Assembly (NCBI GenBank): GCA_964234715.1
Contig: OZ174281.1
Origin: Podarcis melisellensis
Taxonomy: Eukaryota
Length of the DNA: 64,000 bases
Direction: 5' to 3' (one strand)
Part shown: positions 1 through 64,000 of the stretch, piece after piece
Layout: every line of letters starts with the position of its first letter
How positions within the stretch are numbered: the first letter of the stretch is position 1
Notes under the pieces: generated by a model
The model's database searches: none
What the model was told of the DNA's origin: nothing
Seen by the model: the letters and a program-made list of their open reading frames with translations, nothing else
Translations under genes and position numbers: made by a program

Positions 1-26
1 CCTCCCCTATGGGATTTCCTCTGCAG

Positions 27-252
27 TTTTATTCTCAGGACGTCCACATGGAGTTGCAGTACAATGACAGTTAGAAAAAAGGACCAGTGAGTACTATCAA
101 CTTTTCCCCATAATAATGCACGCCATTTGTCTGAGAATAAAGCATCTAAGGGGGAAGTATGTCTAGTTATTCTTTTCTGTGAATTGCCAGGTTGGGCAGG
201 GCATGAAAGAGTTCACAGACTCATCAGGATTTTTGTTCCTCTGGATTTAAAG
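27..252 (+). pseudogene. Pseudo-exons 27-86 and 191-252
   Basis: ctgcag|...CCA|gtgagt then ttgccag|...AAG|gt. Phases join to give VLFSGRPHGVAVQ*QLEKRT-SWAGHERVHRLIRIFVPLDLK. Confidence 0.6.
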
Positions 253-949
253 GTTTTGTGACAATTAGCTCAGGATGGATAATTGTGTTGATTTTGTTTT
301 GTCTCAGGTTCTAATTTTCCCAGTCTTAGGTTTGGTTCTCCACATTTCTGCACCAGTCCTCCTGAAGATATATTAGCATTTTAGTACAAATTTCTCCTAT
401 TATCACGGCTGGCTCACTCATGAGGTGAGGTAAGGCAGTGGCCTCAGGCTCCAGGCAGCAGGGTGGGGGGGAGCTTCTGAGAAGTGTGCTGCTTACTACC
501 TCCTGTGTTTGTCAACCTCCTCTGTATATCCTGCATGCCCTGATGGGCAGAATGGCATTTTCTATATTGCTTCTAGTGGCAAAATGTCCTGGGGCTGCCT
601 ACCAATAATGCATGTCTTTGTATGCAATATTGCCGGATATACCGATTTTTGCAAGCCATATCCTCTAATAAAATCTATTTAAGATTCTGTTTTCTCTTAT
701 CGATCACCTTTATGCACACTTTACCCTAATATGCACATTATTTGATTGGAAAACTACATAGCAAAATTCAGAGAAGTGTGAGTTTTGAAAGTTTGCATAT
801 TGTTACAGAAGGTGTAAATTTCTTCTCCATCTATCCATGGATAATCTCAAATAACACCCTGGAGGAGATAGATAGTTTGGGGTTACCTCATTCATAAACC
901 AGGAAGCCACAACTAACATGCAAAGCTCCACAGCCCTAAATGCAGTTTA

Positions 950-1208
950 CCGTATTTTGCACTCTATAAGACACACCGGACCACATGACACACCTAGTTT
1001 TTGGAGGAGGAAAACAAGGAAAAAAATATTCTGAATCCCAGAAGCCAGAACAGCAAGAGGGATTGCTGTGCAGCGAAAGCAGCGATCCCTCTTGCTGTTT
1101 TGGCTTCTGGGATAGCTGCACAGCCTGCATTCGCTCCATAAGACGCACACACATTTCCCCTTACTTTTTAGGAGGGAAAAAGTGAGTCTTATAGAGCAAA
1201 AAATATGG
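950..1208. mobile_element. pogo/Tigger-type MITE
   Basis: TA flanks; TIRs ccgtattttgcactctataagac / gtcttatagagcaaaaaatatgg; internal palindrome. Confidence 0.8.
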
Positions 1209-1315
1209 TACCTTCTTTTGAAGTAAGGTAATCTGGGAACAATGTATTGGTTAGAAAAGGCCCAGAGATATCCAGATATGCGATGGAAGAAACAAAAGTA
1301 TTTCTTTTCTTGCAG

Positions 1316-2021
1316 GATGTCATTCTAATGTGAAGTCTTGTGATGTTCAATGCAGCCTTTCATAGAGCAGTGGATCCTTACAGAGCCATTATAACAGTCT
1401 GTTTATTTACCTGCGCTGAGAATGGATGAATGGGAAACAGGAAGTGACACCTGTGGCACCAGAAGGCAGAAACATTGCAGGTCCCAGAATAAAAGCAAAA
1501 TCAAGGCAAAGCACTGAAGCAGACTTTGATTACAACTGCTCTCATGAACAGCTCAGAATTCCTCCAGTCCCACGCAGACAACTGCAGATTGCATAGAATT
1601 ATTCCCCTTCTGATTAAGCTCATGAGGATAAGTTGATGGAGTACATATTCCATTAATTGTCCAGTTCTTTAATATGAATTGCTTCAGTAAAGCCCCCCGG
1701 AAGAAGAACTAGTTTTCTCTCTCTAACATCTCCCCACTTCAGTCACACAATGCATTCTGTTGATTAAGTTTTGAAGAACGTTGGCATCCATGTTTTAGGG
1801 TGTTGATCTCAAGCATTCCTAACCTTCCCTTAGCAAATTCAAAGAAGGTTGGGTTACATGGAGCTCAGGACACAAATTCTCCTCTGCCCTTGTGCTTGCA
1901 GAACGCTTAGCTTTTGTACAAGGGAGGCAGCATCTTCTTAGCTTCTCTGAAGTGATACTTGTAGACAAAACAGACCCATGCCCCACAGCTTCAAGGACAC
2001 TAGAACCAGATTACTCAGAAG
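1316..2021 (+). pseudogene. Pseudo-exons 1316-1627 and 1902-2021
   Basis: ttcttgcag acceptor, 312-bp phase 1-1 exon with stops and donor mutated to ataagt. Then a fully open 120-bp phase 1-1 exon: ERLAFVQGRQHLLSFSEVILVDKTDPCPTASRTLEPDYSE. Confidence 0.6.
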
Positions 2022-3056
2022 GTTGTTGTTGTTTTCTACAAGCCACCACCTTCCAGGAAACACTGACCTAATAACATAAAACCCAGTCAAACCATATCCA
2101 ATATACATTAATTAAAATGACTATTTGAAATTTATGGTGCCTGATTTTTCTGTCTTCTTCTTACCCAAGGCAAATAAAATATATTTAAATTTTGCCAGAA
2201 TATTGTCGGGGAAGGACCTGATCTGCCCCAGGAGGAGAAATTTCAGAGATAGGATGCTGTAGGAGAAAAAGCCCCCTTTTGTGTTTTCACCATCCATGCC
2301 ATCCATGGTGGCAGTGCTATGAGAAGAGCTTCTCCCTCTTAACCCATTACCCAATCTTAGCAGGGCTCCACTTCAACAGATGTCACTCCCCACCCCCTAC
2401 TAAAAAAGAGCTCATCCCCCCACTATGCAAATAAGTGCAGCTGCATTCACTTCCTCTGGTTAAGGAATTAAATAGCACGGTGCAGGCTCACTCTTTCCCC
2501 CAAGGATTAAATTACACCCAAGTCAGGAAATGCAACATTAAATTCACGGCAGCACTGATAGCTTGACTACATGGTACTTCTGCTAAATTTAAGATTTTGC
2601 TTGGTGTAGGTGGTTTTGTAAAAGCTAAGGGTTACTCCTACTATAGTTTTATTACACTGTAGCAACATGAAATATGTGTCTTGTTTTAATATTGCATCAC
2701 AATACAATGCAACAGACAATAAAATGTAATGTAACATAAAATGCAACTAAGTAATTGCCATTTTTGCTGCTTTGGCTAGGCATTTAATGACTTAAACTAT
2801 GCTGTTTTTCCTAGGAATATTTAACACACTTTAAGTAGTGGGGCTGGGGAGTAAAGATTGAAATCCCTATATATGACTTGCACATATTCAGCTTCAAGGT
2901 CTACCGCAGTGGCCCTTCTGCCCATTATGGCATAGCTCCTCTTTGCCAGCACCATCCATTTTCAGAGTTAGTTGATTACCTACATGCCCCTTAACAGAGT
3001 CCAACTTCTATGGCTATCAACCAACACTTTTCCCATGGTCTGATAACTGATGACTG

Positions 3057-3441
3057 CAGAGGCAGATTGAGGGGAGCACGTCCAGTTTGGTCACACTGGG
3101 TGCAGAGCTTCAGGGGCACTGAAGGGGACACCACAACTATTACAGTGGTACCTCGGGTTACAGACTCCGCTAATCCAGAAAGAGTACCTCGGGTTAAGAA
3201 CTTTGCTTCAGGATGAGAACAGAAATTGTGCAGCAGCAGGGCAGTGGGAGTGGGAGGCCCCATTAAAGTGTACCTCACGTTAAGAACAGTTTCAGGTTAA
3301 GAACGGACCTCCAGAATGAATTAAGTTCTTAACCTGAGATACCACTGTATTTAGAATGGAGCACAAGATGTGGGGGAAGGGTCCCAAAATTTGGTGTCAC
3401 AAAGGATGCTGCAGAAATTAGAGACTCAATGTCCGCCACTG
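3057..3441. mobile_element. Old hAT-like MITE hosting a Tc1/mariner MITE
   Basis: Ends cagaggcagattgag / ctcaatgtccgccactg (degenerate TIRs); TSD not recognisable. Confidence 0.45.
3143..3347. mobile_element. Tc1/mariner-type MITE (CAGTGGTACCTC family)
   Basis: TA|cagtggtacctcgggtta ... taacctgagataccactg|TA; five related copies in the window. Confidence 0.85.
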
Positions 3442-3889
3442 ACATAAGACACCTTAAGCTTGTCTTGGTTCATCCTGAAGCATCATTTATGGTTACAAAA
3501 AATGGTTCACCATTCCATGCAGTGAGTTGGGCTTCTTGCCCATATCAGGTTTTAGAAAAGGTTGAGATTGTTTTGGCCCCAAGACCTAAAACCATTCATT
3601 TTACCAGATTAAAGCAGGGGGAAGGTTCAGGTGATGAGTGCCAACTGCCCCACAGGAAACTTTGAGGAGAACCAGGGACTATATGGTTCGATTAGTATTT
3701 TGCTCTGTATCCAGGTCAGACTGCTATGATAGCTATTCAAACATAATTTAATGTTCTTTCCAAATCTAATCATAAACTATTTCAAACCATGGACATTACT
3801 CTCAAGTTAACTGAATGGACAAAGATCTCCTCCTGAGTTTAATTCTTTGAGTTTCCACTTACATATAAGCTGAACATTTATTCCTTTAG

Positions 3890-3961
3890 GCTTTCATCCA
3901 TGGAGAAGTAAATGTCTCAAAGAGGCCATCCATGTTCTGTTCTCCATGCATCATCTTCCAG
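3890..3961 (+). pseudogene. Pseudo-exon
   Basis: ttcctttag| GFHPWRSKCLKEAIHVLFSMHHLP |gtgtgt; 72 bp, phase 1-1, open. Confidence 0.55.
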
Positions 3962-4388
3962 GTGTGTTGACAAAACCTGGCACAGGTTGCTGGTTCCCTG
4001 AGTGGATCAGTGTTAATTATTTGAGTGAGATACTTGCAATGTGTCCTCCCTGTCTCTACTCTGTTCCTGGCCACTCCTCCTCTCCACACCCACCCCTCAC
4101 TGAGCAAGATCTCACCTGGGGTTTGTCTCTGCTAAAAACTCTGGAGACCAGCCTGGGAGTGGGGTGGGAGGTGGAAAGGGATGGAGCTGACTTAGGGCTG
4201 GGGCAAAGTGCTGCCCTCTCCCTTTTCCAAATCTTATGTTGTTCAGGAGTTCCCTTTCATTGCCGCTTTCAGAATCAGATTCTGCTGCTTTTCTACAGAC
4301 CCTCCAAGTGTCCCTATTTTCCAGGGACATCCCTGATTTAGAGAAGCCATTCCGGTTTCTGATTTGATCCCGGAATGTCCCACTTTTC

Positions 4389-5647
4389 GTCAATATGACG
4401 GGGAACTGGATTACATATAAAGAACTGATTACAAAAGAAGGAGGAAAATGGAAAATGAAACCCTATGAAGAAGTGAAAGAGTATGTGTATGATTGGTTGC
4501 ATTATTACCAGGCAGTAGCGTAGCGTGGGTTGTCAGCACCCGGGGCAAGGCAAGTAATTTGCACCCCCTAACCCGTGGATTTGCGCCCCCTAACCCTAAT
4601 CCCCAGATGTTGCGCCCGGTGTTGCCGGCCCCCCCTGCACCCCCCACGCTACGCCACTGTTACCAGGTTAATGAAATGTTTAAAAAGGACCTAAAAAAAG
4701 AGGTTATGAGGAAAAAGAATCTAAATTTCAAACAGAAATAATAAGCAATGAGAATAAAATTTTGTCCAAGATGTATAAAATTTTGCTAGAATGGTATACA
4801 AAAGATGAGGAAGTTAAATCGGTTATGATACACTGGGCCAGAGATTTGGGTTATAATATACAGTTTAAGGATTGGATAAAACTGTGGAATGAAAATATAA
4901 AATTTACAGCATGTACGGCGTTAAAGGAAAATGTTATGAAAATGATTTATAGATGGTACATCACACCCGTAAAATTGGCAAAAATGTATAAAACATGTAA
5001 TAAGTGTTGGAAATGTAAAGAAAAAGAAGGAACATTTTATCATATGTGGTGGGATTGTAAGAAGGTGAAGGGCTTCTGGGAAATGATATACAATGAGATG
5101 AAAAAGATGTTGAAATATACGTTTGTTAAGAAACCAGAGGCTTTTCTTTTAGGTATACTAGGAAATGAAATAAATAGAAAGGATTGTAAACTTTTTCAAC
5201 AGCAGTAACAGCAGCGAGAATACTACTGGCCCAAAAATGGAAACAGGAACAATTGCCGACGCTCGAAGAATGGAGAATGAAATTGATGGATTATGCAGAA
5301 CTGGATAAACTAACAGGAAAAATCAGATATATACGAGATCCGAAGTTCATCGAAGACTGGGGAAAATTTACAGATTATCTGAAATGTTTATGTGATGAGC
5401 AAATAACGCTAGTGGGATTTCAAGAAGCTCTGTGAATGTTAGAGGACTATTGTATTGATGAAAACTAAGAGGTGAAGGTTTATAAAATTCAATATAAAAT
5501 TAGGAAATTCGTTTTTAAAAATTTGAATAATGGATGATTGTCAGAGAGGTTGAAGGAAGTAAAAAAGGGAAAATATGTGACAAATTTAGATTGGATATTA
5601 TAAATGTATGTTGGAAAATTTAATAATATTTTTTTTTTAAAAAAAGG
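4389..5647 (+). mobile_element. L1-clade LINE 3' fragment (ORF2 C-terminus, 3'UTR, polyA)
   Basis: KFTACTALKENVMKMIYRWY..CWKC..EGTFYHMWWDC Cys-rich C-terminus; A-tail; 14-bp TSD atgtcccacttttc (4375-4388 / 5648-5661). Confidence 0.9.
4513..4659. mobile_element. hAT MITE inside L1 ORF2
   Basis: TIRs cagtagcgtagcgtggg / cccacgctacgccactg; perfect 8-bp TSD ttaccagg (4505-4512 / 4660-4667). Confidence 0.9.
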
Positions 5648-5929
5648 ATGTCCCACTTTTCCTTAGGATGTCTCTGTTTTCATTGGTGAAATGTTGGAGG
5701 GTATGGAGTTATCTGACCCTTGAGACATCTGAAGGCCATCCTGTATAGGGAAGTCTTTTTAAATGTTTGATGTTTTATTATGTTTTTCTATATGTTGGAA
5801 GCTACCCAGAGTGACTGGGGCAACCAAGTAAGATGTGTGGGGTGTAAATAGTAACATTATCATTATGGAATGGGACGTTCCTATTTTCATCAGAGAAATG
5901 TTGGAGGGTATGTTTCCATTGTGACACTT

Positions 5930-6380
5930 TCTGCCCAAAATGAAACCTCTTCCATGCTGCCTGACCCAGAATGTGGATTTTGTAAATTATGAAACCCGTT
6001 GTGCAACATTATGAGCATTTCAAGTAGGTTTCTTGGCATCAGGTTTCAAAGCTACAGGATCTAGCTACTGGGCAACTACAGTTTAGCTTTCTCTCAAATG
6101 GCCGAATACGTCTTTCTCATCCCACACAGCAATGCTTTTTCTGAAGGCATTTTCAGCATGTTCAAAAAGAACATTAAGTGAGGTTCAAAGCTCTTTAGGA
6201 AAGTCACCAGAAGGACAAGCTTCAACCTGAGCATACGCAGAGCACATGGGAATAAGAAATAGTCTATGTGCAGTGATGGCAGCAAAAATCAATGTATTTA
6301 AGAGTTCCAAATGCAACATCTGATCCCCAAAGCAAAATCTTATCTGCCCCATACAGAGGCTTAATGGCAAGAAAAGAGCA
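5930..6380 (+). mobile_element. Decayed hAT transposase C-terminal (dimerisation domain) fragment
   Basis: WHQVSKLQDLATGQLQFSFLS / (frameshift) MAEYVFLIPHSNAFSEGIFSMFKKNI ... LCAVMAAKIN, matching the hAT C-terminal W...L..PHSNA..E..FS pattern. Confidence 0.7.
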
Positions 6381-6853
6381 AACTTCTCAAAAAACTTAAG
6401 TTGAAATAGGGATTGGCAGTGCTCATGTTATGGCCTTCACTCATAGCGGGGAAGTTATGTGGGAAGTTTTGCTGTTTAAAAGCTTCCAGTTGAAAGTGGA
6501 AGCAGCAGCACTGAAGAGCAATTGCTTGTTTGGTTACATGGCAGTTTGTAATGAAGACTTTCCACCCATGTGGTATTTATTTATTTTTCAATAATGTTAT
6601 TTTTTATAATGTTGTATTTACTGTTAATGTTGTATATGTGTACACACAGAAAGAGATTTAATTGTATTTATTGATTTGAGTTTTTCCCCCTCTCGGGCTT
6701 CCCTATATACAAGACTTAAATTCAAACATTTCTGTGCTTAAAATATTAAGGTTTTGTGTGTTTCCACTAATAACTTTTGGATCAGCACAAAATGTTTAAG
6801 CAGTGATACTGACGTAGAATAGAATGTCCCTATTTTCATCTGAGGAATGGTGG

Positions 6854-7220
6854 TAAAGGTAAAGGGACCTCTGACAATTAAGTCCAGTTGTGAACAACTC
6901 CAGGGTTGCGGCGCTCATCTCACTATACAGGCCGAGGGAGCCGGCATTTGTCCACTTCAGCAGACAGTTTTTCCGAATCATGTGGTCAGCATGACTTAGC
7001 CGCTTCTGGCGAAACCAGAACAGCACACAGAAACGCTGTTTAGCTTTCCGCTGAAGCGGTACCTATTTATCTACTTGTTCTTTGATGTGCTTTCGAACTG
7101 CTAGGTTGGCAGGAGCTGGGACTGAGCAATGGGAGCTCACCCAGTCACAGGGATTCAAACTGCCGACCTTTCGATCAGCAAGCCCAAGCGGCACAGTGGT
7201 TTAACCCACAGCACCACCCT
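6854..7220 (-). mobile_element. Sauria SINE
   Basis: Reverse complement of the tRNA-like head and ACCTTT tail; TSD tga(g/a)gaatggtgg. Confidence 0.9.
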
Positions 7221-7832
7221 TTGAAGAATGGTGGACAGTATGCAAATAGTAGGTCTAAGTTATATTTTTTAGCTTTTGGAATGCACAACCATGAAAAATG
7301 TGTATGCTGATAAAGTAAATTAAACTAAAAACCATACACATTGTTCTGATTGTACTTCACATGTTTGAAATGATGCTTGAGCACAATGCTGGGCCTTTGC
7401 AAGATTCTTGCTGTTTCAAAACGTTTCTATTACTTGACATATCTGATATCTTTCTATATCTGAAAGCATTTATATAGCTCAGCTGCTCACACTGTTAACT
7501 TAGATTGTGGCTGTTCCTAGGAAAGGAGAAAAGCATTCTGGAATCCAAAGGCTACAGAAGTAGAAGAAAGACATTTCATTATCCTTCTCTCTTTGATGAG
7601 ATTACTCTTAACACTCAGAAAGGAATACAGACAGAATAATTCATAGTGACATTTTTATAATAAAAAAATACAGAACAGGCAAACAACTATTCAAACTATG
7701 TGCTAAAAATAATAGCCATCATTATTTAATAAAGATGTACATCATTTAATGAGTGCATAGGAAAAGAATCTATGTCTACTCTTATTTGGGCTGAAAGAAT
7801 TAATAGCCACATTTACCAGTTCCTAATTACAG

Positions 7833-9918
7833 CACCAATAGCACCATATAAGGCAGAATTATCTCCCTGGCTATAATGGACTGATGTCTAATTTTGACAT
7901 GAACTATATCACCTAGTAGTATCTTTGCCTAACATTGTAAGCTCAGCAATTTAGTACATTAGTGTTCTATATTATAATGTCCTGAAAATTCCTAATCACA
8001 CGAATAACTTTACAAAAAAAAATTTAAAAGACACATGGAACCAAGGAGATTTGCGGGTCTGATATGCATATGAATGAATGCTACAGATAGAACTCATGAT
8101 TTTTATTTGTGCCGTTTGCAGCATTGCATCATAATTCATCCCAAATTATAATCCCAGATGTCTTTTTAAGAACAGCAGTTTTATTCTAGAACACCACAGC
8201 CTCTTACTTTCAAGTTTGTATAGAGCCTAAAGCATATCCTTTAGGCAGAATTCTAACATCCACCCATTTTAATTTTTTTGTTCCTAAAAGCCTTATCTCC
8301 AACCTGGTGCCCTCCATATGAATTCTATTACAACTCCCAGCTCAGGTGCATTGGCTGGGGTTCATGAGAATTGTAATTCAAAATATCTGAAAGGCACCTA
8401 GTTGATGAAGGTTGTCCTAATTTTTCTTCTTTCTTAGTATTGCTTAGAAGCATCAGTTTCTTTGGGTGTTGTGTCCTTTAAGTTTTGCAGTCCAACAAAT
8501 GAGATCCAATACATCCTACCACCTAAGACAGACCAGCAAACACCCCCCCCCCCAGCTCCAGCTCCTCCTCCAGCCCCATGATACTGTGTGTGTTTGTGGG
8601 GGAACCCCTTCTTACTGTTAACCCTTCTCCTCCTCCTCAGCCCTGATGGCGCAGCAGTCCTGCTCCCTGCCCAAATGCCTTGCTCTGAGGAGTGACACAA
8701 GCATTCATCCTCAGTCCCTCCGTCTGGGAAAAACCAGGTTTTGCTACCATAGCAAAGCAGTGGTTTGAGCCCTTTGTGGGGGCCACCTCACCCCATAGTG
8801 CCTCACTCCAAGGAAGGCATGGGATGGGGCTGACAGAGAGAGATGGCTTTGGAGATCCTTATAGGAACCCTGCCAATCACTTTGACACAGAGCCAGACAC
8901 TTCAAGCAGCTTTTGCCAATGCAGCAAAATGGGGATGGCACTGCTATATAGCAGCTGCCGGTGGCTATTCAACAGTTTCTCATAGACACCTGGTTGCCCA
9001 CTATGAGAACAGGATAATCTGACTGGGTTGTCTCAGCCACTTTGGATGCTGGAATGTATGGACCATTGGCCATTGAATCCAGCAGGCTCTTCTTAAGTAA
9101 CAGCAGGCAAGCATACCCTAACATAGGCTATCTTTCTTGGACTGGGGCTGGCAGGTATATGGGCTGCTGGGCCAGGACTGATGGTAGAAGGCGGCCCTGT
9201 ATCTGTCTAACAGCAACAGAGGGCAAGCAAAGGGTCACAGTCCTTCCTGTCTTGCCACTTGAGCCAAGAGCCTCCTCATGGAAGGGATAAGCCTGTACAT
9301 AGATGCACATCTGTACAGCTGGGTGAATCGGGGGCATCTTGCAGCCATGCACCTGATATATGAAACAACCAAGTTCAGGGATGGAGAAACTGGCCTGGCT
9401 ACAAAGACCAGAGAAGCCTTCAGCTAGATGCAGGCACAGTGCTGTCAGATTAAAATGTTGGTCCTTTTTTTTTTTAAAAAAAAAGGACAAAATTTAATCC
9501 ATATCTCTTTTGAGTCCATTATGGAGGAAGTCAAGTAAAAACAGCAACACCACTTCTAATATATTTTGGAAGACCTGAGCTAAAGAGTTATTGATTAGTT
9601 TATTTATTTTTAATCATAATTCAAATCTATTTCAAGAGTACAGGGCACCATTATATATTTTTGTGCTCGATCTATATTTTACGTGAGGGTAAACTGTACT
9701 AATGAGAAAAAATATCAGTGTTCACTCTCATCTGGAAATATTTTCTAATTAAAATTGATTGCCCTAGTCCAGCTCTAGTCATGCTAAAGAAAAGGTATTT
9801 ATGCCAGCGTGTGGAAGGGGTGTACATTTAAGGCCCACCCCATTGAATGCAGTGCAGTGGAAATAAATTATATCCACAGACTGTTGTACATTTATGTTCA
9901 TGGTTCCCAGGGCTGCAC
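7833..9918 (+). pseudogene. Pseudo-exons 7833-7936, 8438-9456 (CR1-interrupted) and 9768-9918
   Basis: APIAPYKAELSPWL*WTDV*F*HELYHLVVSLPNI|gtaagc joins in phase 0 to YCLEASVSLGVVSFKFCSPTNEIQYILPPK...; later HRLSFLDWGWQVYGLLGQD*W*KAALYLS...KSLLMEGISLYIDAHLYSWVNRGHLAAMHLIYETTKFRDG; then a phase 2 join to PALVMLKKRYLCQRVEGVYI. Confidence 0.7.
8931..9097 (+). mobile_element. CR1-type 3' end fragment inserted in a pseudo-exon
   Basis: acacctggttgcccactatgagaacagg...gaatccagcaggctcttctta, typical of a squamate CR1 3'UTR. Confidence 0.55.
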
Positions 9919-11327
9919 ATAAGTCTACTTGCTCAGATCTCCTGAGCTGGATTAGGGCATCTATTTGTTTCTTATGTTTTGATGAGGGTGGGGGGAGGCC
10001 TTCCGTTTAATGAGATGCAGTGACATTTTATGGAAATGACATGGGCTGAGATCCAAACAGATCTGACTTCCATATGCACACGAGGACTTTTCCTGCCCCT
10101 TCTTGCGACCTTTTGCTACTACCAGAAAACCTTAAATGAATGATATTAATGACTTTTATTTTATTTTAACTTATATTATTTATATCCCACCTCTCAGAAT
10201 ACAAACCCTACCAAAATGGAACTTTCTGAAATGCCAAGCAATGCAAGGGAAACAGCATCTTCCCGTGCTTCGTCTGTTAAATGTGCAGATTCCAGTGCAG
10301 GTGTTGCCAAATATGGCTATATTGCAGAGGGTTGGACTAGATGACCCTTGTGGTCCCATCCAACTCTACAATTCTATGATTCTATGTGATGGAGCAAGAG
10401 ACTGGGGTCACATCCACACCATACTCTAATGCACATTTATACCATTTTAACAGTTGTGGCTTCCCTATGCAACAAACTGTTTCCAAAAGTTTAAAGGGTT
10501 TCTATGAAATTCAAACAAAAATTAGAAAGGCTGATTGCTTCCTGTACTGTAACATATTCTAAAACATGGTCAAATTTAGTATAAGCAATATTTTTAGATG
10601 TTCATGGGATGGCATCCAGAAAAATAAATGGAAAATATTAATAAATATACAGTCATCAGGACCTTGGTTATGTTTCCTCTCTAGAACCCATTTCCATTCA
10701 TCTCTCATTGCAAAATTGCTTCTGCTAGAAATGAATGCCAGCTATAGATATATAAGCAATAATAATCATATTTCACAGTCATAATGTGCGCAAGTCCCCA
10801 TTTGGGGGAATAGGGGGCAATTGTTATAGCTCAGTGCATTCTGGGGAAATTATATTTAAATTCATGATGTAAAACTTCATCAGGGAACACATGTCAGTCC
10901 ATTATACTCCAAGGCATGCAAATTTAAATTCAGAACAGAATTCCATCTCAAATATTTAGCAAGAGCCTTAAGGTACAATAAATGAATGAGCTGGGAGTGG
11001 GGGAGTCAAAGTCTAGTAGATAAATAATAATAATTTTTTGACCAGTATTTTCTGCCATCATCAAAAATTTTAGCTGAGAAATGGATTCCATGCATTTATA
11101 CCCAATTAAATTAAAAGGAAAACAATTAAAATCACAATTTGCCTGCTGCTCTTGAGGCAACTATTCCGACGATAAGTGCATATTTTAAAGCAATATCAGT
11201 TTTTAGACTTCATGTAAGCTTAACTTATTCCAAGACAAACCAAACCAAAACCCTACAGCCAGGTTTGCCCTGATTTTTGCTAGTGGAAAAGATGCCAATT
11301 TTAAGTCAGCTCTTGAAAATTTTCCAG

Positions 11328-12024
11328 GCATGCTGACTTGAACAAAGAATGCAGAATACGAATATCTATCTGGTGCAGTATTTCTTATGTGACTGAAATA
11401 TTCCATTTTCAGTGTGGAAGATGATTTTAATGTGCCCTTGATGTGCCGCAAAGGAATCATTTGGCACCTTCGCCAGGGGAGACAGGTGGTACTTCTGGCA
11501 TCCACTGAGGACATGGGAGGCACCCAGATAGAGGGATAATCGCACGAGCTGCTTTTGTTCAGGTTACACATTCAGCAGATAAATATTAAATAATATTCTC
11601 TTAAAATGATAGCTAGAATGATTAGTCAGTAGTCTACCTCATGGCTCAGCGGAAGAAAACATTTGTTGCATTCAGAAGACCCCAATTTCAACCTGTGGCA
11701 TCTTCAGGAGGAGAAAAGAAGTATTATGCCAGGTGCTCAGGCAGTATGCAGAGAGGGAATAAGGTAGTTTCCTACAGCACTATGCTGCCTACACTGAGTC
11801 AGCAGGCCTTTAGACCTGCAGATGGCACCCGATTAAATCTCTAGTAGCAGGAGGAGGGTGGGCTGTTCTGTCATGCGAGCTGTTCGGCTGGGACTGCCTG
11901 CAGTTCCCCATTCCAAACAGTTGCCCTGGTGGCCAAAAGAGGGACAAAATCCGATCCGATTTGCAAGGCTGACCACAGGGCTGACTTAAAACAAATTCCT
12001 TTCATATTTTCAATGTGATCATAG
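11328..12024 (+). pseudogene. Pseudo-exons 11328-11562 and 11851-~12024
   Basis: tttccag| GMLT*TKNAEYEYLSGAVFLM*LKYSIFSVEDDFNVPLMCRKGIIWHLRQGRQVVLLASTED...ELLLFR, with a phase 2 join to RRVGCSVMRAVRLGLPAVPHSKQLPWWPKEGQNPIRFARL. Confidence 0.65.
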
Positions 12025-12095
12025 GGTTGTCATTCGCATGCAGCAAGGCTTTGGCTATATGAGCTATCATTTCATGGCATAAGCAGCCACAGAAA

Positions 12096-12185
12096 CATAG
12101 CTGTCAACTTTACCCTTTTCTTGTGAGGAATCCTATTCAGAATAAGGGAATTTCCCTTTAAAAAAGGGAAACGTTGACAGCTATG
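12096..12185. mobile_element. 90-bp palindromic hAT MITE
   Basis: TIRs catagctgtcaac / gttgacagctatg; perfect 8-bp TSD cacagaaa. Confidence 0.9.
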
Positions 12186-12292
12186 CACAGAAAGAATTTC
12201 ACTTGCTTTTCTTTTTTTTTACATTTTTTTAAAATATAAAAGCAGCCCCACTCAAGTCATAGACTCTGCAGCATTAAAAGGAACTTCACTGA

Positions 12293-13785
12293 CTGTGGTT
12301 AAGAAAGTGAAATACCTGGGGATTAACATGACAACTAAAAATGGGAACTTATTTAAACATAATTATGAAAAATGTTGGACGGAAGTGAAAAAAGATTTAG
12401 AAATTTGGTCAAATTTGAAGCTTTCCTTGTTGGGTCGAATTGCAGCTATAAAGATGAATGTATTGCCTAGAATGTTGTTCCTGTTTCAAACATTGCAAAT
12501 TGTGGACAAGATGGACTGTTTCAAGAAGTGGCAGAAAGATATTTCTAGATTTGTCTGGCAGGGCAAGAAGCCCAGAATAAAATTTAAGATATTAACTGAT
12601 GTAAAGGAAAGGGGCGGATTTGCCCTGCCTGCCAGACTTTAAACTTTACTATGAATCAGCAGCATTCTGCTGGTTGAAAGACTGGCTGCTTCTTGAGAAC
12701 ACAGACATTTTGGATTTAGAAGGTTTTAACAATGTTTTTGGGTGGCATGCATATTTGTGGTATGACAAGGTTAAAGCACATAAAGCATTTAAAAACCATA
12801 TTGTCAGGAAAGCACTGTTTAATGTTTGGATAAGATATAAAGACCTATTGGAAAATGAAACCCCAAGGTAGTTGTCCCCAATGGAAGCGAAAGCTCAGAA
12901 AAAGCTCAATATGGAGGCCAAATGGCCGAAATATTGGGAAATTTTGGAACAAGAAGGAGATAGACTGAAACTGCAGAGTTTTGAGAAATTAAAAAACAAA
13001 GTGCGAGATTGGCTTCATTATTATCAGATAATGGAGGCATACAATTTGGACAAGAAAATTGGCTTCCAGGTGGAAAAAATCAAAATTAGAAACAGAGCTG
13101 TTAGAACCTAAAAATAAGATTTTGTCAAAGATGTATAACTTGCTGTTGAAATGGAACACTCAGGATGAAACGGTGAAATCTGCTATGATTAAATGGGCAC
13201 AAGATGTTGGACATAATATTATGTTTGCTGACTGGGAACAGTTATGGACCACAGGTATGAAGTTTACGGCATGTAATGCCTTAAGAGAGAATATTATGAA
13301 AATGATTTACAGGTGGTACATGACCTCAGTCAAGCTTGCAAAAATTTATCATTTGCCCGATAATAAATGTTGGAAATGCAAAGAAAATGAAGGTACATTC
13401 TTTCACCTTTGGTGGACGTGCCCAAGGATTAAGGCTTTCTGGGAAATGATTTATAATGAAATGAAAAAGGTATTTAAATATACCTTCCTGAAGAAACCGG
13501 AGGCCTTTCTCCTGGGCATGGTCGGCCAATTGGTGTCAAAGAAGGATAGAACTTTCTTTATGTATGCTACAACAGCAGCAAGAATACTCATTGCAAAGTA
13601 CTGGAAGACACAGGATCTACCCACTCTGGAAGAATGGCAGATGAAGGTGATGGACTATATGGGATTGGCAGAAATGACTGGCAGAATCCGAGACCAGGGA
13701 GAAGAGTCGGTGGAAGAAGATTGGAAGAAATTTAAAGACTATTTACAGAAATATTGCAAAATTAATGAATGTTAGAATGATGAAA
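12293..13785 (+). mobile_element. L1-clade LINE ORF2 fragment (end of RT to C-terminus) lacking 3'UTR and polyA
   Basis: VKYLGI...LSLLGRIAAIKMNVLPR...GGFALP...CWKC..EGTFFHLWWTC; frameshifts and one stop; no tail or TSD. Confidence 0.92.
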
Positions 13786-14245
13786 TAGAGCTTTCCAAGC
13801 ACATATTAATGCAACTCTTCTATAGTTAATATGACCCAGTGTATATGATATATATGAAAAGTCTGGAGAATTAGAGGGTACAATTTTAGGACTGCCTTTG
13901 TTTCTGATGCTATAGAAATCCTATATACTTTGGAGTTAATACAATTCAACTTGATATATTTTACTTCTAAATAATCATGCATAGCTTGTATGTGATCTCC
14001 TTGAGCCTACAACTGTTCTGATTTTTAATATCTCATCTCATCCTGGCCAGTCAATGAATAGTCCATTACTGCACATTAAGCAATGCAGTGCACCCTTCCT
14101 TTTTGACTGAGCCTACTTGCTTCTGAGTAAATGTACACAGGATCCAGTTGTTCGTTGCACATATTATATTAAAATCAAGAGAATTTCCTTGTAAGAAAAT
14201 TGAACTCAGTCCTGACATTCCAAACTGCAATCCACTTCTCTTTAG

Positions 14246-16940
14246 ATATGTATGGAATTGTCGATAAACAACAGAGGCTAGAATTAAGCCATAATTCTTT
14301 TGACTGAATCAGGGCTTCAGTTCTATTATTTTCCTGTCAAAGTGCCTTGATGAAAATGTAGTGCACTGACAATGCTGCCTTATCTCACCCTGATTTACAA
14401 ACTTTCTATTACACTGACAACAGTTGAACGCTGAACATGAAGCACACATACATTCCTGCGTCAGATGTTGTGGGTATTTTGCGCTATTAGCCTCTAATCT
14501 GGGGTCACAATGAATTTTCATTGGGATTGTTTTTCACAGCAAGCAGGTATCATTTTAAGGGACATGCAGTGTTCCCCTAAAGGGGGGGGGAACCCTACTT
14601 TGTGTTGCCTCCCACCTCCCTGCTTGACAAAACACGGCACCCATGGAGTGGGTGGGGATTTCATAGTGGTGCAGACTACAGTGGTACCTCGGGTTAAGTA
14701 CTTAATTTGTTCTGGAGGTCCATACTTAACCTGGAACTGTTCTTAACCTGAAGCACCACTTTAGCTAATGGGGCCTCCTGCTGCTGCCGCACCGCCGGAG
14801 CACAATTTCTGTTCTCATCCTGAAGCAAAGTTCTTAACCTGAAGCACTATTTCTGGGTTAGCGGAGTCTGTAACCTGAAGCGTATGTAACCCGAGGTATC
14901 ACTAGATTTCCAGCACACTGAAGCATTATAGCATCCTCACTTTCTCCCGTTAAGTGCTTTGCCAGAAGAAAGCAAGGATCACGCCAGGCAAGCACCACAT
15001 GTTCCACATGGTGTGTTTTTAAGTAATTGTTGCTACATTAGAGGAAGCAATCTGCTTTCAAAAGATGGGGGGGGATCACACTGCGGGGGCCTCCTTTATA
15101 GTAGCATTTGCTTCTAAATAAAGGAGGTGAACACTTTTACCTCTGCTTGTGAGCCCCCCCTCAGAGATAACTGAAACAAGGGCTCCCTTTTGCAGGAGAA
15201 AGGGAGAATGTACTTTTCAAGAAGATGCCCCCACGTTTCAGCTCAGCCATGCTCTAAATCCCAAATGCCTCTTTCCTTATGTATACGGATGCGCATTCTG
15301 CTGTCAGCACAAGGTACACTGTACCTTCTGCTTCATTCTAGTTGTTAGGAGATGTACAGAATATTATTTTCGAATAGACAGTAAAATTACTATTGGAAGG
15401 GGAAATCTAAGCTAATGAATTCAGGTTCTGGGTGAGATAATTACCAGGTATCTTATTTCATTTGCAGATGCAATAATCCCACTGTTTTTAATACATGAAT
15501 GGGGAATCTTTGCTGCTCCAGAGGCTGCTGAACTATTTATAATCCCCCACCATTGGCTGTGTTGGCCGGGGTTGATAGGAGCTGGAGTTCAATAACATCT
15601 GAAGAACCAATGGTTCCCCAGCTCTGTTTTAATGACAAACCCAACTCCCTCTGGTTGTGATCTCTTCCCGTTCATTGATGTCAGTTGTGCAGAAGAGGTG
15701 GACTGACTTGAACAGGGAATGTGCGGCAATGTGATCCATTGGCCAGATGGGATGTTTGCCTGTGACCCTTGCTTGGAGGAGTTGCCAAGAAGCCAGCTGC
15801 TAGGCATCGCCAGCCCTGCTTTCTTGTCATTTTAGCAGGAGCTCCTCATTAGGAGCAGTTAAAGTGAAGCAGTGGTGCAAACTGCGGGCTGGAAGGAAAT
15901 TAGTGAGTACAGTAGTATTCAAATGAAAGTGAGGAGGGGGAGATGGGGATAGTTTGCAAGGAGGAAGAGTGGAGAATTCTAGGCTGGTGCCTGAATTCCT
16001 GGAATCAATCCGTGAGAGATGAAATGTTGATTTTGCAGCCATCCTATGTCTGGAGAGCCCTTCTTCTTTGAGAGGTAATCTAATGCCATTGTGAGCAAAA
16101 AGAACAAGAGACAGCAAGGCAGTATTGATCTTCCCTTCTCACTACTATAATTAGATGTCGGCTTATTGCTGCAGTTGAAGCTTCCCCCTTGCTCCACCCC
16201 GTCTTTTCCATTTCCTCTTCCCTTTCTCAGATTCTGACAAATAACTGGAATTCTGTTTTCTGCTTTGGCTAAACAGAAAATATCTAGAGGGTCTTGCGAA
16301 AATAAATTGTGTGCTTCAACCCAGCCTTCCATTTGTTACACTTAGAAGGTGAAAATTAAAAAGTAGTGATCAAAGAAGCACTCGGGATGGATAGTTCATC
16401 CCTCGGGTTTAAAAGCACTTGATTAAGCAAAGCAGATCTCTGGAAATAACTGTTTCAGAAGAGTAGAACATGTACAACAACAAGGCTGAAATCCTATATC
16501 TTTACCTGGGAGCAAGGCCTATCAAACTGAGCAGGACTTGCTTCTGAATAGAAATACATAGGATTCCACTGTAAATATAGAAATTGGAACAGAAGAAGAG
16601 TTTATGCCCTCACTTTCCCTCACAAAGCACAGGTCTTTAATCTATAAATAACCAGCTCTTCCTTATCTTTTCTTCTTGAATAACTAAAAATCATTCCGCT
16701 CAGCTTGTTTTGATTACTTTGGTAGGTAGATAAATTAAGCAATTCAGCTGTTTGCGAGTTAGAGCCTGCCAGGTTATGCTCTGCTGCCATATTTTTTAAT
16801 AAGGTTATAAACTGGAATCTTCAAATCCTGATTGGTGTGGACTGCAACCGCTATAAATAATGGATACTAAAACCATACAACTGTTAGTGATATGTGGAAA
16901 CTTGAATTCAGAGTGCCCAGTTTACAACACTTCATCATCT
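14246..16940 (+). pseudogene. Pseudo-exons 14246-14473, 14955-15022, 15342-15431, ~15684-16074, 16748-16940
   Basis: DMYGIVDKQQRLELSHNSFD*IRASVLLFSC...; VLCQKKARITPGKHHMFHMVCF*; LLGDVQNIIFE*TVKLLLEGEI*ANEFRFW|gtgaga; AVCELEPARLCSAAIFFNKVINWNLQILIG...|gtatgt. Phases are consistent for the exactly bounded exons. Confidence 0.7.
14679..14904. mobile_element. Tc1/mariner-type MITE (CAGTGGTACCTC family)
   Basis: TIRs and TA flank; homologous to the 3143 and 18941 copies. Confidence 0.85.
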
Positions 16941-17678
16941 GTATGTTATCTGATATTTTTTCAAAGCCAAAATCATAATAATTAGGATTTTCTGGATGGG
17001 AGTTCATTAGGAAATTGATGCTGCTCATGCACACAAGTTATTGTGTGTGTTTGTGTGTGTTGCTTTTTTTTGCAGCTTGTGCACATTGTCACTATGAAAA
17101 TGCTAGTCATTATAATAACATGGATTTCCCTTACTGCAATAACCAAATATAAAAACAACCCATTATAACCTGCATTCACTGCTAACCTGGAAGCTTGCTA
17201 GTGCATTGTGTGTGGGGGTAGTTTGTGGGTGGCTTGCATGGTGATGCCTTCGGTGGGTGGTCTCTCTCATCTCATCTGTGCTTCTGTTTACTTGTCACTT
17301 GAGCACATTCTTGAGCCCCCTCAAGCAGAAGTCTCCAATTTGCCCATTATGAAACATAACTAGGACTGGTAACTTTGCCCCTTCACACCATCCTTGGCCC
17401 GTGTGCACAGATACAGAAATACCTGTATACCTGCTCAGAAGAGAAAAGGGTAGAGGACGGCAGGGGAGAATAACTGAAGGGAGCCCTCCTCCCCCTCCAA
17501 TCCTGGATACATTAGGTAAAGATCCCCTGCGCTGCTGTTGATGAAATTCAGAAGAATAGCAATAATGGGTATTTGTGGCTGAAAAAAATGGAAGCTAAGA
17601 AAGGAATGTGTGGAAGCTAATGTGTCAAACCTGCACAGAGAAAAATCGCACCTGAACAACCTATTAGAAATACAACAC

Positions 17679-17973
17679 CAGAGCCGTCTTACCCATAGGT
17701 GCTAGGGGTGTGGGGCACCTGGGTGCTGGGCTCTCAGGGACGCAAGGCCAAGAGTCTGAGGCCCGAAAGTTGAATCTGGGGAAGAGCCCACCAGTTGGTT
17801 GGAGCGCCGAGGTGGGCTCTACTGCTGCAGGCAGCTCTGCACCACAAGTTCAGGGGTGACCAAGCCAGTGAGACGCTGAGGTGGCCAGCCAACTCTGCCC
17901 TCCTGTGCACCTGGGGGGGGGGCGCCAGGTCGATCTTTGCACCCCGGCACCGCATATGCTTAAGACAGCCCTG
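17679..17973. mobile_element. hAT MITE (CAGGGCCGTCTT family)
   Basis: TIRs cagagccgtctta / taagacagccctg; degenerate 8-bp TSD tacaacac / taaagcac. Confidence 0.8.
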
Positions 17974-18122
17974 TAAAGCACACTAATATCAAAGCACCTT
18001 TAGATGCAAAACTGGTCAATTACTGTTACCACTAAAATGGCATCCTCTGGACTGGCAGGTTGCTGGCTGGGTAGAAGGAAGACATGCACAATCACCCTCA
18101 CCCAGATTAGGAGAAAATGATA

Positions 18123-18403
18123 CTGTATTGGCCCGAATATAAGCCACACCTGAATATAAGCCACACCTGAATATAAGCCGCATCTTTAAAATTCAACGGT
18201 AGGCCCCATTAGCTAAAGTGGTGCTTCAGGTTAAGAACAGTTTCAGGTTAAGAACGGACCTCCGGAACGAATTAAGTACTTAACTCGAGGTACCACTGTA
18301 TTGTAAAAGCCAGTTTTTGTAAGGTTGCAAATTTAAGCCACACTTTAGCTTTTCACAGTTAGAATTTGGAAAAAAGGTGAGGTTTATATTCAGGCCAATA
18401 CGG
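18123..18403. mobile_element. pogo-type MITE containing a half Tc1/mariner MITE (~18201-18298)
   Basis: TIRs ctgtattggcccgaatataa / ttatattcaggccaatacgg; internal segment matches the CAGTGGTACCTC family end. Confidence 0.75.
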
Positions 18404-18940
18404 TGTATATTACAGCTACATTCTTACAAGCACAGTGTCGAGACTATAGCTTTCATGCAGCTGCATGAGGTGCAAAAAATGCTGCCTTCTTTACCCCTTC
18501 CTCCCCCAGAGTATCTCCACCATCTGCCACAGTGGATTTCAGCTTTAAAGCAGCAGGAGCTCTTTCCTACCTTCTGGTTTCCAGACCCTGAATTTAGCCA
18601 AGTACAGAAACCTGGATGATACCAAAATGTATTTTAAAAAGTCAGGTATTGGTTTTTGTGTGTGTTTATGATTCAGTGATGATGCCCTTAAATTCCTTGT
18701 TAAGATCTTGTTCCAGACAGGATTCCAGAGAGACTATTATGTAAAGGATAAGTTTTGGAGGAAATTAAGTCTGCTTTTGGCTAAGGTTCAGGATAAGAGA
18801 GGGGTAGTCACATGACCTATGTACACAAATTCAACTTTTGCCTCTAGTCAATAGGCCACCTGGGTTTTTGCATTGTTTTGGAAACCCCGTAAAACTTATT
18901 TGCCTAGTTGTGATGCTGGGAGAAAAATTATACATAAGTA

Positions 18941-19182
18941 CAGTGGTACCTCAGGTTAAGTACTTAATTTGTCCCGGAGGTTCGTACTTAACCTGAAACT
19001 GTTCTTAACCTGAAGCACCACTTTAGCTAATGGGGCCTCCTGCTGCTGCCGCGCTGCCGGAGCATGATTTCTGTTCTCATCCTGAAGCAAAGTTTTTAAC
19101 CTGAAGCACTATTTCTGGGTTAGCGGAGTGTGTAACCTGAAGTGTATGTAACCTGAAGCGTATGTAACCTGAGGTACCACTG
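18941..19182. mobile_element. Tc1/mariner-type MITE (CAGTGGTACCTC family)
   Basis: TA|cagtggtacctcaggtta ... taacctgaggtaccactg|TA. Confidence 0.9.
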
Positions 19183-21627
19183 TAATGTTTATCTTAAATC
19201 ATCTTCAGGTCTTTTTATATACCTTCAACAGAAAACTTACAATAGCATCAAAAAACATCTTTGCCCATAAAGTCTAGGAACTATATAATTAAATTTCCAA
19301 CAAAGGATATTTTACTTTTCAGATTCCAATTTACATTGTATTGCTTAACAGCATGTAGCAAACAGTAGAACTAAATGATCCATTTTTCCACAGTTTTTCA
19401 TAATGAACACACTTGAGCCTCAGGGGTTTTAATTTTTTGTTTTGTTTAAATTTTAGTTGCCCCTGGTACAAACCATTAAGCACTCCTTGGAAATAAGCAC
19501 CAGCAAAATGAGTTGCAGGGAGTTGAAGGTAGGTGGATTGAGCCAATTGAAGGCACCATCTCAGCTGAAGCTGCTCTATAAAATAACATATATGAGCACA
19601 ATCACTCAGAATTTTATATCATTCTCATATGGTAGAGTAAGTAGGAGATTATTCACCACTCGAAACAGCAATGCATGTAATCTTGAAGGGAAATTTCACT
19701 CTTCCCTAATCATATCTTGAATCTTCAAGGGGGAAAATGGTTTTGCAGATTGCTGACATATCTCAATCAGCATGTGACATTTTAGAAGCTATATACTTTG
19801 CATAACTCAAAAGTAGATGCAGGCCAGCTAGGACTGTTAAAGCACTTCTGCAGAATAAATACATCAGAGGAATGGAGTAGACGCAGTAGACGAAAATGTC
19901 TTGCCAATCTGATACTCAGACTGGTGCCACAATTGAACTTTCAGACAGTTTTGTTACTTGACTTGTTATGCGTTCCTGAATGCATTAATGGTACCAGATG
20001 GAGGGCAGGGGGCAAGTGTCCTTCTAAACAAGGAGCTTGCCCCCCCACCCCCTACTTGCTTCCCATTATTAACATTAAACTGTTATTTATCTTTCCGAGA
20101 TCTTAACATGCGGGACACAACTTTCCCATCTTTGCCCTTTCTGCCCACCACTATTGTGTGTGTGGTGTCACCACTGCCTGAATGTCACAGGTTTTCAAAG
20201 TGGCAATAATGAGAACAGACACAATCAGCACATGCAATTCCCCCCAATTACTTCACAAGTATCCTTAAAACATTACCAATATGATACAACATAACATAGA
20301 ATATGCAGCGATAAAGAGATTTTCATCTTACAAAAACGTCTGGATTCTTTACTGAAATCCTGTACACACTTATGTACATTTATAACAACATTTCTGTCTC
20401 CCCTTTCTCTGCCATTAAGATGCAAAATGGCTAACAAAGAAAACAGGGGCAATAAGTTTCATTAAATTCAGTGGAACTTTCTTTGAAGTAAACATGGATA
20501 GGATCAGGCTGCTCATATTACCAAGTTTCATTAATTGCTACTCTTGGAGAATGGATTGGGGCAAGGGATGAGTTCAGCATATTACGAGACCTTATTCAAA
20601 TAATTATTCATATTGGTTATATTCCAAAAAGCATTGTGATCTGAAGTCCTCAGGAATTTCAAGTCAATGCTGAACCAAGTCAACTTTATACAGAACAACC
20701 CCCTACCTCTGCTGGATGTTATCAACTCTTTACACGACCAATGGCACATCAACATTTCCCCCTTGAACAGCCTGCCTCAGTGCAATTGCTTGGGTATACA
20801 GTTATAAACAAGAAAATTCTTTGGGCATAGTTTTGCTCTGAAAAATCTTAAGCTACATTTCATGCCTTACACAGCAGCTGCCATCTGTAGAGCAACAAAG
20901 AAATGCAGATATATTTTGTGCTATGGTTTGTAAAAGCTAGAAAAAAAGAAAATGAGCATTTAGAATTAATGCAACAAAGCGCATAGCAGCTAAAATTAAT
21001 TGGCTGTGGTCTAGAGAATTTTTGATCACTCCTGGACCGCAAAATTAATAGGATTAAAATTATAGTAACCTAAAGGAATGTATGGCAAGGATAGGAAAGG
21101 CTACTGCACCAGTAATCTTTATCCACCAGCAACAATATACACCAAAAATATCACCTATTTTGGAAGGGAAAAAATACTGCTAATGTGAAGTGGGCCTTTA
21201 CAAAATGTTACGGTAGGAGTACCTACTCTGATATAAACCACCTCAGGCTCTATGATTCCCAGAAGAGGCCCTTGGTGGTGCCACTACTTGGCACTACCCA
21301 GTTAGCATTGACCAGTGACAGGGCCTTCTAAGTGGCAGTTCCCTGTTTGTGGGATGCCCTCCCTGGTGAGTTGTGCAGGGGAAAGAAAAGCATGCATTTC
21401 AGGGACAAATTTAGAAGCAAGAAGGTTGGCTTTCATAAAACTGAAAATGTTATTGCATCCAACTAGTTAGGATCAAATAATAAGATTGTTAACTGCCCCA
21501 AAAATATCTTTAAGCCCACCCGCCCTTATTCTGATAAAATGTTCACATGTATTCAAGAATATTCTCAGTTAAACTGGAAAAAACAAGTATACCACCTCAA
21601 GTGGTTTGTTGATTAGTGCACTTTCAG

Positions 21628-22126
21628 AATATTCAAAACCGAAACATTTCTTTGATTTCATAATGTATTGTTGCATGCTGCCCAAATCTCTCAGCAGTGC
21701 GAGATTTCAGGAGTTCCAGGCATTTACCCAGGATCCATGTTTCCTTTTGGAAATGAGGCACAGCAGAGACTGTGGTGTCTTTATGATATATGGTTTATTT
21801 ACATACATATACAGTATAACCTAAGCCTACAATGGAGGGGCTCACAGCATTAATTAAAAGGGCCTCATACCCACAGCCTTGGATTCAAACAGACATGAAA
21901 CACTGTGCTCTCTCTCTATCTTTTCCAGCCTGCAACCTCTCCTCCCCCCACCCCCACCAGCCCAGGTCACATCACAGCCAACTCTCAACTCTGGATTTTG
22001 TTCTTCCAATTATCTCAGAGCTGGAGGAGGGGCTCCACTCAGTTGCTGACTGGCTCAGAGCCTCCTCTCCTTGGCTTTCTTAATGGCCCATCTTGCAGGC
22101 AATCTTCTGAACAAGAAAAGCTGAGT
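21628..22126 (+). pseudogene. Pseudo-exons 21628-21774 and 21929-~22126
   Basis: Open 147-bp phase 1-1 exon EYSKPKHFFDFIMYCCMLPKSLSSARFQEFQAFTQDPCFLLEMRHSRDC. Then a strong acceptor (ctctatcttttccag) and ...LDFVLPIISELEEGLHSVADWLR. Confidence 0.55.
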
Positions 22127-23364
22127 GTAGGGATTAGGTGTCTCGCATCTAGTTTAACTCCCCAAGCCTTGATTAAATTCAAATACCTACTGCAGCAAGG
22201 AATTTAGAGGAGTCTGGCACCCGCAAACCCATAACGCTATAAAATTTTGACTTAATATTTTCTTATGATGGGATAGAAATAACAATTCACCCTTGTACTA
22301 AAACAGATTGGTGGAAAAGGCAGTGACTGCAATACTTGAGCTTTCCAACTGGCATTCATATGAAAATGATATTTCGTTTGTTTGGAGGCAGCAGTGTCAG
22401 CGCCTCTCGATATAATTCATTGTGTATTGTTGGCAACAATAACACTGAACTGGTACTTGGAGGCGGCTGCTTATGGTTTCCCTTTATAAATAACCAAGAT
22501 CTGAGAGAATTGTGGCATTAGAAGCAAACTACGGTACATCCATCTCCTTCGAGCTTCAGACATTCAAGGGAATCATGAGGCAAATGCAATATGTCCTGAG
22601 TGGTTGTAAAATTGTGTGTGAGAATCCCTAAGTGAAATCTGGGAGGACCTGGGAGTGGTGATTAGGGTACCCTGAGTGAGAGATAGTGGGGGGTGAGAAG
22701 AAGAATTCTAAATACTTTCCAGACCAGGAGATGTTGATTCTCTTAAATGTCTGAAGTCTGAAAGGAGATGGATGCAGCTCGCTTTTAACTCTCAGAGTAC
22801 CATTCAAATGTTATTGTTGTCAACATTACACAAGGCACTAAGGAGCATTTGTGTGGTATGTGCATATGTGTGTTAGTCGGTTGTGAGGTTACAGTGTATG
22901 TGGCTCTGTGGTGGCTGTCTCCATTTGTCATCAATCCAACACATAGAGCAGGTCACCCCCTCAATTTGGTATCTGGCTTGGGATGTGAAAGAGGTAGTTT
23001 GGAAATAGTTAAAATATCTCCACTGTCATGGTCAGACACCTGATGAAGTTTGAAATTGCAGTGGGTTTCCCCCCCTGCAGGGGTGGTGGTCTGATTCTAT
23101 CTTCAACTGTTCAATGGTGGACTCCCTCTCCAAGAAGATTCAGCAGGTGATGTTTCTTTCCTGTATTTTCAACTCTGTTGTTGTTTAGTCGTGTCTGACT
23201 CTTTGTGACCTCATGGACCAGAGCATGCCAGGCTTTCAACTCTAATGCTCTTTTAGTATGTTGTGAGCTGTTCTATCTTAGCTTGATTTTTTGTTATTTG
23301 TATCTTGCTTTTGTAAAGGGCTCTGGAAGCTTGGCTGGAGGATGGTATTTAAATATTTTAAATA

Positions 23365-23717
23365 CCGTGTTTTTTGCACCATAACACTCACTTTTTTCCT
23401 CCTAGAAAGTAAGAGGAAATGTCTGTGCATGTTATGGAGCAAATGCCTGTGGGTGGCGGGGGGATCTGCTGCAGAGGATCCATGGTTCCCCTTCCTTCCC
23501 TCCTCCGTGGTTACAAAGCATGGATCCACATGGATCCTCAGGATTTTTGCATTGGACTACTCCAAACTCACTGTCAGATCACATGCCTGTGGCCACAGCA
23601 TGAACCACAAAAATCATATATCCACTATTTTGTTTAGAATTTTTTTTTCTTGTTTTCCTCCTCTAAAAACTACATGCGTGTTATAGTCTGGTGTGTGTTA
23701 TAGAGCGAAAAATACGG
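23365..23717. mobile_element. pogo/Tigger-type MITE
   Basis: TA|ccgtgttttttgcaccataac ... gttatagagcgaaaaatacgg|TA; related to 950-1208. Confidence 0.75.
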
Positions 23718-24066
23718 TAAATGTTATCAATGCATGATTTTTTTTTCCAGGCAAGAGTGCTGCATGATCCTTGTACTTGCTGTCTTTTAAGCTAAAATGC
23801 ATCACATTGTACAAGCTTCATCTGTCGTATTAGGCTTGCTTTCATTAAATCTGAACTTTTTCCAGAGCTTATTTCATTAGTTTCCTGGCATCGAAGCCCA
23901 AGCAGACATTCTGAAATGACAAATAAAATAATTCAGGTATTTAATGGCTTGTCACTTGTGAAAAAAGAGAGGAAATGCGGGCAGCAATGGATTTGCATGG
24001 TGGCCATTCAAAAAGAAGTCCTTCTTATTACCATAGCTTCCCACACTACGTGGAAACTAATTAAAG

Positions 24067-26141
24067 AACCATGGGGTTGTGGCTGAAGTGATAATATAAC
24101 ATGGCAGGATCCAGGCCTCTGTTTGTAAAATTCATTAAAAGGATTGTAGAGATGGACAGACGTAAATTAGTCCTGTCCTTCTCGGTTCGGTGTAACCATT
24201 TATCTGAATGGCAGTGGTGCAATTTGCATAGGGAATGTACATCCTCACCAATAAAGATAAAAATTGCAGTGTGGAACTCTTTACTTTCTTGGCTGTGAAG
24301 GAAAGAACGCTTGTTCCCCACTTATAATGCATGGTAAAATGGTCCGAAATCTTTCTATTTTATTGTTGCAATTATTCTCACAGAATGGCATGAGGAATTT
24401 CATAGTTTGCTTTTGCTCTTCTGGGGATGGGAGAGGAATTAGATGTGCAGCAACAGAATGCCAAACTCCACTGAAAATGCATTATGCTTTTAGATGTCTG
24501 CTGCCAATTTCAAATTATATCTTGTTTAGATTATAGTGAGTAAATTTGCTTGTGGAGGTAAATAATGGCTGTACTGCAGAAGAACAATTTAAGAAGGCTT
24601 TAGGATCTTAGGTTTACTATCTCAAATATTATGACAAATCTGAGTGGTGATTTTGATATATAAAGGAACCCCGTTGCCGCTCTTAAATACTTTTATCCTA
24701 GAACAGCCATTATTTAAATTTGATCAGCCATGGATTGGGTGTGTGTGTGTGTGTACAGAGTGTATATTTGCGGCGGCAGCCAGAAATGTAAATCTATGCT
24801 TGTAGATGTAAGTGTATTTACCAGCTTTATCTGTGTAATTAGAAAAGTGACCACTTAGGAAAATTAAATGGTTTTAAAAAAATTAATGTGTTCACCTTAC
24901 ACAGCAAAGTCCAAACTGGCAAATATAAAATAAAAAATGCAGTTGGGTGGAAGAGAGCCCTGCTCTTCTTAAACACTCCCCATATGAATGCATGTGGGCA
25001 TTGCAGGGGATGGAGGAGGAATGCTTATCTACAGGGCCGTCTTTAACATATGTGCTGCCGGGGTGCAAAGATCCACCCAGCACCCCCAAATTAACTTTTG
25101 TTGAGCTTTTTTGGGAGGGGGAAGCCAAGTTGTTGACGAAAACTGCTTTTGTTTCCTGACTCTTCAGGAATATTTGACACTACAGAGTAACAGAGCGATG
25201 GAGGACGAGGGTGGGGGCTTTCGCTCTATTGCTTTTCACTGCTGACGATTGAGAGGGACCAGTATACAGTAGGTATACATTTTGCACCCCCCCCCCGGAA
25301 TTCGGCGCCATGGTGCCCTGCACCCCTTGCACTCCTGGGTAAAGACGGCCCTGCTTACCTACACTTCCTCTTCTTGTGCTGCTTTCCCCAAGAGAGAATC
25401 GCTGTTTAGTGTTCAATTGGAGCAGATGGCAATTCAGGTGTTCTCCAGATTGACATTTGCTCTGATTTAGAGCTAAAGGAGAGGGTTTTCCCTCAGAGAG
25501 GAACGGGACAATGGGAAAACTCTTCAGATCCATGCTTTCTCGGCATGGGACAAGTGTGGGTGAACCCTAACTTGCATGGCCAGAGACCAATCGTTGGATG
25601 GGCATACAGGGAAGAATGCACAAATCTTCCATTCTTTGCAGCTGTCCTTTGTGTGGCTTGCCTGCATGCCCATATACTGACATTGGTAGGTTAGCAGGGA
25701 AATTGTGGGGTTGGTGGAGTCTGCACATATGTCAATAAATTTGTTCATGCATTCTAATGGATTCTGGAATTCCGAGCCTAGATTGCCAACTATAGAGGGG
25801 GAAATCTGGTAACAGAATGACATTGTGACTTTAATGGATAAAATATGAGGTTTCGGTGATGTGGAAATATTTAATTCTTAAAATATTTACATTAAATAAT
25901 AAATGAGCACCTTGATTTTCCTTTGTCAACCTGATTGCTTAAAAAGGCTACTTGTAAGTTCCATCTTGGTTAATCCAGCATATTTACATTTCCCTCCAAG
26001 CAGTTAAAGCATAGGTTTGCTCATATGAAGATCAAAGGAGAGAAGAAACTTTAAATATAAAACCCTGTGAATATTTATTTAGTGGATTTCAGTTATAATG
26101 AAATTCAGAAGCTTAGAAGAGGTCCACACTTTCTAGTAGTG
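24067..26141 (+). pseudogene. Pseudo-exons 24067-24333, ~24384-24535, ~24943-25685 (MITE-interrupted), 26001-26141
   Basis: 267-bp phase 1-1 exon ...RWTDVN*SCPSRFGVTIYLNGSGAICIGNVHPHQ*R*KLQCGTLYFLGCEGKNACSPLIMH; a long open frame ending HILTL|gtaggt; QLKHRFAHMKIKGEKKL*I*NPVNIYLVDFSYNEIQKLRRGPHFLVV|gtgagg. Confidence 0.6.
25032..25353. mobile_element. hAT MITE (CAGGGCCGTCTT family)
   Basis: Perfect 14-bp TIR cagggccgtcttta / taaagacggccctg; TSD cttatcta / cttaccta. Confidence 0.9.
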
Positions 26142-26616
26142 GTGAGGGCTTCTCGTTTTAAGGGTTTATCCCTGCCCTTTGGAAAGGAAGAAAATGAGAA
26201 GTGTTTTTTTAGAAATCAAACAGTTTATTTTTAAAATGATGGGCTATACTTCCCAATCTTGCATATGTTTACTCAGAAGCAAACCTCACCAATCTGAATG
26301 GACATTACTTCTAATCATGCATGCTTTGAATTGCTATGAAATACCTGTGTAACTATTGAAAGAAAAATAGGGTAAATATATGATACTGCTCAACCTTAAC
26401 TCTTGTGTACAGCTTTAAAGTTAAATTAAATTATGCCGGGAACAGATGTACAACAGAGGTGGAAGAGTTGTTGCTAGGCTACAACTTCCATCATTTCTAA
26501 TCATTAACCATGCTGGCTAGAGAAGGGAGTTGGAGTCCAAGAATAACTGGAGGGCCACATTTTCCCTACCACTGGTTTTGTTAAAAAGCCCTATTTAGAT
26601 GTTATTCATGTGTAGT

Positions 26617-26970
26617 TGAGGACGTGGGTGGCGCTGTGGGTTAAACCACAGGGCCTAGGACTTGCTGATCAGAAGGTCAGTGGTTCGATTCCCCACGATG
26701 GGGTGAGCTCCCATTACTCGGTCCCAGCTCCTGCCAACCTAGCAGTTCGAAAGCACGTCAAAGTGCAAGTAGATAAATAGGAACTGCTACGGCGGGAAGG
26801 TAAACAGCGTTTCCGTGCGCTGCTCTGGTTCACCAGAAGCGGCTTAGTCATGCTGGCTACATGACCCGGAAGCTGTATGCTGGCTCCATTGGCCAATAAA
26901 GCAAGATGAGCGCCGCAACCCCAGAATCGGCCACAACTGGGCCTAATGGTCAGGGGTCCCTTTACCTTTA
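26617..26970 (+). mobile_element. Sauria SINE, full length
   Basis: ggacgtgggtggcgctgtggg head, ggttcgatt B-box, cctttaccttta tail; TSD catgtgtagt. Confidence 0.92.
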
Positions 26971-28405
26971 CATGTGTAGTGCAGTGGTGTGTGGACTCTG
27001 GAGTAGGACTACACTTTCAGCCTGACTTAACATTGGTTTTATTTCTGTCTGTAAAGTATTCTCAGTGTGTGAGCGCATGTATAGGGACTCTGCACAATTG
27101 AGTCACCTAGTAGTGCAAGTCTCCTGCTTTGCACAGAGCCCTGACACATAAGCAGCAGCTCTCATATTGAGTTTTCCTTACAGATTACTCTGTGCAATAC
27201 TCAGTTCAAGAAAGCAGACGTGAGGTTGAGGGTGATGATCCCAAGTAAACACACCATTGTCCTACATGCAGGAACAGGGCTAATGTCAAACTATCAGTTT
27301 GGTGGTTAACAATTTAGCTCATTAAATATTAAGAGGCCATGGTAAATAAGAACGCTTCTGGCTTCCCTCCCCAAAGGAATATTGTGTTGGGCTGCAGGGC
27401 AACATCCTATTAACTTTACCAGTCTGATACTTAAACAAATGCATATGTTGTCGCTTGTTTGCTGTACAGCAGGGGTGGGGGATGTGTGCCCCCCCCGGTA
27501 TTGCTAGACTACATCCCCCATTATCCCTGAGCACTGACTATTTTGGCAGGGAGCAGCACGCCAGCAACATCGGGAAAGCCCAATGTTTCTCACCATTGAA
27601 CTGGAGCTATTTGCATGCATTCCTGCAGCCTCTCTCCTATAGGCAGCCTCCATATTGCACTGTTGGTTTTGTACTGGAATTCAAAGTACTCCAAGCACTT
27701 CATTCCTTCAGCCCAGTTTAAAAGATCTTTCTCTATGATTAAAGTATATGATCAAACCATAGCAACCGGTGCATTTGGTGTTAAGCCCAGCCTACTCTGT
27801 CATAGATGGGTTTAGGTGCATAGAAATGTCCCAAAAAATAAATAAAATACCACCACTTTTCACATCTGATTTTCAGAGGAGCCTAAAGATATTTGAAAAG
27901 ACTACAGCTCCAAAACAATTGTCTAGAAGGCAATTAACTTGAAAAGTTTTTATTCTTTTTCATTCCTGTACAGAGATGAGAAATAAAAGGAAAAGAGAAA
28001 ATGAAGATAAAGTACGCAACACTTGCTTACGAGAGTAGGTGCCTGATCTATAATTTGCAATGAAATATCATGAACTCTGTCATGCTACATAAGCGTTTAA
28101 TTAGGGTAATTTAACACATTGTAACTTACCAATGGATTCGCATTCAGTATGTTTCAAACAGCTGAGTTTTGGAATAATGTAGTGATTTCCTCACCACTGA
28201 AACTTCAATGGGCCTCTGCAGCTGTGGAATCTCATGAATTTGACTTGCTCACAGGCAGACAAATGATTTTCGAAGAACTTGAGAGCCACAGAAATAACAA
28301 TTGTGAAGCTCTCTAGCTCTCCACCCCACCCACCCCAGCAGCAAAATGGATTAACCAGTAGGGCTCCTGTTATAAGTACTCAATACTGATTTGTAGCTAA
28401 AATCG

Positions 28406-28615
28406 AGAGAGCGGGTGTGGTTTAGTGGTGAAAAACTGGATCAATACTAGGGAGGTTCAGGTTCCATCCAATCCTCACTCAGATATTAAGTTCACCGGGT
28501 GATCTTAAACTTGTCACTATCATTCAGTCTAGCCTACTTCACAGGGTTGTTGTGAAGACAAAATGAGGGCTGCAGAACCATGTCTTTAGCACTTTGGAGG
28601 AAGGTTGGGATATAA
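28406..28615 (+). mobile_element. Old tRNA/CORE-type SINE
   Basis: gtgtggtttagtggt A-box, caggttc B-box-like motif, cacagggttgttgtgaagacaaaatgagg CORE motif. Confidence 0.6.
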
Positions 28616-29007
28616 AGTTAGACTGGTACCAACATTCATTATTTTCAGGTATCAGGTGAAAGTAACTCTTTTCTATTGGGCCTCTGGCTAAGTCAGAGAT
28701 TGTGCTGCATCTCCAAAAAACCAAAAACCATGAAAGCAGAGATCCTTGCTTGTCTGATTAAAGCAAGAGGTTTTCTGGTTTGCCCATTGCTGTTGCTGGG
28801 TGGGGATGGCGGGGCAGGATAGGGAGGGGGCTGAATAACTTTGCAGTTGTTCTTTCTGTGGTTCTCAAGTTCCTGAAAAAGAGAACAGCATAGCTTAAGC
28901 AGCAAACACATGCTTCAGGAGTTCAAGAGCAGGACAATAATGGATGGAAGGAACAAAGGTCTCCCAACAAGTTTCCATGCCCTGCCCACCAAGCTTTTAA
29001 AGATGAG

Positions 29008-29371
29008 TTTGATGGCCTGGGATTCAGACTCCTAAGTTCCTGCAGAAGGAGTGCTCGCCTCCAGGCCAGGAGAGGCGAGTCATCACAGGATCAGGGACAC
29101 CCTATGCCTTGGGGCAGATAAAGCCAGCCAGCCCCAGTCCCAAGTTGAGGGAGGAACATTGTTGGTGGCTAGTTCCTGCCTGAACCCTGTCCTGCTTTCC
29201 TGCCTGAGCTCCTGACCTGCCCAAGCTCCCTGCTTGCAAGCCTGTTCCTGACTTCACCAGACTCCCTGCCCTGCACCCAGCTTCAGCTACTACAGACTGC
29301 CTCCATGTTGCACCTTTGACCATGGACCGGACTTGGACCTCGCCTCTCGGGTAACCCACGGGACCAGCACA
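29008..29371. mobile_element. Probable solo LTR
   Basis: Bounded by a 5-bp direct repeat ATGAG (29003-29007 / 29372-29376); ends in CA; 5' TG appears mutated to TT. Confidence 0.55.
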
Positions 29372-31248
29372 ATGAGGCATGATACACTCGCTTGTGAGAC
29401 TTGCTCACCTTCTGGAAATGTCAGGTTTTCAAATGTGTGCTCTTATGGGGTGGGCAGGCTTGCTCCCATCTGTGTAAGTGGCACCTGGTTCAAGATGACA
29501 AAACAGCACCATCCTGTTCAGGCTCCTGTTCTCTCACCGCTGCCTCTGGTTCTGCCTGCCTAACCTTGGGCTGCTCCAAATCCTCCCAAGCTTTTCCAGA
29601 GGCTCTCCATTCTGTAGGAAAGTCGGGGTCTGGGGGGAACATAAGAATGTAAGAAGAGCCTGCTGGATCAGTGCAATGGACCATCTAATCCAGGAAGAGA
29701 TGGAAGTCAGGATGGCGAGCCTTGCTTCTCCAATTCAGTTTCCTACTATTCAGTCCTGCCATGTCTTCCTCCTGTGTAAGAGCCTGACAACCCAAGCCCA
29801 GCTGTAACGGTGTTGTGAGGCTCATGTCAGGGGAAGCCAACATGATGCCTTCCAGAAGTTGTTGGACTACTGCTCCCATCAGCCTCAGCCAACCTGGTCA
29901 CTTGTCAAGGATTATGGGAGCTGGAGTCCAGCAGCATTCAGATAGCACCACATTGGCTACCCTATAGTAAACAAACAGTCCTGGCAAAAATGGTGGGATG
30001 GATGGAGGATAATATATTAAAACTGTGTATTTTGAAAACTGTGTATATTTTATTGGTTTGTTTTAATTTTATATGTAATGACCTGCCCTGAGATCATTTT
30101 ACGATAAAGGGCAGAATATGCATTTTAATAGCTGACTCAATACATGTAATCAATATTTGATTACATTTGACATTGTGGGTTAACTGCCCTCTTGATTATT
30201 GTTATCGAACTATAGCATTTTTAAATGCCATTCTATTGTTCTCCTCCCTGAGATAAATTTGTTAAAAAATGATTTCAACACATAAAATACCAGAGCGGCG
30301 TGCATTTCAAGATTTGAAGTACAAAATAAAATGCAGAAAAATGCAGGAATACACTCCACAGGGGAACCCTGAGTGAATAGGATGCTGAAACACAGCATCA
30401 TAGGTACTTGTCAGATGTTCAGTGAGTGGGAATTCCACAAAATAGGGGCAGCGGTTCCAAAAAAAGTTGAACTGGGAAGTCATGGAGCAGATCTCAGGGA
30501 CATGTGGCAAGCTTACAAGGATGAGAGAAGGAAAAGATCAAGCCTGTCCCCTTGCACTATTATCCTAATGATGACCCCCCCCATCACCCATTTTCTTTTT
30601 GTCCTTTTAGGGAAAACTTGCAACCAGCTATGGGTGAGAGTGCTGTTGTTACACTCCCACCCACCCAACCAACCAGCACACACAACTGCTTTCCATTAGT
30701 TGATTGATGAATTCACTCTCCCCTTTTGAAATGGAACTGTTTAGTTGGTGTGGAGTGTGGCTTGGATATTAAAAACTTCATTCTAAAGCATAATCTTAGG
30801 CTAATAAAGTTTAATTATCCACTGTATCTCTAAGATGTCTGTCTAGGGAATCTGACCCATATGGGTAATGTCATTGTTCCAATTTTCAACTGTGGAATCC
30901 TAGCACTGTTATCATCAGGTAGGTAATTAAGAGAACGTTTAACCTACTTGAATATATACTTGTCTGTAAAGTAAAGAAGCATCTATTGTGCACAGAAATG
31001 CAGACCTCCATCAGACATACTTGTAAATATAGGTGGGGGTGGAGAAACCATTGAACTCAAGTTGGTCCTATCCTGATTAACCACTGGCAAGATTGAATTA
31101 TGGAATTCTGTTGTTAGTAAACAAAATGATTTTCCATTAGGGTGGGTAGTTGGGAATCTTTAAACTTTTTCAAGAGGCATCTCAAACTAATTGTAGGTTA
31201 GGGTAGGGCTATAATACCCTTATAGATTCTTCTCTCTCTCTTTTTTAG

Positions 31249-33169
31249 ACTCAAGATTCAAATTCAGAGCTTGTTACTAATTCCAATTATTGAGTAATAA
31301 TAAGCAAGAGGGTCCCAGAGCATCTGCAGAGTGCATTTCCTTCCTGCTGAGTAAATTTGCTGCACTTTTGGGATTAGAATTTCTAAGTGAGAGAGTCCAG
31401 GACTTTAGGTAGGGTGGTGGTCTTGGTGTCTCTTGTTCTAGGACTTTATAAAACCCACTATCCTTCATTCATTCCCTGCTCCCCAATGCCAACCTATGGG
31501 CTCCATGTGCATCCTCCAGCATCTTCACTATTTCATTATTCTTCAGATCCATTTTCAAGTTGTTTCCTACAATTTACTTTTGAGACTAGCAGAACATAAC
31601 CAGGCTAAGGACTTCTCTGAGTGCTGACTTACCCCAGGAAGAACTGAACTGGGAATTATTTCTAGACTTGCTCGGGGCTGAAAATATCTTGTTAATTGGA
31701 GGCAAAGCAGGTTGTCATGCTTAAAGGGACTTCCTGAAATTGCTGCTTGGGGACACAATGGACCGTCTCTTTATCTGGCTCTGAAAATGATAGCTCAAAA
31801 GTGCACTTTGTTATTCTGCCCTTCCAGTAGCATTGACGACTAAGCAGCATCTCCTCTAGACTCTCGGTATTTTGCAGAAAAGAATTGACCACGCACTGGA
31901 AATCAAGGCTTCCACAATTAAAGTGGATTAAAGTGTTTTATCACTCTGGTGCAGCAAATTCACTCTAAAAATGCATTGAAAAGTGTGGGGTAATCAATTG
32001 ATTAATGGCAAGGCATATAACACAAGAAAGCAGAATGTATGCTGATTGTTGTATACCCTCCCTGTAAACAAATTTGAGGTATGTTCAAGGTACAACAGAT
32101 ATCCTCTAACCTCCACGAAAGCACTGTGCAAGCAAATCAGAGTTCAATAAACAGGTTGTCTGGTGGAGCCCAGGTGAAGTATTTATCCACATACATAGAG
32201 GTAAATGTCACCACCTGTTAATGTCTCCATATTAAGTAGTTGTGAACTGCTTAGTTACAGAGGCCAAATTGGCAACCCTGGTTTAAATGCAATGAAGTCA
32301 TCTCATATGTGCAAGGACGACTTCTTGTGCAACAGAGCCCCCCCCCTCCCCATTTGCTCTCATGGGTTAGGGGAAACCCCAGAACAGATTGGGGGATGTA
32401 GTTTTTTTTTATCCAATCTGCCAAATCTTGACAGTGTTTCTTAGGCTGGACTTATGCAAGCAGGAGGTATCACTTTGGACTACTGGTGAGGGATGCCACC
32501 TTTTGAATGCTTTTTTGTGAGGAAAAACTCTCCAAAAATAGAAACCTAGCATATCAGAAAGAAAGCCTTACACTTTGCATGCTGTGCTGGTTTCCTGTTT
32601 GCATGGAGCATTAAAAAATGTGTTGCCTCACTTCCAGTCCCATGTTATCACCTTATTCTGCTGTACTGTATCAGATTGAGGATTCAGGATTCATGCCGTC
32701 TTTCTGATCTCTTTCACTTGGATTGATTGCAGGGATTCTGAGATGCTGAAACATTTTGTTGCACTACTCAGTACAAGACAAAGGCCACAGAAGACTCATC
32801 AAGCTCCTTAATTTGCTAGGTTTATATTTCTAGAGCAGTTTTCTGTGCCTCGAAATCCCACTGTGTGTGTAAAGCATTCAACACTGTTTGATGGATGTTT
32901 CTGCTGTGGAAGTCTCTCCGGCTTTTTATTGAAATCTGCTGATGCGTTGCTTTTGCCTTTCCTTTTTGCAGGTGGAGCAGCAGGGTATTGCCCAAGTCTC
33001 TTTTGAGACAGTGTGATTATCCTGGGCCCATAAATTGGTAGCACTCTTGCTACAGTTTCATAAGAAATCAATGGATATCATTTGCAGGAGAGATCTAATC
33101 CATGCTGTGTTGTTGATAGCAACGTTGAGCCTTCCAATCTCCTTAATATACATAATTGTCATGGAGGAG
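31249..33169 (+). pseudogene. Pseudo-exons ~31249-31386, 31442-~31790, 32972-33169
   Basis: ...QNITRLRTSLSADLPQEELNWELFLDLLGAENILLIGGKAGCHA*RDFLKLLLGDTMDRLFIWL; cctttttgcag|VEQQGIAQVSFETV*LSWAHKLVALLLQFHKKSMDIICRRDLIHAV...EE|gtgaaa (198 bp). Confidence 0.6.
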
Positions 33170-34278
33170 GTGAAATAAAAGGTGACAGAGCTTCTTGTTT
33201 TGAACGGTGACATGTGTTATTGCATAATTGGTAGACAGCATAGCTATAAATGGCTCTTTTTTGCTATTTGCCTCAGTAACTGTCAGTGCTCAATTATCCC
33301 TGTCTATACTATATTGGCTGGCTTCATAGCAATCAACAATTTCTGCTGTGGTCTGCTGTAGAAACGTAGCCTTGTTAAGCATTGCTTGAGATATTCCAAG
33401 TCCATCAAAACCTGAAAGCATTATTTTTGCAAATGAAGATCATGTTTGTATGTGAAGCAAGCTGTTCTACAAAAATAGGAACCACATCTCAGAAGAGCGG
33501 GTTGCAAACACTCACTGAAACGTCAGACGCCAGCCTTATGGAGGCCTCCCACTTGCCTTTTAGATGCACATATTCATACAAGCAGTTTGTAGTCCAATCA
33601 ATAATAGTCAGGCGATGTACGTGCAAATATTGTGTGTCATTAGTTGTTTCTGTGAGTCTTTGGACCTATATGATTGTACCAAACAATTAGCTCTAGTTTT
33701 AACACTGCAATGTATTTTGCAAACAGATGGAAACAGGTGTTCCTTGCCACGCATTTCACAGTTGCAACTACGCTAACATAGCTAATAGGACTACATTCTT
33801 TACAACCCTCTTATTTTCCAGGGGCACTGAGTGTGAATTGCACACAGTTTCCTGAATGGAAGTTTGTTTTCAATAGAAGCACATCAGAGATGGCCATATG
33901 CACATTGATGTGGCTGGAGAGGGGATAGGCACAAGATATTTGTCTGGGTTTGACATGTATTTATGGGAAATGTGTCTTTTGATAATGTATTTTATATATA
34001 TATTGCTAAGACTGGGATGGACTAAAGGAAGTACTTCTTCACATAGTTCAACTTCTGTGGTAAACTATGCAATTTGCTGTCACGAGGTGTAGAGATCATC
34101 ACTCACTTGGACTGCTTTGAAAGGGGGTTAGACAAATCCATGGAGGGTAAGGTTACCAAGGCTGTGATTTATTTATTTACAAAATTTCTTATGAGCCCTT
34201 CCCCATGAGGTTCTAGGGTGGGGTACATCAATATAAAATACAGTCGTAAAAAACCCCAGATAAAACCAGTGAGATTAT

Positions 34279-34754
34279 TGTGGCGATCACACAGGGTCCC
34301 TGGACGTTTGACGGTCTATTGATCCCTGTGCCACCACTGTGATTTCTTCCCCGCTGTCACCAACCCGTTTCTCTCTGGTACACACGGAGTCCAGACAGTT
34401 GTTAACATTAAACCAAATAAGAGTTTATTTTATAAGCCTTAGCAAGTTTATGCTTTCAGATATTTTTTCTTGTTCTTCTAGGTTCTTACCGGCCTATACC
34501 TTCCTATTACCTACTACTGATTATACCAGCTGTCTATCTGACTCCTCCTAACAGATTCTCTCACTCTCTCACATCAAACTAGCCCAACCCACAGACATAA
34601 CCTTCCTCTCTCTTCTCTAACACTGGACTGACTTCTCCACAACACTAACTCTGATTCTAACTCCTCCCCTTGGGTTCCCGTTTGCCAATCACTTCACACT
34701 CATTTAACCCTTTCCTTATGACCCAGCATGTCACCTAGGAGGGCAAACGCCACA
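34279..34754 (-). mobile_element. Solo LTR (476 bp)
   Basis: TG...CA termini with inverted repeat tgtggcg / cgccaca; 5-bp TSD ATTAT; AATAAA on the minus strand. Confidence 0.85.
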
Positions 34755-34859
34755 ATTATAAACATGTAAATCTGCCCACCCCCTGGACTTTTGAGGGTGG
34801 AAGACTACCAAGAGAGCCCCCTCTGCCCAACTTAACATCCAAGGGGGTCGGTGGGACTT

Positions 34860-35240
34860 GGGGCCTAAATCATTTGATGCTTTAAAATGCCAATGTGAGC
34901 ACCTTGAATTGGGCTCAGAAACAAACTGGTAACCAGTGCAGCTGTTTTAAAACAGGGGTTATATGCTAGCTCTAAAAGGAACCCAAGCCACTTATTTGGC
35001 CTCTGTGGACTAGTTGAAGTTTCTGAATCATCTTCAAGGGAAGCCACATGTAGAGGGCTTTGCAATAGCTCAATCTAGAGGTTGTCATAGTGCAGAGTAC
35101 AGTGGTTGTTGGTGAACCAGCTGTAGCTGGAAATAGTCTCTTCAAGGCACTAAGACCATCTCAGTGACAGTACTGAATCCAGGACATCCGCAAGCTAGAG
35201 ACCTGTTCCTTCCAGGGGAGTGCAACCCTGTAGAGAACAG
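34860..35240 (-). mobile_element. Old L2 LINE fragment
   Basis: Minus-strand remnants resembling the L2 SRLDYCN..Y.GLP and LHWLP...I.FKV motifs. Confidence 0.6.
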
Positions 35241-38200
35241 GCTGTCTCCCACCCACTGGACTTGAGAACTCGGAACACACAATACCTCTGTCTTTTTAGG
35301 GTTCTGCTTCACTTTATGGCTATGATATACTCACACTGTCAGAAGATGTATGCCTCTGAATGTCAGCTGCTACAGATCACTAGTAGAAGAGTGCTATGGA
35401 ACTTGTGTTCTGTTGTGGGCATTCTCTGGTTGGCCCCTGTGACAGTGTAATGCTGCACAGATTGGCCTTTTGTCTCATCCGGCGGGCTCTTTGTAGGTTC
35501 TTACAATAAAGAGGAGGGACCACGTGTGTTGCCCTGAGCTCCTTGGATGAAGGGCGTTTGATTTTGCAGGTAGCTTTTCTAGCCTGGTTCGTTGCCTGCA
35601 GAAATGTGGAATTTGGATGAAGAAGCCATTTGCTTTGATTTGTCAGGATGTGCAGTGCTTATTTCATCTCTGCTGCCAGTCTTTTCCCCATTGATTGTGA
35701 TTGAAGCAACTGTTATGTTTAAGTACGACCAACAACAATCCTAAACCGTTCCATTAAAAGGGGGGGGGGAAGTCCAAAGGCTAATATAAAGTACAAATCC
35801 TAGTATATATTATAGTTCATCTTATTTTAAATATGTACAGTTTTGTGTTTCTGGATAAGTTTCAGCTCCATTAAAATGAAGCAGGTATGCTGCATAATAT
35901 ATAGACAAAAAAAGGTTGCTCGCAGAGCAATTGTGCAGAGAAGGAACACTGCAATCCTGAGTTTGTCTTGTCAGAAATAAAGCCCACTGTGTTTAATGGG
36001 GTATAGGATTGCAACTTAAATCCAATTGATTTCAATGGAGCTGAGTCACTTATGACTTGGGTATAGTGCAGCCACGTGGTGCCTGGTGGACTACATAGCA
36101 GCAATATATTTAGGGAACTGATGACTTATTGTGATAAATCTGCTTCAAACTGGGGTCCCAGTGTAACAAGAAATCTCTCCAACTATGCTGTGTTCTGGCA
36201 TATTTCCCTGGGTAGAACACACCCGAGCTCCTTTTTCAATTGTATGCAGGCTATAATTCATTGGCTATCATTTTACTTCAGGAGAGAGTGCCAGCCATTT
36301 TCCTAGCTGATGGAAACTTTGAATACAGCTGACCTGGAAAGCTTGAGCAAAAGAATTTTGTCTCAGTATTAGAAAATAAGCATAAAGAGTGGGGGGGGGG
36401 AGGTATTTAAATTCTGAAAGGGAAGTGACATGCTGTTGCCCACACTTGTCTGTACTTGAGTTAGCAGTAAGAAAGGACCAGGACCTCTCTGCCAGTTCTC
36501 AACAAGATGAGCAGGATGACATGAAAGTGGGCAGCCCTTCAAATATCCTGAGCACTTTACATACACACTAGGGCTAAGGAGTCAGGCTTTTTGCAGTACT
36601 GCTACAAATCTTGTTAATAATATACCTGTAGGAAAATATGCAGTTATTAGAAATTTTATGTTTAAACCTTGCTATTTTCAGCATTCTTTGGATCTTGTTT
36701 GATAGCGGGATCCAAAATGTTGTGTCTTGGGCCCTTTGTGTCTTGTCTATATGTTCTAGGTTCCCTGTCACATTCAGACTAGTGGAAGTTAATATTTTAT
36801 TTGGAAATATGTTCATTCTTCCTAAAATGAATATTTAATGTACTTTTTATTATGCAATAAATGAAAGGTGTAAGCCATAATGGCATTTCTAACTGATGAG
36901 ATTTATGCTAAAAGGTGACATAGTTTGGAGTGAAACTTAACCACTGGTCTAAATTAATTTTATGAAACAATGGTGAAGGCACTGGAACGGAATGGCAGCA
37001 ATCGATAAATCTTTGTACAGTGAATGTGTTATTTTGGCTGGCTATGGCCCCTGAGCTTTCTTTCAACAGATGCTTCCCCATTTTGGTTTCTTTAAGCATC
37101 CACTTCTTCTGCAGAGTGAGTGTATAACAGACTAATAGTGTGTGTGTTTGCGGTGGCAACAATGGGGAAGCTTAGCGGAGGCAGAAGACTGGGAAGAATG
37201 GCAAATTTACATCTTTTCAGTGACTTTGTGTCTGCAGCTTAATACAATACATTATAGCACATTGAGGCTGCAGTCCTAAGCCCACTTACTTGAGAGAGAG
37301 CCACACTCAACTCAATAGCATTTACTTCTGCATAGACAGGATTGCAGTGTCAGATGCTTAACACTGATGGTAAAGGGAAATGTGACCAGCTCAGTATCAC
37401 ATGGCATGGAGCGTTTGGGGAATCACAGAAGGTGCTGCCACTATTGTGTCCAATAGAAGGCAAAAGGTGGGGGCAGTGGTGGATTTTGGTGTTGCACAAA
37501 GCACCACTGAAATTGTATATGCCAAGGTCCACCATTGCTGGTAGCGGCTGGTGGAGGAAAAGATCAGAGACATGCAACTTCAGCCTCCTATAGTTTATAA
37601 ATGGCAAAAGCTGGAAAGCTGGTTTTTTGTTTTGTTTTTAATTGCTCTACCTACAGCTTCTGAACTGACACACTGTAAATCAGTAAGCAGAAGAAGCTCC
37701 TTACCTGTGTGCACAGGGAGCTTGAAGTTTCAGCAGCAATATGCTTAAAGATCTGCACAACCAGATCTCAACAAGTGCTCTGTACAGATATCAACCCAGT
37801 GGTAACAGCTTTTTTCTTCTTTACCTATTGCTTCTACATAATCATCACCTGGGAGATAGGATGGCCATTTAAATGTATGTGGTGTTGCAATGTGAGAAGG
37901 AAGGGAAAATTGGGGGCCTAGCCTTGGTTTAAAAACTATGATGTTGGTGACACTTATGGCACTATTGCTACCCATACAAAAACACGTAGATGTCTGGCTT
38001 AGGTCTGAGTGCTTTCTTGAGTTGCAGGGGTGTGTTAGATTAATCTGTTTAAACACAGGTCTTGGCAAAGCGTGGAAACTTCTTAAAATGCGGGGCAAAG
38101 TCATTCAGTGATTAGCTCCTATGGAGATGTTTTAGTGTAGCTGCTGCTTTTATTTCTTAAAGCATATTAACCAGAAACTGCACAATCATTTTGTTCTGTG

Positions 38201-40409
38201 GTGCACTTAAAATGCCGGCTGACTTAAATTAAGACATTGTGGAGTTTCTGTAATTCTAGCCTTATTGAATAGGTATTCCTAAGAGACCTGGCTTATGGGA
38301 AAAAAACTATTTTTATCCATCAATATATGCATGATCTTGGCGACTGCTGTGACCACACATAGCCACTACTATATATATATTTATATTTATATATATATAT
38401 AAATGCAATGAATTGCTTAAATAATAATTAAGATATTAAAAATTTATATCATGACAAAGCTTAACAAGATCTTTCAGTGTGATGAGCAGTGCTTAATATT
38501 AGTTAATAGATAAGTAACAGTAAACTTTGCCTGATATTCAGTGACTAACACTGGATACCCCCCATAGTCATGCTAAGAGTAGACCCATAGAAAGAAATAG
38601 GCTTAAGTAACTGGAATCCATTGATTTTAATGGTATACTCTGAATATAACATGAAAAATCATCCTGTGTTTGTATTAAAAGTAGAAAAGGAACAAGGTGA
38701 GATTCACTAGTAGAACTTTGTTTTTTTAAGCATGGATATGAATAGAAAAGTTTCAACAGGTGTTACCAGAGGATGGTAGGAACAGAAGGTGGGGAATAGA
38801 TGGGTCCATGTTTCCTGTGCTTTCATATATTCATGAATGGGAATAATGTCTCCCTCCAAAGATGGGAGGATATTTGGGCTGGGTGTCCAGAACATTGACC
38901 CCAAATATTGAAAAAATCCCTGCCTTTTGTTGTACCTGGAAATGTATAGAAGAGGTTGCACAAACGCATGAAATTGGAGAATGATACAGAATGCACGAGT
39001 CCTAAACTGTGAGCACACACCTGCATGCAGAAAACTGTAATACATGTGAGTAATACATCTAATTCATGCTTTTATCATACAGTTTAACTCCCAGTGTCCC
39101 TTTTCTTGAGCATTGGCAATGATTTGTGCTCATGATGGTACTGGGGTGGTCATAAGTGATCCAACTTGCGATGCTATTTGTGCAAAGGTTTTGAAGCGGC
39201 CATACTGCCTCTTTTCCAATCACTCCATATCCCGTAACTTCCTGACAAAATCATGTGACCTTTCATGTTCTGGGGTTTTTGTTTTTTTTTTTGTCTTGCT
39301 TCAGTGGTGCTGCATCCCCTCCAAGCAGCAATAATGTGGTAGCATTGCAGAACAAGTCATAATGCGAAAGAAAGCCATCACAAATGCACTATAACTGTTC
39401 AATGACATGCTGCAGAATATGCCTGAATAAAACACCAATCTGGAGGGACGCTCAACTGCACATACTAAACAGAACCCTCTTATTCCAGTCCTTTGCCAAT
39501 TTTGTCAGTTTTCCTTCACCAGCCTTCCTATACTTCCCCCTGCCACACACACTCAGTCGCTGAAATGCTAGCAATAACACAAGAAATTATAGCTGCCTGG
39601 CGAGGATTGTCCTCAAGATCACCAGTTGCACATTACTCAAGTGTATACTGGCTGACTCCTTGCCATTCTCAGGGGTAATAAAGCAACCCAAATTAAAAGC
39701 TCTACTCCATTAAATTCTGTCTTCAGATTTGCTGACATACCCTTGGATTTAGCTTTAATTGGAAACAAAATGGAATATGTTTTGTGACCTACTGTGCTGA
39801 TTTACATGAGACTATTCAATTCAATACTGGAAACGTGCAATTTTTTAAAAAAGAAAATCCATTAACAGCTGGTTCTCTGACCCCACATCTCGACTCTTGG
39901 CAATGGAAAATGCAACTCTCAAAATTACAGTATTTGGAGAAGTCTATTATGCATTTTGTGTACCTACCAGACTCCTATTAAATTCAAAGCCATTAAATCT
40001 GCCTCCTGGAGTGGTAGGAGGGGAATGAAGCCTCCAGCCACATAAATAGTTCCAGGTTTAGCAGCTTAGAAGGGGTTTCTCTGCTCTAGTTATGTAATTA
40101 TCCTATGACTCATTCTAGGTGGCACAATTTAGAATACTAAGACAAGGCAGTGATTCCCCCAAAGCCTAAGACATCCATCTCACCTTAGAAGTTACCTTTA
40201 AAATTCTCTGGCATGCCATGCAGCTTTGCCTTAAGCACGCTAAGCTATCAAATCTCTCATTTCTTGGAAACTTTGCAATCTCCTTGCTAGTAGGTGGCAA
40301 GAGGCAGGATATATTTCCTACATCAAAAGTTCCATATCTCTGTGTCCCTTGCCCTGTCGTTTGGAATCTCAAGAAGTTTTCATTTTCATCTCTTATGTGC
40401 TGAAAAACC

Positions 40410-40411
<2 letters not shown>

Positions 40412-40472
<61 letters not shown>
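40412..40472. repeat. (CT)n microsatellite
   Basis: About 30 perfect CT units. Confidence 0.98.
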
Positions 40473-40478
<6 letters not shown>

Positions 40479-40539
40479 GGTAGCTGTGCTGGCCCCATAT
40501 GCAAAATAAAAATATTTTAAAAACCCACATACATCTATC

Positions 40540-40716
40540 CAGTGCTTTTCTTCTGGGGCTACGCAGGGGGTACATATACCCCTAAGCATTTTGTGAATTT
40601 TTGTACTATTGTTCATTTACTGTATTTATTTTTTCCTGATTTGAACTATAAAATGGTGATTTTCTTGAGTCAAAATGAGAGAACCCTTAAACTTTTTTTT
40701 AAAGAAAAAAGCACTG
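40540..40716. mobile_element. hAT MITE (CAGTGCTTTT family)
   Basis: TIR cagtgctttt / aaaagcactg; TSD catctatc / catcaatc; related copies at 54821 and 57219. Confidence 0.85.
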
Positions 40717-41474
40717 CATCAATCCCTTTATTATGCCAACCAAGATGTCACAAAGATAGTGTACAAGAGCTTAGACTAAAATTGTCTGGAGCAATACAGC
40801 ACATACAGCATGTTTAGCTACATAGCAAGTCTTGTGGTCTCACTAATTTATTTGATTTGCTGGTTTTACTAATATTTCGTAATATTTTGTGCTGTATGTA
40901 TGTATTGTAATTATACAAAATATAGCTTGAGGACTGAGAAGAAAGTGAATTTGACAGAACATCCCTTCCTTGATGCGGACATTAGAGAAATATTTGAAAG
41001 TAAGTATCATGCTAAATTGCATATTTTTCTTTCTCCGCTGTGAGCTTTCTAGTGTCATCCTATGATTTTCATCACAGAGACTGTTTCCTGAAGTCTTATA
41101 TATTGCATCCATTTACAGTATAACACAGAGCAATTCATGCCTGTCAAATACATATATTCTGGTGCTAATCATTCCATATTGGTTTTGCCTTTAAGCAGCT
41201 GTTTTGCCTACTTGGGTCTGTAAACTGTTCCTTGTTCTTATCACTCAGTTCTCAGCATCCCCAAATGCTTGTGACACTTGGACAACCTGTGTTCAACCAG
41301 AAATAATGTGAACCAATATGGCCCTATTGTCCTCATGCCCCCCCCTTTTTTAGCTTAGACCTTTCTCAGGATGTGTTACAGTGCTACAATCAAGTGGAAT
41401 TATTATTTACCTCTTATTCATGGTTTTGGAATTTTGTGTTAGCATCTGTCCATTTCTCAATCTCTTCTACAAAG

Positions 41475-42561
41475 CAGATTTCAGACCCAGAAAAAAAAGG
41501 ACAATATTCTGGAGGAGGAACCCGTTTTGGAAGAAACAGTGTTGGTGTTGTAGACTAAAGATGATGGCTCAACTGCAGCTGTTACTGTCTGAAGAAAATT
41601 ATGGGAATGGGAAGTCTCCAAAGCTTCCAGGTGAAGGTCAATAGGCAAGGGTGGGAATATACAATAGGCCAAAGCAAGGCCTACTTTCGATGTAGCAGTG
41701 CAAACTCAGACTGAGGAAAAGAAGATGCCATCTGTAATGGTTCATGTCAACAAAAACAACAGGGGAAAGAGATAAAGCACAGTATGTGACAGTGACTTCG
41801 GAATGGAAGAGGAGCGGTTCCCAAGATGACCGTACAGGTACAACAACGACAAAATATGCCATCAGTAACAGTCAAGGTGCAACAAGAGTGGAACAAAATT
41901 GGAGAGGTATCATGTGTGTCTGTAAAATTTCAACCCACGTGTACAGCGGAATGGTCATGAAGGAGAAATTCTTTGTGAGGGAGGATGCCCATTGGCAACG
42001 CAATAAGAGGTACAAGGATGCACCTCATGAAAAACAAGACCAGCAGCAAACCCAGTGTAAGAATGGGAAAATAATGGAAGAGGAGCAGGAGCAACAAGAT
42101 CGGGAAGAGACAAATCTGTTGGATTCAAAGTCTCTATGGAAGAACATGAATCAATCACTGGGGAATGAGAACTTGCAACAGCAACTTAAGTGGAACCAGA
42201 GCAGCACAGAGCAGCTAAAGGCCAAAGACCTGCTACAAAGAGAGCAAAAAGAAAGATTAGAGGTGATGGTGATGGAGAAGAAATTGCATGATGACAGCCA
42301 ACATGCAGAACTAACAAATATGCTAAAACTTCAATCTTGTAGTATGAGAGAGGAAGACACACAAGACCCAACCACAGAGAAGCAGCAGGAACATGAAAAT
42401 GAAGATGACATTTTCTCTCATCGGCAGCAACATGGTTCAGATGAAGGAACCCAAAAGACGAAGGTAGAAGAGAAGGAACAGGAACACAAAGAAAAAAATG
42501 TATCTAAGAAACACAGAAGGGATATGCCTATTTTGTTGCAACTCCAATAGCAAATGACCAG
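41475..42561 (+). pseudogene. Large Q/E/K-rich pseudo-exon (contains the 268-aa track ORF 41744-42550)
   Basis: Purine-rich coding-like composition with frames shifting between stop-containing segments; ends CAG|gtaagg at 42561. The 5' boundary is approximate. Confidence 0.65.
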
Positions 42562-43477
42562 GTAAGGCAAATTTGGCTTAATAATTGGAATGCTGTGATG
42601 TGGATTAAAAATCATTAAGCCGTTCCTAATTAGTACTTAATTTGCTGTAACTACGGGCTCATCCACACTTCCTTTTATGCCACATTTCTGGGCACAGGTC
42701 CAAGTAGTGGTTGTTGTTGTTTTTCGTCCAGCGCTTTCCCTGGGAAACCCATGTTTTGCTGCTGAATCAGAGCAAACGGCAATTGCAGACAAATAAAAAA
42801 TAAATAAAAATGCTCTTACAAAGATCTGGAAAACCCAAATGTTAGGGGGCTGCATCAGCTGCATGACTAAGTTCACTGTTGTGAATTCAGTCATGCAGCC
42901 AAGACCTGCAGGATGCAGCTTTGCCAGCCCTAGACTCAGGATAAGCCCTGAGCGCAGGGTTGGCAGAGCTCCTTGCAATGCTGTCAGGTGATGTCAGCCT
43001 ATCAAAGTTGGCACACACAGAAGCGTAGGAAAGGATGTGTGGTGTGTGTGGTCCGCCCCGGGTGTCATGACTGAGGGGGGTGACAAAATGGCAGGCGAAT
43101 GGGCAGCACACCTGGCACCTGGTGGCAGCGGCTCTTCTGACCCAGCAGCAGAGAGCAGCCCACCTCAGCCGTGGCAAAGCACACCTGGCTGCAGCCGCTC
43201 CATTGCCGGGTCATGTCTGACCCGGCTGCGAAGAGCAGAAGGACAGTGAGCAGCAGCTTCCCCACCCCTCTCCTACCCTGAACTGTGGCACATGGGAGGG
43301 CACCCTTTGCCCCCCACCCCACTCGAGAGCACTCCCATGCCCCCCCTCAGGAGCGCGTCCGCCCTGGGAAGCACAGACATATGTTTCTCCTCTGGGCACA
43401 CAGGGATGGAAACAGATGAGGACATGGCTTGCCAGACCAATAAAGTTTCCCACCACTGGATTAATCCATCAATTTAA

Positions 43478-43800
43478 GCAGGGCTGGGAAGCCTCAGGCC
43501 TAGGGGTGGTCTGTATGTGCCCCCCCAGGCTACTTTCTCTGACTGTTGGGATGTTCCCCCTGCCACCTGCGCCTTGCTTCACATGCTCCTTGAGTGTTTT
43601 TGTCTGAACTCTGATAATGCCTCTTGCTTGCCTGAATTAAGGCTAGAGTAAGCTGTGAGTGTGTGTAGACACTAGACTACTGTGCAAGTGTGAAATTCAC
43701 ATTTACTCCACGCACATTGACCTCTGGCCCTGTTGACTACAGATGTATGGACCCCAGAAAGGGATGCATCCATCAGGCTGAAAAAGGGTTTCCCACCCCA
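43478..43800. mobile_element. Old hAT-Charlie-like non-autonomous element
   Basis: cagggctgggaagcct ... gggtttcccacccca degenerate termini. Confidence 0.4.
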
Positions 43801-45457
43801 GAATTCAAGCCTGCAGCACTAATAATAAAAAAAGGTTATGGAATATAAGCACACAATTGTACACCAGGCCACTTGAATGCCCTTGAACAGCATGTCTATA
43901 TGTTTAACTTTTTTTTGTTGAAGTATAGAAAATATTATAGTCAGGTTTTGGTGCCCCAGAAACATAAGAGCATTTTCAAGTGAACAAAACTGAACCACAC
44001 CAATTAGAATTGCAGCATAACTTCTTTTCAGAGCATGTTTAAGCTTCTGGCCATTGGGACTTCCCTCTCCTGGTTAAATTCATTCATCTTAATCCTAAGA
44101 ATGCTACTGAAGGTTCTTTCAAAAAGCATAATATTTTTTCCTGCAGCTTTTCAGCTACACAGATGAAACAGACTTGGAAAATGCTGAGAACGGGCCGTGC
44201 AGCTCAGCAAAAACAATGTCTTTAAAAGTGGCAAATTTAGTCATCTGAACGGATTTATTTGCCATCACAGTTTCCCACTTGGGAAAACGCATCGGTTTCT
44301 TCATGTAATCAGAAAGTAGCACACACGTAGCCCACAATTAATTATGGAAATGCTATTCCATTTTCCAGTCTGTTAACAATTGGCAGCTGCATAAGACCAC
44401 ACCAATACTTAGTTCTCTTAGTTTTGTGCCCTCAGTGAAGCTGAGGTTCAGAAATAGCACAATCAGTCTCTGCTTCCTCAGAATATACTCTATATATTTA
44501 AAATTTAAGGAAAGATCTTATTGAAATTCTGGGATGCAGGCAAAGTTGAAGATGCATTCTGCATTCTGTCAAGTAGATACAACTCAACTGGAAGTCTGAA
44601 GTTGCACATAAGAATTATGTATCAATAATGTGTTTCTTAGGGATGGTAAATCTGGAATCCCTCCCCTCCCAAAGAACTTTATTTTTAGAGCCTAAAAAAG
44701 TTCCTTATCTCAGTCTGTTTTCATGAACCCCAAAATGAGTTCAGTTTGATGTTAAAAATTGCTTTTGGTTTAAGAGAGATAACTTCAAATCACTGCCTAG
44801 CACCTGGAGAATGACTGAACACATCTTGAACAGGGACACTTCCCAAGTGTCTTAAGAAGCTAAATAAATTATCTCTGGGTCTAGGGTTAAAACGTTAACA
44901 AAGTGGGTGCATTATTTTTGATAAACCTCCTTTTTATCATTAGATTTGAGATAAAATTGAAGATGTCCAAGAGTTGATATTCACCAAAGAGCCTGACCTC
45001 TTGAGAGCCCCAATTCCAGATCAAACGGTGCATTTATGATTACTGTAGCTCATCTGAGGACAGAATATGATGTGAGAAGGCAAGGAAACTTAAAACAGGG
45101 AGAGGAAATAACTTAAAATGTTGCTTTGCAATTAAATGAATGGTTTTTATTCTTAACACATTTTGTGTTGGATACCATGGTCAGCGTGGGATCAAATGCC
45201 ACTGTGAGGGTTGGGCTACCCCTGTCCGTTTCCCAGCTTGGGTCAGCCAAGGTAGTAAGTTTATCCAGCGAACTAGGTTCATCTGTGTAAGATTTTCTGC
45301 TTGCACAGTGGAACCCTCCCTCTCCCTGTGCACACACCTCCCCTTCCCCAAATCTACTACAGAATAGATTTAGGGGGTGCCGGGGAGAAGGAAAGGAAGA
45401 GAATTTCTGCTGTATGAGTGGAAATCCTTCCACTGACTGAATGTGTGAACTGTCCAT

Positions 45458-45592
45458 GGAATCATAGAACTGTAGAGTTGGAAGGACCCCAAGGGTCTTC
45501 TTTTTGAACCCCCTGCAATGCAGGAATCTTTTGCCCAATGTGGGTCTCAAACCCACAATCCTGAGATCAAGAGTCTCGTGCTCTACCGACTG
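45458..45592 (-). mobile_element. tRNA-Lys(CTT)-derived SINE with CR1-type tail (POM-like)
   Basis: Reverse complement cagtcggtagagcacgagactcttgatctcagg...cccacattgggc resembles tRNA-Lys, followed by the ccttccaactctacagttctatgattc tail. Confidence 0.8.
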
Positions 45593-46286
45593 GCGTTGGT
45601 GAAATAACTTTTATTGTGAGTTACTAGAAGACTATTATAAAATTGAAATTTTCATAACTGTATCATAACATTCATAGTATTCAGGACATGATAGCTAGTG
45701 GTCTTATCCTGTTTTGAATAATAGACCTGGCAGTACAGAGGCAATGTGAGGCAAGGTTCCAATGTTTACCTTGGACAGCTCTGTGCAAGGTGTAGGCAAT
45801 GGAAGCTCCATGTGAGCTGAGCTCAGCTGCTGCTTCTGCAGCTCAGTTCATCCTCAAGATGAGTGTGAAATAGGAGACTGTGGCTCCACTAGGGCTTCTG
45901 GGCTGAAGTGCTGTGAGGTGGAGGAAGGCAACCCAATGTCCTTGGTTCAGAGGGGTCCTGGTATAGCAGACTCTTATCACACAAGTGTTTTTGATAGTTT
46001 ATGCCTGAGGGCAATCCTACCCATTGGAAATAATCAATATGTCTGTTTTTGTAAATGTTTATATTATAAAAAATAAACTTGCGCTGCTATATGAATAGCA
46101 CTTCATAAAATTAAATGGAGCTCTACAAGGTACAGTACCTTCAGAAATCTCTTAGGGTTTTATGTTGCAGAAGCTATTTTAAACAATGTCTTATTTAATA
46201 TTTATGTTTATCTTTTATATCTCAGGATTTATTTTTAGGAGTATGATTAAAGTAACTGGTTGAGCTTCAGGTTTAGAATGTATTTA

Positions 46287-46477
46287 CAGTAGTACCTCAG
46301 GTTAAGAACTTAATTTGTGCTGGAGGTCCATTCTTAACTTGAAACTGTTCTTAACCTGAGGTACCACTTTAGCTAATGGGGCCTCCCGCTGCCTGAAGCA
46401 AAATTCTTAACCCGAGGTACTATTTCTGGGTTAGCGGAGTCTGTAACCTGAAGCGTCTGTAACCTGAGGTACCACTG
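46287..46477. mobile_element. Tc1/mariner-type MITE (internally deleted)
   Basis: TA|cagtagtacctcaggtta ... gaggtaccactg|TA. Confidence 0.85.
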
Positions 46478-46760
46478 TATGTTTTGGGGGTTTTAGCCTG
46501 ACAGAAAATGAACGACTAAAAACCTAAACCTATTGTGGAGCTTGCAGTGTAACAGATAACGATCAATTAAATTTAATTGAATAATGGATTTGTTCTGGGG
46601 TATAGTAAATAAAGAGTGTGTAATACAATGATGTGGTACAATTACAGTTTAATATTATACAGGAAGAAGTCCAATTTATTTTTCTAAGGCTTTTAAGGGC
46701 CTGCTACCTTCAACACAAGCAGAGCTTGCAACACAGCAAACATTTTACTTGCCTCTTCAG

Positions 46761-47373
46761 TGCTTGATGCTTGGTAACTTATCAGACCTAAGCATACTTA
46801 CTTGAAAGTAAGCAAACTCAAGGACTCTTACTACAATGTCAGCATGGAAGACAACAGAGGACAGTGCAATCTGTGGATGAACCTCCAATATCTGAGGCAG
46901 GCAACTCATAGGCCACCAAACCCAGAGGAGCTTCCCCACCTTCCTTTTGCTGCTCAGCTGCTCAGCCATAAGTTGGAAAGGACAGTATTTCATGTGCAGT
47001 GGGAGGGGGTTTTAACCTCATCCCTGCAGTGCTCCCAATCCTGTAAAGATTGGTGTCCCTGTACTGCTTAGACAACCCCTAGGAGAATAATCTCCTGCAT
47101 TTTGATGAGCAGATGGACACACAGGGATGGTCTTCTCCATTCAAGGGAAGGGGCATAATTTTAATATTTATCTCCTCATTAAAAATGTATCATTAGCCTA
47201 CCAAACAGCTGTTGGTCAGGCAGGCTCCCTCAGTTTTAATGTGGCTGACTCTGGCCACATACTGGCTTGTGGCAAATGTACACCCACCACTGCATGTGAC
47301 CTTCAGGACCAAAAAGGTCTGATCCAGGCTGCTGAGGAGTTCCCTCCACATGTTGCTGCACTGGAAGAAAGAG
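46761..47373 (+). pseudogene. Pseudo-exons 46761-~47126 and 47197-47373
   Basis: cctcttcag|VLDAW*LIRPKHTYLKVSKLKDSYYNVS...LWMNLQYLRQ...; 177-bp exon PTKQLLVRQAPSVLMWLTLATYWLVANVHPPLHVTFRTKKV*SRLLRSSLHMLLHWKKE|gtgaat (reading frame of this exon ambiguous). Confidence 0.55.
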
Positions 47374-48107
47374 GTGAATTATGTCAATTTCCCCTTCCGG
47401 CATCATGTCCTCTGAAAAACTGCTCCACAACATTATGGGATCCTCTGTTGCGGTGGAGGTGGTGTTGGGTATGTGTGCAGAGGAAATGGATGAGAATTGC
47501 TTCCTACCTTCCTCCAGTGGGAACCTCTGCTGGATCCTATTGTGGTCAGGGAAAAGCTTATCTAGATCTATCCCATTTTGTTCTTTTATGCTGACCTTGT
47601 GCTTTTGCAATTAATATTTTGCATCTATGCAAGCAGACGTTCCAAAAAGCCATCCTGACCTTAGTATTTATTTCCAAAGCTGCTTGGCTGGTGATTTCCT
47701 ACTTAGGAGTGTGTTTCTTTCTTTTAAAGGGCTGTTTCTGCTCTGGAGCACAGCAAGGCCAAAGTGCAAGCTTTGTTGCAGGGAAAACTCTTCAGCGTGG
47801 CATTTCATGGGATTGGCCAGTTTAACAACCAAGTGATCTATATTAAAATGTCAGAGGATGAACAGCAAATGCTAAGCAGAATTGTGGGTTAGTATTTAAG
47901 CATTCACAATTTGCATGAGATTACTATTTCAGTGAAACACTGAAATAGCATATCAACGTTGAACACAATTATGGATGTTGATTACTTGAGTGTAAAAAGT
48001 AGATTTCTCCTGCTTCGTTAAATTTCTGTTAACATATATTAAAATAGACCCTGCTTTTCTTGGGCATCCAGGTTTCTCCACTGTTGCCATTGTGTTTCAA
48101 ATTCCCT

Positions 48108-49122
48108 TCAAAAGGCGGAGATTACAAAGCTAGCCATACACAGATTCTTCTTCACAAAGGGCAGCAAATATGTTCCGGCAGCCTTAAGGGTTTTCAATGC
48201 AAAGCTTGTTTCCCAACTCCTGTATGCAGCAAATGTCTGGCATAATGGGGACCTGCCAAGGCTAGATGGCTTTCAGGCAAAATTTCTATGATCTCTGCTG
48301 CAGGTACCCAACTGTGTCCCCAACTCCGTACTTCTGTTAGAAGCTGGTGAATGCCCAATTTCAACTAAAGCGTGGTGGGCTGCCCTAAACCATTGGCTCG
48401 GGATTTCAGTGTTTAATCTAGGGAAGGGTTTGTACCAACACCTGACCAATGAGGAATTTGTCAGCAAATGGCAGAAAATCATGGCTAAAAAAGCCACCTC
48501 TATTGGTCTGTCTCCCCCCCCCCCACTGTATTACCTTGGTTATGAAGGCGCCCAAAAGATTTAAAAGCAAAGATTATGGGATAATGCACACAGTGACTTG
48601 CGATCTCGATCACACGCAGTCTGTAGTCCGCTGGCAGTAGGAGTTCAATATGGGTATGTCTTTAAGTTAACATCTTACATTAAAAACCTGACAGTACCAA
48701 ACTACCGAAGGCTTTTCACCAAAGCCGGACTAAATGTCTTTCCCTCTGCAGTGTTGGATGGCAGGTTGAGAGGAGTTCCCTACCAGGACAGACTTTGCTC
48801 GTGTGCTCAAGACATCGATTCCATAAAACATATTTTGTTGCATTGTGCAAAATATGAGCAGGCCAGGGCTGAATTGATACTACCCTTGCTGGTACCTTTC
48901 CTGGGCAAATCAGAGGCTCACTATGTCAGGTTCCTACTGGAAGACCGGACAAATGCTAGAACGTTAGCAGTGGCAAAGTTTTTATCAGTGGTTGCAAGAA
49001 CAAATGAGCCCTATATTTTAAACAAAATGCTTGTTTAATCTGGAGGTAGGCTGTATGAATTGTGTATTGATTTGTAATGATTTGTTGGGTTTCTGGCCGT
49101 AATAAAGATTGATTGATTATTA
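48108..49122 (+). mobile_element. Non-LTR retrotransposon 3' fragment (RTE-X-like)
   Basis: YRRLFTKAGLNVFPSAVLDGR..VPYQDRLCSC...HILLHCAKY...R C-terminal CCHC-type motif; AATAAA plus (GATT)n tail; 84-bp flanking duplication. Clade assignment tentative. Confidence 0.8.
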
Positions 49123-49439
49123 TTCTGTTAACATATATTAAAATAGACCCTGCTTTTCTTGGGCATCCAGGTTTCTCCACTGTTGCCATTGTGTTTCAGA
49201 TTCCCTCAGAACACTGTAAGCAAGTGTAAACTGATACACAAAACTTCACATATCTACTAAAGGGGTGTGTAACTTACCAGGAATAGACCTTGGGGTTCTA
49301 GTGGACAACTCAGTGAAGATGTCAAGCCAGTGCGTGGCAGCTACTAAAAAAGGTGAATTCCGTGATCATTAGGAAAGGGATTGAAATGCTGATCCATTAA
49401 ATCTACTGCAATGCACTGCACTGCATGTGAGACTTCCCT

Positions 49440-49820
49440 TGAGCTTAACTTGAAGCTGCAGGTGGTGCAGAATGAATGCTGCATCTAGGTTGGTATTCCT
49501 CAGCAGTGGTGTTTTATGCTGTCCACGGGGCACCCCATGGACACCATAGAACACCTCTGCTGGAGGAACTGCACCAGCTGCCAGTATGCTACCAAGTGCA
49601 GTTCAAGGTCTTGCTTTTAGCATTAAAGCTCTAAACAACTTGGGACCAGGATATCAAAGGTACTGTCTTGCCCAGTATACTCCTGCCTGACAATTGTATT
49701 TCTCATTTGGGGTACTACTAGGAGTACCAGATACCCCCAGAGGTGCACTTAACCTATACTAGAAACCAGGCTTTTGGTGTTGCCATTCCAGCTCTCTGGA
49801 ATGAATGACCAGCTGAAGGT
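49440..49820 (+). mobile_element. Old L2 fragment
   Basis: aagctgcaggtggtgcagaat...ctgcaccagctgcc...ttcaaggtc L2 motifs. Confidence 0.55.
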
Positions 49821-50437
49821 AAGACTTCTTTACTTGTGTACTGTGCAGCCTGTAGATATGGCTGATCTTATGGTGCTGTATTATTCATACTAGCTCTTCA
49901 CATTTTGCCTCAATAATTGCTTTAAAATAAAGGTTCCCATGTTTTCCAAGTAAGATTGCCATGGTATGTAAATAGATGAAGAAACTGTACACCATTGGAG
50001 CATATGGTGTGTTTAGTCTGCCTCCCTGTTTTGCTTAGAACTGCTGTGGAGTGCCTGTATCTGAATGTCCTGTAAACAAATGTCTTTTATTTTCATCACT
50101 TGTCTCCTAGAAGCTGTGGCGAGCTCATTCACCAGAATGAATGTAGGCATCAGAGGCAGCAAAGATTTCAGACCCACCTGAGGATTCTGAAACTGTCCAA
50201 ATCACACACATTGAGATGCATGATAATTAAGCAGATGGAATTATCTCCTCTTTGTGCTTTGTTTCCTTGCTCCTTTAGAACATTTAAAAATGTTTTGGAT
50301 CACCATGTTGCATGCAAAACAACGATATATCAAATTGTTAGGAGATTTTATCTTATTCAGGGCATCGTGAACTTCTCTCACATGACTTGACCTCCACCCA
50401 CAAAACAGCAACGCTCCAGTCAAAGGTAAACAGAAAA

Positions 50438-51500
50438 TTAAGACCCAGAAGCCTGGGAGAACAAAAATGTTTTTGCCTGGAGCCTAAAAACAGATAGTGA
50501 TGGTGCCAGATGTTCCTCCCTGGGGAGAGCATTCCATAAATGGGGAGCCCCTCTGAGGAGGCCTGTTCTCCTGTTGCCACCCTCCACACTGCCTGGGGGG
50601 AGGGGCCTGGAGGTCCTCATATGATGAAGGAAGGGTCTAGGTTGGTTCATGTGTGGCGGGGTATTCTTTGAGGTACTGGGGTCCAAGCTGTACAAGGCTT
50701 TATAGGTCAGAGCCAACACTTTGAATTGGGGCCAGGAGCTAATTGGAGCCAATGCAGTCATGCAAGAATTAGTGTGATTGTTCAGACCATCTTGCCCTGG
50801 TCAGCAACTTGGCTGCTGAATTCTGCACCAGCTGCAGATTCTGAGGCACTCCTCAAAAGCAGTCCCACATATAACACATTGCAGTAATCTGACCTAGAGG
50901 TTACCAGAGCCTAGATAACAGAAGTTAGACTATCCCTGTCCAGGTAGAGGCCTTGAAAGACCTACAGTGGCTCCCAGTATGTTTCCGAGCACAATTCAAA
51001 GTGTTGGTGCTGACCTGGAAAGCCCTAAATAGCCTCGGCCCAGTATACCTGAAGGAGCGTCTCCACCCCCATTGTTCAACTCAGACACTGAGGTCCAGTG
51101 CCGAGGGCCTTTTGGCGGTTTCCTCACTGCAAGCAGCGAACTTATAGGGAACCAGGCAGAGGGCCTTTTTGGTAGTGGCGCCCGCCCTGTGGAACACCCT
51201 CCCACCAGATGTCAAAGAAATAGACAACTATCTGATGTTTAGAAGACATCTGAAGGCAGCCCTGTTTAGGGATGTTTTTAATGACTGATGTTTTAATGTA
51301 TTTTTAATCTTTTGTTGGAAGCCGCCCAGGGTGGCTGGGGTATAAAATTATTAATTAATTAATTAATTACTGGGTGACCAGCCAAAACTGATGGAAGGCA
51401 CTTCATGCCCCTGAAGCGACTTGAGCCTCAAGCAACAATAATGGATCCAAAAGTACATCTAAGCTACACACCTGCACCTTCAGAGGAAGTGTAGCCCCAT
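50438..51500 (-). mobile_element. Old L2 fragment (minus strand) interrupted by a younger plus-strand L2
   Basis: QFKVLALTYKALYSL on minus; continues after ~51370. Confidence 0.65.
50953..51369 (+). mobile_element. L2 LINE 3' end
   Basis: KDLQWLPVCFRAQFKVLVLTWKALNSLGPVYLKERL; 3'UTR and (TAAT)n tail. Confidence 0.85.
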
Positions 51501-53138
51501 CTAGGGCATCTGCTACCTCAGCAAACATCATGCTACTCTGTCTGCTAGATAACCAACACCTCCACACATCCTCTCTTGGCTGATTTAATTTAACACTAGC
51601 AGAGGTATCTCTTGAGCTACAACGATCCCGGATGTTGCACTTCTAACATAGATAACACCAACTGAGCATGCCATTTTAAAAATCAATATTTTTGACTTTC
51701 ACGAAAGCACTTCTTCATGTAATTGCTACTACATCAATGTCTGCATTTAAAAGTAAAAATAAACAAAAGGTGTGTTAACCCTTTTTTATATATGAAATTT
51801 GAACATCCATGTTGCTAATGTGGCACTAACTAGAAAGTAATAGCCACAGTGTGTGGAAGTTTGTAAGCCGCTTTGAGATTCATTTGAATGAAAAGTGGTA
51901 TAGACATACAATAAATCTAAATCAAGCCAAGGTGAAGAGTTAGGCTGCTCGGAATGTCACAGCCATGTCAAAACCATGCCTCTTTGAAAAAACATAGAAG
52001 AAGTGGTGCTGAGACAATTTGTGCCTACTGACACTGCAGAACAACAATTTGATGCAGACATAATCATGTAGAGTGAACACAGAATCACAAATGCAGAGAG
52101 TAAAGGCCTAGCATGGAAAGACCCCAGCAGGAAATGAATCTTCCATGTCCCCACCTGCTTCTCAGGCAAAGTGGAGTGAGAGTGAGAAATACAGTAGGGT
52201 ATTATCTCTAGTCAAGAAAAGAACTTTGTATAGGCCATAGGGTAACCATTTCATGTATGTATAAACTGCAGCCTGCAAACTATTTACTCCATAGTAAATC
52301 AGTAGAATTACTTGAGAATAAAGTGATTTGAGATTCAAAACTGCAGTTTTGCTTTTACTGCCTTTGCTTATATCAGTGGCATGGAAATGCAGCCCTGAGC
52401 TGTTTCCACCAAAGGAGCAAAAGAGGTTCTGGGGAATGTTCAGCTGACTGCAGGATTTATGTCAGGTAGCATTCAAGGCTTCTGGGACTTTGCAATATAA
52501 ATACATGATATGCTGATCTAACCTTTAACTGCAGCAGGATATAGGATTTGGTTGGGTTTTATTGCTTTACAATTAAAGTAAAAACGTGGCTCTGATTAGA
52601 TTAAGTTTTCCCTGCTCAAATGCTGTCTTCCTTGTTTCCTGGAATAGCTGTGTGTTTTTATGAGGTCAATATAATAAGCAGAAGGAAACAATAATGATAC
52701 ACTCTCAGGACGTGAAGCGAATGCTTTAATAGTGGAAGAAAGCGTTCCCTGACCATGAGCTTCTGCCAGTCAGGTATGAAGTATTTCTTCAGATATTTGA
52801 TGTCTCTCATTCAGCTTGGAAATAGCAGAGCTTATTTATAAAGATATTTACTCTAAGGCTGAGGGTGACAATATTTCTGTTGTCTAGGGAGAAATGCAGG
52901 AGGATAGGAATGAGTGATGTTGAGCTAATGGTGTATTTTGTTTTGTTTTGTCTTGTAAATCTCCATTAAGTAGATAATGTAGGGCACACAGCTGAAATGC
53001 ACTCAGTAGCAAGGCTGATGGGAAGATAATAAATGCAAACGATACAAAGTGTTCCTCCATTGGAAGAATGACTCTGCAAAAATGTGTTTCTGAACAAAAC
53101 ACTGTCCTGTAAAAGGTAGACCTTATTTCTAGGACCTT

Positions 53139-53420
53139 TAAAGGTAAAGGTAAAGGGACCCCTGATCATTAGGTCCAGTCGTGACCGACTCTGGGGTTGC
53201 GGTGCTCATCTCACTTTATTGGCCGAGGGAGCCGTCGTACAGCTTCCGGGTCATGTGGCCAGCATGACTAAGCCGCTTCTGGAGAACCAGAGCAGCTCAC
53301 GGAAACACCGTTTACCTTCCCGCCGGAGCGGTACCTATTTATCTAGTTGCACTTTGATGTGCTTTCGAACTGCTAGGTTGGCAGGAGCTGAGACCAAGCA
53401 ATGGGAGCTCACCCCGTCGC
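53139..53420 (-). mobile_element. Sauria SINE, 5'-truncated
   Basis: aaaggtaaaggtaaagggacccctg...; homologous to the 6854 and 26617 copies. Confidence 0.9.
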
Positions 53421-54820
53421 AAGTAGAGGCTGGGCCAAATTTTAATCCACTGCCCTGGCAGCCTCTCAAACCTCATCCACTCTGTATCTCAGGGTGGGCC
53501 ATGCCTGGCTTCCGTCCTCCCCCTTTGATGAAGATAATTTCCTCGGATTCCCCTCCTAGTGTTGATATAGTAGCTCTGGGGGCTATTGCAGCACCCTCGC
53601 ATCAAGTCAGTGGCATAAGCCATTTGCTTGCACTATGCTGGGATCCATCCCTCATTCCTATTCTTTGCCTCAGTCTATGTGTTTGAGCTCTTAGCTACGT
53701 TTCTCTGGGATAGAACAAACATGTCGCAGTCTTTGTCTTAGGGTTGCACACAGACACCCTATACAAATGGGCCTGTCTCCATCTCAGCCACATGGGGGGG
53801 GGTGCAGTTAGCATGAACCTTGCTATGGGGGCAGTGTAAGCAAGTCATTCCTCCTGTGCAGGTTTCCCAGTCTAAATCCTCTTCCCCAAAGCTGCTATTT
53901 GCCCAGGAGGGAGAAAACACGGTTGCAAACAACAGCTTTGGAGCTTGAGCTATTTAAATAAACCATGTGGGAAGAAATAGCTGGACCCTCTTTCCTACGC
54001 CACTTCCTCAATCAAATGAGAAGCTCAGAGTGTTTTGTGCTTTGAAAAAAGGGACATAAATATGTCATTCTAAGTGCTGAGCAACCCCATCACATAAATC
54101 TCAGCCCTCTATGGAATTGGAATTGTTCAAATTCTGATTCAGGACTCTCTTATCTAATATAATGAAACACATGTCTTTGTTTGTCTGCCCTTGATTCCCT
54201 TATCCTGCCTTTATTCACGAGGAGTCCTGCTGAGCTTAATAGACACAACATTAAGGAGTGATAATGGCCACCTTAGATGTTGTAATTTTTGATGTGAAAA
54301 AATGAGTTAGAACCATGAGTCGATTTTTGCACTTCTTTCTGCTACATACAAAAATGCTGGGAAGTGCATTTGTCCACAGTCCTGGCACAGGTGTATTGCA
54401 TGTTTACTTGGGAAAGAAAAAGAAAGTCCTAATGATCTGTGTTTTTCCTATACATTTTCTTACATAGAAATGCGCTCTCTCTCTCTTTTTTAAAAAATAG
54501 TTGCAAGTTTTGAGTTACATTCAGGGTTGGTGCTATCATTAGACCGACAAGGAAGCCGTCTAGGGTGCAGACCTCAAAGGGGTGCAATACTGACCTTTGA
54601 GGGGCACAATTTTATAAGGATTAGTTCTGGTTATATAGTTTTGTGTTTTTCATTTTTTTCTACAAAATATCTGCTTTTGAAAATAGAAGCTAACAATTTG
54701 GGGCATGCATGCAAGACATTAGCCTGGCCTAGGTTGCAAAATAGCCACGCCAGCACTGGCCACATTGTCAAAGCAACTTTGTTATATCAGTTGAAGTACT
54801 ACTTAACCTACATTCTTAAG

Positions 54821-54993
54821 CAGTGCTTTCCCCCCAAAAAATTGTTTAGGGGTACTCTCATTTTGACTCAAGAAAATCACCATTTTATAGTGCAAATCAC
54901 GAAAATTAAATACAGTAAATGGACAAAAGTACAAAGATTCACAAAATGTTTAGGGGTATGCATACGCCTGCGTCCCCCCAGAAAAAAGCACTG
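54821..54993. mobile_element. hAT MITE (CAGTGCTTTT family)
   Basis: TIRs; TSD ttcttaag / tccttagg. Confidence 0.8.
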
Positions 54994-56056
54994 TCCTTAG
55001 GAGACCTATGCTCACCAGGGTTGAGAGACACTTTCTTCCTGCAGACTTTTTGCAGCACAATATTGATTCAGTTCATTCTAGGTCAGGTTCGACCAAAATG
55101 TTTGAAGTTAGGTGGTAGATGTGCTAGAGGATGTGTTAAGCGGAGCCTGGATCAGTTTGGCCAGATATGCTGTGGTGCTGCATCAAGCATCATTTTGAAG
55201 TAAATTCCCTGTTTTGATGGATGAAAAATGCACAGGAAAGGGGTACTAGAATGAAATATTTTTGTTCCTTTGCAAAGAAGCTGAATATGAGATAATAAAA
55301 GGGATATGCAGATGACTCTACAGACACAGCATTGTAGTAGCTATTCTGATGCCATCTGCTGGCTGTACTTTCCCACCAGGTTGTACATTACATTTTCCTT
55401 GGTTATTTCTGAGCCTCACTTAAGTACTTGTTTAAATTCAGCAATTATACAGAAATGGTTGGATGTCTGGGGGTGATATCTGTGTTGTGGCATGATTAAC
55501 AAAATCAGTCCTCCTGGCAAACTGGGAATATCACCTCATTCAGCCAAGTTTAGGATATTCTACCATTCTTCAGCAGAGTTTCTTTTTCTTTGAGAAAAGC
55601 AAGTGGTTCACATAAACATAAACAAGTTTTAATAAACTGAGAGAAAACTGTAGCAAAATAACATGATGTCTGAGAGAAACTAAAACAGTACCCTGAGACA
55701 AGTCTGAGGCAAGAAACAAGAAGAGGCAGTTGGAGCAAAATACACAAGCCCCGCCCACCAAATACCAAGCACTCTACTATTCGAATTAGACCCCAGTGTT
55801 TTTCTGACAATCTAATGGTATCATGATATCTGAACCTATTGTCAGTTTAGTTGCATAATATTTTCCCTTCTTCTCCGCATCCCTGCGTAACCCCCCACCC
55901 CCCAAAATCTGTTCCTGGTGGGTTCAAAGGACAACCCCTAGGAGCAGACTTGAGGAGCACATGAGAGCCTGCGAGGCAAGGGGGGAGAAGAGGAAGATGT
56001 CCCATCACATCTGCTGGACATAGCTCTAGGATCTTCTCCCTTTGAAAAAGAAACAC

Positions 56057-56108
<52 letters not shown>
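56057..56108. repeat. (TAA)n microsatellite
   Basis: About 17 units. Confidence 0.95.
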
Positions 56109-56597
56109 TTATACACCACCCATCTGGCTGGTATTCCGTGGTAAGAGTAATCAAGAAGTATAACAGTTAAAGGACTAAATTGTCATCAAAAAAAGATTAA
56201 GGACTCATTTGGCATCTAAAAAAAGATTAGCATTTGATCCCCTCTAAATTATGCACTTCTGCAAGCATTAACTGCGAGCTCTGTAAAAATGTGATCATGT
56301 AATTAAAGATTATAGAAGGCAGGCCAAGTGTGATATCAACGCCTTATTTAGACCCAATGAGCAATTGTGCACTAGTGGCTTGGCTGAATCTTTTTAGTAT
56401 ATGTGCCAATTATGCTTAATAATTTGCCATTTTCTGTCTCTCTCTCACCCCTTTTAGCAATGTACACACTAAATAAATGGAATAAGCTGCATCAGGTAGC
56501 CTTATCTAACAAAGTGATAGGGTTGCTGCTTATTCCAAATATGGGTTTTTAGTGCTATATGAAAACTGCTGAAATTAGAAGGAGGAGGAGGTGGAGG

Positions 56598-56850
56598 AGT
56601 TTGGATTTGATATCCTGCTTTATCACTTCCCGAAGGAGTCTCAAAGCGGCTAACATTCTCCTTTCCCTTCCTCCCCCACAACAAACACTCTATGAGGTGA
56701 GTGGGGCTGAGAGACTTCAAAGAAGTGTGACTAGCCCAGACTTCAGAGAAGTGTGACTAGCCCAGCAGCTGCATGTAGAAGAGTGGAGACACGAACCCTG
56801 TTCACCAGATTACGAGTCTACCGCTCTTAACCACTACACCACACTGGCTC
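56598..56850 (-). mobile_element. tRNA/CORE SINE (Squam3/MIR-like) with internal 26-bp tandem duplication
   Basis: Reverse complement head gagccagtgtggtgtagtggttaagagc; duplicated agacttca(a/g)agaagtgtgactagccc at 56712-56763. Confidence 0.8.
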
Positions 56851-57218
56851 TAATTAGTTAGAATGATAGTCCATGTTGTCTGATAACCTGTTCCCATGGG
56901 GCATTTCTGACCAGTGTAGGGATCCCAATACTGTGTCTATATTTAGGAAGTGGACCGTACAATGAGAAACTGAAGCAGCTCTCACTATGTCACAAAAAAC
57001 CCATGTCATCGTCCATCTTAAAATCTTGGATTTTGCAATTGATTTCTATGGGCAGTGTGAGCTTTCTCTCTTTCTCATATCCCTGGTGAAAATTTAAAAA
57101 ATAGCTGTGTCAGTATGAACCAGGAAGTGACCTTTTGAGACAGCAAGATGGTTCTTTCTACCCTTTATATATGCCTGTGTTTTTCTTTGTTTCAGCCACT
57201 CCATTCTATTCTTCCTCC

Positions 57219-57392
57219 CAGTGCTTTTTTCCCCTTAAAAAAAATGTTTAGGGGTACTCTCATTTTGACTCAAGAAAACTATTTTATATTTCAAATCAGG
57301 CAAAATAAATACAGTAAATGGACAAAAGTACAAAGTTTCACAAAATGCTTAGGGGTACCCCTGTGCGCCCCCCCCCAGGAAAAAAAGCACTG
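57219..57392. mobile_element. hAT MITE (CAGTGCTTTT family)
   Basis: TIRs and homology to the 54821 copy. Confidence 0.8.
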
Positions 57393-57562
57393 CTCCCACT
57401 CATCCAGTTTTCAGCCCCCTTCCCCTTTCTGTCACTCAACATTCATGGCCATGAGGTTATTATGGGGCTGAATCTTGTTTGTATTACATTTTATTACTTG
57501 TAAAACTTTTTACAGATGTGCCTGCCCCTTTCTTTCTCCAAATTCTATATCTCCCTGTACAG

Positions 57563-59550
57563 CTGTAGTAGCAGTTGAAATATTTTCATGGGCAGTTTGT
57601 TGCAGGGACATGTATTTATGCTACAGTGAAGGACTCCATAACCCTCAAGCCCTATTGGAACTGGTTGGGATTCAGTGTGCGTCGTCTCATCCTTGTTGCA
57701 GGATGGGTTGGAAGCTTTTGAAAATTCAAAGTACAATTACCATACTCATATCATATGAAGTTCTCTAGACCTTGTTGTATTTGAGCCCATAATTAAAGAA
57801 CTTGACTAGAGAACAGAAGCGTGAGAGGTGAGAAGTTATTATGCTTTTACAATTAGAAAATGACAAAGATCACTGAACAGGAAGTCTAGACTGCAGTGAC
57901 TCAATGAGAGTGTTTTTTGCATTAATATGTGGCAGAAGAGGATATTTATTAAGAGGTGTTTTACTTTGACATTTCATTTTGCACATTGTGGCTGCTGTAA
58001 TATCCATCTTCCAAATTTACTCTTGGTGTTAATCAGTCATCCAAAAGACGTAACTCTCTCTCTCCCCCCCCCCCCACACTCCACAGAATGAAGCACCTTC
58101 TACAGTACACTCCTGAGTTGTTGGTTCACTTTAATATATGTTCTTCCTGAATAAAGAGGACCATTGCGTGGTGCAAACAGCAAGACAGGATAGTGTGCTT
58201 TAATGTGGAAGAATGCAGTTGTGAAACAAATGAGACTGAACAATGGGGGCGGGGGAGCTCTGAGGAAAAAAGATCTACTGAAAGTGATCCAAGAATATTG
58301 TTGAGAAGTTTTGCAACATAGTTAAGTGCATAAAAAGTTTATAGAGGTAGAATAATGCATTGAGGGTTTTGCACCTGAGAAAGATAAAATAAGTTGTGGA
58401 TTTTCCTTGGATGACAGTTATGTACGTACCTGTTGATTTTTCAATCTCAAATCTAGTTTTTTGATTTCAGGAAAGCCATAAGGTGTCGGGGCTCTACCAA
58501 GTTGTAGCTAGTAAAACTAGGGTCCAAACAATGGAGATATATGTATATATTCTTACTCAAAGGCACTGCTTACAAAAGCAGTATAAATGTTATCAAATCA
58601 TCCTTTTCATGCCCACAGTATCAAATGTGTGCACAGAAAAAGCAAGTCATTCTTCGAAAGTGAAACAACACAACACACAAAGTAAAAAATGTTGATAGCA
58701 AAAATATTGAGATTTTGTTAGCTACTTATTCGCACTATAGGAATGATCAAACATCACTTTTAAAGCATTGTAGTCTTTGGGCAGCTGATTAAAAAAACCA
58801 AAATCTGTTTCTTAAAAAAAAAAGTTTAAAAAACACAGTGTGTAATACACAATGTATTTTCCAATGTTTTAGGGCTTTACAAAAATTCAGGAAGATCTCT
58901 ATAGAAAGTATGAAGACAATCCTTTTGGCACAGAGATCTTAAGGCAAATTGATCTCTGCGCTATGCATGAAAAGAAGCAGATTTCTGGTTATTACCACTG
59001 TGCATCTTCCATCAATGCATGCCGCACAATTCCAGAAGACCATAAGAACAAAGAGCAGCCGGGTGATGCTCCAAAACAGAATATTCTTGGTGTCCATTTA
59101 AAAGGCAGCATGTGTGACAATACAAGAAAAAAGCCCAGAGACGATTATCCTGCTGTTCAGAGGGATTACAAAGTAGCAGGAAATCTTGATGGAGATGCAT
59201 CCATAAGAGAAGAAAATGGTATGACTAAAAAAGACACCGAAACGAGAGCCAATAGTCAAACTTTCTCTGCAGACAGAGAGCTCTGTTCCAAGTCAGTACC
59301 TGAATTATTGCCAGCATTAAAGGCTAAGGATTAGGAACAAGGGAGGGGGGGGGGACACCACACAAAGATGACAGATGATGACTTATGAAAAGTTGTGGCA
59401 AGCGAAAAGGCTCCTCAGCCACAAGCCATTAATGCATCAAGGTACAAAGAGTTCCTCAGCCAGAAGCAGATGCAAAATGCCACTGCTGATGTCAATCAAT
59501 GGAAAAACATTGTGGGCTGTGCAGAATTGCAGCTGGGAAAAACCACAAAG
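57563..59550 (+). pseudogene. Pseudo-exons 57563-57706, 58157-58346, 58471-~58681, 58873-59550
   Basis: L**QLKYFHGQFVAGTCIYATVKDSITLKPYWNWLGFSVRRLILVAGW; ...WKNAVVKQMR...LRKKDLLKVIQEYC*EVLQHS*VHKKFIE; 678-bp phase 0-0 exon GFTKIQEDLYRKYEDNPFGTEILRQIDL...ELQLGKTTK|gttagg in one frame with only two stops (59332, 59386). Confidence 0.75.
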
Positions 59551-60062
59551 GTTAGGGGACGATCAGCTCTTTGCTTTGCTTAAGGAGAAAACAGGAAAGG
59601 ATGTTCAGAGAGTAAACCAGGGTGGGAAACATGTGATTCTCCTGATACTGGTGCTCAAGTCCAGCTCACATAATCTCTGGTGGTTTGGCCATTCCAGATT
59701 GCACTGATGGGAGTTCACCACTGCTTGTCTAAACACATGAGTAATATGCTTATCCACTTGGGGGAATAAACCTTAGAAAACTTGCCATCTTTTGTTTATA
59801 GCATTTTGCTAAAGCACCATTGTTCCTTGACTTTATTTTGAGGTTGAATTAATGGGCATTTGCTTTAAACCCCCCCAAAAAACATTCACTGTTGGGACGA
59901 TCTGGTTTTTAGACTGAAGAAGGATATTCTTTATGTAAAAGTGTCAGTATGGTATTAAAGCAGGGTTATAAAGGCTAAGTCTAAAACAGGAGTAGTAAGT
60001 TGATAATACTAGACGTTAGGTATGAGCTTTACTGAAGCAGCCTTTAGAAAGGAAAACTATGG

Positions 60063-60760
60063 TTGCTTTCTTACCTCTCTTGCCCTGACCTAGCCACTGT
60101 GATCCACACAATGGTCACCTCCAGACTGGATTATTGTAACTCGCTCTACGTGGGGCTGCCCTTGAGACTGACCCAGAAACTCCAGCGGGTGCAGAATGCT
60201 GCAGCGAGACTCCTTACGGGGTCCTCGCTGCAAGAACACATTCATCAGGTGCTATACCAGCTGCACTGGCTCCCGGTCGAGTACAGGATCAGATTTAAGG
60301 TGCTGGTTTTAACCTTTAAAGCCCTATATGGCCTACGATCCTCTTACCTACGGGACCGCCTCTCCTGGTATGTCCCACAGAGGAATTTACGATCTGCAAA
60401 CAAAAACATCTTGGAGGTCCCAGGCCACAGAGAGGTTAGGCTGGCCTCAACCAGAGCCAGGGCTTTTTCGGCTGTGGCTCCGATCTGGTGGAACGCTCTG
60501 CCACAAGAGATTAGGGCCCTGTGGGACTTGACATCTTTCCACAGGGCCTGTAAGACAGAGCTGTTCCGCCAAGCCTTTGGCCAGGGCACAGCCTGACTCC
60601 CTCCTTTGGCAATCTTCACAGAACTCTACCCAATGGTTGCCATCAATTTGATTTGAAGTAATTTTTTAATGAAATGATTTAAAAATGTTGTCTTGTTTTA
60701 TTGTTGTTAGCCGCCCTGAGCCCGGCTTCGGCTGGGGAGGGTGGGTTATAAATAAAAATA

Positions 60761-60810
<50 letters not shown>
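60063..60810 (+). mobile_element. L2 LINE 3' fragment with (TTA)n tail
   Basis: Open 177-aa ORF2 end VTSRLDYCNSLYVGLP..LQRVQNAAARL..LHWLPVEYRIRFKVLVLTFKAL; 3'UTR; TTA tail 60763-60810. Confidence 0.93.
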
Positions 60811-60812
<2 letters not shown>

Positions 60813-61245
60813 TCCTGTAACCTCTATGATCTAAAAGTGTATTCATTTCATTGTTAGTGAGATATGTGGTATTGCTATAATTTGCAATAGCTCTGTGTCA
60901 AGTCATGATGATATGCAAGCAATTCCAGTGATGTGATTTGGCAAAATTACGGTAAGCCACAGGGGCGGGGGAGCGTTCTAACTGAAATGCCTTTGCCAAC
61001 TGTACTGATATAGTTTGACCAGCAGATGGCACAAATTGAAAATGTCTAGCAAAACAGAGTAAAAAGAAATGAAAGAGATTTACAATTTACTGTATTTGAC
61101 AGGCCGAAGGGCCTTTTACTTTAAGTCCCACCAATGCAGAAATATTGAGTACCCATTGCAAGGAATACCTTTCAATAGTAGTTTTACTTCTATCATTATG
61201 AATGGAAAACGCTGGGAATTTGGATGTTTATTTCTAGATTTTTAG

Positions 61246-61949
61246 GGTGGCTTTTTTAGGGCCATGTCAACGGTCAGAAATAGGCCTACATTATTGGCCC
61301 GCGGCTTCCAGACTTTCTGTTTCAAGGAGCACTTTGTCTGTTGTCTGTCACAGAACATTCATGTCTGCTGTTGAACCCTTGTGTGTGGCAGAAGATTCTG
61401 GAGCATTGCCAGGGTGCGCAAGCCTCGCTTCCTGGTCTTCCTCATTGCCTCATCTGAACTGAAAATCCATTATGTAAAAATAGCAAGTTTGCTCCTTGGG
61501 CTATGGATTGTAGGAGAAGATGGGTAGAAAAGTGTTTCCTTTGTTACTTGAAGAATCCTACATAAACTAAGGAACCATCTATTGCTCTGGAGTACAGCTG
61601 ATGAAACTCATTGCCCTCCAACTCCCATTATTCTGGAGCTGATGAGAGATGGAGTCTGGAGGGTGACAGGTCCTCTCCAGAATAACAGCCTGTGGTTTTA
61701 ATGGAATTTTACTCCCAAATTATTGACACGGGCTACTTTTCTAGATATCATACTCATGGAGTTAAAAATTTAAAAGATGCATTAGAAACAATAACAAACA
61801 TTGTCTTCACTAAGCTTTTCAAAAACTAGGTTTATAACATGGTGTTGTATTTTCCCAAGAATCGAGTTCCTTCTGTCCAAAGATATGAGCACACAATAAT
61901 GAGTTCTGCTGTGCAAGTGGGTCTGTGTGCAGCTCTCCACCAAATAGAG
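61246..61949 (+). pseudogene. Pseudo-exons 61246-61473 and 61860-61949
   Basis: 228-bp phase 0-0 exon GGFFRAMSTVRNRPTLLARGFQTFCFKEHF...*TLVCGRRFWSIARVRKPRFLVFLIASSELKIHY|gtaaaa; 90-bp phase 0-0 exon NRVPSVQRYEHTIMSSAVQVGLCAALHQIE|gt. Confidence 0.65.
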
Positions 61950-62203
61950 GTTGTTGCTGTTATATATGGCTTTTCAGTCCAAAAACCCCTTAATGTGGCA
62001 AATAGCATATTAAAACAAAATATAATAGAAGAGTACAATAGAAGGCCATTAATCAATCAATCAGCAGATAGAATAATATAAGACAGAAAAATCACAAGGT
62101 GGGAGAGACGAAAGAAAGTGTCTCTCCTGAGCTAGAGGATTAAATGGTGTTCTCACAATTGCTTAGGGCGAGAATCCTGAACAGACAATAAAATAAAATA
62201 CGA

Positions 62204-62959
62204 AGGAAATGTAAAGAAACTGAAGGAACGTTCTTTCACCTCTGGTGGACCTGCCCTAGAGTTAAGGCTTTCTGGGAAATGATATATAACGAGTTGAAAA
62301 AGGTATTTAAGTATACCTTCCCTAAGAAACCAGAGGCCTTTCTTTTGGGCATCGTTGGCCAGAGGGTGTTAAAGAAGGACCGAACATTTTTTATGTATGC
62401 AACAACAGCAGCAAGGATACTTGTCGCCAAGCACTGGAAAACCCAAGATTTGCCCACGCTGGAAGAATGGCAGATGCAACTGATAGACTACATGGAGTTA
62501 GCAGAAATGACTGGCAGAATCCGAGACCTGGGAGAAGAGGCTGTGGAGGAGGACTGGAAGAAATTTAAGGACTATTTACAAAAATATTGTAAATTGTATG
62601 AATGTTAAGAAAGATGTAAGATTATTAACAATAGGGCACCATTAAGCTAGTTAAAAGGAATATGAAGATAAATGAAAATATAAGAAAAGATAAATTTTGT
62701 ATAAATATTATGCTAAAATTAAGCTTTTAAGGTTTGGGTAAAATTATCTAAAATTAGGGACACAGTATTGGAAAATTATAATATAAGAATTGAAACAAGG
62801 TGATAAATTGCTGGGTAAAGCTCGAAAAACTTGGAACGCAGGAACGAGAGATGCGAGGATGTCCAAAGAAGTGAAGAAAGTGTGGTTACTGAAAAATTAT
62901 ATGTTATTTTGTCTGTTTTTTCTATTGTATTAAGAAAATCTTTAATAAATATTTTTTAA
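62204..62959 (+). mobile_element. L1-clade LINE 3' fragment
   Basis: ORF2 C-terminus close to the 12293 copy; 3'UTR; 17-bp TSD aataaaataaaatacga (62187-62203 / 62960-62976). Confidence 0.92.
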
Positions 62960-64000
62960 AATAAAATAAAATACGACGGGGGGGGGGGGTTAGAGCATCC
63001 AGAACTAGAACAAATAGGGATACTTTCACCACCACCCTGTTACTATTAGGCTGTTAATAGTAATAAGAATAATAAATTAAAGTAGATGAGTCAGTCAGTC
63101 TTGACAGTGATCAGCTGCTTGTCCAGACCTTGAACCCCTTGTTCGGATTCTCCCAACTGATCATCACAAGTGGCAGCACAGGTGGTTTGCCTGTTGTTGC
63201 TATTTCACTGCAGTTCTGGGATCCCCATGGAACTCCATGTGCTAGATCATGGGCACCTGGTCTGTGCACACACCCATCCATACCCATTGTTGTTGGACCT
63301 CTGCTCCCATCAGCTCCAGCTAACGTGACCAATGGTCAGGGATACTGGGAGTTCCCATCCAGCAACAGCTGGAAGGCCATATAGGCTACCCCAGCACCAC
63401 CACTGTGCTAGATGCAGCAAGTCGCCTACAGAAAGTACACACCCCTAACTGAGATATGGGAACCCTTTTTAAAGCATGCGCTACCCATGCTGGATCAGGC
63501 CAAATAACTGTGAGTTGTGATGTCACAATCTGCTTAATGTGGAGAAGGTAGACTTATGAAAGGTCCCAAAATGCAGTGCTAGGATCGGGGGGTGGGGACA
63601 GACATTTTTTAAAAAATTTGAAGCTTCATATCAGACATACTTTAGCAAAATCAGACATACATTAGCAAAAGAGCCAATTCCACTGCAGCTGGCTGTTGTA
63701 AATCTGTTTGGTTCGTGTGTTAGAAATCCCCATTCTGGATTCGGTCCAGATTGTGCTGTGTGTGAGTGACTCTTTTCAGGAACTATGAGGACGAGGAAAA
63801 CACATTTGCTTTTGTATTGTTACTTTGCATGTTACTTTTGTATGCTACTTTGTGTTGCATTTTAACTAGCGTTGAAAGGCAATACAAAGTAATTTTCCCA
63901 GAGAAAGTGTTTCCCCAGAAAAACAGAACAACCATTGAGAAGCAAAATCTTTAATGACTCTTCAGCTGTTTAATTACACCTCTTATTATGAATTTGACTC

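Follow-up and report, generated by a model that had tools for sequence, protein, structure and literature searches.

The central 2H phosphoesterase domain of AKAP7 proper (AKAP18 gamma/delta) binds 5'-AMP and can degrade 2',5'-oligoadenylate (PMC4161237, PMC8406329). An operational definition of 'AKAP7-like' genes, which have the Pfam domain for AKAP7 NLS/2H but lack the one for RI/RII, was given by Johnson et al. 2012, where such genes were reported only in invertebrates, Ciona and algae and a vertebrate paralogue was not described (PMC3508976). There is likewise no mention of a vertebrate 'AKAP7-like' paralogue in PMC10835031. Under study here was a window of 64,000 nt of lacertid lizard DNA containing no N, in which the region 40926-59436 on the + strand is very probably a unitary, unprocessed pseudogene of an AKAP7-like gene, in the position of its orthologues and referred to below as the long form.

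The long form is intact in other squamates, turtles, crocodilians, birds, monotremes, marsupials, amphibians and sharks, including Rhineura floridana (LOC133370213; XP_061452150/XP_061452781), Hemicordylus capensis (LOC128323107), Pogona vitticeps (LOC110079420), Sceloporus undulatus ('AKAP7-like' XP_042298987) and Crocodylus porosus (LOC109313944), and is absent from eutherians among the matches listed. Its product begins with a Q-rich region, continues into a 2H phosphoesterase domain with two H-x-T motifs and lacks a PKA RI/RII-binding domain, and the catalytic 2H motifs are retained from sharks to birds and marsupials. AKAP7 proper resembles these intact relatives in carrying PF10469 with the two H-x-T motifs, at an equal relative position after a basic stretch, while the long Q-rich N-terminal repeat region is a feature that distinguishes the long form. 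In a domain tree, which took in the orthologue proteins without the window copy, starred branches lay between the squamate long-form clade and the AKAP7 of eutherians and Trichosurus, and both genes are carried by marsupials and cartilaginous fish. Precomputed domains placed PF10470 (the RI/RII-binding helix) in human, gorilla, Petaurus and Callorhinchus AKAP7 and in no long-form orthologue among the matches listed. The long-form clade fits the operational definition of Johnson et al. 2012 (PMC3508976), and the long form appears to be an old, unnamed gnathostome paralogue of AKAP7 that either never had the PKA-anchoring helix or lost it.

The decayed AKAP7-like remains in the window cover about 18.5 kb, from 40926 to about 59436 on the + strand, and include six mapped coding exons, the same six being matched colinearly in tblastn by 13 orthologues (including Rhineura, Hemicordylus, Sceloporus and Crocodylus). 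Window 36.6-64 kb was colinear with the Rhineura locus in a nucleotide alignment, introns and flanks included, and a junction-by-junction comparison put the retained introns at positions orthologous to those of the intact Rhineura gene. Exon order, splice positions, intron colinearity and gene span (18.4 kb in Rhineura, for an orthologue protein of about 575-600 aa) are shared with the intact long forms. At the amino acid level the Q-rich exon is 64% identical to them, exon D 83-88% and the last exon 50-63%. The window exons were handled singly and the proteins closest to them were squamate long forms; the identity of exon D to the AKAP7 of dog and possum was 38%, compared to 83-88% with the squamate long forms. 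PF10469 (AKAP7_NLS, gathering score 24.4) was matched by two exons, the last exon at 33.6 bits and exon D at 24.7 bits, while the exon C and exon E pieces were too short for a Pfam score of their own and both align to the orthologues. The last exon matched PF10469 only, without PF10470.

The probable upstream coding exon (…TEHPFLDADIREIFE) at 40926-40999 (+), flanked by AG and GTAAGT, is the weakest of the six. It was aligned by tblastn with Crocodylus residues 34-57 (62% identity, E 0.005) and Hemicordylus residues 37-58, and falls inside the nucleotide colinearity with Rhineura. The large Q-rich exon (41475-42561, +) has an ATG at 41564 that is the counterpart of the Rhineura start, retains its donor CAG/GTAAGG, and is 64% identical to the Rhineura protein when frame changes are followed in a frameshift-aware alignment and 80% identical in nucleotides to Rhineura locus DNA 10001-11038. 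Two nonsense codons, TAG at 41642 and at 41665, each stand in place of Gln, and seven frame-breaking indels relative to Rhineura were located (-1 at 41652, -1 at 41747, -1 at 41764, -11 at 41797, -41 at 41934, +4 at 41972 and -4 at 42527).

Exon C (44944-45079, +), which holds the start of the 2H domain with the first H-x-T motif, is broken in three ways relative to Rhineura DNA: codon 2 has changed from TTA to TGA (44947-44949), the Thr codon ACT of M-H-L-T has been cut to 'TG' by a 1-nt deletion (45037-45038), and the donor GTAAGG has become GCAAGG (45080-45081). Exon D (47730-47887, +) is the sole exon without a lesion, with both splice sites retained, junctions in agreement with Rhineura, a match to PF10469 profile positions 60-116 and its highest squamate identity (88%) to the cordylid protein. 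This exon was 100% identical in Podarcis lilfordi; reading that identity as a sign of constraint was rejected because 14 perfect runs of at least 100 nt occurred in 12 kb of alignment. Exon E (50111-50222, +), with the second H-x-T motif, has a 1-nt deletion in a C run at 50173-50175 in the alignments with P. lilfordi and Rhineura, a Thr to Arg change at 50181-50183 by which the motif reads H-L-R, and a donor lost from GT to AT at 50223-50224 (GTGATT to ATAATT). The last exon (58873-59436, +) encodes the end of the 2H domain and an acidic tail, carries the peptide IQEDLY…QIDL quoted in the earlier note, scored 30-33.6 bits for AKAP7_NLS (above the cut-off) and gave 63 phmmer matches. Its TAG at 59332 and TGA at 59386 are at sites where the orthologues read on, and identity to Hemicordylus was 50% over 194 aa, through both stops. 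Nine nonsynonymous and two synonymous codon differences separated this exon from P. lilfordi and were counted for a probable relaxation of constraint.

Lesions were called by frameshift-aware alignment, nucleotide alignment of the large exon and junction comparison with the intact Rhineura gene. In total, the window copy has five in-frame stops, nine frame-breaking indels and two altered donors, one lost and one changed from GT to GC, whereas the intact long forms have an unbroken reading frame along their whole length and both H-x-T motifs. These motifs were retained in 82/86 and 72/86 intact orthologues; neither is intact in one reading frame of the window copy, with the deletions at 45037 and 50173 and the H-L-R change. 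The window copy is, to judge from its sequence, a relic of the PF10469 family and not a working member, and we infer that production of a functional enzyme from it would be impossible. The lesions are not assembly errors, an explanation that the earlier note had allowed for the stops. X1 contigs (from the likely source sample, hence not independent) equal the window exactly over 41400-42781 and 43608-45200, and lesions of the substitution type are seen again in P. lilfordi, whose assembly is independent.

Some lesions are shared with relatives and others are private. P. lilfordi, which is about 5% diverged and was compared from window position 47207 onward, has the exon E donor change and both late stops in common with the window. 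Its exon E keeps CCCC and H-L-T and is free of the 50173 deletion and the Thr to Arg change, the age comparison for these two lesions being that of the window with P. lilfordi alone. The exon C frameshift at 45037 is common to three related samples (X4, X5 and X6), since in a gap accounting of their contigs the gap totals leave no indel at that position. Three large-exon deletions are private to the window haplotype and are lacking in X4, which is labelled as conspecific, and in two related species. When the listed differences were applied, X4 and X5 both retained, in frame, the two Gln to stop codons, together with no fewer than one of the frameshifts, the -1 at 41747. Decay was stepwise, with the exon E donor change, the late stops and the deletion in the first H-x-T motif as older lesions, and with the three large-exon deletions and the second-motif deletion and Thr to Arg change as younger lesions of the window haplotype or lineage. 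Separately, four further unplaced gap letters in X5 and X6 may repair one large-exon frameshift.

A lacertid protein of the long-form clade was found neither among 85 matches of 316-1006 aa nor in the best 120 of 270 matches of 170-542 aa, and the P. lilfordi annotation at the locus consists of a 123-aa ORF fragment only. No description of this loss was found in the literature searched. The kind of loss is ordinary, a lineage-specific unitary pseudogene, and as in other vertebrate unitary pseudogenes there is an orthologous locus with introns, a set of nonsense, frameshift and splice lesions, and a nesting of shared and private lesions, with nothing unusual in kind. It is a clean gene loss, in which an AKAP7-like 2H phosphoesterase kept by most tetrapods is dead in a lacertid lizard, and the nested lesions could date the loss across Lacertidae. 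Vertebrates have a second, unnamed gene of the AKAP7 family that lacks a PKA-binding domain, which is relevant to research into cellular 2',5'-phosphodiesterases and into how viral PDEs arose. If the long form is a cellular 2',5'-phosphodiesterase that trims 2-5A like the central domain of AKAP7, its repeated loss would represent a lineage-specific rewiring of OAS-RNase L innate immunity and the gene would be a second candidate cellular source of viral PDEs. It is a tentative and rather doubtful proposition that the gene family forms an object of interest in its own right, as an old AKAP7 paralogue absent in eutherian matches, independently decayed in lacertids and with a putative 2-5A role.

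It is very unlikely that the gene still functions in the species, with a null haplotype or assembly or sequencing errors in the window and with other alleles or a lesion-skipping transcript doing the work. In favour of it, a number of the frameshifts alter one base within a short run, exon D is intact, the exon E coding sequence of P. lilfordi is intact with H-L-T, and X4 and the two related species are without the three large-exon frameshifts. However, both altered donors and three of the five stops are due to substitution and not to homopolymer error, the gap accounting places the first-motif frameshift in all of X4, X5 and X6, the exon E donor change extends to P. lilfordi, X4 and X5 keep both Gln to stop codons and at least one large-exon frameshift, and the databases contained no lacertid protein model among the matches listed. 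A dead duplicate or a degenerating W/Z gametolog with an intact partner elsewhere in the genome, both proposed in the earlier note, is extremely improbable. X4 is 2% diverged across the large exon, which might initially be read as a sign of two copies, but the colinearity with a single Rhineura gene, flanks and introns included, indicates the ancestral locus and not a copy. X1 gave one window-identical contig per single-copy place with no alternative letters, and hence a single haplotype with no further copy of at least 90% likeness, where a ZW pair or a recent duplicate less than 10% diverged would have yielded a second contig. This result covers the protein databases, in which no intact lacertid protein was present among the matches listed, and the contigs at that level of likeness; the P. 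lilfordi locus is on an 89.6-Mb chromosome record. A unitary pseudogene was the best fit of the three scenarios raised, with a positional orthologue in Rhineura and no lacertid protein found.

The earlier note had further described one dead gene exceeding 60 kb and 30 exons, spanning 27-61949 and encoding an unrecognised giant protein, and the probability of such a gene is close to nil. What survives is an unprocessed, lineage-specific dead + strand gene inside that span, with six mapped exons over about 18.5 kb, a recognised PF10469 domain and named intact orthologues in many reptiles. All ten peptides quoted for the giant gene are present on the + strand (9122-61443), and IQEDLYRKYEDNPFGTEILRQIDL (58885-58956) belongs to a true exon matching PF10469; the other nine are chance open frames. 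One of ten matched a protein, where colinear matches to a single protein had been expected. The nine sit in stop-to-stop stretches of 19-54 codons, which are abundant by chance. Open stretches of at least 40 codons (386 on the + strand and 414 on the - strand) exceeded dinucleotide shuffles (333 +/- 13), as did open segments bounded by polypyrimidine-AG and GTRA (165 and 169 vs 119 +/- 13), but the excess was equal on the - strand, with no strand bias and no sign of the proposed + strand exon chain. The dots in 'QDVKRML..WKKAFPDHELLP' conceal two consecutive stops (TAATAG at 52727-52732), 'LKPYWNWLG...' is interrupted by a 17-nt indel in P. lilfordi, and two of the nine peptides lie inside a conserved non-coding intronic block (52397-53092), itself rejected as a missed exon, in which no indel relative to Rhineura has a length divisible by three. 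A Pfam search at E <= 1 with seven open stretches, covering eight of the nine peptides, gave nothing, the 19 codons that hold HRLSFLDWGWQVYGLLG being too few for the search, and none of the nine coincided with + strand matches of 14 orthologues of the gene, accepted at E <= 20. Pfam was also blank for another ten ORFs of at least 90 aa on the + strand, and the only real exon among the ten peptides belongs to the gene encoding about 575-600 aa, the orthologue of which covers 18.4 kb. A strong polypyrimidine tract before AG was seen in the genuine exon alone (0.73, compared to 0.33-0.67 in the others). A false lead is thereby removed, there being no cryptic giant gene in the window, and in the non-coding DNA of vertebrates a strand control is needed before short open frames flanked by AG and GT are read as exons.

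The remainder of the 27-61949 span would be intron and intergenic DNA with LINE fragments. Rfam at gathering thresholds gave no match over the whole window, and when 20 ORFs of at least 90 aa (19 plus the 153-codon frame of the last exon) were searched with Pfam the AKAP7 exon alone scored. A homologous-protein search with the 268-codon ORF at 41744-42547 was blank, a result of little weight, as this ORF is partly in a non-ancestral frame and the search is length-limited. A candidate exon 1 at 30830-30856 (LRCLSRESD), in which eight of nine residues are identical to Hemicordylus residues 8-16, was treated as a chance match because of its E of about 9, its lack of a start codon and the lack of support from other orthologues.

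One long open frame of the window, at 58873-59331 on the + strand (153 codons, containing IQEDLYRKYEDNPFGTEILRQIDL), opened at a clean acceptor (ttttag followed by G). It exceeded the gathering score of Pfam PF10469 (AKAP7 2'5' RNA ligase-like domain), matching the C-terminal part of the profile, and a trimmed piece of the frame gave 33.6 bits. A phmmer search with this last-exon frame returned 63 matches among 1.84 billion representatives, and the top matches included a 123-aa ORF of Podarcis lilfordi that was 93% identical as well as proteins of 310-940 aa from Hemicordylus, Rhineura, Sceloporus, Crocodylus, bilby and echidna named 'uncharacterized LOC' or 'AKAP7-like'. When the matched proteins were searched back against the window by tblastn, a single colinear set of + strand exons was recovered, and the Rhineura gene was then used to refine their limits. 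The set consisted of a probable upstream exon (40926-40999), a large Q-rich exon (41475-42561, ATG at 41564), exon C (44944-45079), exon D (47730-47887), exon E (50111-50222) and the last exon (58873 to about 59436), the latter also identified by PF10469. Nothing better than E 0.4 was found beyond the mapped exons with 14 orthologues on both strands of the window. The region from 36.6 to 64.0 kb was colinear with the Rhineura locus at the nucleotide level, including introns and flanks, at 65-83% identity, and the window thus holds the positional orthologue of the Rhineura long-form gene. In Rhineura this gene extends over 18.4 kb, with no neighbour closer than 10 kb.

A maximum-likelihood tree of the 2H phosphoesterase domain from 34 database proteins was divided into two clades, split with starred support. 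AKAP7 proper grouped eutherians and Trichosurus, while the long-form clade included sawfish, coelacanth, amphibians, monotremes, marsupials, turtles, crocodilians, birds and squamates in a branching order resembling the species tree. Both genes were present in marsupials and cartilaginous fish. AKAP7 proper contains the RI/RII-binding domain PF10470 whereas the long form lacks it, and window exon D was 83-88% identical to squamate long forms compared with 38% to dog or possum AKAP7. No eutherian long form occurred among the 85 matches of a Rhineura protein query or the best 120 of 270 matches of a Sceloporus query. The long form appears to be an ancient AKAP7 paralogue that has no name; a vertebrate paralogue is undescribed in the AKAP7 evolution paper (PMC3508976) and the viral PDE paper (PMC10835031). 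The central domain of AKAP7 is known to act as a 2H phosphoesterase and as a 2',5'-phosphodiesterase (PMC4161237, PMC8406329), and enzymatic activity of the long form would be predicted from motif conservation. Proteins of the long-form clade combined Q-rich 'VTVQVQQ'-type repeats with the 2H domain and were deposited under haphazard names including zinc finger 853-like, involucrin-like, frizzled-8 and formin BNR1.

Disabling lesions, all on the + strand, were collected from a frameshift-aware protein-to-DNA alignment, a large-exon alignment to Rhineura at the nucleotide level and a junction-by-junction comparison. The large exon, 80% identical to Rhineura in nucleotides, carried two Gln to TAG nonsense changes in the alignments with orthologues (41642 and 41665) and seven indels relative to Rhineura, none divisible by three (-1 at 41652, -1 at 41747, -1 at 41764, -11 at 41797, -41 at 41934, +4 at 41972 and -4 at 42527). 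In exon C, compared with Rhineura, codon 2 had changed from TTA to TGA (44947), only TG remained of the ACT that encodes Thr in the first H-x-T motif (45037-45038), and the donor read GCAAGG in place of GTAAGG. Exon E was one C short in a CCCC run relative to Rhineura and P. lilfordi (50173-50175), its second motif was changed from H-L-T to H-L-R relative to orthologues, and its donor was ATAATT where Rhineura has GTGATT. The last exon was interrupted by TAG at 59332 and TGA at 59386, places at which orthologues are open. Exon D had no lesion, and the remaining acceptors and donors were all conserved. The catalytic H-x-T motifs were conserved in 82 of 86 (first) and 72 of 86 (second) intact orthologues, so their loss in the window matters. 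Judged from its sequence, the AKAP7-like gene in the window is very probably dead.

An earlier note had instead proposed a dead gene of more than 60 kb and over 30 exons at 27-61949, chained from many short segments for which it quoted peptides as examples. All ten quoted peptides were located on the + strand where they had been placed, in a window free of any N. Nine of them sat in stop-to-stop stretches of just 19-54 codons. Open stretches of at least 40 codons numbered 386 on the + strand and 414 on the - strand relative to 333 +/- 13 in dinucleotide shuffles, and segments left open between a polypyrimidine-AG and a GTRA donor numbered 165 and 169, respectively, relative to 119 +/- 13. This excess was the same on both strands, so there was no sign of a + strand exon chain, and the short open stretches around the nine peptides are background. 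The dots in one of the peptides, 'QDVKRML..WKKAFPDHELLP', conceal TAATAG, two stops. The polypyrimidine tract before the AG was strong for the true exon alone (0.73), compared with 0.33-0.67 for the others. Pfam at E <= 1 gave no match for the seven open stretches holding eight of the nine other peptides, a set without the 19-codon stretch around HRLSFLDWGWQVYGLLG that was below submission length, and none of the nine was touched by a + strand tblastn match of the 14 orthologues. The giant-gene reading is refuted in its size, its number of exons and its unrecognised protein; its idea of an unprocessed pseudogene lost in this lineage is supported by the AKAP7-like locus.

Among the scenarios of the note, next to a unitary pseudogene, were a dead duplicate and a degenerating sex-chromosome (W/Z) gametolog. 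In contigs from X1, a sequencing run of the probable source sample, one haplotype and no second copy was found at a likeness of at least 90%, and a duplicate or gametolog is therefore unsupported. A lacertid protein was also absent from the 85 Rhineura-query matches (316-1006 aa) and from the best 120 of 270 Sceloporus-query matches (170-542 aa), within which many squamates, turtles, crocodilians, birds, monotremes, marsupials, amphibians and sharks were represented. The P. lilfordi annotation at the locus consisted of a 123-aa fragment alone. The window gene is very probably an ordinary lineage-specific unitary pseudogene of the AKAP7-like phosphoesterase gene.

Contigs were compared across runs over 41400-45200, and those of X1 equalled the window exactly over 41400-42781 and 43608-45200. 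Runs X4 (another sample under the same species label), X5 and X6 (two related species) contained bases that the window lacks, following 41655 (A), 41761 (G) and 41796-41798 (TG + CAGCAGCAA, displayed for X4 and X5). These bases repair three frameshifts of the large exon, so the three are private to the window haplotype. Gap totals for X4, X5 and X6 over 43608-45200 were wholly explained by other listed indels, so by this accounting the 1-base deletion at 45037 is common to all three. With the displayed differences applied, X4 and X5 probably retain both in-frame Gln to stop codons and the -1 at 41747. The P. lilfordi locus, covering window 47207-64000 at about 95% identity, had AT at the exon E donor and the two late stops (59332, 59386) in common with the window, and its exon E coding sequence was intact with CCCC and H-L-T present. 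The last exons differed by nine nonsynonymous and two synonymous codons, with no sign of constraint. The pattern is one of stepwise decay, with an onset before the split of the compared lacertid lineages. Exon D was identical in the window and P. lilfordi, which was rejected as evidence of selection because perfect runs of at least 100 nt were common in the alignment (14 in 12 kb).

Relative to X4, the window differed by about 2% with 31 gap letters across the large exon (41400-42781) and by just two substitutions and one 11-nt indel downstream (43608-45200), a haplotype mosaic in which three additional frame-breaking deletions occurred in the window haplotype alone. Old haplotypes, introgression, the sample label or repeat instability may account for this pattern.

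Two of the peptides, at 52.7 kb, fell inside an intronic block (52397-53092) that was 82% identical to Rhineura and included a run of 386 nt (52595-52980) 100% identical to P. lilfordi, conservation on par with the exons of its dead host gene. An exon was rejected here since all seven indels were non-multiples of three and codon periodicity was absent; the block is a conserved non-coding element, with an enhancer as one candidate. An upstream block (39654-40396), 84% identical to Rhineura (4941-5690 of locus L002) with mainly non-triplet indels, is possibly an old promoter/5'UTR region or regulatory element.

LINE ORF2 C-terminal fragments were located at 4714-5294, 13059-13785 and 62205-62619 and were mutually 69-84% alike, and a 238-aa LINE ORF scored 0.98 to atlas clusters bearing zf-RVT (PF13966). 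Five stretches were missing from the aligned P. lilfordi locus (48108-49122, 51094-51502, 56643-57420, 60073-60804 and 62203-62959) and are insertions or deletions later than the split of the window and P. lilfordi; one contained a 177-aa ORF (60063-60596) and another a LINE ORF2 3' fragment. Conversely, a SINE-like copy in P. lilfordi (9376-9618 of locus L001) had no counterpart at the window position. Very high-copy repeats lay in the intron, at 42543-43812; in each of the four runs their summed k-mer depth reached about 34,000, where single-copy sequence had about 35.
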